A stretch of DNA of 64,000 nt from Chiloscyllium plagiosum (taxonomy: Eukaryota), in NCBI RefSeq assembly GCF_004010195.1, contig NC_057735.1, positions 13,694,057 to 13,758,056 of the forward strand, in the 5' to 3' direction. The notes under the pieces are model-generated. The model saw only the letters and a list, made by a program, of their open reading frames with translations. It ran no database searches and had not been told where the DNA came from. The translations under genes and the position numbers were made by a program. Below, piece by piece: positions 1-64,000 of the stretch; the first letter of the stretch is position 1; the number at the start of each line of letters is the position of its first letter.

Positions 1-3000
1 TATTCTGGAGTTTAGAAAAAAAAACCTTGCATTTTGACAGCTGTACTTGCTTTAAAACCTAACACTAACTCTCTGGAATAATTGGTTTCAAAAACTGCAC
101 TTCATATTCATCAATGCTCTCAAATTATACTAGTGCAGTTTTCAAGTGCTAATGGAATTTAACTTTTCTCAAAAAGAAAAGCAAAACCTAAGAGGAGTGC
201 ATTTAATATTTCAAAACCCATGATATGGGAGAATGGCATTCCATCTCTCCACTCAGCATATTCCAGTTCAATTATAACTTTACACTGGCACAGGTCTAGC
301 ACTTAGCAATAAGCTGACCCATCTCATAGCACTCTATTGCCGGAGGAAACAGGAATATGAATTGGTCATACCAAATGTCAATGCCAGTGAAATCGACACA
401 TAGACACATCTTGATCCAAACTAAAAATTCCAACAGTGCATTTTTTATTCTTGGAATATATCTATTCCTTCTTCATTTTACAGCAAACAATTAACTGTAT
501 CCTTATGCTCTGTACACAAGGCTTGCCATGTTGTTGTAAATGAGATTCCTCAATATCTTTTAAAACAAATTTAAATCAAAATTAGAACTTTTTGGCTAGC
601 AAATTAAGCATTTTTATAAAATTTTCATTGTCTCTATTTCTCTGAAAGGCACTGGCTCTTCCTGAACAAGCCAAGTACAGCTTTAGGCAGAGTGTGTGCT
701 GTTTGTGGAGGAAGGCTAAACTGGTACCAATTCTGGCTGCATTTTTCTCCTTTCGAACTCAAGGTCAGAGAGTTTCATTACCACACACTGTATAGCTCAT
801 CTAATACAGGAAAATACTCAGATACTGAATCATACAGACCATCAAGTTTCATGTTTGATCCCTGACCACATGGTGCATTACTCACTTAAACCCCATACTG
901 AAACCACTACCTCTTTCTCAGGCTACTACAGTTACAAGGCCTTCCTCTAGGATCTTATTTGGTATGCTCTGAGAGTTACAAGCATCATCAACAAGACAGG
1001 GACCAAGCTGTCTTGTTGGTCAAGATCAAGCACACACCCAGGATGAACAATTACATGGAGGTAAATTTTCTTTGATTCAAGAACCTTGACAAAAATGTAA
1101 GTATCCATCATCGGAACTTATCACAGAACCCTCCTGGTCTACATGGTTTTTAGGTATGGCGTTATATATGGCAAGATCAGACAAAATGCTAGTGGGTGCC
1201 AGTCTTGAAAAGAACAAACTTCCATTTGTGAAGTACTTTTCAGGACTTTATGGCATCCTAAAGTACTTTCTACCCCAGAAAATCTTTGAAGTGTGGTTAC
1301 TGTAAGGAAGTGCATCAAATTCACTCGAGAACTCAAATGGGAGATAAATTGCCAATTAATCTGTTTTAGTATTGCTGATCGAGGGATAGATTTTTAGGGT
1401 CAAGGTGAAAAACTCTTAGTCACCTTTTTAGTAGCGCAGCAGGATCGCTTACAACCTAATGAGGACAGACGAGACTTTGACAATTATGTCTAATCGAAAA
1501 GGCTGTATTTTTGATAGTGCAGTGCTCTTGCTGTACTACATTGAAGTGTCAACCCAGATTATATGCTCAAACTCTGGAGTGAGATTTGACTCCAAGGGAA
1601 ATGTGCTACAGCTGAGCAAGGTTGTTACATCGTACATGGACTGCTGATACTTTAAGAGGGGTTGGTACTGGCAACCTTGTACAGCTGCTTTAAATATTAT
1701 TTTAGATTCCGAAAGGCTAGCATCAATGAGACAATCCCTAGTGTTTATTAAACTCAGCTGCCTTATGCTTACAGCTCTAAAAACCAATGAAAACTGAGTT
1801 ACAACAGCTCCAGAGGAACACTGGAGCCACGTTTCTGTAGACACTAAAGTTGGATCTTGGATTCCAGACTCCAACAGCAGCAACATGAAAACAGCATGCA
1901 CAAATCCAAAGAATTACATAGCTCCAAAATAGTAAGCAATACACTCCAGAGCTGGGGAAATTTCTGACAATGTTCAGTAGGCCAAAGGTTTGGATGAAAG
2001 CGTTTCCATTTAAAGTAAACTTAATGTTGAAGAACAAAAATGTTGCCCACTTTCAGCCAATAACCTAAATGCTTCCATTTAAGAACAAGAAACCTTTCCA
2101 CAACTAATACCACTCCCTAACTAGCTGCTGTCATGTCAGTGAAATCAGAAATCTCAAGGGAAGAAATTGAGCTAAACCACCACGACATCTTACACTTACT
2201 TACACAGTATCTGTAACACATCTCAAACCTTTTCAAAAGGAACCAGGGCAAAGGAAAGATAAATAGAAAGACAGGAAGAAAGACTTGATTGAATTAGGCA
2301 AGCGTTAAGAGAAGGCATAAAGGAAGAAAGGAAGAAAAGCAGAGACATTTAAAGGAGAGAATTCCAGTTTGGGCAGCATGAGAAGCAGCGTCTAATTTTG
2401 GTGAATTATAGAACAGCAGCAAGGACGAACTTAAATACAAGGATAGGAATTTCAGATCTGCAACACTGAATTATCAGGGACACATTGCGATTATGAGCAG
2501 TTAGTTCAGATAGGGATGATAAGTGAAGACAGGATACAGATGGAAGAATTTTGGATGAGCTGCAGTTTACAGGAGGAGAAAGCTGGGAGGCTGGCTAAGC
2601 ACACATTCTAAAGTGTCACAAGTATTTACAGAAACAGGCAGAAGCATGCCAGTGCTTATGCTCCTTACAAGATTCCTCTCACCTTGACATAGAATCATTT
2701 GTGTTTAACAAAGGGAAGGTGAGGTTTCAGGATAATCAGGAGTGAAGATCACAAAGATTTAAGTAGCAGGTGAACTGAGGTAGAAGAATCAGCTGACTTA
2801 TGGGAGGTGGAAATAATTCTTATTTTTGTGATGAAGATGATATCAATTGGAAGCTCAAACTGAAGTGAAATAGGAAGCTGAGTCTATGATTAGAACACCC
2901 CATTATATAAATGGTGGGGTCAATAGGGTGGCCACTGAGTGTAGTTTTCTTTTAAAATAAAATTTGAAAAACTTTTTTTTGAATTGGCAAATGTGTCTAT

Positions 3001-4407
3001 GTGGTACAAAACTGTACCTAACGAAGACGGCCTCAAGACAATCTCTATTAATCCATTGCAGCGAGACTGAAAACTGAGATCAGCCTCAGTCAGCTCTGGT
3101 AGACAACAAAAAGGGGTCAAGAAAATTATTTTTGCCATTCTTAATTGTTATATAGACCCTCCTATTGAAAAATATTGATAGGTGGATTATATACAGGATT
3201 GGGCTCAGCTGTGAAATTTTCCATGGCTGGAATCCATTATGAAAAATCACCAGTTTGACAAAGTATCATGATGTTGCTAGTACCTCCACAACTGCATCTA
3301 TAGTAGATGCCCTTATTTTCAAGAGGTCAGGATGATGGTGGGAGGCAAGAGACCAGGAGGGTAGTGGAAAGGGGATGGGGTCAGAGGTCAGTCTGAGGTG
3401 GTGGCAGGAGGGGGCAATTCTAGCTTACCCAGGTTTGTATTGGTACGAAGCTAGAAACATCCTAAATTTCAGGCAGAATAGACATGTTTTAAGCATCCTC
3501 CCTTTCCATCCTGGGTTCATCTGCTGAGTGTAAAAAAATTCAACTGGTGTGAAACCAGCATTAGTATCCCAGCAGCCTAGCGATTACTATGGTAACAGGA
3601 ATACTGTATTTGCAATAACAAAAGCTCTTTTCTCTCTCATGCTCGAGGGTCATATGTGCATTCTAAGCACCACTCAGGAGGTACCATGCTGCGTTTGTAG
3701 TTTAAACAGGATAAGTTCAGATCTCATTGTAATCAGCACCTGCAGCAGAGAACCAACCTTCTACCACAATAAATAGTAGAATCTACTGGACACCAATTCC
3801 AGCACCAAAATGGTGCACCAATTGCAATTCAGGTTTCGTGGTTCTTAAGAAAAAAAATCCTCATCATTATTCAGCCAAACGAATGCTTTTAGACAGGGAA
3901 ACATTGAGTAGTCCGTCACCAAAGAAAAACCCAATTCAGGTTCCAGGGGATGATTAGACTCAGAAAGCTGTGCTAATGTGCTAGGTGAAGGTAAGATACA
4001 ATTACAAAGGCTCCTCCATTCAGATACTACCCTTCGACCTCTCCTGAGGCTCCGTGTGCTCATGCCGGGTAGCATGCTACTCAGCCATAAAGACCTGCAT
4101 TTCATCCCGATTTTATGGTAAGTCAACCCAAACCATGCTGATCCCAACTGTTTCGGAGTGCTAAAATTGGCCTCAACATACCTGAACCTGGGAAGGCAAA
4201 GAAAATTAACCAAAATCAGAAGTGCAGAAGGGGACACTTTGGCCCATCAAGTCTGCACGACCCTCTGCACAGCATCCCATCCAGACACATACCTCCATCC
4301 TGTTTTTGTAACTCTGCATATACAATTGCTAACCCACACAGATTCCACATCCCTTGACACCATGGAGCGATTTAGCCTGGCCAATTCACTTAACCTGCAC
4401 ATACAGT

Positions 4408-4580
4408 CATAGAATCATAGAGGTGTACAGCACGAAAACAGACCCTTCAGTCCAACTCATCCATGCTGACCAGATATCCTAAATTAATCTAATCGCATTT
4501 GCCAGCACTTGGCCCATATCCCTCTAAACCCTTCCTATTCATATACCCATTCAGATGCTTTTTAAATGCTGCAATTCTTG
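4408..4580 (-). mobile_element. CR1 3' end fragment
   Basis: catagaatcatagag...ccagcacttggcccatatccctctaaacccttcc, matching the other CR1 3' UTRs in the window. Confidence 0.75.
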
Positions 4581-5559
4581 ATTCTTTGGGTGCTTGCAGT
4601 CTCAAATGCATCAGGGACAAGGGGTGTATGTTTGCTTGTCTGTGTGCATGACAGAGACAGAGAGAGTGAGGGAGGCATGTATCTAATAGAGTCCCACCGG
4701 AGCTGTCTGATTCAGTGCATGATATTCCAATATTATCTTCTTGACTTCCCGAGTGGTTTGGTAAATTAAAATTCAGCTACCATAATCCTCGAAATAAAGT
4801 AATTTTAGTACAGGAGCCCATGGCTTTTCAAAGAGGATTTAGGATCACCATGAGTTTGCACATTGATTAGACCAATGAAATCTCAACTACTATAATCCCC
4901 ATTCTAGACAGATACATGAATGGGCAGGGTGCAGAGGGATACAGATCCTTAGAAAATAGGTGACAGATTTAGATAGAGGATATGGATCAGCGCAGGATTG
5001 GAGGGCCAAAGGGCCTGTTCCTGCGCAGTAATGTTCTTAATTCGTTGTTCTAAAAAGAATTTTGTTAATTTGTTTTTACCACTGCATTACCTATTACTGT
5101 GCTTGAAACAAGTACCAAGTGCAGGTTTAGCTGAGCAAAAATCAAAATTTGGAAATTACTGAAGTGCAGCAAATTGGAAAAGGAGTGCATCATTTGCCTC
5201 TGCCAATTCAGGGCTCTTTACAATCAACACAATACCTGACATTCATCTGATCAACTGCGTCAATAGTTTGCATCCAGTGTAAAAATCAACACCACAACTT
5301 TGCTCCAATAGGCCAACCAGTTGAGTAGAGCAAACTTTGTTTGAACCGACAACTTATCAATCGGCACTCTTGACAAACCAGCAAAACTCATGTACCTCAA
5401 ATAATGCGATCCACTGCAACGTCAGAGTCTTTGCTATAAATAAAGTATAACAGTGATGTATATATGTCCTGCATTACGTTTTTATTACTTACTTACTGTG
5501 TTTGCCATGCATTATTCAGCACTTCAAACCTGCTCCACTAATAGGACCTTGGCTGATCC

Positions 5560-6180
5560 ATTCTCTATATGACAACTACACATGCCCACACATTCCTCAT
5601 TCTCTTCCATACCCAAAAAGCCCTAATTTGTCATGAGATATTGAACAATATACATCCACAACCTTTGGAGTTGGGATTGTCAAAGATCACAATGCCAACA
5701 ATGAATGGATATCTCCGTAACTTAGTCCTAAATGCATTTCCTAAGCCAGAGTTTGTGACCCTCAGCTGTAGTCTCGCCAACCAGGGGAAAGAAACATCTT
5801 CCTTACATGTAAGTTATCAGGTCCCTTAAGATTTTATATGCAATAAGATTACCTCTTATTTCTGGTGAAGAACAGGTCCAGTCTACTTGATCTCTCTGTA
5901 CATCACAATACTCTCTGCAACCCCTCCCCCGAATATTAGTACAGTGAATCTCTGTTGCAATCCAAAAGGCTAATATACCCTTCCTGAGGTAAGGAGGCCA
6001 AAGCTGTTCACAGTGCTCCAGGTTATGGTCTCATCAAAGTCTTGTGCAAATGACTCAAGCCTTTTTCATTATTAAGTTCTAATTCTTTTGGAGTAATGGC
6101 TGACATGGCATTTGCTTAGTTAGTTGTTTTTGTACCAGCACAATTAACTCTGATGTGTACAAGGACATCCAGGTTCCTTT
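5560..6180 (-). mobile_element. Old, diverged CR1-type fragment
   Basis: Remnant motifs (ttcctgaggtaaggaggccaaagctgttcacagtgctccagg, gtacaaggacatccaggttccttt) match CR1 ORF2 3' region in reverse. Confidence 0.55.
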
Positions 6181-9100
6181 GAAAGCTACCATTTCTCATT
6201 CTCCCTCATACCCCTATGCAAAGTCAGTGCCAGCTGTGTGAAAAAAAACACAAGAACATTTACAAACACACCATGTTCCAGAGAAGCCGAAATGGATATG
6301 AATTCAGGGTGCAATCTAGCTGTAGTAGATCAGGGAGCACTCAGTGCTCAGCCTCACCTATGAGCAACTGCCGATTGAGTGATATACTGGAGAATTTGGG
6401 CCAACTGTGCAACTACTCCCAATCATAAACTACATATCATAGGAGAGAAAAGGGAAGCGTACAAAATTGGACAAGAAATGCATGTATTTTTAAACATTCA
6501 ACTACATCAATGGAAAACCAGATTTTTCTGTTTAAGCTGATACAATTCTCAGCGCAGGGTGACACACTGGGCTTTCTTAATATTGCATGTGAACAAAATG
6601 AACCTCACTGTTATTAATAACCAGACATCCACAAAGCTATTGGAAAATTGGCAAAATGTAATTAGTGAGTTAATCCTGTTCTTACTTCCTCCTCTCAATC
6701 TGCTGCATGCTAAAATGGTCACAAAATAACGCGACATGTTCAGATTGAAAGGTGATTCAGCCACAGCACTGAACTGCCCAAAACTAGTCCGAATAGATCC
6801 TGAATTAGACCCAGAGTGCATTTTACTCATGCTTTATTACAAATCTTCAAGAAACAATCCCAGGGATGATTCAGTGGGAGAAATTCCTCAGTCCACAGTA
6901 CTCACTGGAATAACATTAAAATCAAATGGCAAGCTCATGCTTGTGCAGTTGTTTGAAATTCCAAATTAACACTTTGACTCTGCCTCAAGATGTAAAACAA
7001 GTCAGTAGGCAGGACACTATAGGTTAAGCCTGTTAGAAAGGAATAGAGTGGCATGGGATACTGAGTATTTATCTCCTGCATCCATGAGGGGAGTTGGGGA
7101 TAGAGGAGGAGGAGTAGGAGGAGAAAGACATCTCTAGAGACAGGAAAAATCTCTCTCAGGGGATAGTTTAAGCTATTTTTTTCAATAGCCTGTTAACATT
7201 ACAGCCAAAGAGAGATGGGAAACTTTAGCTCCAGAAACTCATTTTAATTCCAATTAAATTGAATATCGTTTTTAAAAACAGTAGAATTTAAGAATTTGTC
7301 TAAAACTGTCATATCTTTAAAAATTTATTTTTAGAGAATCAGCCAATTTAAACAAAGGATAAATTATGGCAAGCAGCAAGATTTGAAAAGACTCCTGTGA
7401 ATTAAAGTGTCAGGTCTTTTTTTTTAAAGCAGCAATTGCATTAGGAAAACCATGCAAAAAAAAAACTTCAAACACAAACAGAAATACGGAAGTTCACTCT
7501 GAGATTATTCAGAATTTGGTATGAAAGCTACATTCTGGCTCTATTTTGTAAAATTCAGCACCACTGCCTCTCAATGGAAAACACACATCAACGTCATCCA
7601 TTCACAAATAACACCACCACATTTTGCCAAAGAAGTATGCTTTGTCTACAGAATTACAAGTTCCACATACAAACATTTCCCTACAATGCAGTCAGTGATC
7701 ACGTATTAACAAGTCTTACTACTGTATATGCATCATCAAGCAAAATTGTGCAATCTGATAACTGATCTGCGAATGGTAGCAATCTGTGGAATCTGGCACT
7801 GACCCATTTGACTGCCATGCTTGCCTGAACAGAATTAATTCCCTAGCTTTGAGGCTGTGCCCTCACTGGGGACATTTTACCTTGCCACAGCCAGATTATG
7901 ACAAGACTCTGCTTTTTCTAAACAGCCAAGTGGAGGAAAGACAGGAAGAGATCTAGCAGAACTAGTCTCTCAGAAGCACAGTTCCTGTTCATTGAACACA
8001 GCAGCTATGAGGAAATCTGTAGATCAGAAACTTAGTCTCCCAATGGAGGCTCTCTCTTTTCAGAAATAATCATCTGATGCCCTGTACAGAGTGAAGTGAC
8101 CTGAACCAAGACAGCAACTATAATTAACATATACGGCCACTGGACTCATGGAAGAGGAGAACATCAGCCAGGCCCTCTGACCCCAACCTTTAAATGACTG
8201 AATCTTGTAGGTATATCAGGCATTTTGAAAATGATTTTAGGATGAATAGTGATGTCTACTACAGTTGAGCAGCCTTCTGAAACTCATCAAGACCTTGCTT
8301 TCCTAAATGAACCAGACAGGTGGGGATGGAGGTGGGGGTGAGACGAGAGAGAAGCATCAACATTCTATTTGAAAGGCCAATTTAGGCAATTTTGAGAAAA
8401 TGGCTGAGCTTCTGGGAAATTCCGAAGGAAATCTTAAAACATGCCAGAAAGCAAACCTTCAGCTTAGGACCCATATCCCAAAACTCCTTATTTCTCTTAC
8501 AGTTGCAAATTCTCCCTGTCTGACTTGAAAAAACTGTAGGAACAAATGCAGGTACACTCTTGAGAAACAAGCTAATATTCTTCAGCAGTGTAAAGAAACA
8601 CATGTCCTGGGGTGTCATTTCAAATGAGAGTTGCAACACAAGATTCAAACATAAACCAGATGAGAAGCAACAACTAATTTTAACTGTGAATGTGGAAATA
8701 AAGCCAGCACATGGGTGAAGCAGATAGTCCAATACTGCATGGGGAATAAAACGATTCAGCGCAGTCTGGGAAAAGGGAAAAGAATTCAGTTAAAAGATCA
8801 TGAAGGTGATTCTTATTTAACAGAAACTATGAGCCACATTTAAGGTTCTCAGGCAGCCTGTAATTTCTGGCTAAACATTATTCATATCTCCTTCCCTGGA
8901 ATTTGCTATCTAAATAAGTCTTAATGTGTTTGACAAAACCTATATCAATGTATTTTGCCCAGAACGGGTTATGTGTAGTTCACAGAATATTCCTTTGGCA
9001 CAAAGATGGCAAAATACAAGGCAAAACTAGAAACATGACATTTTATCAGAGCAATTTTCAAATATATCAAAATTTCAAAACATATAAATACATCAGTATA

Positions 9101-9837
9101 GGCAAGCTTCAAAGCAAACATTTACAGGTGCAGCTCACCCAATCTAATAAAGATGCAGTTCCTGTGTAAAACCACTTATGACATTAGACATGCAATGCAG
9201 TTAGAGGGAAGATGTGAATACTGATCAACGGCAAAGCTTGCATGGAAGATGGATTATCTACTAAATCTCCACACTAATCAGAATTACGAGACAGCATTTT
9301 ATCAGGGTAGACTGACCTAGTGTAGAAGTGATGTATCCTAAGAAATGTAAATATAGCTGAATTTTAAAAAGATTGAAAGATATCTTTTATGACATAAACT
9401 GATCAGGTGGAGATCATCTGCAAGAGTATTTATACTGCAGTTGTATGTTTTAAGATAATACATTAATAGTAGAGTCCACTGAATCAAAAAAGGCTGATTT
9501 CATATAATAACAGTTAACACTGATGCATAACAAAGCTGACATTGTCAATCTACCAGCACTGTATACAGACAAAATGACAAAGCCAGAGAGACACTCTGCA
9601 GCTTGCTCCTTCACAGTAATCAACTGCACATTTAAAGAAAATTAGGGTCAACAGAAGGACATGAATTTCCAAAAGTTCATGCAACTAAAAATACAGTAAC
9701 AAGAAGAGACCATCTCTCATAGTGTGGCAGGGGAATACAAACATATTCACAACGTGTTTTCTTTCAGGAACATGACACCAGACTATACATTGCATGGGGT
9801 AGCTGGCTCCAATTTGAAGGGCCAAGCATCGAAACAC

Positions 9838-10110
9838 TGAATAGAATAGAATAGAATAGAATAGAATAGAATAGAATAGAATAGAATAGAATAGAATAGG
9901 AGTCCCTTCAGCCCAACAAGTCCACACCAACCCTCTGAAGAGTAACCCATCCAAACCCATTCCCCTACCCTATTGTCCTATATTTACCCCTGACTTAATG
10001 CACCTAACCTACAATCCCTGAACACTAATGGCAACTTAACATGACCAATTGACCAAACCTGCATATATTTGGACTGTGGGAGGAAACAGGAGCACCCGGA
10101 GGAAACCCAC
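9838..10110 (-). mobile_element. 5'-truncated V-SINE with expanded (TTCTA)n tail
   Basis: Reverse V-domain tggactgtgggaggaaacaggagcacccggaggaaaccc; (ATAGA)x~12 at 9838-9899. Confidence 0.85.
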
Positions 10111-11419
10111 TTTCTTTTAACAATAATGCTTGTAAAATAAAGAATTGCATTCATGTAGCGCCTTTCAAAAGGCCCCAAAAAGTGTTTTACAATCAAGCAT
10201 TATGATAAATAGGAATGAAGTACCAGTACTGCAACAACTGGACAATAAGTCAGTTTAAATATCAATACCAAAGACCAACACCACAGCTTTTTACACCATA
10301 TTGTCAAGGCAGCTAAATGATGAACAATTAGAAGCAGGAACCTTGTAGATGTGCATTCAATGATACCTGCCAGAGATGTATATATAAAATTGTGTATATC
10401 ATGAGTGAAACGTCACAATCAGTCAATGCTCACAACTGCAGTATGGATGGTAAGGTACTACAGGGCACCTGGCACTCTATGAACCATTCAACAAGCCCTC
10501 AGGAGAACAGATGGAATAAAAGCAATTTGATGTTTATGAACCAGGGGAAAAGAGAAAGATAGAGAATCAGAGAAGTACAAATAAACTACAACACAGCAAC
10601 AGGCCATTCAGCCAAATTGGTCTGTGAGAGTCAATTGCTAGATCATGTCTAGCCAATGTTAGGAAAATAAAACTGTACAAATATTAACAGTACAGCTACA
10701 AATAAATATCAAGAGTAATGGGAAGATATAGATAACTGGATATATTAATCCAGACAGCTGGATTACAGAGATAAGCGGTGCCTAGAAACTTTGTAAAATT
10801 GGTCTTTACAAAACATTTCTGTCATGGTTTAAACAAATAAATAGTCACATGATGTGGTACTTTGGTCACACAGAGACCATAGTTTGTGCTAATTTAGCTG
10901 ATTTCATCCGATATAGTTCTGGAGTATTTAAATTTTGGAATTACTGCTCTCAGAGAAAAGGGGTCAATATTAGCCAGCAAAGTCTTTCCTAAAGTATACT
11001 CACGTAGAAACCAGTTGCAGGAAAGAAGAATCTGCCAACAATCGTGAATCAAACATGAAACATATCAGAGTGCAATTCACTCTCAAGATGAAATGTAAAG
11101 ACAAAAAGATTCAAATTCATTCTGTTTTCATCTTAACAAGCTGAATGCCAAAACTCATCAAACTTGGTAATATAAAGTTTATGTGAACTCTACATTACAA
11201 TTTATATTGTCTTGTCAAACATCAGAAATTTGTAAACAGTTTTCCAATGCCCAAACATATATAAACATGCCCTAAATCAATGTCAGTTTTGAATGTATCA
11301 TAGTACGGTAAGACACTAGCATAACTTTTCCGAGTGTAGGATTCGGCAAAGGACAAAACAAGGGAGAAAAACGGACAGAGGGGAGAGAATATCCCAAATG
11401 TTTCAAACATTACTTCAAT

Positions 11420-11482
11420 AGAGAGAGAGAGAGGGAGAGGGAGAGGGAGGGGAGAGGGAGAGGGAGAGGGAGAGGGAGAGGG
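11420..11482. repeat. (GA)n/(GAGAGG)n polypurine microsatellite
   Basis: Direct inspection. Confidence 0.95.
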
Positions 11483-13732
11483 AAAATAATTGTGACAATT
11501 GTCTCTCTCTCGCTCTCTCCCCACCCCCAGGTGCTGACAAATAAGCTGTTGAGGCTGGCCACCCTCCTGCACTTTGCATAGATATAAACAGATACTCAAC
11601 AATCTGGCTCAACAGCATGAAGAAGGGAAATTACAGCTAAATCCAAATTGGTCTTTGTACACATACATTCCAACAGGGTCTACTGAACCGTGGTAGTTGT
11701 GGTGGGGCAGGGGTTAAGCTGAATGCAATTCATTCCTCCATAAACTGGAAAGGATGGGGTGGGGATGGAATGAGGCTAGCTTTGGCAGTGTTATTACCAG
11801 CTCAGTCAACAGCAGTGCAAAAATCAAATATGCATTTCTGCTAAAGAAAAAAAGTGCATCCATTTTGTAAAAAATCAAATTGAATGTCAGTCAACGGTTG
11901 CCTAACTTCCTAGCATGTAACTGTAGATTATTTCCAGATAGCCTGGAATAGATGGGTCACAATCCTAGTGGCTGCATTCAGTTTGTAATTTGGGGCACGC
12001 CAACAGTTTCTATGAAGCACAGAATATCATCAATCCTTTAAAGAAACAAATTCAGAACAGATGTCTGAAATGTAAACATTAATATACAACTGAAATGGAA
12101 TTTTAAGGAGAAACTATTTGTTGATACTTTTACTCTGATTTTCAGGTAAGTTTGTGCAATTTTTTCTCACCCTTTGATTTCAATAGGCACCTGCAAGTGA
12201 TTTCAAGCTTAACATTTAATCTTAAGGGCCCACATGACTGTTATAAACCACTCGATCTTTGCTCAAGATTTCAGATATCAAAAGTGTGTTTCAGGTAGAT
12301 AACAGCACTGTACGCATTTCCATATATCCATCATTCTCAAAATTATTTTTGAACATTTAAAAAATAAATACACAATGTCTGAAAGGTGACCCAATTTTGC
12401 TACATAGCTTTAATGCTATCTGTACTGCCAGGGCAAATACTTGAATGAAATTTTGTTTGGAAAATACACCAAACTACTAAACATTATCTGATAGCAAATT
12501 AAAGTCCATTATTAAGTATACAAAGGCAATGAACTCCCACCATGGTTACAAATTAAGGGCACTTCCTCATGATGCACCCCAAACAATAAGATAAAGCCCA
12601 TTTCATTTACAGTCCAGAGCTGTTTTTGCATCTAGCTGCACACGCACACCGAGTTTTGGATTCTTGCTCCATCTATATAGCAAGGTGGTTGCAACAAAAA
12701 TGGGAAGAGAGGCTGCTCAACAATCGATCTTGAATTTCAGAGAACAACACGATGCATTCGGTTTTGTGTAATGCTACATCGCATACCATTTTCTTCTCTT
12801 GGCCAGTCTTACGTAATTGTGTAGACAAACTAAAGGGCTATCCAGTGCTGCTAATATTCCAACTGCTGGTTTAACACATTTGTAATTCAGCAGGTTCAAC
12901 TCACGATAAAAAAGGCAATAAACCCATTGTGCAACCTATGCACCACAAAAACAAAGTGGTGCTCTTTTTAAACTTTCTAAAAATTGTATATGTTGGAAAA
13001 TGTGAAGCAAATTAAATGCTGATTAGGTCAGATAATTTTAAGTTTGACTGGTTTCTTCCACATCACAGCTATCCTGCAAACTTCTCACACTGGGGAGTGC
13101 AGGATTTTCCTTTCCCCTCAAAAAATAAGCCTCGTGATAAGAAAAAGCTGTTCTGGTTATAAACAAGTGTGATTGTTTTTCTCTTTCCCCCCAGCTGCAG
13201 CACACACCCCCAGTGATCTAAGGTGACCTTGCACCCTTTTGTCCCGTGGCCTGCCCCATTAATCAGCCATTTAACGATGGATAGTCACACAACAAAAGCT
13301 TCAGAATGTGTTAATAGCCTATTCATGAAAGGTGAGAATAAGCTGACGTGCCATCTTCCTTCAATAGCACATATGGTTACGACTACAGAATTTTCCTAAT
13401 GTGTCGCCTGTCATCTACCCAAACAATAGAAAAATAATAATTGGTGCAATGGATTTTGCATGCTGGTCAATTTAAAGCAACTCTTTTTTAAAAAATGTGC
13501 AAGTAAATACTATATAACACTCCCTCAGGAGGCATCATCATCTATATCAAATAGTGGGTTTAGCATTCACCTAGATCCTGCAAGTTTTTACTGACTCCAT
13601 TCTGCCTCTTAAATACTCATCACGTTTGTCAGTATATCACTTGCTGCCACCCTTTCCTGAGCCTGCCCCTGATTCAAAATGGCATCCCAGACGGGATAAG
13701 CATAAATGAAATGATTGCATTAAGCATATTTT

Positions 13733-13808
13733 ATGTGTACCAGTTTTCCAGTACCCTTTTTCAATCCTTTGAAATTGAAAAAGGGTACTGGAAGACATTG
13801 GTACACAT
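13733..13808. other. 76-nt inverted repeat / hairpin
   Basis: Perfect 20-bp arms 13746-13765 / 13774-13793, 8-nt loop, and outer 10-bp arms 13733-13742 / 13799-13808. Confidence 0.9.
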
Positions 13809-14763
13809 CAAGTTAAACAGTAGATAATCTAACCAAAATTACTCAAGCTAATGTGACAATGCCTGGACGATTCAAGTTTGCTCAGACATATATTAGCATC
13901 ACTGATCTCTGACAAGCTGCAGCTGAAAATGGAATGTTTTGTTCCACAATGACTGTGCATCAATATGCTGCAGGCTCGGAGAATGCCAGAATACACGGCA
14001 TGTCACCCCTAGTCGCAAAGACGTAGTCGTCCTGGAACTCCAAAGACTGACATGCCAGAAGATTTTTCTGAAAAACGTAGCTTCGTACTTCCATTTGCTG
14101 CCTTCCGAATATCCTAAACAACACTATTACATGCAGATATTCAAAACTTCAAACAATTAAATACAGAATAGGAGCAATTGTTCCTCCACGGTTTTACTTA
14201 AGGAGAATCAAAAGGTGCAGTGTTGACAGGGCATTTCTCCACTTCACTTTACAAAATATCGACACAGATAAGTTGGAACTGCATAAACTGGGAAAGCATT
14301 AAAGAAAATAAAGCTGGCCTCATTTAAAAACTCTGCAATTTAAAAAAAGATGAACCCACTCTCATCAAGAATTCAAATGCCACAGCAAGGTGGGGATTCT
14401 TTTCTCAGGAATATCCCCAATTACCTTCTGATGTTAAATTGAGCTCATTTCCACAATTCCAATAGCAACTCATATTTACACCAAAGATTTTACCCTGGTA
14501 TAAGTTTTCAAGTGCCCTCCATTGTAAATCTGAGGATTAACCTATAGCAGAGTAAAACTAGCATAAAAACTGACCTCTGATGATTGATTCTTTGCCTTGA
14601 ACAGAGAAGCAGCTGCATAAATGTCTTAGAGATACAAATCACTATTTTCTTGATTTTTCTCGACCCATGTAGGGATTTAAATGCTGCTGCCATTTTAAGC
14701 TAGCGTTACTACCCTGCTTTGTGTTAGTGTAAGCAGGCTGTATCAGTTTATTCTGGGCGATAC

Positions 14764-14866
14764 CTTAAGAAATTTAAAAAGGCAGCAGCTGCTAATCCAG
14801 TATACACAGGACATGTGCAAAAAGAAATTAACTTGTGCCAGTTTTTTTTTTAAATATAAACTCGCC
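14764..14866 (-). other. Candidate internal non-coding exon of the minus-strand gene
   Basis: Good acceptor ttgtcctcttccag|GGCGAG at 14867/14866 and moderate donor TTAAG|GTATCG at 14764/14763, in a TE-poor stretch. No transcript evidence. Confidence 0.25.
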
Positions 14867-17174
14867 CTGGAAGAGGACAATGGCCAACTTCAGCAATTCA
14901 ACAGCAGAGGCAAAAAGAAAGACCGTGAAAGCTGGAAACTCAAAATAAAAAGACAGAGCACAGGGAATGGAGAGCATGAGGGGGATGGGGTGAATGTAAA
15001 AGAGAGAGAAAGACAATGAATTCAGTTTTCAATGGGATGTTTTAGCTTATACTGCCATTATTTTCAATTTAACACTTTATGAACGCAATCTTGAAGATTA
15101 TGCATTGTATTTCTGGAATGCGTGTTTTTTTTCTGAAAAGGTGCTACTTTACCAAACACCTGATTTAACCGGTAAAGAAAAGTTCTTTGTTTTAAAGGAG
15201 TACTCATGGGCAATAATTCTACCCTAAGTATTTGCTTGAAAAACAAAACTCTATCCGCAGAGTTTATTTTCCTTATCTTCCACTAGATTTGCCACCACCC
15301 TGTCCTGCTATTTTACTGAAAGGAGAAAACAGCAGGGGTTGGAGGGGGTGGAGGAAGCTAATCAAACAGAATGTCACATCTTAGCTCCTATCTCAACACT
15401 GTGGTAAAGAACTAGGCCTCAACTAGAAGGACAAGCATTGGACGATTTTTCATTCAATTTGCTTTTCTTCTACAAACAAAGAGAAAGATACTTCACGATG
15501 AGGTTGTACCCTGACATCCCTTCAAATCTGCAATTAACAGTCATGCCAAATTCTCATTTGCATTCACTGACAATCACCATTTTTGTGAAAAACACTTCTT
15601 TCTTTTTCTGTGGACCTCAGTGTGTAATAACTCCAGTCTCTTCATGCCACAAGTAGGCTAATTAAGTTGTTGCTGATTGCTTGAATTATTGCAGAAAGCA
15701 TACTATATGGTTCCCTTCCACTCTATCACATTCTTCATCCCTAAAATCACTGAGCTCACTTGAGCTACAATTCCACAAGTACAGTTCCATAACTTGCTGG
15801 TATCTTCTGACAACTTGTCAGTTTTCATACATAATTTGGATATTGGTGCCATTCAAGCTATTCACCTGTGGGTGACATCATAGTCAAACAGCCTTTTGCC
15901 TATACAGATACTTTCCACTAGAATCACTAGATAGGGGAGAAAGGGAATATTGATTAACCTCCCCCCTTCACATAGCTCAGGGAAACTGGAGTCAACTATA
16001 ATACCCACACTATAATTGTTTGTCAGTACATCGCGCCAAATTTCTACTGACTCAATGTACTGATGTGTCATTAGATTAAGAAATTTATGAAGTCAATTTG
16101 AAGAAAGCAATAACAGCTTAGCTACTTCCAGTGGCTGAGTTTAGCCCCTTCTGATTCAGTATGATGTGGCTGCAACTCTCTGCCTGAGCCAGAATTTTTT
16201 TTAGGGGTGGAGGGGGTATCCAAATCCCACTCCAGAAACAGAATCCAGATTGATTACTGAGTTTAATCTTGAGAGAGCACTATATTGCTGAAACACCATA
16301 TTTCAGGCGAGATAGTTGTCCACTGTGCATAAACGATCCCATGGCCCTCTCCTTGCCAACAATTTTAACTTTGAATAAAAGTTAATATATTATCGTATTA
16401 CGAAATAGTTGCTGTGGACAAACTGACAGTCACATTCGCCTGGAAATGTGATTACACTTCAGGAGCAATTCACTAGCAATAAAGCACTTTGGCACATCCT
16501 GTGGTCATAAACAGCACTATAGAATTGCTAGTGCTTCCTTCTCTTTTGTAAAAAATATATCAACTAATTTCACGTTCACCTCTCCCACCACTCTACATTT
16601 GCAGTCTGAAAATATCAAAGATGTCATACAGCTGCTAATACACTATATCACTTATTTACTTGTCCATTGCCATTGACATAATTGACCACTGCTCCCATCT
16701 TCATTACAATGAACTAGTGATGAATCTCTAAGGCACTACCCTCTCTAACCTTATCCCCACCCATCCTAGTGCCAGTCAGTTCCATTTATTACAGTGATTT
16801 CTCCTTTTATACCCATGTACTTTCACCATGAGCCATGTTTCCATCCAAGACAATCAAACACTGATTTCCAAAACATTGTCCCTTGCAACAACATCTCCAA
16901 TCAGAGATCTATGGATCTGTATGTAGATGCCATCCAAATCTATTCATCTGCTCTCAGCTATGATCACCTTTAAGTATTTGATGAAGGCTTTTGCCAACTC
17001 CAACATCAGCAAGATCATTGTAGTCAGGTTTCACTTTAGAAAATTCACACCTCAGCCACTAATCCAACCACCATCACTGATGCCCAGTCAGAATCTCCAG
17101 TGACATTTGATGAAATAAAGCTTCAAATCACACATCTGGTTCAACACCAAGACTAACAATATGCCACCTCCAGA

Positions 17175-17845
17175 TCACAGATACCTGGTGGTAGGGTCCG
17201 TTTGGAGATGGTGGAAATGATGGCGGATGATACCCTGTATATGGAGGTTGGTGGGGTGGTAGGTGAGGACCAGTGGGGTTCTGTTCTGGTGGCGGTTGGA
17301 GGGACGGGACTCAAGGGCGGAGGTCTGGCGATGGAGGAGTCCAAGGACCTGCATTGTCTGGCGATGGAGGAGTCCCTCCTCCCTACCTTTTATCTTAGCC
17401 TGCGGGACACACTTTCCTCGACAGTTGGAGGAAGAACGCCTCATCTTCTGCCTAGGAACGCTCCAATCACAAGGGATGAACTCAGATTTCTCCAGTTTCC
17501 TCATTTCCCCTCCTCCCACCTTCTCAGTCAAATCCCTCGAACTCAGCACCACCTTCCTAACCTGCAATCTTCTTCCTGACCTCTCCGCCCCCACCCCCAC
17601 TCCGGCCTATCACCCTCACCTTGACCTCCTTCCACCTATCGCATTTCCAACGCCCCTCCCCCAAGTCCCTCCTCCCTACCTTTTATCTTAGCCTGCTGGA
17701 CACACTTTCCTCATTCCTGAAGAAGGGCTCATGCCCGAAACGTCGATTCTCCTGCTCCTTGGATGCTGCCTGACCTGCTGCGCTTTTCCAGCAACACATT
17801 TTCAGCTCTGATCTCCAGCATCTGCAGTCCTCACCTTCTCCTCTC
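17175..17845 (+). mobile_element. Penelope-like element remnant (inverted ORF fragment + ORF C-terminus + pLTR/tail with hammerhead)
   Basis: Minus strand 17175-17360 encodes RTPLVLTYHPTNLHIQGIIRHHFHHLQTDPTT (PLE linker). Plus strand encodes LEEERLIFCLGTLQSQGMNSDFSSF (PLE endonuclease C-terminus). A 49-bp pLTR segment is duplicated at 17371-17419 and 17664-17712. Tail ends ...gcagtcctcaccttctcc. Confidence 0.85.
17713..17748 (+). ncRNA. Minimal type-I hammerhead ribozyme motif, family A (intact core)
   Basis: ATTC-CTGAAGA-A-GGGC TCAT GCCC-GAAA-CG-TC^GATT: conserved core, 4-bp stem II, ACGT palindrome in place of stem III, stem I ATTC/GATT. Confidence 0.75.
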
Positions 17846-19251
17846 CATATGCATCTCTAGTGAAAAGCATTATCATTGTGTTGCTCATTAAGGGCTTAGA
17901 CAGAGAGGAATTGCTCCCATTGACATCAGAGTCGAGAACCTGAAGACACAAAGATTAAGTGACCGGCAAAATAACAAAAAGACGTTATGAGAAAAAGCTT
18001 TGTTGCATAGCAAGTGGCAACAAAGTGAAATATGCTGCCTGAGAGGTGCTAGAGGTGGACAAAACAGTGACTTTCAAAAGAGAACTCAACAGGCAGCTGG
18101 AGGAAAAATACTTAAAGTTTCAGAAAAAGGATCCAGAGTGAGACTAACTAAATTACTCTCACAGAAAGGTGGCATAGGCTTAAGGGGCAAATGGCCTCTT
18201 TACATGCTGTAACCATTCTGTGTTCCTTTTTACAAATGAAGTTACTATCATATTGGAGATGAAAAGTCACTGACAAGTCAGTTAGGAATTAACAAGTTAC
18301 TGCTGGATATATGGTGCATAACAGAATCATGTTTTATAGCGCTCTCAATTCCATTTCTAAAAGCCCCGAGGATATATGTGCTGTCCTAGTACTGATAGAA
18401 AACATGTGAATTCCAGGTCAATGCCAAATTAGCTGATCCAAACGGAGGTGGAAGAAACCGTCACAAAGGATGCTTCTGAACATTTACTTTCTCAAGAATT
18501 CTCATTTAGCTGAGGTTTCAGAGCATTGCTGCAACCTATGGAATCACGTGTCACACCTCCTGATTGAAGGGGAAGACGTGAGAACATTCAAACGCAAGAG
18601 TTTTCACTGACAACTCAGCGCAACTCCTCTGGTTAATTTGGTACCAACATTTGAGTCATAAGCCCTATATACACAGCTGATCAATAAGATCCTACATGTT
18701 CACAATACGTCGTGCCACTGTTCCACTTAACTCTCAATGTGCAACTTAATCAGGAGAGGGAGCATAAGAAAAATGCTATCCATTCACTATTGGAAAAGAT
18801 CTTGAAATTAGCACAACTGCAAAGTAATATCCCATAAGTATGCCTAGTACATTGTAGAGAAACACTCAGGAACAAACATCTTGCTGCAATTTAAAGGTCA
18901 GAAAAGGAGGCATCCGAAACTTGACAGCCAATCCACACATTGCATTGCATAAAAGTCACAGACCAGAGGGCACCAGATATGATACCCACACATTTTGGAA
19001 TGAACTGACCTAAACTGGGCATTACAAAAAGACTGGATGTCCAGCTGGAAAATATTTCAGGGTCATCAGCTTTCATTACTTTTTGGTGAACCTTGCTGCA
19101 AGTATGTGGGTTGGACAGTGAGGCATGGAGAATTGCGCCCAGCAAATATATCTTTCTTTGGAAATAACAGCTATAAAGTTCATACACCAAGACTGGCCAC
19201 TTGCGTGAGACAGAATCAACTACATGCCTGCATGGGTCTAAGGGGTGGTGT

Positions 19252-19563
19252 GGGCAGCACGGTGGGCACAGTGGTTAGCACTGCTGCCTCACAGCACCAG
19301 AGATTCCCGCCTCAGACGACTGTCCGTGTGGAGTTTGCACATTCTCCCCGTGTTTGCGTGGATTTCCTCCGGGTGTTCCGGTTTCCTCCCACAGTCCAAA
19401 AAAATGTGCAGGTTAGGTGAATTGGCCATGCTAAATTACCCGTAGTGTTAGGTGACGGGATACATGTAGGGGAATGGGTCTGGGTGGGTTGTGCTTCGGT
19501 AGGTCGGTGTGGACTTGTTGGGCCGAAGGGCCTGTTTCCACAATGTAAGTAATCTAATCTAAT
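19252..19563 (+). mobile_element. HE1-type tRNA-derived V-SINE
   Basis: A-box ggcacagtggttagcac, V-domain gtgtggagtttgcacattctccccgtg...tttcctcccacagtccaaa, CR1-like 3' end and (aatct)n tail. Confidence 0.88.
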
Positions 19564-20394
19564 GTAAATCAGGTAAAGGTTTCAATAGCAACCCATGTCA
19601 TACCATTTTATTGTGATAATATACCAATTTCATTCAATATTCTTTTCCTAGTCTCAACTGGACGGTCAATAATATAGGAGTTTACTTATCAAAAGGGGAA
19701 GAAATCAAACTTCTACTTTTCCCAAGTGCTTTGCAGAGATCAAACAAAGATTAACAGCAGGTTAGAGGAGATATTAACTTTCAAAAGTAGCTCATTGTTT
19801 GTAAAGCATCTTCGGATAGCCTAAGATCGTGGAAGAGGCTGTGAAATAGGAGGTGGGTAACAAAATACTTGGCCAGATTTGGTCAAGAAAGTTTAAGGAG
19901 GTTCTTAAATAAGAGGAAGGCAGAGAGATTTAGGGTGTGAATTTCAGAATGTGCAATAGAGATAGCGATGTGCAGAAGCATCAAGAGTTAGAAGATCAGA
20001 AAGTTGGATGCCTTTTGGGGTAGGGGAGAAACACTGTGGTTGTAAGGTTGGAGGACGTTACAGATGTGGGACAGTTAAGGATGCAAGTACATTTAAACAT
20101 AAGGTTGAGATTCTCAAAATGTAGATCAAGTCAACTAGAACTCAATACAAGTAACAAAGACAGGGACATTGATGAGCAAGATCCAATATTTAATTGTCTC
20201 AAAGAATTTCATATACAATTAATGCAATACCTTGATGTGCACAGACTAATTTATACAAACATGCCAGCCACTTTTCACAGCAAGGATACATGAACAGTTA
20301 ATTAATCAGTTTTTAGTGTCACTAGTTGAGGGGAGAATATTCACAGATCACCGGAAGGATCTTTTGAAAAGTCTTATGATCCTGCCCCATTAGC

Positions 20395-20482
20395 TATCTG
20401 ACGAAGGTGCAGCACTCCAAAAGCTGGTACTTCCAAATAAGCCTGTTGGTCTATCACATGGTGTTGAGAGATTTTTACCTTT
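20395..20482 (+). mobile_element. Degenerate family B hammerhead/PLE terminus
   Basis: CTGACGA-A-GGTGCAGCACTCC-AAAA-GCTG...cttccaaataagcctgttgg, homologous to 25039-25130; GAAA mutated to AAAA. Confidence 0.65.
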
Positions 20483-22929
20483 CAAGAATGGCAGAGGATC
20501 TTTAACACCTACAGAACAGTACAACAAGTGAGATGTCAGTTTCAAATCTGATCTGGAGGACAGTGCTTCTGCTATTATGGTAGTAATGTACTGAGGTGTC
20601 AGCTTATATCAGTGTATGTCACCAAACGAACAAGAATTGCAAACTTCTGAATCAGGAAAGAGTGCTGCTAACTTTGCCAAACCTGACAATCTAAAATTGA
20701 CAACTGATACAGATCCGGCAGTAGACAACCAATGATCTTTGAAAGGTTTCTTTCACCTTCTTCAACTAAATTTTCTCCTTTTACTGCTCTCCTTTTACAG
20801 CATGTGGCTTCCTGCTGACACAAGATTCAACAGGAGAGTCCACACTTTATCATAAGGTCTCCCATTCTTTACACATGAGCAGTAATATTAAACATCTGTC
20901 AAATAGTGGGTTGCTCAAATAGTGGAGTTGAGGACAGACAAAGTGGTGAAACATACAGGAATCACAGCTAAAGTCAATCCTACTTACATCCAACATTTAT
21001 ATTCAAGAATTCCTAAATATTGCTTAACATTAGGTTTGCGCCAAAAAGAGCTATCCATTACACTTGACTGTTATCTTAATATTAATTCCTGATCATGCCC
21101 TACTCAAAATTATTGGAAATAATATTTAATCCTGAAATTTGAATGCTTAAAATTATCAGATTTAAATTAATCCCAAAATGAATAACTCGAGTGAGCAGAA
21201 ACTTTGGCTAACATTTTACCAATCTAACCTTGCTGTGTTCTTCTCTTACTTTTAGTTAATTCACCACTGATCAAGTAGCAATTGAGGGACATGAAAACAC
21301 AGAATCTAAGCAGAGAGTTTACAGTGTGTAATGTTCTCGTATACGAACTAATGCAGGCAAAGAAAATCAGTTCCAGATGGGAGCAGTGTTTTTGTCATGG
21401 GATTTTATTTTTAAGAAACAGCTGTGTTGGAATTTATAGAATAATTGTCTTAAGTACCATTAATAATTTTACACCAACAGAATGCTAGAAATGACGAGGA
21501 ACTGAAGAGTTTTTGATAGATGTGAGGAAAAACAATACAGAAATTAGAGATGGGATGCAAGGAATGCATTGCAAGATGGCACAGTCCAATTAGGCTGAAC
21601 TTGTTTTATATTTTGAAATGAATTCAAATACATTCACACGTCACAAAAGATGAAGTTGCCTATGGATATTGAAAATTCAGAAATTCCACATGATCCAGGA
21701 ATCTGGATGGCCTACAATCTTTTCCTGTTTACAGCTACATATCAGAGTTACAGGATTTATTTGTAGAAGTTGCACATTAGAATACATCAGCTGTTTGAAA
21801 ACACCAGGAAGATAATCTGGCAAAATGCAGAATAACGTGGTTGAGCATAATAATACGGGGGTCAATTAGGCCCATGGCTGACCTGCAAACCTGAAACTAT
21901 AAGCCTTGTCTAAAATGAAAATTGTCAAAAGTCTTCCAGGTCCATACTTTCGGAACATGAAAACCTGCAGCTGTTAGCAATTACAGATAAAAGTTTCACA
22001 GGATGACACAATCGTATCCTCCATCGCTCAGAGACAATGCAGTGGAGATACTGTGGGATGCAATTCACGATTTTACACATCGGGTACGGTTTGAAACGCC
22101 ATTTAGTCTATCAATGGTGCGATATTTATACCACCACACAAACGCACGCAAGTCTGCAACAAAAAAAATCCTCGCTTCTGAACTGCCCATTCTGCTGCCT
22201 GCGGCTTGGCACAGATAAGAATCGCGGCCAAGACTTTAAAGAAAAACATATTCGCCTTCCAATTACGCTTTATGGCAACGACAACAAAGTATGAAACACA
22301 CGGCGGAGGAGTTACAGTGACTCTTAGTCCAGTCAGTCAAGTCTCATTTTTTAAAACAAAACATAATCCACCTAGACAGGGTTTCGGACCCCAACACCCC
22401 GAGAGAAACAGAAAAGGATCTTCTGCTTACATTCATGACACAGACAGGAGGGGGCTGGGGATGCTGCATAAAATCAAGAATTTCTACTAGACAAAGTTAA
22501 AGGCACCAGAAATATATGCGTACTTATTTGCACCAAGAGGATTAATGACGTTCCCCCGGCATCATAATCACCGACATGTCATCAAACTGTTTAAAACATT
22601 TAATCATGTGGCAACCACGAGAGAGAGAAATAAAAGATAAATCACAACCTTGGACTGGTAGAAAGAGAGAGGACATAAACAGGAGAATAAAGACAGAAGT
22701 CTATAGATAGATTTAGTCATTTTTTTTCGGTTAAAGACTTTTGGAGAGAAAGAAAGAAAATCCCATGAGAGGAGAGAGAGAGGGAGGATTTCCCAACGTG
22801 CTGGGAGGTTCCAAACACTTGTTATGAAGATAAAGATTTGGGATCCGACAGTCAGGCACGAATGCCGTAAGGGACCGGGGGGGGGGGGGAACAATCTTTT
22901 CACTTAAATTAAAAGTCTGAGGAAGGAGA

Positions 22930-23610
22930 GTGGGGTGTTGAGGACGGTGTGTGTGGGGAGGAAAGGAGGAGGAGGAAGGGGGGGTGTGATGTTGTTATTG
23001 TTGTTGTGGAGACCTCGAGATCAACACATTGACTCGCGGCCTGCGCCACCGTCTCCCCTACAACAATATTTATATTTTATTTATTTTTGTGTGTGTGTGT
23101 GTGAAGGGGGGGGGGGTGGGGGTGGTGAGAGCAGTATTTTTGTTGTTGTGTGTATGTTTGAGAGGTTTGATCTGTTCTGTTTCCACGCCGGCGGGGATTG
23201 AGGGGAGGGAGGGAGGGAGAGAGGGAGGGGGGTGCGTGAAGAAAAGAAAAACACAACTCACCGCGAAAACGCCACCGGCGGCCGTCGTCGACCTCCTCCC
23301 CCGACATCTTCCTTCCCCCAGATGGAATAACAAGTGGGAAAAGCGAGAGGAAGCGCCGCCTGGGCAGAGCCGGCACCATCGGCGCGTTTTTTTTTAACCT
23401 CCAAAATAAGATTTGAAAATCCTCATAAAGAACAATAGAGCGCTTGGACAGGAAGTCACTGGGTGGCGCCATTGCTGCTGTGACGCCGCCGGGGGTCAGG
23501 GGTCACCGTGGGGCGGGACCACGGGCAAAGGGGCGGGGCAACCACGCCCCGCCCCTACCCCACCCCAGTCAGCATTCAGCCTGCTCCACGTGGCTCAGGC
23601 CAGCCTTCCC
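22930..23610 (-). promoter_or_regulatory. CpG island / promoter of a minus-strand gene (probably USP49 by synteny)
   Basis: High GC and CpG. ETS-like CAGGAAGT 23449-23456, YY1-like CGCCATT 23467-23473, GC boxes at 23511-23517, 23530-23538 and 23542-23555, E-box CACGTG 23587-23592. Confidence 0.7.
23262..23450 (-). other. USP49: Putative non-coding first exon of USP49 (5' end approximate)
   Basis: Strong donor TTTTCGCG|GTGAGT at 23262/23261 inside the CpG island. Identity is inferred only from the human USP49-MED20-BYSL order; no USP49 coding sequence was recognised in the window. Confidence 0.45.
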
Positions 23611-24799
23611 CATTAACTGTCTCTGACATGACACTCAGTGCCAAGGACCACCCTCACCATGTACCACCTTCACAGTGCATCACCTTCACGACACACCACC
23701 TTCACCATGTACCAACCGCATGGTGTACCATCTTCAGGACGCACCACCTTCACGGCACACCACCTTCACAATGTACCACTGCATGGTGTACCACCTTCAC
23801 AGTGTAACACCTTCACAATGCATCACCTTCACCATGTACCAACTGCACAGAGCACTACGTTCACCATGTACCAACCTTATAGTGCATCAACTTCACCATG
23901 CACCAACCTCACGGTGCATCACTTGCACCATGTACCAACCTAATGGTACATTACCTTCACCAATTACCAACCTCACAATGTATCACCTTGATGACACACC
24001 ACCCTCACCATGTACCAACCTCAGTGCAACACCTTTACATTGTACTAACCTCATGGTACATCACCTTCATGTACCAACCACAGTGCACCACTTTCACTGT
24101 GCACAGTCTTCATGGTGCATGGCCTTCACGGTGCATCACATTCACAGTGTATTACCTTCATTGTGCATCACCCTCATGGTACACCACCTTCACGGTGCAT
24201 CACTTTTCCATATACTGTAATCACCATGTACCACCTTCCCTGTATACCACAATTGCTGTGTACCATCTTCGCTAGGCACTGCAATTGCCATGTACTGCCT
24301 TCACTGTGTACCACAATCACCGCATATCATCATCACCGGGTACCACCTGTACCATGTACCACAATCACTGTGTACTCCCATCATTGTGGACTATATTCAC
24401 TATGTACCACAATCATCCTGCACCTCCTTCACCATGTACTGCTACTTTTGTGTACCATCTTAACCATGTACTATGATCACCACGTACCACAATTACTGTG
24501 TACCACATTCACCAACTTCACCATGTATCACTTTCAATGTGGATCACCTTCACCATGTACAACAATTACCATGTACAGCAATCATGGTGTATTACATTCA
24601 CCATGTACCACAATTGCCATCTACTACCTTCACAGTGTACCCCACAAACACCACGAACCATCTTCAATATATAACACTTAGGGCATGTACCACATTAATT
24701 GTGGATCATTTTCACCATATACCATCTTCACGATATATCATGTTCACAATGTACCACAATTGCCGTGTACCATGTCACCATGTACTGGCTTTACTATGT

Positions 24800-24925
24800 G
24801 AAAGTGAGGACTTAAGATGCTGGAGATTAGAGTCAAGATTAGAGTGGTGCTGGAAAAGCACAGCGGTTCAGTCAGCATCCGAAGAGCAGAAAAATCGATG
24901 TTTCGGGCAGGAGCCCTTCATCAGG
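24800..24925 (-). mobile_element. PLE-terminus insert, hammerhead family A, in the 16-bp minisatellite
   Basis: CTGATGA-A-GGGCTCCTGCCC-GAAA-CATC-GATT on minus strand. TSD GGCTTTACTA(T/C)GT at 24787-24799 and 24924-24936. Confidence 0.82.
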
Positions 24926-25038
24926 CTTTACTACGTACTGCCTTCAACTTATACTGCCTTTAAGGTGTGCCACATTCATCACACTGCATTCATCATGTAC
25001 CATATTCCCCATGTATTGCATTCAAAATGTACCACATT

Positions 25039-25161
25039 CACCTGATGAAGGTGCGGCACTTCGAAAGCTAGTGTGCTTCCAATTAAACCTGTTGGACTAT
25101 AACCTGGTGTTGTGTGATTTTTAACTTTGTACACCCCAGTCCAACACCAGCATCTCCAAAT
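25039..25161 (+). mobile_element. PLE-terminus insert, hammerhead family B
   Basis: CAC-CTGATGA-A-GGTGCGGCACTTC-GAAA-GC-TA^GTG (AGCT palindrome, stem I CAC/GTG, imperfect stem II). Flanked by cacattcacc at 25033-25042 and 25162-25171. Confidence 0.75.
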
Positions 25162-25849
25162 CACATTCACCATGGATCCTGTTCCAATGTAGTCCATTTA
25201 TCACATACTATGTTCACCGCATACTACCATCATCATACACTGCATTCACCACATTTACCATGTACTGCACTTGCTATTTACTGCACTTTGTCACTGTGTA
25301 CATATCAACATATATTACATTAATTATGTATCATATTCACAATATACCCCACGCATCATGTGCAGCATTTACCCATGTACCACATTCGCCATTTACTGCA
25401 TCCACCATCTAACCTGAGTATTGCTGATTTTTTGTTGAAGACTATTGTGTTGCAATCATCATGGCAATTCACAAGAATATCAACAAAGGGACAAACAACA
25501 TTTATACTGGGAGAGGAGATGGGCAGGCAAGTATACTATCATTGGTAGATATGTTGCAATGGAGAACGCATCAGTAAATGATGATTGACAATTAGCTGCC
25601 AGGCTTTGTTTATGTTGAACCAGCCAAGTTGACTCTGAATGGTCAGAACATTGCCTTGAAAAATGAGACAGTGAATGATTGTCACATACAGTGCACATCC
25701 ATCTTCTTTCTGTCTGCAAAGAACAGGGCTCTGTGTGTTAATATATGTAGCTTCCAGAATGTGAGCCCAATACATATTCACCACTCACTGCATTCATCAC
25801 ATGCCCATATTCACCCGTGCACTGTAATCATCATGTACCACATTCACTT

Positions 25850-26620
25850 TGGGAGTGTCCTGTCAGTCAAAGCAGATACTGATGATGAGATCCTGCATCG
25901 CTTCTAGTGTGCAAGCACAGCCTTCGGCCACCTGATGGAAAGCGTATTCGGGGACAACAATAATCAGATCTGACACCAAGATCTTGGTTTACATAGCTGT
26001 ATGGTTCCCACTCTCCTATGTAGCTCTGAGATGCGGACTAGGAGAAAGTGAGGACTGCAGATGCAAAGAGTCAAAAAGAGTGATGCTGGAAAAGCACAGC
26101 AGGTCAGGCAGCATCTGAGGAGCAGGGGATTCGACATTTCCGGCATAAGTCCTTCATCAGGCCTGAAACGTTGATTCTCCTATTCTTCGGATGCTGCCTG
26201 ACTTGCTGTGCTTTTCCAGCGTCACACTTTTTGACTCTGGGACGTGGACTGTCTACAACAGACACCTCAAGGTGCTGGAGTAGTATCATCAATGCTGTCT
26301 ATGCAAGATCCTGCGAATCTGCTGGAAGGAAAGGCATATCAGCACCAGCGTCCTCAACCAGTCCATATCCTCAGCATTAAGGCATTGACCACCCTTGATC
26401 AGCTATGAAGGGCTGCTCCAAGACCAAAGTGGAAAAGGAGCATCTGGGAAGACGAAAAGCACCTCAAGACTAGCCCAGTGAAAGCACACCAATGCCCTAC
26501 CCATCCCTTCCCACAACCACCTTTTGCCCCAAGTGTAACAAAGCTTGCAGTAGCGACATCAGTCTGTATAGCCACCTGTGGATTCATCCCGAGAGTGGAA
26601 GTGAGTCTTCCTCACCAGTG
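25850..26620 (+). mobile_element. RTE-clade LINE remnant
   Basis: GSVLSVKADTDDEILHRF...TKILVYIAV...LLCSSE...TWTVYNRHLKVLE*YHQCCLCKILRI, typical RTE ORF C-terminal region; split by the 26041 insert. Confidence 0.75.
26041..26238. mobile_element. Fold-back pair of family A PLE termini inserted in an RTE fragment
   Basis: Minus copy 26041-26161 abuts plus copy 26161-26238. Diverged TSD ctctgagatgcggacta (26024-26040) / ctctgggacgtggactg (26235-26251). Confidence 0.8.
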
Positions 26621-27394
26621 AGGGACCACTAATGAATAAAAATGATCGCATTCACTTTTCCAATTTTCACACTATGTACAATGCATCACATTCATCATGT
26701 ACTACATTCATCATGTACCACATTCACCTTACCCCACATTTACTATGTACCATGTTCAATTCCACCCTCACATCTTCCAATTAGCACACATTTGACTTGG
26801 AATGTGGTCCACTCAATTGATTCTTTTTATATATTTATTCTTTTTAGAACATGGGTATCAGTGGCCATTCCTGATTGCTCTTGAGAAGGTAGTGGTAGGG
26901 AACCATTTGCTTTTTGTGTGATCTGTTACCACTCTGGGGAGAAGAAATGTCTTAACTCAAAAGGCTAACAATCTTTGGAATTCTATATCCCAGAGAGCCG
27001 TGGATGCTCGATCATTAGGAATGTTCAAGACAGAGAATGTTTGTTTATGAAGGGAATTTGAGGATACGGGGTTCATGCAGGAAGGGGAAGTTGATTAGAA
27101 ATCAGCCATGATCTTGTTGCATGTGGAACAGTTTAAAGCAGCCAAAGTCCTTCATTTGATCTCTTATCCTTGACCTGGAAAAAAAAATGAGTGATGCCAC
27201 CATATATATTTTTGCATTTTGCACCTTTTTAAAAAGATTCATTCATAGGATGTAAGCATTGCAAGTGAACATTGCACCCAGTGGAGGAATGGTGATATAT
27301 TTCCAAGTCAGAATGGTGTGTGTTTTGCAAGGGAACTTGTAGTTGGTGGTGTTCCCAAGATTTTATCAATAGTAGTGTTCACTGCAGTAGTTGT

Positions 27395-27700
27395 GGGTAT
27401 GTTCACCAAGCTGGGAAGTTAATTTGCAAATGCTTCATTCCCTTTCTAGGCGACATCCCCAATGCTGTGGAGCCTCCTGTGAAGTGCTGATAAATTGTGT
27501 CAGTTGGAACTTAATTGGTTTCATTCTTGGTGCTTCCAGTTGCTCCTTACAATGGTTGGTATATTGGGTCTAGATCAATATGCTTATTGATGGAGTCTGT
27601 GGATGAGTGCCATGCATCTAGAAATTCTCTGACTGTCCCCTGTTTGGCTTGTCCTATTATGTTGTCCCAGTCAAATTTGTAGAATTCATTTCTTTGGAAG
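27395..27700 (-). mobile_element. Second Penelope-like family (Poseidon-type) 3' remnant with decayed hammerhead family D
   Basis: Encodes KFDWDNIIGQAKQGTVREFLDAWHSSTDSINKHIDLDPIYQPL. At 27426-27465 (minus): GCA-TTGGGGA-T-GTCGCCTAGAAAGGGAAT-GAAG-CA-TT-TGC. Confidence 0.65.
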
Positions 27701-28350
27701 GATGCTGTGATGAAGGGGTTATCTTTTGAGGAAGGATTTGTGGTCAGATTGGGCCTGTATTTAATGGAGTTTAGAAAGATGAAAGGCTTCCCTAGGGGAG
27801 TCAACAGTGTGGATGCTGAAAGAATGTTTCAGAATAAGGGATCTCCCATTTTAAATGATGAGGAAAAGGTTTTCTATCAATCATTGACTGATGAAATTCT
27901 TTTTCCTAAACAGAAGCAGAGGAATTGATTTAGATCGATTTCTCATTGATAAGGGAGTCAGAGGTATTGAGGATCGATAGGAAAGTAGAATTGAGGTCAG
28001 AATCAGATCAGTCATGATCTTTTCTACTGTTAAAACAGACTCCAGGAGTTGAATAGCTTACTCCTACTTCTAATCTATATATTTCTAAGTTCAAATATCA
28101 CCATTACTTCACTATTCACACAAAACCTAGACTTCCTTTCCCAACAGCACTATGGGTGTAGCTACCCCACATGGACTGCAGCATTCCTAGAAGGCAGACC
28201 ATCACCACCACCGCAAGGATAATTAAGGATATGCAACAAATCCAGGCCTAGCTAAAAAACCCCACCTCCTACCTCCTGTGGAAGAATAAAAATCCCACTC
28301 CCAAAGCTTAAACACCCAAAATGCGATATCCAAACTCAAAACTCCAAAGG

Positions 28351-28475
28351 AGAAATTGAGGACTGCAGATGCTGGAGACCAGAATTGAAAGATGTGGTGC
28401 TGGAAAAACACAGCAGGCCAGGCAGCATCCGAGGAGCAGGAGAATCGACGTTTCGGGCATAAGCCCTTCTTCAGG
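28351..28475 (-). mobile_element. 125-bp PLE-terminus insert with intact hammerhead core and 13-bp TSD
   Basis: Flanked by AAAACTCCAAAGG at 28338-28350 and 28476-28488. Minus strand reads C-CTGAAGA-A-GGGCTTATGCCC-GAAA-CGTC-GATT followed by the family A tail. Confidence 0.88.
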
Positions 28476-28477
28476 AA
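28443..28477 (-). ncRNA. Minimal hammerhead ribozyme motif, family A (intact core)
   Basis: TTC-CTGAAGA-A-GGGC TTAT GCCC-GAAA-CG-TC^GATT; the 5' arm of stem I is short because of the insertion junction. Confidence 0.68.
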
Positions 28478-29270
28478 AACTCCAAAGGGTGACTAGATGT
28501 TCCGTATAACCAAGGCAGTACCAGATTTTTGTTGTGTCTTGGCGGTCCCAAGAATCTCTTCAAAAGTGGTTCAAGTGCTTGGGTTTCAGCTTTATCCTCG
28601 TTGGAAATTACGCCATGGGTAAGGAAGTGGTGACAAAATACTGATGTAGCTGGAACGTAAACGAGCTGGAATGATGATAGGGCTGGGGAGAGTATTAGGG
28701 CTGATTGGCAGCTGGTCTCAGGGACACACCTCCAGCCAGGCTTGTACTCTAAGGACTCATGCGAGATTCACTCATGAGTGTGGTATTGACAGCACCTCTT
28801 AGCTCACAAGTAGCAGAGGATCTAAGGCAAATCCTCCAATTTCAGGTAAAACCATTCATCCAGGTGGTCAGGAAGAAATAGCTCAGTACTACAATGGCTC
28901 TTATATCTCTTTAATGTGAAACTTAATACGAACAGGAGCTGGTCAACACATCCTGGGTTTTGACTTCTGAAAATCTGTCTGTCCTACATTTTGATGCAGT
29001 ACGGAAGGGTACAGCCTGGTAGAGGTGCCATCCTTTTCATATTAATGTTAAACTTGTTATTGTGCTCAGATGGTTAGAAAAGATGTCATAGCTTTATTGT
29101 GAAGAACAACAAGGGAGTTACACTCTGGCTAATATTTATCCCTTTATCAACATTACAAATTAAATTGATCTAGTCATTATTACATTGATGTTGAATGGAC
29201 TTTGCTGTGAACATATTGGCTGCTACATTTCCTACTTCCCAACTGCAATCAACTTCAGAAAGTATTGAAT

Positions 29271-29369
29271 TCTGATGAAATATCATTTCAACTTGACACA
29301 TTAACTCTGCTTTTCTCCCCAATGTTGCCTGACATGCTGTGTTTTTACAAACTTTTTATTTGGTTCTTT
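29271..29369 (+). mobile_element. Highly decayed family C insert
   Basis: tCTGATGAaatatcatttcaacttgacacattaactctg... with diverged flanking repeat aacttca(g/a)aaagta at 29251 and 29370. Confidence 0.5.
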
Positions 29370-29869
29370 AACTTCAAAAAGTACTTAACGAGTTGTACAA
29401 TGCTTTGAGATGCCAATGAGGGTGAAAAGCAGGATGCTTGCCTTTCAGCTTAAATGGCAATTTGATCCAAGCTTTCATAAACAGGAACTGATAAGGGTAG
29501 AGCGTGAACATTTGCAAAGATTTTTTTGGATATCTTGATATTGTGCAAAGTAGATTTATTTAAACCCTTCAACCCTCCAGAAACATCTGAAAGGATTCTC
29601 CAGTAGCTAAAAATACGTAACATTTCCTGGACACTGGCTGAAAGCAACTTCGAGGAAATCAGTTGGGGAGGGGAGAGCATAGTCAAATGTTGCAAATTTT
29701 CCGCTTTAATTTTACAACGTTTTTTAAACTCATAATAAAATATTGACGATCATACACCAATTTAATTCCATTGTCTTTGTGCTAACTCATTGAATGCAAT
29801 ATCCAAATCAATCAATCCCCCACTTCCTTTTAACAATGCTCCTACCGTGTACATCATTATAACTAAGGC

Positions 29870-30200
29870 TTGATTTTAGCACTCCTGTTTCTGAGTGTTG
29901 TGTCGTAGTTCTGGGCACATAGCACTTCAGTGCAGCACTGAGGGAGTGCAGGGCTGTCAGATCGTGCTGTCTTCAGAAAGAGATGTCAGACCGAGGCTCT
30001 GTCTGCTTGCTTGGGTGGATGTAAAAGATCCTGTGGCACTACTTCAAAGAACTGCAAAGGAGTTATCTCTGGTGGCCTGCGCTATATTTACAACTCAATC
30101 AACTTCACAAAAACAGATCATCTGATCATTATCACATTGTTGTTTGTTATTAGAACAGTGACTACTCTTCAAAAACTATTGAATTGTCCTGTAAAACATT
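29870..30200 (+). mobile_element. Deu-domain SINE (SacSINE1/AmnSINE1-like)
   Basis: gagatgtcagaccgaggctctgtctgc...gtggatgtaaaagatcctgtggcactacttcaaaga. Related decayed copies at ~1300-1620(-), 16140-16530(+), 20280-20680(-), 28990-29420(+), 32900-33250(-). Confidence 0.65.
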
Positions 30201-30528
30201 TTGTGATGTCTGATATTTTGTTTGCAAAAGTATATACAAGTACATTGACCATTACAGAAACTCAATAAAATATCACATTTCTCATGCATCATGCCTCCTC
30301 CCAAAAGCAAAATTTGATTGTTTCCTAAATATGAAAACTACATACATTTCAATGCAAGTATTTTGTCAAAGGGGTAATATAAATGAATAGCCTCTTGGTA
30401 CATTTTGGTGTAAAGACCTTAGATGGTGACCTGTCTCCACGGCACCTTAATAGTGGTTCCTCTGGGTTTCTGTGCTGAGAGATGCACTTCCTCCTGGATC
30501 TTGGAAAGTGTCAGTCCGCAACACTTAA

Positions 30529-31306
30529 GAGTCATAGAGACGTACAGTACGCAGACAGACCCTTTGGTCCAACCAGTCCATGCCAACCAAATATCCCAAC
30601 CCAATCTCGTCCCACCTGCCTATATCCCTCCAAACCCTTCCTATTCATATACCCATCCAAATGCCTTTTATATGTAATTGTACCAGCCTCCACCACTTCC
30701 TCTGGCAGCTCATTCCATACACGTACCATCTTCTGTGTGAAAAAGTTGCCCTTTAGGTCTCTTTTATATCCTTCCCCTCTCACCTTAAACTTATGCCCTC
30801 TAGATCTGGACTCCCCCACTCCAGGGAAACGATTTTGTCTATTTATCCTGTCCATGCCCCTCATAATTTTGTAAACCTCTATGAGGTCACCCCTCAGCCT
30901 CTGACACTCCAGGGAAAACAGCTCCAGCCTGTTCAACCTCTCCTTATAGTTTGAATCCTTCAATCCTGGCAATATCCTTGTAAATCTTTTCTGAAACCTT
31001 TCAAGTTTCACAACATCTTTCCGATAGGAAGGAGACCAGAATTGCATGCAATACTCCAACAATGGTCTAACCAATGTCCTGTACAGCTACAACATTACAT
31101 CCTAACTCCTGTACTCAGTACTGTGACCAATAAAGGAAAGCATACCAAACGCCTTCTTCACTATCCTATCTACCTGCGACTCCACTTTCAAGGAGCTGTG
31201 AACCTGCACTCCAAGGTGTCTTTGTTCAGCAACAGTCCCTAGGACTTATCATTAAATGTATAGGTTCTACTAAGATTTGCTTTCCCAAAATGCAGCACCT
31301 CGCATT
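30529..31306 (-). mobile_element. CR1-clade LINE 3' fragment
   Basis: ORF 30532-31074 VRPLLEYCMQFWSPSYRKDVVKLE...VWNELPEEVVEAG; ctctatgactc tail. Confidence 0.93.
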
Positions 31307-31329
31307 TGTTAAAGTGTTTCAGGCAGACT

Positions 31330-31465
31330 AAATGCCATCATCACACAGTTGATGGTCCTCCAGTCATTGTTGAGGTTTGTGTCAGTGTGTGTTCCGGGCA
31401 ACAGCACCGAGTCAAGCATTATGAAGCTGCTCAGGATGAACCTCGTCAAAAAGCATTGCATTTCT
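31330..31465 (-). mobile_element. Tx1/L1-like LINE 3' ORF remnant
   Basis: FLTRFILSSFIMLDSVLLPGTHTDTNLNNDWRTINCV. Probably related 3'-end pieces (CCRLAHSK.QDY-like) at ~51790-51990 and ~52540-52720 (+). Confidence 0.5.
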
Positions 31466-31688
31466 CCGAGTGCCACGGTTTCCTCCCACAATCCAAAGAT
31501 GAGCAGGTTAGGTGAATTGGCTATGCTAAATTGCCAGAGTGTTCAGGGATGTGTAGGTTAGGTGCATTAGTCAGGGGTAAATATAGGAAAATAGGTTAGG
31601 GGAATGGGTGTGTTTGGATTACTCTTCGGAGGGTTAGTGTGAACTTGTTGGGCTGAAGGGCCTGTTTCCACGCATAGGGATTCTAATT
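31465..31688 (+). mobile_element. 5'-truncated V-SINE
   Basis: ggtttcctcccacaatccaaagatg...gggctgaagggcctgtttccacgcatagggattct. Confidence 0.82.
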
Positions 31689-34220
31689 TAAATGCCATCT
31701 TCACAAAGTTGATGGTCCCACAGCGTGTGGACTGCTGCAGTTCAAGAAGGCAGCTCACCACCTTCTAAGGGCAACCTAGGGCAGGCAGTAAATGCTGGCC
31801 TAGCCAGTGACACCTACACCTATGAATAAATCTTTTAAAAACCGCTTTGTTTGACACAGGACATATAGGAAAAGAATGTTGTTTGACTGGGTGCAGTGAT
31901 TGGCGATGACTAAGACTTCACAGATATATCCAAATACTGTTGGCAGCCTTAACACACATCACATTATCCCCTCTTGTAATAAAACCACAAGGAGATACTG
32001 GGCCAGTGGCATCAAACAAAATATTTTCCCTTACTAAGAGGGGCACAACTAATAAAAAAACACAAGGAAGCTTATAAAATCAAACATTATCACCCCTGAC
32101 CAGTACAAATTCCAGTCCCTTTACGACAATGCATTTACTGCTACTTTAACATTTTGAAGAGAAATAGAGAGAAATTAGTGTTTTGTTTTACACTAGACAA
32201 TAAAGACAGGACTATAAAAAACAGGGAAACTGCTATCACTTGTTTAAATTAACTTATGCCTAGTTTCCTGTTTCAGAAATAAAAATGCTTTTCATTTTTA
32301 TAATACTCTATCTTTCCAGTCCAGCCTCTATTGTTCAGAACACCACTTATCCAGAAGTTTTTTTGAGTGGACCCAAATGATTCATCATTTTAGTAGAGTA
32401 TTTTGGGAGCAGAATACCTGTAAGATAACTAAAACTGGGTTTTATTGCTGCTTTATAAATGCATTATCACTCATGTTTTTCAGTTCACTCATGTATGATC
32501 AGATATTCCAAGATCTTTCATATTCCAGAACATTTTGAAATCCAGAAATAAATTGGTCCAGATTGGAGAAGTGACAAAGTACATCCTGGTTTTCTGAAAT
32601 GCTTTGCAGTCAATGAATTACCCTTGAAGTATTATCTTGAAGCAGTAGGTGATGGCCTAGTGGTATTATCGCAGAAATGTTAATCCAGAGACCCAAGCTT
32701 GAATCATACTATGCCCGATGATGGACTTTGAATTCAATAAAAATTTGGAATTAAGAGTCCAATGTTGAATAGATCGTCAGAAAAAACCCATCTGGTTCAC
32801 TTAATGTCCTTTAGGGAAGAAAACTGCCATCCTCAGGGATGGGTAATAAATGCTGGCCTCGTCAGCAATGCCCTCAATCAGTGAATGAATATTTTTAAAA
32901 ATTACTGCTGCAAATTTGAGGGCAGAATTGCACACAAAAAGGACAGCATGATAAACAAGCAGTTAATCTATTTTGGTTGAAGGCCTGATGGGCTGAATGG
33001 ACTCTTTCTGCACTGTACACGTCCATGCTTTTGTGAAGGATAAATACTGACCAAGAGAACTCTTCTATCCTTCAATGTATGTGAGGGTTAATTCACATTA
33101 CACACAAGACTTCAGTTTAAATTAACATTTTATACAAAATAAAGAATATTATCTCTCAAAACAAAGCTCTGCACTTAAATGTCAGCACAGATAAAGCATG
33201 CAAACTCCAAGAATGAAATTTAAACCCAGAACCAAGACTGCCACCACTTAACCAAATTGACACATCTTGAGCAGCCCTTCAATCGTGTAATACATACCAA
33301 AATATTTGAAGTCTGCTGCAACACTGTGCTAACCTGGCCTGTCCCTTTCAAGATCATGGCTGAAATATTTCCAAAGGTCAGTGGTCTAAACAGGCAAATA
33401 TGTTATTTCCTGACCTCAACTGCAAGGTATCTGAACTTCTGTAATTTTGTTAAAGTGCAGCTTAGAAGAGACAATTATCAAATGATCAGCTTTGTTATTA
33501 AAACATGTTTTTAATTTGTAACCATTGTGCAACAACTGGAACGTAATGGGATCCAGATTTTGTAGACATTCATAATTAGATCTAATAATTTTGTTAAACA
33601 AGTTTACAATCTAACTTTATTTTTGGAACAAGAATGAAATGCATTAAAAATGTCATATAAAATACTGCCTTTCCCTGTGACTTGGTTTTGGTGAGTTTCC
33701 TTCTCTTTTGTTTTGTTAGACACTCGATTTAAAACTAAATCCCCTCTCCCACCTTGCACTCATCCAATTCTCTCCACTCTCTGGTCAGTTTTTTCCTATT
33801 GAGAGTTGAGTTCCAAAATGTCAGCTGCCATCATTGTACCTTTCCCCAGAGGCCTACCCCAAGAGTGATCTCTCAGTCATTTCAGAAGGCTATTTAAGAG
33901 CATAATTGAGTGTCATAGCACTGAAAGGAGGCCATCTAGCCCACTCAGCCTTTGTCAGCTATTTAGAAAAAAAATCAAATTTGATTTGATTCCCACTCTT
34001 TCCCCATAGCCATACAACTGCTTTCCTTTCCAAGGAAACATCCAATGAAAGGTGATATTAAATCTGAGCTCTCCCATTTAAGAGTGAGATAACTTTTTAC
34101 TTCCCTCTAAAGGGTTGCTACTGGGAGGGCTGTGGAGGCTGAATCATTGAATATATTCAGGGCAAAGTCAGTTTCCTTTCATCAAAGAAAACAAATAATC
34201 AAAGCTTATGGAGACAGATA

Positions 34221-34409
34221 CTGAGCTGAAAAACGTGTTGCTGGAAAAGCGCAGGTCAGGCAGCATCCAAGGAGCAGAATCGAGCATAAGCCCTTCTTCA
34301 TTCCTGAAATGTCGATTCTCCTGCTCCTTGGATGCTGCCTGACCTGCTGCGCTTTTCCAGCAACACATTTTTCAGCTCTGATCTCCAGCATCTGCAGTCC
34401 TCACTTTCC
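34221..34409. mobile_element. Fold-back pair of family A PLE termini with perfect 16-bp TSD
   Basis: CTTATGGAGACAGATA at 34205-34220 and 34410-34425. Minus copy ~34223-34300 and plus copy ~34301-34409; hammerhead cores partly deleted. Confidence 0.88.
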
Positions 34410-35786
34410 CTTATGGAGACAGATAGGAAAGTGGAGTAAAGACCGAAATTAGATCAGCTATGATCTTATTGAATGGTGGAACAGGCTCAGAAACAGCCTA
34501 TTCCTGCATCTATTGAGGTATTGAATTCTAGATCGTGAAAACATGAGGCATAAAATAAAATCCTAACCTATACCTGCATCATTTACTGCAAAAGGCATCA
34601 CAGCCAAGCTGAAGCCTGCCCTTGTCAAATATTCGCATATCTCCAAAACCAGACAACAACAACTCAAGAACCATGAACAATATACTGAGGTCCAGGATAT
34701 GTATGTGTCAATATTTGATCACTGCTGCCATCCAACTGAGATCAGTAATCACAACACTATTTTTTCCTAAATAATTTTCCATGCCTGTATTCCAAGTCTG
34801 TTTGCACCAAGAGGTTTCATATTTGCCAATTCAGTCGATGGAGAACAAATCTTTAAATGATGGTGCCCACAAACCCACTTAACAATATAGGTGCTGTCTG
34901 TGCTGACTACAATGCTACTGTAGAGGCTGCAAAAACTTTATGGCATTTGAAAAGTGCTTCAAAATAAACTTGACACAGGTGTAACAGAAAAGTAAGTGCG
35001 TGCAATGGAAATCTTGTCTGAAAAATATGATCCACTTTGATGTACATTACTTGTAAAAATAAACACTTCCATATGTTCAGCCTTACAATTCTTAATAACT
35101 CCCCTCTGTTGACAGATGTTTGTATTGGGACAAGAAATTAGGAAATAATATAACAATTGGCAATACACTTTTAAAAAAAATAAAAACATTGAAAGAAGGT
35201 GTTTTTAAACACATCAACGTGTCATGCCTGAAACTCAAAACATGTAGGATCCACTGACCTTGTCAGTCATTCCATTTGGGAACAGACACTGAAACAGCAA
35301 TATTTTGCATATCATGTTAAAACTAATTAGCTGCACTCATCAGTCTCTGAGTTTTCAGAACTGAACCAGGTGAGTGCCAAGAATCGGGCATAAGATTAAA
35401 GATACATTTACAGCTGGTAACTCCACAGGCTGTCTTGTCAGCTGCACAAGGCATACAGTGAGAAAGAGAGAGAGAAAGACACACACACACACATACAGAG
35501 TCTTAAGTTGCCACCACCTGTTGGTAGCATGAGGTGCTCCCAATCCTAGTTTCTATTGCTAATTGTCAACATCATAAACAACAAAAGCAGATTGTCATTG
35601 CTTTTATTTATTAATTCCTCAGCACAGGCACAATAAACATGATTGGCCTCCTGCGCTGTTGGGCTATCTACCAGATGGTGCTAATAACTTGGTTACTCAT
35701 GCTGACTTCTTGAGGAGGGGAGCAGACATCACTATGATTGGAAGGGGAATGCAGCATTAAAGTAGGAAAGCCTTGCTACAACTGTA

Positions 35787-36642
35787 CAGGTTGGAGGTGT
35801 CATTGATAGTGTCGAGGGCTAGTGCAAGCTGCAGTGCGACATAGACAGGATGCAGAGCTGGGCTGAGAAATGGCACATGGAGATCAACCTGGATAAATGT
35901 GAAGTGATATATTTTGGAAGGTCGTACTCAAATGCTGAATATAGGATTAAAGACAGGATTCTTGGCATTGTGGAGGAACAGAGGGATCTGGGTGTGCAAG
36001 TACATAGATCCCTCAAAGTTGCCACACGTGGATAGGGTTGTTAAGTATATGGTGTTCTGGCTTTCACTAACAGGGGGATCAAGTTTAAGAGCCGCGAGGT
36101 TTTGCTGAAGCTTTACAAGTCCCTGGTGAGACCACACTTGGAATATTGTGTCCAGTTCTGGTTGCCCTACTATCGGAAAGATACAGAAGCTTTGGAGAGG
36201 GTGCAAAGAAGGTTCACCAGGATGCTGCCTGGACTGGGGGGCTTGCCTTATGAAGAAAGGTTGAATAAGCTTGGATTTTTATCTCTGGAGAGGAGGAGGA
36301 AAAGAGACCTGATCGAGGTGTACAAAATAATGAGAGGAATAGATAGTGTCAATAGCCAGAGACTTTTTCCCAGGGCAGGATTGACAGGTACGAGAAGTCA
36401 TAGTTTGAAGATATTAGAAAGAAGTATAAAGGAGATGTCAGAGGTAAGTTCTTTACGCAAAGAGTTGTGAATACCAGCTGTGGTGGTGGAAGCAGTCATT
36501 AGGGACATTTAATCAACCTCTGGACATGCACATGGATAGCAGTGAGTTGAGGGGTGCGTAGGTTAAGTTACTATATTTGACATTAGGATTAAATCTCAGC
36601 ACAACATTGTGGGTCAAAGGGCCTGTTCTGTGCTGTACTTTT
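35787..36642 (+). mobile_element. CR1-clade LINE 3' fragment (different subfamily)
   Basis: WAEKWHMEINLDKCEV...LYKSLVRPHLEYCVQFWLPYYRKD...LERVQRRFTRMLPGL. Confidence 0.9.
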
Positions 36643-39350
36643 CGCATTGGAGAAACCGTATCTAGAGATTTGCATGCAGTATTTGTCCCCTTATTAAAGA
36701 GGGATATATTTGCATTGAAAGCACTCCAGATAAAGTTCAGCAAACGAATAAGTGGTAATCTTATTGAAACAAAAATGTTCCAAGGGAACTTGACAGGATG
36801 GAGACTAAGATGATATTTTTCCTTGTAAGAGAGAATCTTATAGAGCTGGGGACTTTTATTGTCCCTGTTTTAAAAGGTTATTCGGATATTTATTCCCATA
36901 TTGTATCAATTGAGCAGAAATATACATGCAAAGAAAGAGTCCTGAGGATAGCCAAAAATCTCTGTGGTAGGGAACTAAGACTCCAGGCTCTCAGGATCCT
37001 TCCTTTACTCTTGCTTTAAGGTTGCTAATCTGAGCAGGTGGAGCAGGATGTTTCCTTAGCAGTCCTTGACCAGGAGATAGGTAAAGAGAAATTATCCCCA
37101 GTCTTCATTACGATCCAATGAACCCAGTCAAAAGCATAACGACTGGCTATCTGATGACAGAAGGCTTATTTCAGTAACTTCCTCAAACCTTACAATAGCT
37201 GTCCCCCATGCCTCCAATTCTGGTTTTGCATGTTTTCTACCTTCTACCTCTTCCAGCTGTCTGCCAGCAAAGTTACGGAATTCTCTCAAATCTTTCTGCT
37301 TTGCTCTCTCCCTTGAAGGCAGTTCCTAAAAATCCCCTTGTTGATCAAGGTTTGGGTCACCTACCCTATCTTATTTGTTGGCTAAGTGCCTTCGTTATCT
37401 TATGATCTTATGAAACTTCTTGGGATGTTCTACTTACAAATGTGGGGAACTGATTCAATTAAAGGTTGGTGCTTGTCATGGCCAAGTAACCGTACCAACA
37501 TTCTATCCAGGTCTTCACTGGAAGCATGTTAACAAGTTGCTGAAGAACTGGAAAAATCTCTTCCTTATCTCAAGAACAGTCAGTATGAGAACTGAAATGT
37601 TGATGTGGGGAGAAAAAAAATAAGAACAATCACAGACTAGTCTACATTTCAAATGTGTGCCCCTCAAGAGTGCTGTCTCCACATGTTGTAAACAACCTGA
37701 ACGTTTCCAGCATTTTATTTTTGTATCATATTTCTAACCTATTTGTATTTCTTTTTGTTTTTCAGCAGACAGGTTGTTCTGTTTGTCTATTTGCTCAGTT
37801 AATTAAATCTCACTTTTACTGCTAACCCAGTCACCATATGACACAAAAGCACTTCATAAATCCAACAATTCCACTGTAGCAATCCTCAGTACAAAATCAA
37901 CACAAATTCTCTGCATTCAGCACACTGTAGGTCTTGTACTTTTGAAAAGGATTCAGAGCACAAACACCTCCCAAAATTGACATTGTTAGTAAGTCACTTC
38001 ATGGTGTGCCTTTGCAGTTTATGACACTATCTCAATCTCTGGCAGTAGTGGAGTGATATGTTCCATCAATGAATTGTCTTTTTCAGAAATAGATAAAACC
38101 ACTAATCATTGCACAAATACAACATGCTACATAACAGTCTGGATAGATTTAAACAAGAGATATAATGAGCTTCAGAATTAAGGCATCTAAAATCTCACTG
38201 CAATAAAATTGGATTTTCTCATCTCCCCACTGTATTGGTGTTTTATCTTACTTTTGGGAATAAGTTGTGTTCCGTAAATTGTTTTGATGGCCCTCAAGAA
38301 TCTCATTGCAGTAGGGAATGGAGACATCCAGGCTATTGTGATCCTTCCCTTACTCTTGCTTTGAGTTTGCCGATCTGGGTAGGTGGAACACCATGTGGTT
38401 CTTTAGCCCTCCTTGACCAGGAGATAAAGAAAAAGTAATTATCCCCAGTTTTAATTACTATCCAGTTGGAAGATAGTTCAGACACTCAACAAACAAAAAG
38501 CAAACACATCAAATTCTTTTGATTTTCTTTTAAAAGCAGCAGCATTAGCCAGATTCAATGATAGATACATTTGTAGAGAATTTCAAATGTTTAATAGGCA
38601 AAATTTAGAAACACCCAACAGCATCAGCAGTTGACCAGCACCTCACAAGGGGCACCATTCACATGCAGATCTGCCTTCAGCAGGCTGTCTGGTCACAAGC
38701 AGCATTCTTGTCCACTCCAGAAGCCCACACAATTGCTCCAGTTGGGGTCAACGGGTCAGATATGGGACATTCTTCTGGTTTAAATTCGCTTCTCAGCCTG
38801 TGCTTGCGATGTTGATCCAATGTAGACTTTAACACAAACTGAAATCTATCTCACTAATTTTACAAAGCCGGTAAGTTCATTTGCCAGCATGAACCAGCAA
38901 AAGAAAAAGGCATTTACAAAGCCTAAGACAATCTTTCAGTCCTAATCTAAAGCAAAGCAGTTTATCTTCATTGAGCTTGTGACTTATACGGTTGCACAGG
39001 AAGACATTAAGAATTTATTTATCAGAACAGAAAATACAGTCAATATTCTGGTCAAGCAGCATCTGCAAGTAAGGAACAGAGTAAACATTCAAAATGACCT
39101 TTCATCAGCAGTTTTCTCTCTGCACAGAGACTGCATGTACTACTGAAAATTTGTCACATTTTTTATTTTTATTTCGGATTTTCAACATTGGTTTTGTTTA
39201 AAGATTATTCAGCTGTTAGGAGCTGGAGAGTGTTTCTCCTTTGCCACTGAATTTCTAAACCCCACATGACCCACAGTCAGGCAGGCAGTCTGAATCACTC
39301 ACATGACTTTCAAATCAATCATTGGATGTGCGGTCAAACACAAGGCTGTA

Positions 39351-39444
39351 ACAAAACAGAAACCGCTGGAAAATCTCAGCAGATCTAGCAGCACATGTGG
39401 AGTGAAAGCAGGGTTAATGTTTGGGTCCACTGATGCTTCTTCAT
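39351..39444 (-). mobile_element. Degenerate family C hammerhead insert downstream of the MED20 stop
   Basis: Minus strand ATGAAGA-A-GCATCAGTGGACCC-AAA-CATT-AAC plus family C tail. TSD AAGGCTGTA at 39342-39350 and 39445-39453. Confidence 0.7.
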
Positions 39445-39952
39445 AAGGCTGTACGTTCCCTTCAGATCTTTGCTGAAAGCTTCCACTCACCACTTGTTTT
39501 AAGGTTGCCAAGCTTGAAATTGCAAAAGCACAGAGTCATCTCTTCAGGTTGTGCCATATTTAATTGAATAATTCTACTCCAAAGACATTCCAAACAAGGG
39601 AATCAGTGTGAGCAGAGTTGGGATAGTGGGGTTAGAGGAGAGATTAAAAATAACGCACAGGAAGATTTCACTGATCATATTAGAAAAGTGACACCCAGAT
39701 GTTGAATGGCCACATCTGTCGATAGAGGGGGAAAGCAACAAACCATTTTTCTTGACTACACCTTCTGTTCCTTTGAAGCAGAAAGTACTGTGTGAAATTT
39801 TTGCAGCACCTTGAATGATTCCTAGAACATTCCATATTGAACATGTGCTATTTACTTTTGCAAGAATGTGGTTTAGACTGCAAAAAGTAACAAAACATAT
39901 AAAGTATGAAGTTCATATGCAACTCAATTCAGATTTCCCACACTGAAGTAGT

Positions 39953-40168
39953 CTATCTAATTCCAGACACAGGGGCCTGTTGCTGTTTCCGAATCTTATT
40001 GAACAGCTCCATGTATTGAATAGCTGTGTCTGTTGGTGTATAAATTCCATCATGTTTTGCTGAGAATACAGAAGGCATCCCGGGTGTATGGCTTCCCATG
40101 AAACTTTGCATGAATTCCATCATGAGATTCCAACAGTCATTGGAGATAATGCAAGGACAGTACTCCAC
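39953..40168 (-). CDS. MED20: MED20 coding exon 4 (216 nt incl. TAG)
   Basis: Acceptor ttccag|GTG GAG TAC. Encodes [30 protein letters not shown]...[21 protein letters not shown], the MED20 C-terminus. Joined CDS 14+152+254+216 = 636 nt = 211 aa plus stop. Confidence 0.97.
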
Positions 40169-41414
40169 CTGGAATTTTGAAAAACACAATATTTACTCTT
40201 TTATGTAGATCTTACTTAACTGCAAGTTTTCTCTTATGTACGGTCAGGTCACTGCCAGGATAGGCCAAGAGAAGACTAAAACAGATGTCACAGAGAAAGT
40301 GGAAGAAGGGATACATGATATCAGGAGTAGGCCATTCAGCCCCTCCAGCCTATTCTGCTATTCATTGAAATCAAGGATGGTCAGTGGCCTAACTCTATAT
40401 ACTTGCATTTGGCCCACCTCCCTTAATACCATTGCTAAACAAAAATGCATTTATCTAGATTTAAAAAATTAACACTGGACTAGCATGAACTGCCCTTCAT
40501 GGAAAGACTTCCAAACCTCTGCCATTGTTTAGGGACATCAGTCCAGCACCTTTGTTAAACTAAACTAAAGAGTCAGGAGCTATCCAATTTCTTTTTGTAG
40601 ACCACCCATTCTGATTTCAAGTTTTAAAAAAATCAAATTGTTGTAATTACTAAAAAAGGGACAATTGATTTTCACCTTCCCCACCAATCTCTACCATCCA
40701 ACATCCGTTTTCCTTTACCCTCCCCATAATCCCATTTGGCACAAGGAGTGATTCAAGTTTGCACATCAAAGGACGGAATCGACACAGATTGCACCTTTAG
40801 CCACTCCTGTCACATAGAGTTAACTGAATAAAGTTGCATGGGGGAAGGCACTGGGAACTCACTCAACATGGAACATTTTACCACGCATCTGCTCTATCAA
40901 AGCTGTTGCAAACTGCAATTTACTACAAGCATTCTTGTGAGGAACAAACAAGTCTTCACTCAGAAGATATTGTTTAATTACAAACAACGAAAATTCTCAA
41001 TCTTCCTTGTGACTACCTTAATCTGCACCCACCCACCTCACCCTCAAACCCAGGTCAAAATACCACTTTGCATTTGCAATTATCCAGAATGCTGCTGCCC
41101 ATTTCTTACTTGCACCAAGTTCTGTGCTTCCTGACTTACATATCTCCGTAGCCTCCTTCAGACTCTCAGCCCTCAAAAGCATCTGTCACCTCTAATTCTG
41201 GCTTCTTCTGTATCCTCAATTTTAATTGCTCAATCATTGATAGTCATGCCTTTAGGGCTTGGGCCTCTGAACTCTGGAATACCCTCTATTATACACCTTT
41301 CCATCTCACTACCTTTAGCACCCTCATTAGAATCTCTCTCTTGACCAAATACCCCATGGGTAGAGTATACATTGCTTAGCATGTGTTTTGAATTCATAAT
41401 TTTTATTAGTCAGA

Positions 41415-42100
41415 GCAATATAGCACAGAAACAACTCATCCGCGCAAACCAGGCATCCCAAACTGACCTATTCCTAATTGCCTCTAAACCCTTCTTATTC
41501 ATGTATCCATCAAGATGCTTTTTAAATGTTGTAATTATATCCACCTCCACCACTTCCTCACAGTTCCATACATGCACCACTTTCAGCATGAAAAACTTAC
41601 CCCCGAGGTCCTTTTTAAATCTTTCCCTCTCACCTTAAGTCTATGGCCTCTAGTTTTGGACTCCCCCTGGGAAAAAGGCTTTGGCTATTCACCCTATCAA
41701 TGCCCCTCATGATTTCATAAACCAGTATATGGTCACCCTCAGCCCCCGACACTCCAGGAAAGAAAGCCCAGCCTCTTCAGCTTCTCCCTGTAACTCAAAC
41801 CCTCTACAACATCCTTATAAGTCTTTTCTGCACCCTCTCAAGGTTACATCCTTCCTGTAGAATGACGATCAGAATTGTACACAGTATTCTAAAAGTGGCC
41901 TCTTCAATGAACTGTACGGCCGTACACAAAATCCCAACTCCTATACTCAATGCTCAGACCAATGAAGGTGGGAATGCCAAATGCCTTTTTCACTACCCTG
42001 TGCGAATCCACTTTCAAGGATCTATGTAACAGCACCCCCAGGACCCTACCATTAAATGTGTTCGTGCTGCCTTGCTAAGCCTTACCAAAATGCAACATTA
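41415..42100 (-). mobile_element. Older CR1 3' fragment in MED20 intron 3
   Basis: Diverged similarity to 30529-31306 (cctctaaacccttc..., ggtcacccctcagc..., ccactttcaagga). Confidence 0.8.
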
Positions 42101-42300
42101 CACTCAACTAAACCAATGCATTAAACATGGAAAAATAAAAGTAGGCTTTGAAGAAGAGCAAAGGGAGCACTTTTCTTTTTTAATTATCACATAAACGTAA
42201 AGTTAAAACAATATTTTGGCAAAGAATCCTCCAGAAACAATGCCAGGAAAATACAAAGGTGCGAAGAACAAGTACCTGCAGTTGAAATCAATGAACATAC

Positions 42301-42554
42301 CTCAACTGATATGCCACGCACACTTGGTCCCATGGTGACTGTCCCCACCTTTATTAGGAAGTCGCCGTATTGGTAGCGAGGTCCACGGCTCTCTATCTTG
42401 CTGCTTTTTGCATTCTGGAAAAACCCCTTCAGTTTGATCATCAACGTGTCAAAGTTTGAGTCTGCCACCAAATAGGGGCCGTTTTCAAAAAGTGCAAAGC
42501 AGCTGAGAGGATATTCTGTGTTGTGCATAACATACATGAACTTTGCAGCCTGCC
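42301..42554 (-). CDS. MED20: MED20 coding exon 3 (254 nt)
   Basis: Acceptor tttcatcag|GG CAG GCT. Encodes GQAAKFMYVMHNTEYPLSCFALFENGPYLVADSNFDTLMIKLKGFFQNAKSSKIESRGPRYQYGDFLIKVGTVTMGPSVRGISVE. Donor GAG|GTATGT. Confidence 0.97.
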
Positions 42555-44581
42555 CTGATGAAAAGTAGGATGGATATCATTAGAATTAATGAGCACAAGG
42601 CAAAAGAAGAGATTTAAGACCTCGTTACACATCCAGCCTCACAAAGGTCACATTGAGTTCAGGGTGGGTGTTGCAGCTGTCTAACAAAGATGCAATAAAT
42701 CATGCTCTCTAACACACACACACACAGTATTTAGAGTTCTAACTACACTCTGCAGGAGATTTACATCACTTATTAATTGAGCCGCTTCCTCTTCTGAAGG
42801 CACTCACTGATTCAGACTGGCTTAAAATTCCATAGGCATTGGATCACCTGCTGATACTACACCTTGAAAGCTATCCCACAGTTAAATAGTAGGACATGGT
42901 AGGCTATTCATCCATGCAAGTTATCATATACATTTTCACAACCCTGTCCTCTCTCTATGCATATGTGTTTTCTACTAAGAGTCAATGGATGGCAAACAAA
43001 AACCAGAATTCTGGCTGATTGCCTTCTCCCGAACTCATGAACACCAAAATCAAATGCAGATGCTCATCCTCTGGAGATCACTGGTTGAGGTTTGTTTCAG
43101 CAAATGAACATTGAATTCAGTAGATTGGAAACGCTTAAGCAAGACAAAATTGTAATGCAGGAAGACATCAAAATACACTCCAAGTTTATAAAAGAAAATG
43201 TTTAATACATATTGCATGCATTGACATTACACGAGTGAATTCACTTAAGTATTTCAAAGGTCTTGCATTATAAAATTGAGAATCCATGCCCAACATCAAT
43301 AGAAATAGCATTTAAAGACCATGTTCTACTGCATTCCTGAATAGGTAAGCCCATGGCAACATAAGTGATTCTATGTATTATGAAGAGCCACTCAAACTTT
43401 CAAGCAGTTCAGTCTTTCAAGGTAGTTTTTATAAACATCTTAGGGACACCAATCTGGTGGCTGTGAATGTGAATTGCTTTAATATTATTGAGGTAATTTT
43501 ATGTACATCAATACCAGCTGGCATCATACCTATAATGGTTCCTGATGTTTCAAGCAGCTGTAATGAGGTACAGCAGTTAGAAACGCACAAACCAAAATAA
43601 GACACAATCCTTTCTTCTGTAAGAAAACCTATCTGCCTTCCGTTCAGCTCTTTGCCAAGTTCCACTTCCAAGGTTGGTGACATTATCTCTCAGCAAGGCT
43701 TTGATCATGAAAAATTTGACATTGAGAGCGTTCATGCCAATTTTTTAAATAATCTGACATTCTGATCAAGAAAGCAAAAGAAACCCAAACTTCCTCTCCC
43801 CACCTCTAGCCTTTGATTCTTGCTGGGTGCAAAATCTTTGCATGCAAGGGAAAGTAGGCCATTCAGTCCATTAATTAAGACACAACTGATCTGTATTTAA
43901 CTGTCTTAGTTCAGGGGGCAGTTGAGCGAGCGAGCGAGTGCTTAGAATTCCAGATTTCCAACATTTGTGTGAAGATGTGCTTCCTGACATGACCCCTGAC
44001 TGGTCTACGTCTAAGTTTAAGGCAATGCCCCTTGTTCTACACTATAAGTGAAAATAGCTTCTCTCTATCTGTTCTTTCAATCAGAAATATTTTGAAATAG
44101 ATCATTCCTTCATCTTCTACACTCAAATATGCAAGTCTAGTCCACATATTCTATCCTCATAATTTAACCCTATTAGCTCCAGCACTGTTAGGATGAAACA
44201 GAAGAAAATCACAGCATGGAAAAGGCCACATGGCTGTCAAGTAGCAATTTAGCCTCATCCAACTCTCCAGCTCCTAGGCTATTTCATTTTACATGTTGAA
44301 GGTTTTTTGCTTCTGTCCATTCAATGAGCTTGCTCAGCACCCTCAATTGTGAGTGAAAAAAAATGTTTCTTCTGCGCTCCAGCCCTTCCAAGGCTAATAT
44401 CTTGTTCCTGAAGTTATGGCGCCCAGAAGTGAACATGATACCATAAATAAAAATAGAAAGCACTGGGAATACTCAGCAGTGTCTCTGTAAAGAGAAGCAG
44501 TGATAATCTATTCATCCCAGATTTGAAGTTGTCATTTGAGCATGAAAGCTTCAACAGTTTTTTCGGTGGGGGGGTGGGGGG

Positions 44582-44584
<3 letters not shown>

Positions 44585-44621
<37 letters not shown>
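44585..44621. repeat. (AG)n microsatellite
   Basis: Direct inspection. Confidence 0.95.
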
Positions 44622-44623
<2 letters not shown>

Positions 44624-46149
44624 ATTACAGATTTACACCACTTGGGAAGAACTGATTTGTCAAATTACTCCTGAATGGCCTAGCTCCAATTTTGAAAATT
44701 ACTCTTCTTCAAGCCAGTATTTTAAATGGGGACCACTTGAAGCTTCATATACCGGAATAAAACTTCCACCTCATTTTATCCAGCCACTTAAGACAAAGGT
44801 CAACATCTTACCAATCTTTCTAATTACTTTTATTGCCAGACAGATGGAGAGCAACCCATTTAGCTTAAAACAAAGGACAGTTTGTTTCATTTAGGAAGTG
44901 GATTTAAACCTCCTGGGTTTACAACATGATGTAGAAGAAACTGCCATTCAACTGTTTGTGTTACACGAAGGTAGTAATATTTTCTGTCCACCACCTCAGA
45001 AATTGAACTACAGAATGACGTAAGATTTTCAATCATAGATTTTTCAAGTTTGCAGCAATTATTCTGCTGCTGTCCTCCTCCTATCTTTCTGGATGTTAAG
45101 CACATTAAGATGAATTATCGATTATCCAACTTGGAAAAGAAAATGAAGTCAGAACTAGATTAGAATATAGATGCTTATGATGTGTGCAGACATGATGGGC
45201 TGAAGGGCCTTTTTTGTATGTTGTAACAACTCTGATTTTAAATTGCCTGTTTTATTCCAGACACACTCTCCCTTTCAAACTTAACACTTAAGTTTGTGTG
45301 TGTTTGAGGTCATGTTTTATTATTTCTTTTTCATGTTAATGAGTAATAAAATTCCACTGCATTTTACTCAAGAAAAACTCACAAACTTGCAAACCTTTGG
45401 CAGGTATTGAGTTTTGTTAGTAGTGTGATACTGCAGCTTGCAAAAAACAACCAAAAAATCTTTGTTGCAGCCAAATCAGGGATTAGGAAAAATGGACTGA
45501 TTCTGTCCCCAAAACAAAAACCTGGTTATAACAACATCTAACTTGCACCATCTTGTGAAACAATTCAGAGAAATTGCTCAGAGAAAAGGACAGGAACATT
45601 TTGCAAAACTTACTTTATGTATCAATTTTCCAAGTCAGCAGTTTGTGAAGTTACACTGTCCGTAACAACAATATGCAGTTTTCACTGTTCTGATTGGCTG
45701 TTAGGTCCATCTGGTGGGCAAAGATTGGCAAACGTTGATGCACCTGGCACGCAGGGGTCAGCAACCTGTGGCAAATGGCTGATTGCCAAAGACTAGGGGC
45801 AGCAGCAGGTGAAGGAGGTTGGTGGAGAAATAAAACAAAAGGCAAGGGGAACTGAAGAGCAAAGTACAAAGCATGGGACAGAGGCAGTGGGGGGGGGGGG
45901 GGGGGGGGGAGTCAGAAATGCATAGAAAGAAGCGTGACATGGGAGTGTTGAAAGAAGTGGGACAAGAAGGATAGAATTAGGACTTACAAGTGTTGCAGCA
46001 AAGATGCCAACTTTGCTTCAAAATGTTTTGCAGGGCTCTGCAGGCTGTGAAAGTGTGTCCCTTTATATTTTACACCATGTGAAGAAATGATCACAAATTA
46101 CTACATGGCAGAAAAGGACTCCTGGGTCTTCAGTATTTGTGACAGTTAC

Positions 46150-46301
46150 CTGGGATGGTTACAGTTGGTCCTGCATGATAGGTTTCACAGTCCACGCAAA
46201 AGGTCCCCTGCTTAACAGCACCCAATAGCTCCAGTTTTTTGGTGAGCATCTCCACTGCTTGCTGGACACTCTTCCCCTCAACTGCAGGAATCTGGGAAAC
46301 G
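46150..46301 (-). CDS. MED20: MED20 coding exon 2 (152 nt)
   Basis: Acceptor ...cattcgcag|C GTT TCC CAG. Encodes [50 protein letters not shown]. Donor CCA G|GTAACT. Confidence 0.95.
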
Positions 46302-46934
46302 CTGCGAATGAGAATCAGCAGATCAACAAAACTCAGCACAGATTCACCTGCAGCATTTTAAGTTTGGGAGTAGAGAGAGCAAAGGAATGAGTTTTGCATT
46401 TCCATTCTATTCTTTCACCTCACATCCTGAAAGATCTCCCTATCTGTGGGATACAGATGCATAAGACGTTTTCGAGTCCAGTGCAAAAGGTTGAGCAGGC
46501 TATTCAAGCATCATAGACATCTTTAATCAAGGTTCAGATATATGACAATCTCTGGAACAGGTGGGATTTGAACCTGGGCCTTCTGTCTCAGAAATAGGAA
46601 TGCTACTGTTCCCCACAAGAGCACCCTTAAACCCAAAGCAAGAACACACCATTGTCTGATAAATTAAAATCAAAGCTCACATTTACCTCAACTAAGGAAG
46701 CTAAACGTCCCAATTACCTGATGTACAGAGCTGGAAAATCCTCCTGAAAAATAACCATTTCAATATTGCAATTAATCACTACTTGACTAGAGTGATCCAT
46801 AGGGCCATCAGGCTGCTTTCAATAAAAGTTTGGGAGGTGGTGGGGGTGTTAGTGTGGGCAGGTTTACTAAAGACAGCATTGTCCTTCATATGAGCACACA
46901 AATCCCATTTCACAATTTGTCACAGTGGAATCTG

Positions 46935-47048
46935 TGCCCGAAACGTCGAATCTCCTGTTCCCTGGATGCTGCCTGACCTGCTGTGCTGTTCCAGCAATAA
47001 AGTTTCAACTTTGATCTCCAGCATCTGCAGACCTCACTTTCTCCTCCT
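46935..47048 (+). mobile_element. Family A PLE terminus truncated within hammerhead stem II
   Basis: tgcccGAAACGTCGAATctcctg...gcagacctcactttctcc; possible 6-bp TSD aatctg (46929-46934, 47049-47054). Confidence 0.8.
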
Positions 47049-47454
47049 AATCTGAATGCATGACCAACAGGTTTTGGGCCCAGTACCGTTACAGCAGTTA
47101 TTGTACCTTGGCACTGATTAGGAACTAATCCTAATACTTGCACAGAGAAGGGGCTAGCCCTCTCACAAATTTCTGATGCAGACCCCTTACAACAGGCCCT
47201 CAGATACACAGCTTTCCTTTCACTTTGTACAGTCAGTATCCAGAGGGAAAAAAAAATCACTTGATTAGTGACTATTGGTACAAACCAAATCCGTTAGGAA
47301 GCAGGAAATGAGAACTGTCTGATCCAATCAGATCAATTACAAACCAGGAATAGAAACTGACAGAACCAACCAGATTGGTTTGAGGGTGAAACTGGAACCT
47401 GTACAAATCAGATTGTGTGTTACTTAAAACAATTGAGGTCATAAATTCTAAGCA

Positions 47455-47790
47455 TAAGAAACAGGAGCTGGTGTCAGCCATTCAGCCCCTCGAGTCTGCC
47501 CCAACATTCAATCAGATCACAGCTGATCTTCTATCTCAGTTTCCCCACACTATTCCCATACCTGTCCATTCCTTAACTATCCAAAGGTTCCATTTCATCT
47601 CACCTCAATTATGTTACTGACCCTCCATAGCTTTCTGAAATGGAGAATTCCAATGATCCACAACTCTTTGAATGGAGGAATATTTCCTCATCGCAGTCCT
47701 AAATGGTTGACACCAGTCTGAAATTAGGATCCCTAGTTCTAAATTGCCCAAGCCAGGGTAAATAGGTCCCAGCATCTCTCCCTTAAGAGT
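47455..47790 (-). mobile_element. CR1/L2-type 3' fragment
   Basis: cataagaaacaggagc...gccattcagcccctcgagtctgcc...; minus strand encodes QRVVDHWNS. Confidence 0.65.
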
Positions 47791-47810
47791 TGTGTGTTTA
47801 ATGAAACCAC

Positions 47811-48530
47811 CTGGAGTGTTGCTGAACAAAGAGACCTTGGGGTGCAGGTTCATAGCTCCTTGAAAGTGGAGTCGCAGGTAGATAGGATAGTGAAGAAGGC
47901 ATTTGGTATGCTTTCCTTTATTGGTCAGAGTATTGAGTACAGGAGTTGGGAGGTCATGTTGCAGCTGTACAGGACACTGTTGGAATATTGCGTGCAATTC
48001 TGGTCTCCTTCCTATTGGAAAGATGTTGTGAAACTTGAAAGAGTTCAGAAAAGATTTACAAGGATGTTGCCAGGGTTGGAGGATTTGAGCTACAGGGAGA
48101 GGCTGAATGGACAGGGGCTGTTTTCCCTGGAGCGTCGGAGGCTGAGGGGTGACCTTATAGAGGTTTATAAAATCATGAAGGGCATGAATAGGATAAATAG
48201 GCAAAGTCTTTTCTCTGGGGTCAGGGAGTCCAGAACTAGAGGGCATAGGTTTAAGGTGAGAGGGGAAAAATATAAAAGAGACGTAAGGGGCAACCTTTTC
48301 GCGCAGAGGGTGGTACGTGTATGGAATGAGCTGCCAGAGGAAGTGGTGGAGGCTGGTACAATTGCAACATTTAAAAGGCATTTGGATGGGTATATGAATA
48401 GGAAGTGTTTGGAGGGATATGGGCTGGGTGCTGGCAGGTGGGATGAGATTGGGTTGGGATATTTGGTCGGCATGAACGGGTTGGACCGAAGGGTCTGTTT
48501 GTGTACTGTACATCTCTATGACTCTATGAC
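47811..48530 (+). mobile_element. CR1-clade LINE 3' fragment
   Basis: ORF2 C-terminus RDLGVQVHSSLK...LERVQKRFTRMLPGL...RVVRVWNELPEEVV; tail ctctatgactctatgac. Confidence 0.93.
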
Positions 48531-48732
48531 CTCTAATTCTTCTAAACTCTGGGTAATTTAAGTCTTGTTTACTCTATCCCTCCCCAGACAAACACCTTAT
48601 TCCTGGATTTTTCTTTTGTGTGTGCTCTAAAACAGGTGTATTGTTTCTTGGATAAGGCAAGCAAATCTATATACAACATCCCAGATGTATTCTCACTGAG
48701 CTCCTGTACCACTCCACTATACAAGGGTGGCA

Positions 48733-49030
48733 ACTACTGCCTCACAGTGCCAGGGAACTGGGTTCAATTGCAACCTCAGGGAGTGGAGTTTGCACTCTCT
48801 CCCCATGTGCAGGTTTTTCTCTGGGTGCTCCTGTTTTCTCCCACAGTCCACAGATTTTGCACGTTAGGTGGAATGGCCATGCTAAATTGGCGCATGGAGT
48901 CCAGGGATGTGCAGGGTTACAGGGATTGGGACGGGGTGGGGGAGATATCAGGGTGAATGCTCTGTGAAGGGTTGGTTTGAACTGTTGAGGATGGGCCGGA
49001 TGGCCTGCTTCCACACAGTTGGGATTCTGT
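48733..49030 (+). mobile_element. Older V-SINE
   Basis: actactgcctcacagtgccaggg...gtggagtttgcactctctcccc...ggccatgctaaattg. Confidence 0.78.
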
Positions 49031-49554
49031 GACTTGTACATTCCACTGTCTTAGGGGTTAACATTTGTTTCTTCTTAAATATTTGCTGTACCTATGTGTT
49101 AACTTTTAGTGATTAAAATGACTCTCAAGTCCCTCTGAACATCAATATTTCCAAGTACCTCAACTTTTTGAAAGATATTCTGCCTTTCAATTCATCCGAA
49201 CAAAAAGCAAACAACTTCACATTTTCCCACATTATCCAGTAGCATGTCTCAAAACCAGCTACTCAGGACCAGGGCTATGAATGAATTGAATCAGCATTAT
49301 TGTCAAGTGTACTGACATGAGTACAGTGAAAGGTTTACAAGTCACCATTTATGCGGTATCTTAAGTACAAAGGTACATAGGTACAGATTCGTCAGTACAA
49401 ATTCTTAGGAAGGAGAAAAAAAGAAAAATAAGGAAATAAGAAATCCAGCAGTACTGACCTTCGAAAGTACATCCCCCCACCCCCAATAAAAGAAAAGCTC
49501 GGCACAGAAGCTAGTCAGCATGCCCAGCCATTATTTTACACAGAGTAATTATTA

Positions 49555-49716
49555 AAATTCCTTCCCTGATGGCATTGTGGGTCTACCTACAGCACATTGA
49601 CTATAACAGTTCAAGAAGGGAGCTCATCACCACCACCTTCTCAAAAGGGAACTAGGCATCAGCAATAAATGCTGATCGAGCCAGTGATTTCCACGCCTCA
49701 TGGGTGAATTTTTTTT
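49555..49716 (+). mobile_element. Recurrent LINE/SINE 3' tail fragment
   Basis: cagttcaagaagg(g/c)agctcaccaccaccttctcaaggg...aataaatgctggcc..gccagtga motif, also at ~28135-28290, 31720-31830, 32640-32890 and 61160-61280(-). Confidence 0.6.
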
Positions 49717-50586
49717 TAAAAGTGCTCACGGCAGCTTGGCTTCTTAAACTGTATTCATACATCACCAGTTTTTACTTAACTGGAATCTGAGGCATTGTAC
49801 CAGTATTCCAACTAGCATGTGCGCGAGACTCACTTCACCCATCCAAATCCTTTCACAGCCTGTGTTCCCTTCCCCATTTAGGAAATCAAAATATACTATC
49901 TCCGCTGGCCCCCTTTACTTACCTGACTAGTTATACCCTCATAAAAAACTTATTGCTGGCTAAATACCATTTCCTTTTCATAAATCAGCCATGAAACAGC
50001 TTTATTACATTACGATTTTACAACTCCCCAATTATCATGCCTCAACTATTAGATTTCAGAATTTTCCTGAGTACTGATAAAAGGATAACTGGATATAATT
50101 TCTCTCACCTGCCTTTTTTTGAATAACTGTTCAACCTATGGGACTGGTCAGAAGCTAGGGAATTCTGGAAGAATTTGCAAAATGATTGAATAGCTTTGAA
50201 CACTTGTGGTGTATTCATTCCCAAAAACACTTATAACTCAAACTACTGAAATTCTAAAACCTTTTCTTCTCCCTGATAAGTTTTTATTTGCAGCTTTCGC
50301 AATGGTAATATTGTAGTTATTAGCTTCTAGGCTTGAAGAAATTAAATTCTCTAAAGATTAAAAATTTTAAAAAGTGTACAGAAGAGATTTATGTGATTTG
50401 GTTTGATGTATTACGGTTACGTACCTAGGTACAGTGAAAAGTTTTGATTTGCGTGCAGTACAGGTAGATCATACCATATGAAGATCATAGGGTGATTGAA
50501 TGGAGAAAGGAATACAAGTTAAGGCTGCAAAGAAGGTGCACAAAAAGCAAGATCAACGTTGGATTTGAAATTTGAGCGGTCCATTC

Positions 50587-51066
50587 AGAATTTACCAGGA
50601 TGTTACCAGGAATGGCGGGGTTGAGTTATAAGGAGAGGGTGGATATATTAGGACATTTTTCACAGCAGCATGTCAGGTGTCAGGTTAAGAGGTGACCTTA
50701 TAGAGGTTTATAAAATAATGAGGGGCATAGATAAGGTGAATTTCCCTAAGTGGGGGGGGGGGGGGGGGGAGAGAATTTCAAGGCGATGGTGCATAGTTTT
50801 CAGTGTAGGGGATTTCAACACTCGGGGCATATTTTTCAGGTGAGAGGAGAAGAATTTAAGAAAGACATAGGGGCAATTCTTTCTTAAAAAACAGAGTGAT
50901 TTGTGTGCGGAATGAACTTCCAGAGGAACTGGTGGATGCAGGTACAGTTACAAATTTTAGAAGACATTTAGATATGTTAATGAATAGGAAACGTTTGGAG
51001 GGATATGGGCCGAGTTTAATTTGGGATTATGGTCGGCATAGGCTTGTTGGGCCAGTATGACTCTAT
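50587..51066 (+). mobile_element. CR1 3' fragment
   Basis: gatgttaccagg...ggtgaccttatagaggtttataaaataatgaggggcatagat...tatgactctat. Confidence 0.8.
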
Positions 51067-53277
51067 AAGTGAAATATGTCTGGGCAGGAATGTTTTAACT
51101 GGCTTTACACAACTAATCCACTGTATATGCAGAATTTTTTAAAAAAATAAATCAGGGGGAATTGATGTTGGAATGATCTAAAAGCAACCAGGAGATCAAC
51201 TTATTTAGGATTACACTTGGTGTGTTGTCTACTTTGATGAGCGATATAGACTAGTGACACGTTTCAGTAGCCACTTCTGTTTCTGTAACTTTGAAAGCTT
51301 TCAGGCTGTTGAAAGTAACTAAAAATAACTTTACAGTGTCAGAACAAAAACTCAGCTTGTTACTTTGCAGTAAAGAACCTCCACCATAAAAGCACTGGCA
51401 TTCTCTGGAGAGAAATAAAGCAATACAACAGACTGCAAATTCAACACTGGAAACAGTCAGATCCAGTTCCCTGAAGAGAAGTAGTGTTTTTTTTTGTCAA
51501 GGTTCATCTTGAGCAGCTCTGCCACAAAGAGCTTTGTGCCCTACGGGTTGTTCTCAAGGATGCACATTGTGACATTATTAAATGTAGCTGGAGGACTATC
51601 AACCTGGTGAAAGATACCCTTTGGACTGTCTGAAGCTTCATACAATCACATGATAATTATAGTGCAGATGGAGGCAGTGTGGCCCATTGTACTGCTCCAG
51701 TTCTCTGAATAAGCATTATAACTCAGTGCCCTTCCCTTACTTTTTTTTGCCATTAATTTGAATAGCATTTCTATTTAAATAATCATCTAATGCCTTGGTC
51801 TGTAGGCTGGCCCTTCAGTGCAAAACATTGCTCTCTATCATGCTGCAGACTGGCATATTCCAAGATCCAGGGCTACATGTTGGTGGGACACACGGAAGCT
51901 TGAGAGAGTCCACAGAGGTGCTGGCTGGTTGTGTCTCTATCTGCCTGTGTGTCTGTTTTTTGGACAGATCGCTGTCTAAGGCCTTTCAGTCATGATATAC
52001 TGAGGGATTGTTAAACAGTAGAACCTACCATGCTGTACACCTGACAAGGAATGTACACTGTGAATATCAAAAGTATTGAACTACATTGAGACATCTCAGA
52101 GTGGAACATGGTTTAGAATGAGAAGTTCATTTCTATGGCACTTTCCAAAATGTTTGATTTGATGGCATTTTATCATTGGCATTCCTAACATGGAATGCAT
52201 ATTGTACATATTAGTACAATTACAATTGTATTGAAACACCCGAGAGTGGAACAGGATGAATGGAGGTGACAAATTTTGTTGTAAATTTTGTAATTTAAGT
52301 AGAAAGGGCTTGTAATATACTTTTTTAAATTCCATGAATAATACATATTTTGGAAAAGAAAAATGGAATTCCCTGAGCAGACTGTGAAAATCATCTGGTA
52401 GAACATCTCAACAGCAGAATTTTCAAACAAAATTAAGACCTTGTTTGACCAGCAACAAGTTCTGCAACACAGAACGGAGTGCTCTATGTGCACACACTAA
52501 GATAAACAACAACTGCTGCTGTACGACCATCAACTCAGTGACAGCTGCACTTTGGATGGCCCAAAACTTCCCCGAGCTCTAGTGCAAGGAGTGCCCATGA
52601 CAAAGTGTTGCAGACGGGCACTTTCCAAAAGGGCAGGACTACATGCTGACGGATGCATACAGCCAGAAGCAGCAGCTGCAAAGGCTCATCTGGGAAAGAA
52701 ACAAAATCAAGGCCTCCTGCCATTTTACAACAAGTGAGTGGAAACCAAGTTAAAAATGGTTCGAATACTTAACATGAATTGGATATAAATTTTAGCTCTC
52801 ATTGTATTGAGAGGCATCTCAAGAGTGCCACATATTACAAGCCCTTTACTATACTTAATGCAGTATCAGCTCCACATTACTATGTGCTGCTCCTTTACAA
52901 ATTTTAAGAATAAAGTATATTTTTAGGGAAAAATAAAATCAAATTGAAAATTCAGGTCCCCTTATCTACTCCTACAGAAAACATTGTTGAGCACTAACTA
53001 CTACAACTAAGAAAGTGAAATTAGATTGACTAATATTCCCAGCAACAGGAAATGAATCAACAGTCAGAAGGCCAAAAGATATAGCTGTTAATAATTAGCG
53101 ACCTTCTGAAGCACCACAGTATGTTTTACAACTTCATCCTTCATCTATATAGCGCCTCCACTATAATAAAATGCCACAAAGCACTTCACAGGAGCATTAT
53201 AAAATAAAACAGGACATTGAATCACATAAGGAAATAATAGCTCAAATAACCAAACTCATGATCAAAGAAAGGTTATG

Positions 53278-55390
53278 ACAAATACATTAAGGACAAAAGG
53301 GTAACAAGGGAGAGAATAAGGCCCCTCAAAGATCAGCAAGACGGCCTTTGTGTGGAGCCGCAGGAGATGGGGGAGATACTAAACGAGTATTTTGCAGCAG
53401 TGTTTACTGTGGAAAAGGATATGGAAGACACAGAATGTAGGGAAATAGATAGTGACATCTTGAAAAATATCTAAATTACACAGGAGGAAGTACTGGATGT
53501 CTTGAAACACATAAAAGTCGATAAATCCCCAGGACAGACAGGAAGAGTATACTTAAGAGGGAAATCAAGAGAGCAAAAAGAGGACATGAGATAGTTTTGG
53601 CAAATAGAATTAAGGAGAATCCAAAGGGATTTTACAAATACATTAAGGACAAAAGGGTAACAAGGGAGACAATAGTGCCCCTCAAAAATCAGCAAGGTGG
53701 CCCTTGTGTGGAGCCGCAGGAGATGGGGCAAATACTAAATGAGCATTTTGCATCAGTACTTTCTATTTAAAAGGATATGGAAGATCTAGAATATAGGGGA
53801 ATAGATGATGACTTCTTGAAAAATGTCCATATTACAGAGGAGGAAGTGCTGGATGTCTTGAAATGCATAAAAGTGGATAAATCCCCAGGACCTGATCAGG
53901 TGTATCCTAGAACACTGTGGGAAGCTAGGGAAGTGACTGCTGGGCCTCTTACTGAGATATTTGTATCATCGATAGTCACAGGTGAGGTGCCGGAAGACTG
54001 GAGGCTGGCTAATGTGGTGCAAATGTTTAAGGAGGATGGTAAGGACAAGCCAGGGAATTATAGACCAGTGAGCTTGACGTCAGTGGTGAGCAAGTTGTTG
54101 GAGGGACAGGATGTACATGTATTTTGAAAGGCAAGGACTGATTAGGGGTGGTCAACATGGCTTTATGCGTGGGAAATCATGTCTCACAAACTTGACTGAG
54201 GTTTTTGAAGAAGTAACAAAGAGGATTGATGAGGGCAGAGTGGTAGATGTGATCTATACGGACTTCAGTAAGGCGTCCGACAAAGTTCCCCATGGAACAC
54301 TAGTTAGCAAGGCTAGATCTCATGGAATACAGGGAGAACTTGCTATTTGGATACAGAACTGGCTCAAAGGTAGAAGACAGAGGGTGGTGGTGGAGGGTTG
54401 TTTTTCAGACTGGAGGCCTGTGACCAGTGGAGTGGAACAAGGATCGGTGCGGGGTCCACTACTTTTCATCATTTATATAAATGATTTGGATGTCAGCATA
54501 AGAGGTATAGTTAGTAAGTTTGTAGATGACACCAAAATTGGAGGTGTCGTGGACAGCGAAGAAGGTTGCCTCAGATTGCAATGGGTTCTTGATCAGATGG
54601 GCCAATGGGCTGAGAATTGGTAGATGGAGTTTAATTTAGATAAATGTGAGGTGCTGTATTTTGGGAAAGCAAATCTTAGCAGGACTTATACACTTATCAT
54701 AAGGTCCTCGGGAGTGTTGCTGAACAAAGAGACCTTGGAATGCAGGTTCATAGCTCCTTGAAAGTGGAGTTGCAGGTAGAATGGATAGTGAAGAAGCCAT
54801 TTGGTATGCTTTCCTTTATTGGTCAGAGTATTGAGTACAGGAGTTGGGAGGTCATGTTGCAGCTGTACAAGACATTGGTTAGGCCATTGTTGGAACATTG
54901 CATGCAATTCTGTTCTCCCTCCTATTAGAAAGATATTGTGAAACTTGAAAGGGTTCAGAAAAGATTTACAAGGATGTTGCCAGGGTTGGAAAATTTGAGC
55001 TATAGGGAGAGGTTGAATAGGCTAGGGCTGTTTTCCCTGGAGTGTCGGAGGCTGAGGGCTGACCTTATAGAGGTTTATAAAATCATGAAGGGCATGAATA
55101 GGGTAAATAGACAAGGTCTTTTCCCTGGGGAGGTGGTTTCCAGAACTAGAGGGCATAGGTTTAAGGTGAGAGGGGAAAAATATAAAAGAGACGTAAGGGG
55201 CAACCTTTTCGCGCAGAGGGTGGTACGTGTATGGAATGAGCTGCCAGAGGAAGTGGTGGAGGCTGGTACAATTGCAACATTTAATAGGTATTTGGATGGG
55301 TATATGAACAGTAAGAGTTGGGAGGGATATGGGCCGGGTGCTGGCAGATGGGACCAGATTGGGTTGGGATATCTGGTCAGCATGGATGAG
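53278..55390 (+). mobile_element. CR1-clade LINE (HER1-like), 5'-truncated, degraded ORF2
   Basis: KSPGPDQVYPRTL, PGNYRPVSLTS, QHGFMRGKSCLTNL, VTSGVEQGSVRGP, SKFVDDTK, LERVQKRFTRMLPGL. Stops and frameshifts; 5' segment 53278-53535 duplicates ~53635-53890. Confidence 0.95.
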
Positions 55391-56069
55391 TCGGAACTCC
55401 CCCCGACCCCAGCAATAGGAAAACTGATATTTTGAGTCCAGAACCACCCAATTGAGTAACTGAGTCTGTTGATGTCACACATGGTACAGGAGAAAAGGGA
55501 GTGTTGGGCAGCAAACAGTGGGAGGGTGGGAGTGAAAGATCATATAATTAAACCTCCAGGATGCCCTCTGGCCCAAACTAGTAACATTACTTGGGTTCCA
55601 TAGCAAGGATATTGGCAATAGCTTTAGAATATTGAATACTATGCTGCCTCGGATCATTGCTGACACGAGTCAGTTTATTCACTTAAACCTGTTGCGTGCA
55701 ATAGTTAGGATTGTCAATGAAAGTAAGCAGTTCTAGTGATATGATATGACATTTTATGTTTTTAAAATATTTACCCTTTCAAGGATAGTTGTGGTATGCA
55801 CCACAATGATAAAGGATTGAAAACAGAATTTTTTGGACAGCATAACGCTGAAATTCTAAAGAAATAAGAGTCAAATCATTGGTATTCATCAACGTTTAGC
55901 AGTTCTTGCTATCAACAGCACTTTGATAAACTTCAGGTTAGATAATATTCTAACTACAAGTGAGAGTAAAGATATGTTAAGATAGTGCCTTGCTGCACTC
56001 TCACAGAATTATTTGATGGTGATTTCCAAAATCAGGATTGAGAATCTAATAGCTGGGTAATTTCCAGGT

Positions 56070-56140
56070 CGAGAGTGCGGTGCTAGAAAAGCATCTGAGG
56101 AGGAGAATTGACATTTCGGGCATAAGCCCTTCATCAGGAA
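56070..56140 (-). mobile_element. 71-bp family A hammerhead insert with 12-bp TSD (MED20 intron 1, sense)
   Basis: TAATTTCCAGGT at 56058-56069 and 56141-56152. Minus strand reads ATTC-CTGATGA-A-GGGCTTATGCCC-GAAA-TGTC-AATT. Confidence 0.85.
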
Positions 56141-56519
56141 TAATTTCCAGGTGGCCAACCCCATGCTATAACATGTCTTTATTCAAGGGATTGGCTGTGT
56201 GTGGCAGGGAGATAAAACCAACTTTTGCTGACATCTACATGGACAGATATTTGACATTATATAAAACAGCAAGGGCTAGAGAATCCCTCATGCAATGTCA
56301 CTTCAAAATGCAAAAACTCGAACTGGTCCACTGCTCAGCATCTCATTATGGGAACCAAGCTTTATCAGGACGTGGTAGCAGTCTGTGGAGTGCAAGTGGC
56401 AAAGGCAGATGGCAGCCATGAAGGACCTTGCCACTACTTTGAAATAAGCAGACATCACCAGAGGGTCAGGTGCCTAACCATGAGCTTATGTTGCCAAATG
56501 GCCAAAGTGAGGGTGAAGA

Positions 56520-56950
56520 TGCATAATCATCATCTGACTCAATTCCCTTCCTCGACATCTGTTTCCATTGCTGAGGATAGGGCTGGCCACCGATATACAC
56601 TGCAAACCCCTGACTCCCACAGTCCCCTCAACTATAAATCCTCATCCTATGCTTCCTATAAAGACTCTATTCTATTCTGCCAGTTTCCCAGTCTACATTA
56701 CAGTGAGAAAGGTTGTCCAGGATTGCAAGGAAACTTGATCATAATGGACTGAGTGGCAGATAATTTGGATAAATGCAAGGTATTGTATTTTGGAAAAACA
56801 AACAAGGGTTGTGTTGGCAGGATTAGACCAACTCTCCACGCTTCAGGCTCACTGCCTTTATTCCTGAAGGGCTTTTGCCCGAAATGTCGATTTCGAAGCT
56901 CCTTGAATGCTGCCTGAACTGCTGTGCTCTTCCAGCACCACTAATCCACA
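56520..56950 (+). mobile_element. Penelope-like RT fragment plus pLTR (with an intervening CR1-like piece)
   Basis: ~56540-56700 matches the PLE RT motif FLDISVSI...DSHSPLNYKSS...KDSILFCQF. 56860-56950 is a family A terminus with a 3-nt core deletion (ATTCCTGA-AGGGCTTTTGCCC-GAAATGTC). Confidence 0.7.
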
Positions 56951-57886
56951 CAACTTTGCATGTGTCTACATGCTAAAAAAAAGGATTAGAGAAACTCAGC
57001 AGGTCTGGCTGCATCTCTGGAGAGACAACGAGTTAATGTTTTGAGATCAATATGAACAGTTCATGAGTCAAAACCCTAATGCTTGTTTCTCTCATGACAA
57101 AAGGCCCTTTGACTTGCTGAGTTTCCTGAATTTTATTTCAGATCGCTGGCATGCATAGTACTTTGCTTTTATTTTCCTGCACCTCTAATGACCCCTTCAA
57201 CCCAAATGCCTCTGAAACGTAGAAAATTGACAGCTGCGACAGAGGTCATTCGGTCCCATTGTGCCCATGCCATTTTCCAGATCTTGGTCTGTAACCCTGG
57301 AGGTTGTGGAACCACAAGTACAATTTATATATATATTCATGAGCGTGATGAAGGTTTCTACCACTGTCACACTTTCAGGTAGTATATTCCAGACCCCCAG
57401 CATCCTCTGGAGACAAAAACCAACCCAACTCCTTGTCCAATTTACAACTCAGAGCAGAAAGTGCAAAGCAAGTCTCGAATCTTAGTCCCTCTGTGAGGCC
57501 TAAATATGCATGTTGATTCCAGTTACACTCACGTCTGATAGTAGAGGGGAACTGGTCAGAATCTGTAATTGTGTCAGAAAGAAATCATTTAAGATAAAAA
57601 CGGACGAATCCGACACAAGCATTTCACCTTAGAATGATTTGCAATGAGTTAAGCAACTTAGATATTCCACATTCAAGAAATGCTGGAGGCTCCTGACAAA
57701 GAGGGATGCTTTGACGTCTTTTTTGCTCTATATAATACAAATTTAACACGTGAAATTGTCTTGGAGATCCCAGGTTACTGAATGCTCTTGAATTCAGTTC
57801 TGGTTGCCTTGCTAAAGCTCAACTCCCTCCCCCTGCACTGACAGTTCTTTTGAATAAAGAGAGTTCATGAAAAAGGTGCCTCTCAC

Positions 57887-57900
57887 CAGGTAACACCCAT
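57887..57900 (-). CDS. MED20: Mediator complex subunit 20, coding exon 1 (MGVT+C, 14 nt)
   Basis: Minus strand reads ATG GGT GTT ACC TG|GTGAGA, matching the vertebrate MED20 N-terminus MGVTC. The split TG+C codon joins in frame to exon 2. Confidence 0.88.
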
Positions 57901-58104
57901 CCTCTCGGCTCCGGCTCTTCCTCCAACTCTGCAATCCTTCAACACCCTCCTGAGTCACCTCCTGCTGCTAAGATACGATCACAATCTCCCTCTTTCCCTT
58001 TTAGCGCCAATACTGCACCATCCTTCACCTCCTCCCTTGCGCTGTCCGCACCGCGACGATCGCAAACCCTCCAAGAGGCGTCTCTCACCTCACTCAAAGT
58101 AACC

Positions 58105-58439
58105 CTCCCGCAACCGCGCCCCTACTGGACAAATGGCTCTCCCGCAACCGCGCCCCTACTGGACAAGTGACTTTCCCACAACCGCGCCCCGACTGGACAA
58201 GTGGCTCTCCCGCAACCGCGCCCCGACTGGACAAGTGGCTCTCCCGCAACCGCGCCCCGACTGGACAAATGGCTCTCCCGCAACCGCGCCCCTACTGGAC
58301 AAGTGACTTTCCCGCAACCGCGCCCCGACTGGACAAGTGGCTCTCCCGCAACCGCGCCCCTACTGGACAAGTGACTTTCCCACAACCGCGCCCCGACTGG
58401 ACAAGTGGCTCTCCCGCAACCGCGCCCCTACTGGACAAG
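58105..58439. repeat. CpG-rich 34-bp minisatellite, 10 copies
   Basis: Unit CTCTCCCGCAACCGCGCCCC(G/T)ACTGGACAA(G/A)TG(G/A); 'ctggacaa' recurs every 34 bp from 58125 to 58431. Confidence 0.97.
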
Positions 58440-58847
58440 CAGACCTCCTAGCTGCAATTGCTCTCCACAATCAGGGTTGAACAGGCATCCCAGCATTAAA
58501 GATCCAGGGCAGACAAACATCCCCTGCCCTTGATGACAAACTTGATCACGACCTCATACCAACCTTTGAGAGTAAGGGAACTATTTAAAGCAAAATTAAA
58601 CACGGTTTAAAAAAAATGTTCCATCTACATTGTTTTCTACAATACTGCTGGGTTAATGGTAGTTTTCTTTTCCCTAGGATGGGGAATTTCAAGTCTAGGG
58701 TACACATTTTTTAAAGTGAAAGAGATTTAACAAAGACGTGAGGTACAAACCTTTTACACAGATAATGGTTAGCGGTGGAATGAACTTCCTGACAAAGTGA
58801 TGGATGTGTATAAAATTACAATGTTTAAAAGACATTTGGATCAGTAG

Positions 58848-60224
58848 AGTCATAGAATCATTGAGATGTACAGCACGGACACAGACTCTTCCGTCCAACC
58901 CGTCCACGCCGATCAGATATCCCAACCCAATCTAGTCCCACCTGCCAGCACCTGGCCTATATTCCTCCAAACCCTTCCTATTCATATACCCATCCAAATT
59001 GCTCTTAAATGTTGCAATTGTATGAGCCTCCACCACTTCCTCTGGCAGCTCATTCCATACACGTACCACCCTCTGAGTGAAAAGGTTACCCCTTCGGTCT
59101 CTTTTATATCTTTCCCCTCTCACCCTAAACCTATGCCCTTTAGTTCTGGAATCCCCCACCCCAGGGAAAAATAGTTTGTCTATTTATCCTGTCCATGCCC
59201 CTCATGATTTTTATGCACCTCTCAGCCTCCGATGCTCTGGGAAAACAGTTCTAGCCTATTCAACCTCTCCCTATAGCTCAAATCCTCCAATCCTGGCAAC
59301 ATCCTTGTAAATCTTTTCAGAACCCTTTCAAGTTTCACAATATCTTTCCGATAGGAAGGAGACCAGAATTGCATGCAATATTCCAAAAGTGGCCTAACTG
59401 ATGTTCCGTACAGCCACAACATGACCTCCCAACTCCCGTACACAATACTTTGACCAATAAAGGAAAGCATACCAAATGCTTTCCTCACTATCCTAACTAC
59501 CTGCAACTCCAATCTCAAGGAGCTATGAACCTGCACTCTAAGGTCTCTTTGTTCAGCAACACTCCCTAGGACCTTACCATTAAGTGTATCAGTCCTGCTA
59601 AGATTTACTTTCCCAAAATGCAGCTCCTCACATTTATATAAATTAAACTCCATCTGCCAATTCTCAGCCCATTGGCCCATCTGATCAAGAACCCATTGCA
59701 ATCTGAGGCAACCTTCTTCGCTGTCCACTACACCTCCCATTTTGGTGTCATCAGCAAACTTACTAACTATACCTCTAATGCTCACAATCAAATTATTTAT
59801 ATAAAGGATGAAAAGTAGTGGACTCAGCACCGATCCTTGTGGCACTCCACTGGTCACAGGCCTCCAGTCTGAAAAACAATCCTCCACCACCACCCTCTGT
59901 CTTCTACTTTTGAGCCAGTTCTGTATCCAAATGGTGAGTTCTCATTGTATTCTATGAGATCTAACCTTACTAACCCGTGTTCCATGGGGAACTTTGTAGA
60001 ATGCCTTACTAAAGTCCATATAAATCACACCTACCACTCTGCCGTCATCAATTCTCTTTGTTACTTTTTCGAAAAATTCAATCAAGTTTGTGAGACATGA
60101 TTTCTCATGCATAAAGCCATGTTGACTACCTCTAATCAGTCCTTGCCTTTCCAAATATATGTACATCCTGTCCCTCAGGATTCCCTCCAACAACTTGCCC
60201 ACGACGTCAGGCTCACTGGTCTAT
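58848..60224 (-). mobile_element. CR1-clade LINE, 5'-truncated, nested in an older CR1 3' end
   Basis: RT motifs VTSGVPQGSVLSP, SKFADDTK; tail ...atgattctatgact. Host CR1 pieces at ~58660-58847 and 60225-60358 on plus strand; agtag on both sides. Confidence 0.93.
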
Positions 60225-61719
60225 AGTAGATGAATGGGAAAGGTTTGGAGGGATATTAGCCAGGAACAGGCAGGTGGAACTAGTTTAGTTTGGGGTTACG
60301 TTCGGTATGGACTTGTTGGACAAAAGAGTCGGATTCTGTGCTGTATGACTGTATGACTAATCTTCAAACATCTCCCCTGATTTTAATTGAAGTCGCATGT
60401 AGTGCCAAAATACATATTGTGTAGAACTAAAGGGATACCGAAAAAACACATAACAGATTGGATATCAAAATAGAGTTTAACTTTGCAGATCTGGCAGCAC
60501 CTTCGGCCCAACAAGTCCACACCGCCCAACTCTACGTATATCGCAAATTCGTGGTATATTGACATCTGAACAACGTTTAATTACACAATATATGTCCATG
60601 TTTACAAGTGTTGACAGACATGCAAAATGATGCTGCGGCAGAAGCATATCGCCACAATGAGTTCCCAACTACTTTAACATCTTGACGTTGTCCTTCCACT
60701 TACAGGACAAGATGATACAATGCTGATTGAAGCAGACAAGAGCCAGCTGCTAAATTGATCCTGAGGAACCAGAGCATTTTTGACCTTTGCCAAACATGTG
60801 AGTAATCCTGTACCATAGAATCCTGCAGCACAATACGAACCTACCGGGTGTTTTATGTCGATAGTTTCTCATTGAGAGGGCAATTCGACTAGTCCCAACC
60901 TTCTGCTCATTCCCCATAGCTCTATTTTCTCTGTTCAAATAATTATGGATTTATGCTATAATTACATTTCAAAGTTTTGAAAGTATTTCCACTACCATAT
61001 CAGGCAGCATGTTTCAAAATTATTGCACCTTGGGGCTTAAACTTAAATTCTCATGTCCCAGCTGGATATGAAAGAAGTGTGAGTTTTGGAACGATGGCAG
61101 AAAAGTGAACCTTTGAGGGCATCTGTCTTGTTTTGAGTGAGTTGAGACTTGTGCAGAATTCTTTTCATTCACTCATGGAATGAACATCTCTGGTTGGATC
61201 AGCACTTACTGCCCATCCCTGGGTGCCCTTAAAAAGGTGGTGGTGATGAGCCACCTTCTTGAACCTCTGAAATCCATTTGTCTGTTAGAAGAATCAAGTC
61301 TTGAAGTGATGGGCATGGACTGTAGTAGCCAATTAAGGAAACTGGTAAAAGGACCAAAAGTATATTGAGGGAGCAATTTGTATTTATATAGGATCTTTCA
61401 TGTCATAAAACATGCCAATATGTTTCAAAGGGGTATTATATACTGAGCTACTTAAAACAATATTAGGGCCCAAATGTTTTGTTGAAGAAAAAATAGGTTT
61501 TAAGATGAGTATAAACAAAAGGGAGATAGAGAAGCAGGAAAATATAGGGCAAGAATTTCAGAGCATGGAGGCCTAGGGAAGGTATAGCCACTAATGATGG
61601 AGTGATTAAAATCAATGATGACAGGAAGTTAGAATTAGAGGAACATAGGTTATGGGGTTGGAGACAAAATGTTATGATCAGTTAGTAAAGCTGATGGAAC
61701 CTTTTTAATAAGCATAAAG

Positions 61720-62397
61720 TCTGTAAAGACCGTTCCCTCGACCACTACCTTGTCAGGCCCCCCAACAACCCATCCTCCCCTCCTGGCATCTTCCCCTGCC
61801 ACCACAGGAATTGAAAAACCTGTGCCCACACCTCCATCCAAGACTCCATCAAAGTTTCACCTGCATTTCCACACATGTCATTTACTGTATCCATTGCTCC
61901 CGATGTGGTCTCTTCTACACTGGGGAGACAGGTCGCCTACTCGCAGAGTGCTTCAGAGAACATCTCCGAGACACCCACACCAACCAACCCCACCACCCAT
62001 GGCCGAACACTTTAACTCCCCTTTCCACTCCGCCAAGTACATGCAGGTCCTAGGCTTTCTCCCTTACCACCCAATGCCTGGAGGAAGAACGCCTCATCTC
62101 CGACCTTGGGACCCTCCAACCACATGGCATCAGTGTGGATTTCACCAGTTTCCTCATTTCCCATTCCCCCACCTTACCCCAGTTCCAACTTTCCAGCTCA
62201 GCACCGCCTTCATGACCTGTCCATCTTCCTTCCCACCTATCCGCTTCATCATTCCCTCTTTTACCTTTACCCCCATCTCCATCTACTATTGCTCAACGTT
62301 GATTTTCCTGCTTCTCGGATGCTGCCTGTGCTGCTGTGTTTTTTCAGTACCAGACTCTCGACTAATCTCCAGCATCTGCAGTCTTCACTTTCGCCTA
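61720..62397 (+). mobile_element. Penelope-like element 3' part with GIY-YIG endonuclease remnant
   Basis: ORF 61811-62053 contains FTCISTHVIYCIHCSRCGLFYTGETGRLLAECFREHL (GIY-YIG with CxxC), followed by pLTR and family A tail with the hammerhead mostly deleted. Frameshifted. Confidence 0.88.
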
Positions 62398-62781
62398 TAA
62401 AATCAAGGAGATCTTACACAGGTAAAAAGGCTCTTCAGGCCATCGGGTCCTTTACTGGTCATCAAGCATCTATCTGTTCCAGTCCCATTTTCCAGCACTT
62501 GCCTCATAACCTGGTATATTACAGTATTCAAGTGCTGATTTAAATACTTTTAATTACCTTGAGGGTTCCCATCTATTCCATACTTTTAGGCAATAATTCC
62601 CAGACACCCAGCTACCCGCTTGGAACAAATTCCCCTATAAAATTGTACACCCTCCCACCACCCCACCTCCTACTACTACTGACTCTACTATAAAGGGGCA
62701 AAAAGTTCTTATCAGTGGCCCTCATAACTTTGTAGATCTCAATCAGCCTTCTGTAGTCTAAGGGAAACAATCCCAGTTCAA

Positions 62782-62889
62782 GTGAATCCGTTCTGAGGAA
62801 GGGTCACTCGACCAGAAATGTTAAGTCTGATTTCTCTCCACAGCTGCTGTCAGACTTGCTGAGCTTTTTTCATCAATTTCTGTTTTTGC
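62782..62889 (+). mobile_element. PLE-terminus insert, hammerhead family C
   Basis: GTT-CTGAGGA-A-GGGTC ACTC GACCA-GAAA-TG-TT^AAG at 62790-62825. TSD cccagt(t/c)caa at 62772-62781 and 62890-62899. Confidence 0.72.
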
Positions 62890-63044
62890 CCCAGTCCAAC
62901 TTGCAGGAGAATAATTTGCAGGGGCAGTGACCATGACAATAGATTTTCTCTTTCAAAGGGCCTGCATTAGCAAGATAGCCTGTAAAGCCTCCTGACGATT
63001 AAAGGGAAGCAATGGGTATGATAAGGGACCAAGTGGGAGAAAAG

Positions 63045-63347
63045 GTGCTCAGTGGTTAGCACTGCTGCCTCACAGCGCCAGAGACCTGGGTTTAATTCCC
63101 ACCTTGGGTGACTGTCTGTGTGGGGTTTGCACATTCTCCCTGTGTCTGCGCGGGTTTCCTCCAGGTGTTCCAGTTTTCTCCCACAATCCAAAGAAGTGCA
63201 GGCCAGGTGAATTGGCCATGCTAAATTACTCATAGTGATAGTTGCATTAGTCACGGGGGAATGGGTCTGGGTGGGTTACTCTTCGGAGGGTCAGTATAGA
63301 CTTGTTGGGCCGAAGGGCCTGTTTCTATACTGTAGGGAATCTAATCT
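63045..63347 (+). mobile_element. HE1-type V-SINE adjoining the BYSL promoter
   Basis: A-box gctcagtggttagcac, B-box-like gggtttaattccc, V-domain, aatctaatct tail. Confidence 0.9.
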
Positions 63348-63429
63348 CAAAAGCAGACTGCAACAACTGGGCAGAATGAAACTGACTACATAATAATGGA
63401 ACGTTGTGTATCTTATTGAAATGGATACA

Positions 63430-63607
63430 TATCGCGCAGGCGCAGTAGGCAGCTGTGCTGGCCACGTGGGCCGGGTAGACGTGCTCGGCGTTTCTCGATC
63501 TGGTGTTAGTTTCCCCCCGGGATCTGGGAAAAGAGGGGGCACGATTCCGTTTTTGTTTTAACGTGTCCCAGGTGGGGGGGAGTCGGTGCTTCAATTTCGG
63601 TCGGGAA
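63430..63607 (+). promoter_or_regulatory. BYSL CpG-rich promoter/5'UTR with NRF1-like site and E-box
   Basis: CpG-rich. GCGCAGGCGCA (NRF1-like) at 63434-63444 and CACGTG at 63463-63468. Confidence 0.65.
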
Positions 63608-63866
63608 ATGCCGAAAACGAAGGCGGCGAAAGGCAGGCTGAAGGAGTCCAGGGGCCTGGCCTTGGCCGATCAGATCCTGCAGGAAGATGCTGTCAAACCG
63701 ACCAGCCGCATCAAGAAGCGGGGCCGGGGGGACGAGGAGGCCGACGATGAGTACGTGGACGAGAAACTGTCCCGTAAGATCCTGGAGCAGGCCAGGATTC
63801 AGCAGGAGGAGCTGGAGTCAGAGCATGGGGTCGGCAAGAGGAAGAGACCCCAAACCACGATCCTGG
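63608..63866 (+). CDS. BYSL: Bystin, coding exon 1 (gene continues beyond window)
   Basis: ATG at 63608: MPKTKAAKG...LADQILQEDAVK...EYVDEKLSRKILEQARIQQEELESEHG, the bystin N-terminus. Phase-1 donor CTG G|GTAGGT. Divergent from MED20 as in human. Confidence 0.93.
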
Positions 63867-64000
63867 GTAGGTCTGACTGCACTGTCCGGCGCGGGGGAAA
63901 GGGGGGTGTTGGCGCCTCCAAATACAGAATTGCGACCGGTTTAGTGTTAAATCTGCATCACCCAAGCTTCTCAAAGCAATTGTGAAAAAAGAGTTAATGT

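Follow-up and report, generated by a model that had tools for sequence, protein, structure and literature searches.

The window, a 64,000-nucleotide stretch of the Chiloscyllium plagiosum genome, contains scattered repeat copies, decayed for the most part, that are very probably end-pieces (pLTRs) of Penelope-like retrotransposons (PLEs), each with the minimal type I hammerhead fold of this class (Table 1). The copies fall into 4 sequence families (A to D), which are real, as the initial annotation had proposed, although most loci are decayed. All 14 of the loci listed in that annotation are located in hammerhead (or hammerhead-remnant) repeat copies, but the exact core and stem II coexist in only 6, and the palindrome is also kept in only 2 (C3 at 17717+ and 28474−). 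In the first of these, the core, stem II, and the ACGU palindrome are present, stem I consists of C–G, U–A, U·U, and A–U, and C17 is located at 17744, as claimed; the second is similar, with just 2 stem I pairs. The family B hammerhead at 25042 has an intact core and one stem II mismatch, and the palindrome is replaced by CA in 24924 and by UG in 56137. A family C piece at 57041− and a family A piece at 62280+, whose hammerhead is deleted, had been overlooked.

Table 1. Coordinates of the probable PLE pieces and associated features in the window.
Feature	Position	Strand	Remarks
Inverted PLE body piece (RT–EN linker region)	17175..17345	−	Joined upstream of the 17420 piece
Duplicated pLTR fragment after the 17175..17345 piece	17371–17419		
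PLE end, family A: EN C-terminal remnant, pLTR, hammerhead, tail	17420..17843	+	Long 3′ end, ~+126
TATA-like TTTTAT, 36 nt upstream of C3	17681..17686	+	Putative promoter role
Initiator-like TCATTCC	17711..17717	+	
Minimal hammerhead, intact core CUGAAGA-A-stem II-GAAA-CG-UC	17713..17748	+	Predicted cut between 17744 and 17745
Predicted hairpin downstream of the hammerhead	17761..17823	+	Arms 17761–17768 and 17816–17823; 3′ arm within the PLE tail
Family B solo copy, tail-less	20398..20482	+	G12 changed to A
Family A solo copy, start ~C3	24797..24925	−	C3 24924; 10-bp TSD; palindrome lost (CA)
Family B solo copy with tail	25038..25161	+	10-bp TSD; within a 16-nt tandem array
Family A head-to-head inverted pair	26040..26241	.	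Main piece 26040–26161 on −, tail-less partner on +; C3 26160, G·G at stem II base, stem II broken
Family D (putative Poseidon-type)	27389..27828	−	EN C-terminal remnant 27547–27828, pLTR, dead hammerhead 27426–27465; core broken, C3 equivalent at 27462−
Family A solo copy	28351..28477	−	13-bp TSD; core, stem II, palindrome intact; without promoter part
Family C old copy	29268..29360	+	Core broken
Family A inverted pair	34221..34409	.	16-bp TSD; whole core in neither half
Family C solo copy	39351..39446	−	9-bp TSD; core broken
Family A copy, start in loop II (partial)	46933..47046	+	
Family A solo copy, start at −3/−4	56070..56141	−	C3 56137; 12-bp TSD; palindrome lost
Family A copy	56840..56947	+	Core with 3-nt deletion
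Family C partial copy	56984..57041	−	Absent from the initial annotation
Family A copy with GIY-YIG remnant 61727–62053	61690..62396	+	Hammerhead deleted, tail kept
Family C solo copy, start ~−4	62789..62886	+	C3 62793; core intact; G·A at stem II base

A descriptor requiring the exact core and at least 3 of the 4 stem II pairs matched the window 6 times (C3 at 17717+, 25042+, 62793+, 56137−, 28474−, and 24924−), whereas 100 dinucleotide shuffles averaged 0.16 matches and never exceeded 2. In 1.64 Mb of the genome there were 176 matches, compared with 2–6 in shuffles, and the core was intact in 149 of the 305 pieces spanning the hammerhead in the genome sample. A strict descriptor that also required 3 unbroken stem I pairs gave 36 matches in 868 kb of genome, 0 in 3 shuffles, and 0 in the window. 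No hammerhead match at E ≤ 5 was returned by an Rfam covariance-model scan of the window, in which the only matches were hairpin-type chance matches on inverted pairs. The last 2 results are what would be expected if the motifs were chance matches inside an ordinary repeat; this reading, to which we assign practically no probability, is already refuted by the excess over shuffles and by the first pair of stem I, which is outside the selection of the descriptor and is C–G, A–U, or U–A depending on the family.

Pairs were counted on a core-anchored layout in 11 representatives. In agreement with the proposed covariation of the stems between families, 83 of the 88 cells were paired, which was matched by none of 5,000 column shuffles; pairing was 28/28 within families and averaged 3/7 across them. 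Because the representatives were chosen by a descriptor demanding stem II, the stem II counts are partly circular. Searching for covariation among genomic copies, as had been suggested, is mis-posed, in that covariation is expected among subfamilies and not among dead copies. Among the 176 genome matches, the 10.1–11.1 pair was G–C in 125 and G–U in 35; the extra nucleotide between 9 and 10.1, whose position is built into the descriptor, was A in 154 and U in 16; and the 15.1–16.1 palindrome was CG in 86 and GC in 33, with the CpG decay products CA in 24 and TG in 18. The extra nucleotide had been regarded as special to these families, but is described as a general feature of PLE hammerheads in the text of Cervera and de la Pena 2014 (PMC4209133). 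As the palindrome is likewise published there, the class of PLE-associated minimal type I hammerheads is known, as had been stated.

The hammerheads at 17717 and 28474 (17713 and 28443 in the initial annotation) had been described as catalytically intact. Their cores are intact, but stem I has only 2 contiguous pairs; its predicted probability in the monomer is at most 0.02, and neither has an intact partner nearby on the same strand. Cross-family dimers, which had also been proposed, are mostly excluded because stem I too is swapped between strands in a dimer. Only a one-sided junction of family C enzyme and family A substrate pairs fully, and in the other combinations the core-adjacent pair, or most of stem I, fails. 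The dimer hammerhead fold lay 5–19 kcal/mol above the best predicted dimer fold. Cleavage by the fold is predicted to require either dimerization or the protein of the element, and the solo copies in the window are likely inactive.

The piece at 17420..17843 is homologous to the end of an RT–EN element at another genomic locus (L026), which contains RT motifs (RVT_1, E = 3e-4) and a GIY-YIG region ending just before the family A hammerhead. A second locus (L025) has an RVT_1 match at E = 1e-7, and the family A end was present at 10/10 loci returned for the GIY-YIG fragment of the window. An EN motif was found upstream of 4/63 long A, 4/18 long B, and 7/33 long D pieces, and of none of the 6 long family C pieces; that is to say, RT and EN precede the pLTR in family A, and the EN motif only in B and D. 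One locus (L140) is a true tandem, in which pLTR, hammerhead, and tail are followed by an ORF, likely with its first ATG ~163 nt after C3. A Cys linker, CHRRNCKTC, is clear upstream of GIY-YIG in family A (L077) and present in a decayed version in family B (L203); no CX2-5CxxC linker was seen for family C. By this linker, A and B appear to be of the Neptune type, a designation that embraces Neptune and Nematis together. Family C would be a relative of A. Family D lacks the Cys linker and its ORF starts inside the hammerhead, where the AUG formed by A9-U-G10.1 begins a frame of 33 open codons in 8/12 copies; it is probably of the Penelope/Poseidon type, an assignment by sequence features. The extra nucleotide of families A to C is an A, so that no AUG exists at that place.

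The genome sample (1.64 Mb) contained 531 pieces, which extrapolates to ~1.1 million genome-wide, with an estimated 380,000 core-exact motifs. TSDs of 8–20 bp were found for 25 of 120 short solo pieces (the search missed the other 95), and TSD-like repeats of 7–16 bp at 7 of 16 window loci. An inverted partner accompanied 202 of the 531 pieces. The 3′ ends were bimodal in all 4 families, with the 2 ends ~35–40 nt apart. Inverted partners and a two-site tail are described for PLEs in the text of Craig 2021 (PMC8557442) and Frangieh 2024 (PMC11167929).

The 5′ starts of families A to C are piled up at the hammerhead: 122 of 291 pieces started in the bin −7..0 (0–7 nt before the core), compared with 23 of 479 piece-bins in the bins −60..−21, and the held-out half gave 49/119. 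Family D had 0/40 in this bin and showed no such accumulation over the 28 nt nearest the core. The boundary exists on one side only: of 138 upstream pieces, none ended at −12..0. In the window, the A at 17713 (position −4), which is the first base of stem I, corresponds to the modal 5′ boundary of short copies. The pile-up point is downstream of TATA-like motifs (TATAAA at −40/−38 in 11/12 long B copies) and carries an initiator-like motif in A and C (A at −4 in 23/28 long A copies), which is absent at −4 in family B. The 5′ ends spread over ~8 nt, and no signal of a cap-derived G was found in the few readable solo copies (2/4 at −5). RNA reads with loose ends exactly at −4 numbered 50 and 166, in a single-cell library whose fragmentation makes it uninformative about starts. 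Two other causes of the boundary were rejected: splicing, since the copies have no upstream exon in common and families A and B lack the AG; and a symmetric cut at −4/−5, suggested by the window fragment 17371–17419, which is at odds with the one-sidedness.

The pile-up at an initiator-like motif behind TATA-like motifs suggests that the solo copies are likely short cDNAs, extending from an internal RT start to the 5′ end of the RNA. Transcription from a promoter within the pLTR would begin with the first stem I base, and RT would initiate inside the RNA at either of 2 sites (~+85 or ~+125) flanking the 3′ arm of a conserved hairpin. If RT started in the first copy of the site in the RNA, the 5′ end would be reached after ~90 or 130 nt, and the short cDNA would be inserted as a promoterless solo hammerhead. 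The RNAs copied would have been uncut, and the fold would be kept by selection in active master elements and not in the copies. We consider this mechanism as a whole reasonably probable. With a little less assurance, we lean towards its clade-specific form, in which the RNA of Neptune-type elements starts on the first base of the hammerhead and a strong-stop-like 90/130-nt cDNA integrates, and Poseidon-type elements avoid this. The short-cDNA step is not general, because family D lacks a pile-up although its TATA box is the clearest of the 4 families. If this account is true, (i) the initiator doubles as stem I; (ii) hundreds of thousands of promoterless hammerheads were seeded in this genome; (iii) the solo copies form a fossil map, recording where the RNA starts as well as where RT is primed; and (iv) Poseidon-type elements, with the ORF beginning inside the hammerhead, escape solo seeding.

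The pile-up could also be made during insertion, by an RT stop or a GIY-YIG nick where the folded hammerhead begins on its 5′ side, or by microhomology joins driven by stem I complementarity. Several inverted joins do use a GAAT/GATT match of stem I, the anole enzyme is reported in the text of Frangieh 2024 (PMC11167929) to nick 5′-ATT-3′ in its own pLTR, and both the lack of a cap-derived G and the behavior of family D are compatible with this explanation. However, no 3′ ends accumulate at the one-sided boundary, ATT is absent from the site in families B and C, family D has the same fold without a pile-up, and solo copies without an inverted partner also show it; moreover, an RT stall would be expected on entering the fold, not on leaving it. 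We therefore regard an origin during insertion as the less likely explanation, although one of appreciable weight, and favor the RNA start at stem I.

The ends and the decay of the copies bear on whether the hammerhead itself acts in their spread. Ends in the cut-site bin were not in excess, at 5′ or at 3′ ends (28/418, compared with 50/829 in flanking bins, p = 0.71). A small family A peak of 5′ ends at +28 was rejected as cleavage; in 3 of its 6 cases, complementarity in stem I had produced an inversion join, and the bin was unenriched. Thus, it is very improbable that the solo copies propagate themselves as a retrozyme or SINE family, excised by the hammerhead and circularised, despite their very high copy number and the reported descent of animal retrozymes from PLE pLTRs. 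The short copies are also devoid of the promoter part, their sequences are those of the subfamilies to which the long elements belong, and the window contains no head-to-tail monomer arrays, so that this possibility is already contradicted. Still less probable is that copies such as 17717+ or 28474− are host-kept working ribozymes, possibly acting as cross-family dimers in pre-mRNA. Such a role would fit the intact cores, the family reads in an RNA run, and a lower raw divergence of the core in family A (3.4 vs 6.0%, p = 1e-5), but the family A effect faded once subfamilies and base types were considered separately (p = 0.09 and 0.68). Core and other columns diverged by 6.4/6.3% in B, 9.8/8.9% in C, and 5.7/5.9% in D, and CpG columns by 18–44%. 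The copies decay neutrally, and weak selection may act on some family A copies. In the one fragmented RNA library, both strands were represented among the reads and molecule ends did not accumulate at the cut site, and heterodimers are blocked by stem I mismatches. Since 17717 is 95–98% identical to many other copies, it is simply young. From the copy statistics, the ends of the retrotransposed RNA seem not to be determined by cleavage, which agrees with the in vitro result in the anole.

The motifs themselves are no discovery, as both this class of ribozyme and the features that diagnose it are in the literature. Of more value are the copy statistics, which offer a possible reason for the abundance of solo minimal hammerheads in some genomes and indicate a second conserved hairpin where RT starts, in a PLE cycle that is poorly understood.

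The minimal hammerheads of metazoan PLE pLTRs (PMC4209133; Cervera and de la Pena 2014) share with the present families, as described in the passages on them, the type I fold without a real helix III, the palindromic 15.2–16.2, the unpaired nucleotide between 9 and 10.1, the G10.1–C11.1 pair, the occurrence of several families per genome as mostly solo truncated copies, and some close pairs on opposite strands. The counts given are ~4,000 for the coelacanth genome and 9,000 for that of Xenopus, compared with ~380,000 here by a different descriptor; here stem II has 4–5 bp in A to C and stem I ~3 bp. These passages and supplementary file 2 include no cartilaginous fish, and the text reports no 5′ pile-up. 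A search of the openly available literature gave no report of such hammerheads in sharks, although Lunse 2017 may cover cartilaginous fishes or heterodimers, and no start-site or strong-stop account for PLEs; supplementary file 1 of PMC4209133 and the supplementary figures of PMC11167929 could be relevant to either.

According to the text of Frangieh 2024 (PMC11167929), the Poseidon element PAc of Anolis carolinensis likewise has 2 RT start sites downstream of the hammerhead, in a stem-loop, which define a 30–40 bp tail, uses uncut RNA as template, and begins its ORF inside the hammerhead, as in family D and unlike family A, with its likely ORF start ~163 nt downstream; that text mentions no solo copies whose start is at the hammerhead. 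The Neptune and Nematis clades, as presented in Craig 2021 (PMC8557442), share the CX2-5CxxC linker of family A (decayed in B), 5′ truncation, inverted partners, and the tail; no ORF could be linked to family C, and the 2 clades are treated as one here. Non-LTR retrozymes (Li 2026, bioRxiv 10.64898/2026.07.22.740005) also carry type I hammerheads from PLE pLTRs, with one chondrichthyan sampled; they are defined there as tandem arrays, whereas the window copies are solos and head-to-head pairs, with neither tandem monomers nor cleavage-set ends. In Drosophila virilis Penelope, as described in the text of Schostak 2008 (PMC2377424), the promoter is located in the pLTR of the upstream tandem partner, an arrangement that would be shared here; the Drosophila promoter is internal, lacks a TATA box, and has an intron separating the start from the hammerhead, whereas the elements described here have TATA-like motifs upstream and no evident intron.

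The initial annotation had placed hammerhead motifs of four sequence families (A to D) in the window, and 14 loci were confirmed as genuine repeat copies of four such families; additional pieces were found at 57041- and 62280+. Six window motifs combined an exact core with at least 3 of the 4 stem II pairs (shuffles: mean 0.16, maximum 2, n = 100). Among the window loci, only 17717+ and 28474- retained the ACGU palindrome together with the core and stem II; the proposal that both are catalytically intact holds for the core only, and in stem I, 2 contiguous pairs are followed by U.U. A strict descriptor (3 unbroken stem I pairs) had no match in the window, and 36 matches in 868 kb of the genome versus none in 3 shuffles. 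An Rfam search of the window matched no hammerhead family.

The hammerhead pieces originate from Penelope-like retrotransposons (PLEs), of which they are the end-pieces (pLTR pieces). Elsewhere in the genome, locus L026 has RT motifs and a GIY-YIG endonuclease (EN) region immediately 5′ of a family A hammerhead, and locus L140 is a true tandem in the order EN end, pLTR, hammerhead, tail (the sequence between two 3′ ends), and body, with a likely first ATG at approximately +163 (positions are counted from C3, the first C of CUGANGA; the predicted cut follows C17). The window frame 61727–62053 matched GIY-YIG weakly (E 0.09) and gave 95,690 first-look candidates across the genome; the family A end was present at all 10 loci among the fragment matches listed. 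The EN motif was found upstream of long pieces of families A (4/63), B (4/18), and D (7/33), and of none of the 6 long family C pieces. A Cys linker of the Neptune/Nematis type is present in A, decayed in B, and absent from D; C and A have a common post-hammerhead leader. In family D, an AUG overlaps A9-U-G10.1, and 8 of 12 copies keep its frame open for 33 codons. Loop II of family A (window 17731–17733; loci L140 and L148) carries, depending on the subfamily, ATG, GTG, or TTG at one fixed position; the frame from this triplet appears to continue into the main ORF at locus L148 and ends after 26 codons in the window's subfamily.

The stems differ between families and still pair, as had been claimed: 83 of 88 cells were paired among 11 subfamily representatives that had passed a filter on stem II. 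Three pair types occurred in this set at positions 1 and 2 of stem I, and stem I covariation also appeared in 176 genome-sample motifs unselected for stem I. Structure has been kept among PLE lineages. It follows from the dimer topology (Cervera and de la Pena 2014, Fig. 1A legend, PMC4209133) that a minimal-hammerhead dimer needs stem I between strands, the 5′ arm of one with the 3′ arm of the other. Where the palindrome and the first pair are intact, a homodimer is predicted to have 2–4 pairs of stem I on each side (−10 to −18 kcal/mol for the target fold). The suggested cross-family dimers fared poorly, losing the core-adjacent pair or most of stem I (predicted −9 to +3 kcal/mol); the sole combination predicted to pair fully was a C enzyme on an A substrate.

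The 3′ ends of all four families fall at approximately +70–95 and +105–128. A second hairpin is predicted in A, B, and D, with the 5′ arm at +43 to +56 and the 3′ arm between these two ends. A helix of equal length and place arose in 0–5 of 400 shuffles for five of six representatives (one from family C) and in 26 of 400 for the sixth. Its arms covary in family D (CAG/CTG 6, CGG/CCG 5, n = 15).

Among copies ascertained through sequence 3′ of the cut site, the 5′ ends of A, B, and C accumulate at −7 to 0 (122/291; held-out half 49/119), with 216 of 475 within −12 to +8 and approximately 5% per bin farther upstream. The pile-up persists when only pieces with ≥90% identity to a reference are counted (A 35/87, B 9/24), and copies bounded by target-site duplications, found in 25 of 120 short solo pieces, are consistent with it. 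No upstream piece ended at −12 to 0 (0/138) and only 2 ended near the cut site, where 5′ ends were not enriched either; the 5′ boundary is one-sided, and uncut RNA served as template. A duplicated pLTR fragment at 17371–17419 ends just before a hammerhead; it was rejected as a recurring boundary, being an isolated case among upstream pieces. Many copies belong to head-to-head inverted pairs, such as those at L039, L044, L050, L058, L059, and L085; the arrangement involves 202 of the 531 pieces counted and 58 of the 96 in family B, and several of the joins use stem I complementarity.

The boundary probably marks the start of the element's RNA, in which case solo copies would be short cDNAs running from an internal RT start to the RNA 5′ end. 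Of 28 long A copies, 23 carry an initiator-like A at −4 and 22 carry TTTATC at −35 to −37; long B copies have TATAAA at −40 or −38 (11/12) and no initiator match at −4. On two different references, reads of X19, an RNA run from a fragmented single-cell library, have loose ends at precisely −4; since both strands are represented, they probably derive from passively transcribed copies. Against an RNA start stand the absence of a cap-G, the spread of 5′ ends over approximately 8 nt, and family D, which lacks the pile-up (0/40) despite TATAAA near −53.

Copies were counted in a sample of the 46 largest contigs, from which 170 10-kb stretches were taken at fixed round coordinates (1,640,204 non-N bases), and the counts were scaled to the 3.56-Gb genome. 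If this sample is representative, its 531 pLTR pieces (A 287, C 101, B 96, D 47) correspond to approximately 1.15 million, and its core-exact motifs, far above shuffle level (176 versus 2–6), to approximately 380,000. The hammerhead is spanned by 305 pieces, of which 149 kept the core and 91 the core, stem II, and palindrome. Core positions in B, C, and D diverged as other invariant positions did, and CpG positions 3–5 times faster. The family A core appeared slower before controls (p = 1e-5) but not after splitting 109 pieces by subfamily and base type (p = 0.09 and 0.68). The copies are neutral, and many have probably been inactivated by methylation decay, G12 being part of a CpG.

The first MED20 intron may contain the copy at 46933 and the copies further up. 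The frame 63479–63985 (+), which we take to resemble the N-terminus of bystin, had no Pfam match; it adjoins a CpG-rich stretch, head-to-head with MED20.

Other features of the window
Feature	Position	Strand	Details
MED20 coding exons	39998–40174, 42262–42570, 46160–46294	-	Pfam Med20
Degenerate 16-nt tandem array	23600–24760, pieces to 26730		family A copy and family B copy inserted
34-nt tandem array	58037–58506		~14 units, up to 96% identical
LINE fragments, presumably CR1-like	30532–31307, 47743–48561, 53268–55435, 58849–60220		RVT_1 at 54090–54623, E 8e-15
GC-rich island	23300–23560		may be the promoter of another gene

The literature search returned no account of PLE hammerheads in cartilaginous fishes or of a start-site pile-up; Lunse 2017 and supplementary files may cover both. 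The extra nucleotide, initially noted as a feature of elasmobranch families, is already published for PLE hammerheads, as are G10.1-C11.1, the palindrome, multiple families, and solo truncated copies (PMC4209133). The window hammerheads therefore belong to a known class, and the mechanistic lead is moderately interesting. The two clusters of 3′ ends equal the published PLE tail, the downstream hairpin corresponds to the stem-loop at which RT starts in the anole element, and anole Poseidon, like family D, has its ORF start in the hammerhead (Frangieh 2024, PMC11167929). Every dimer target fold sits above the predicted best fold, consistent with the published activity of minimal PLE hammerheads, which is low or assisted by protein (PMC4209133; PMC11167929).
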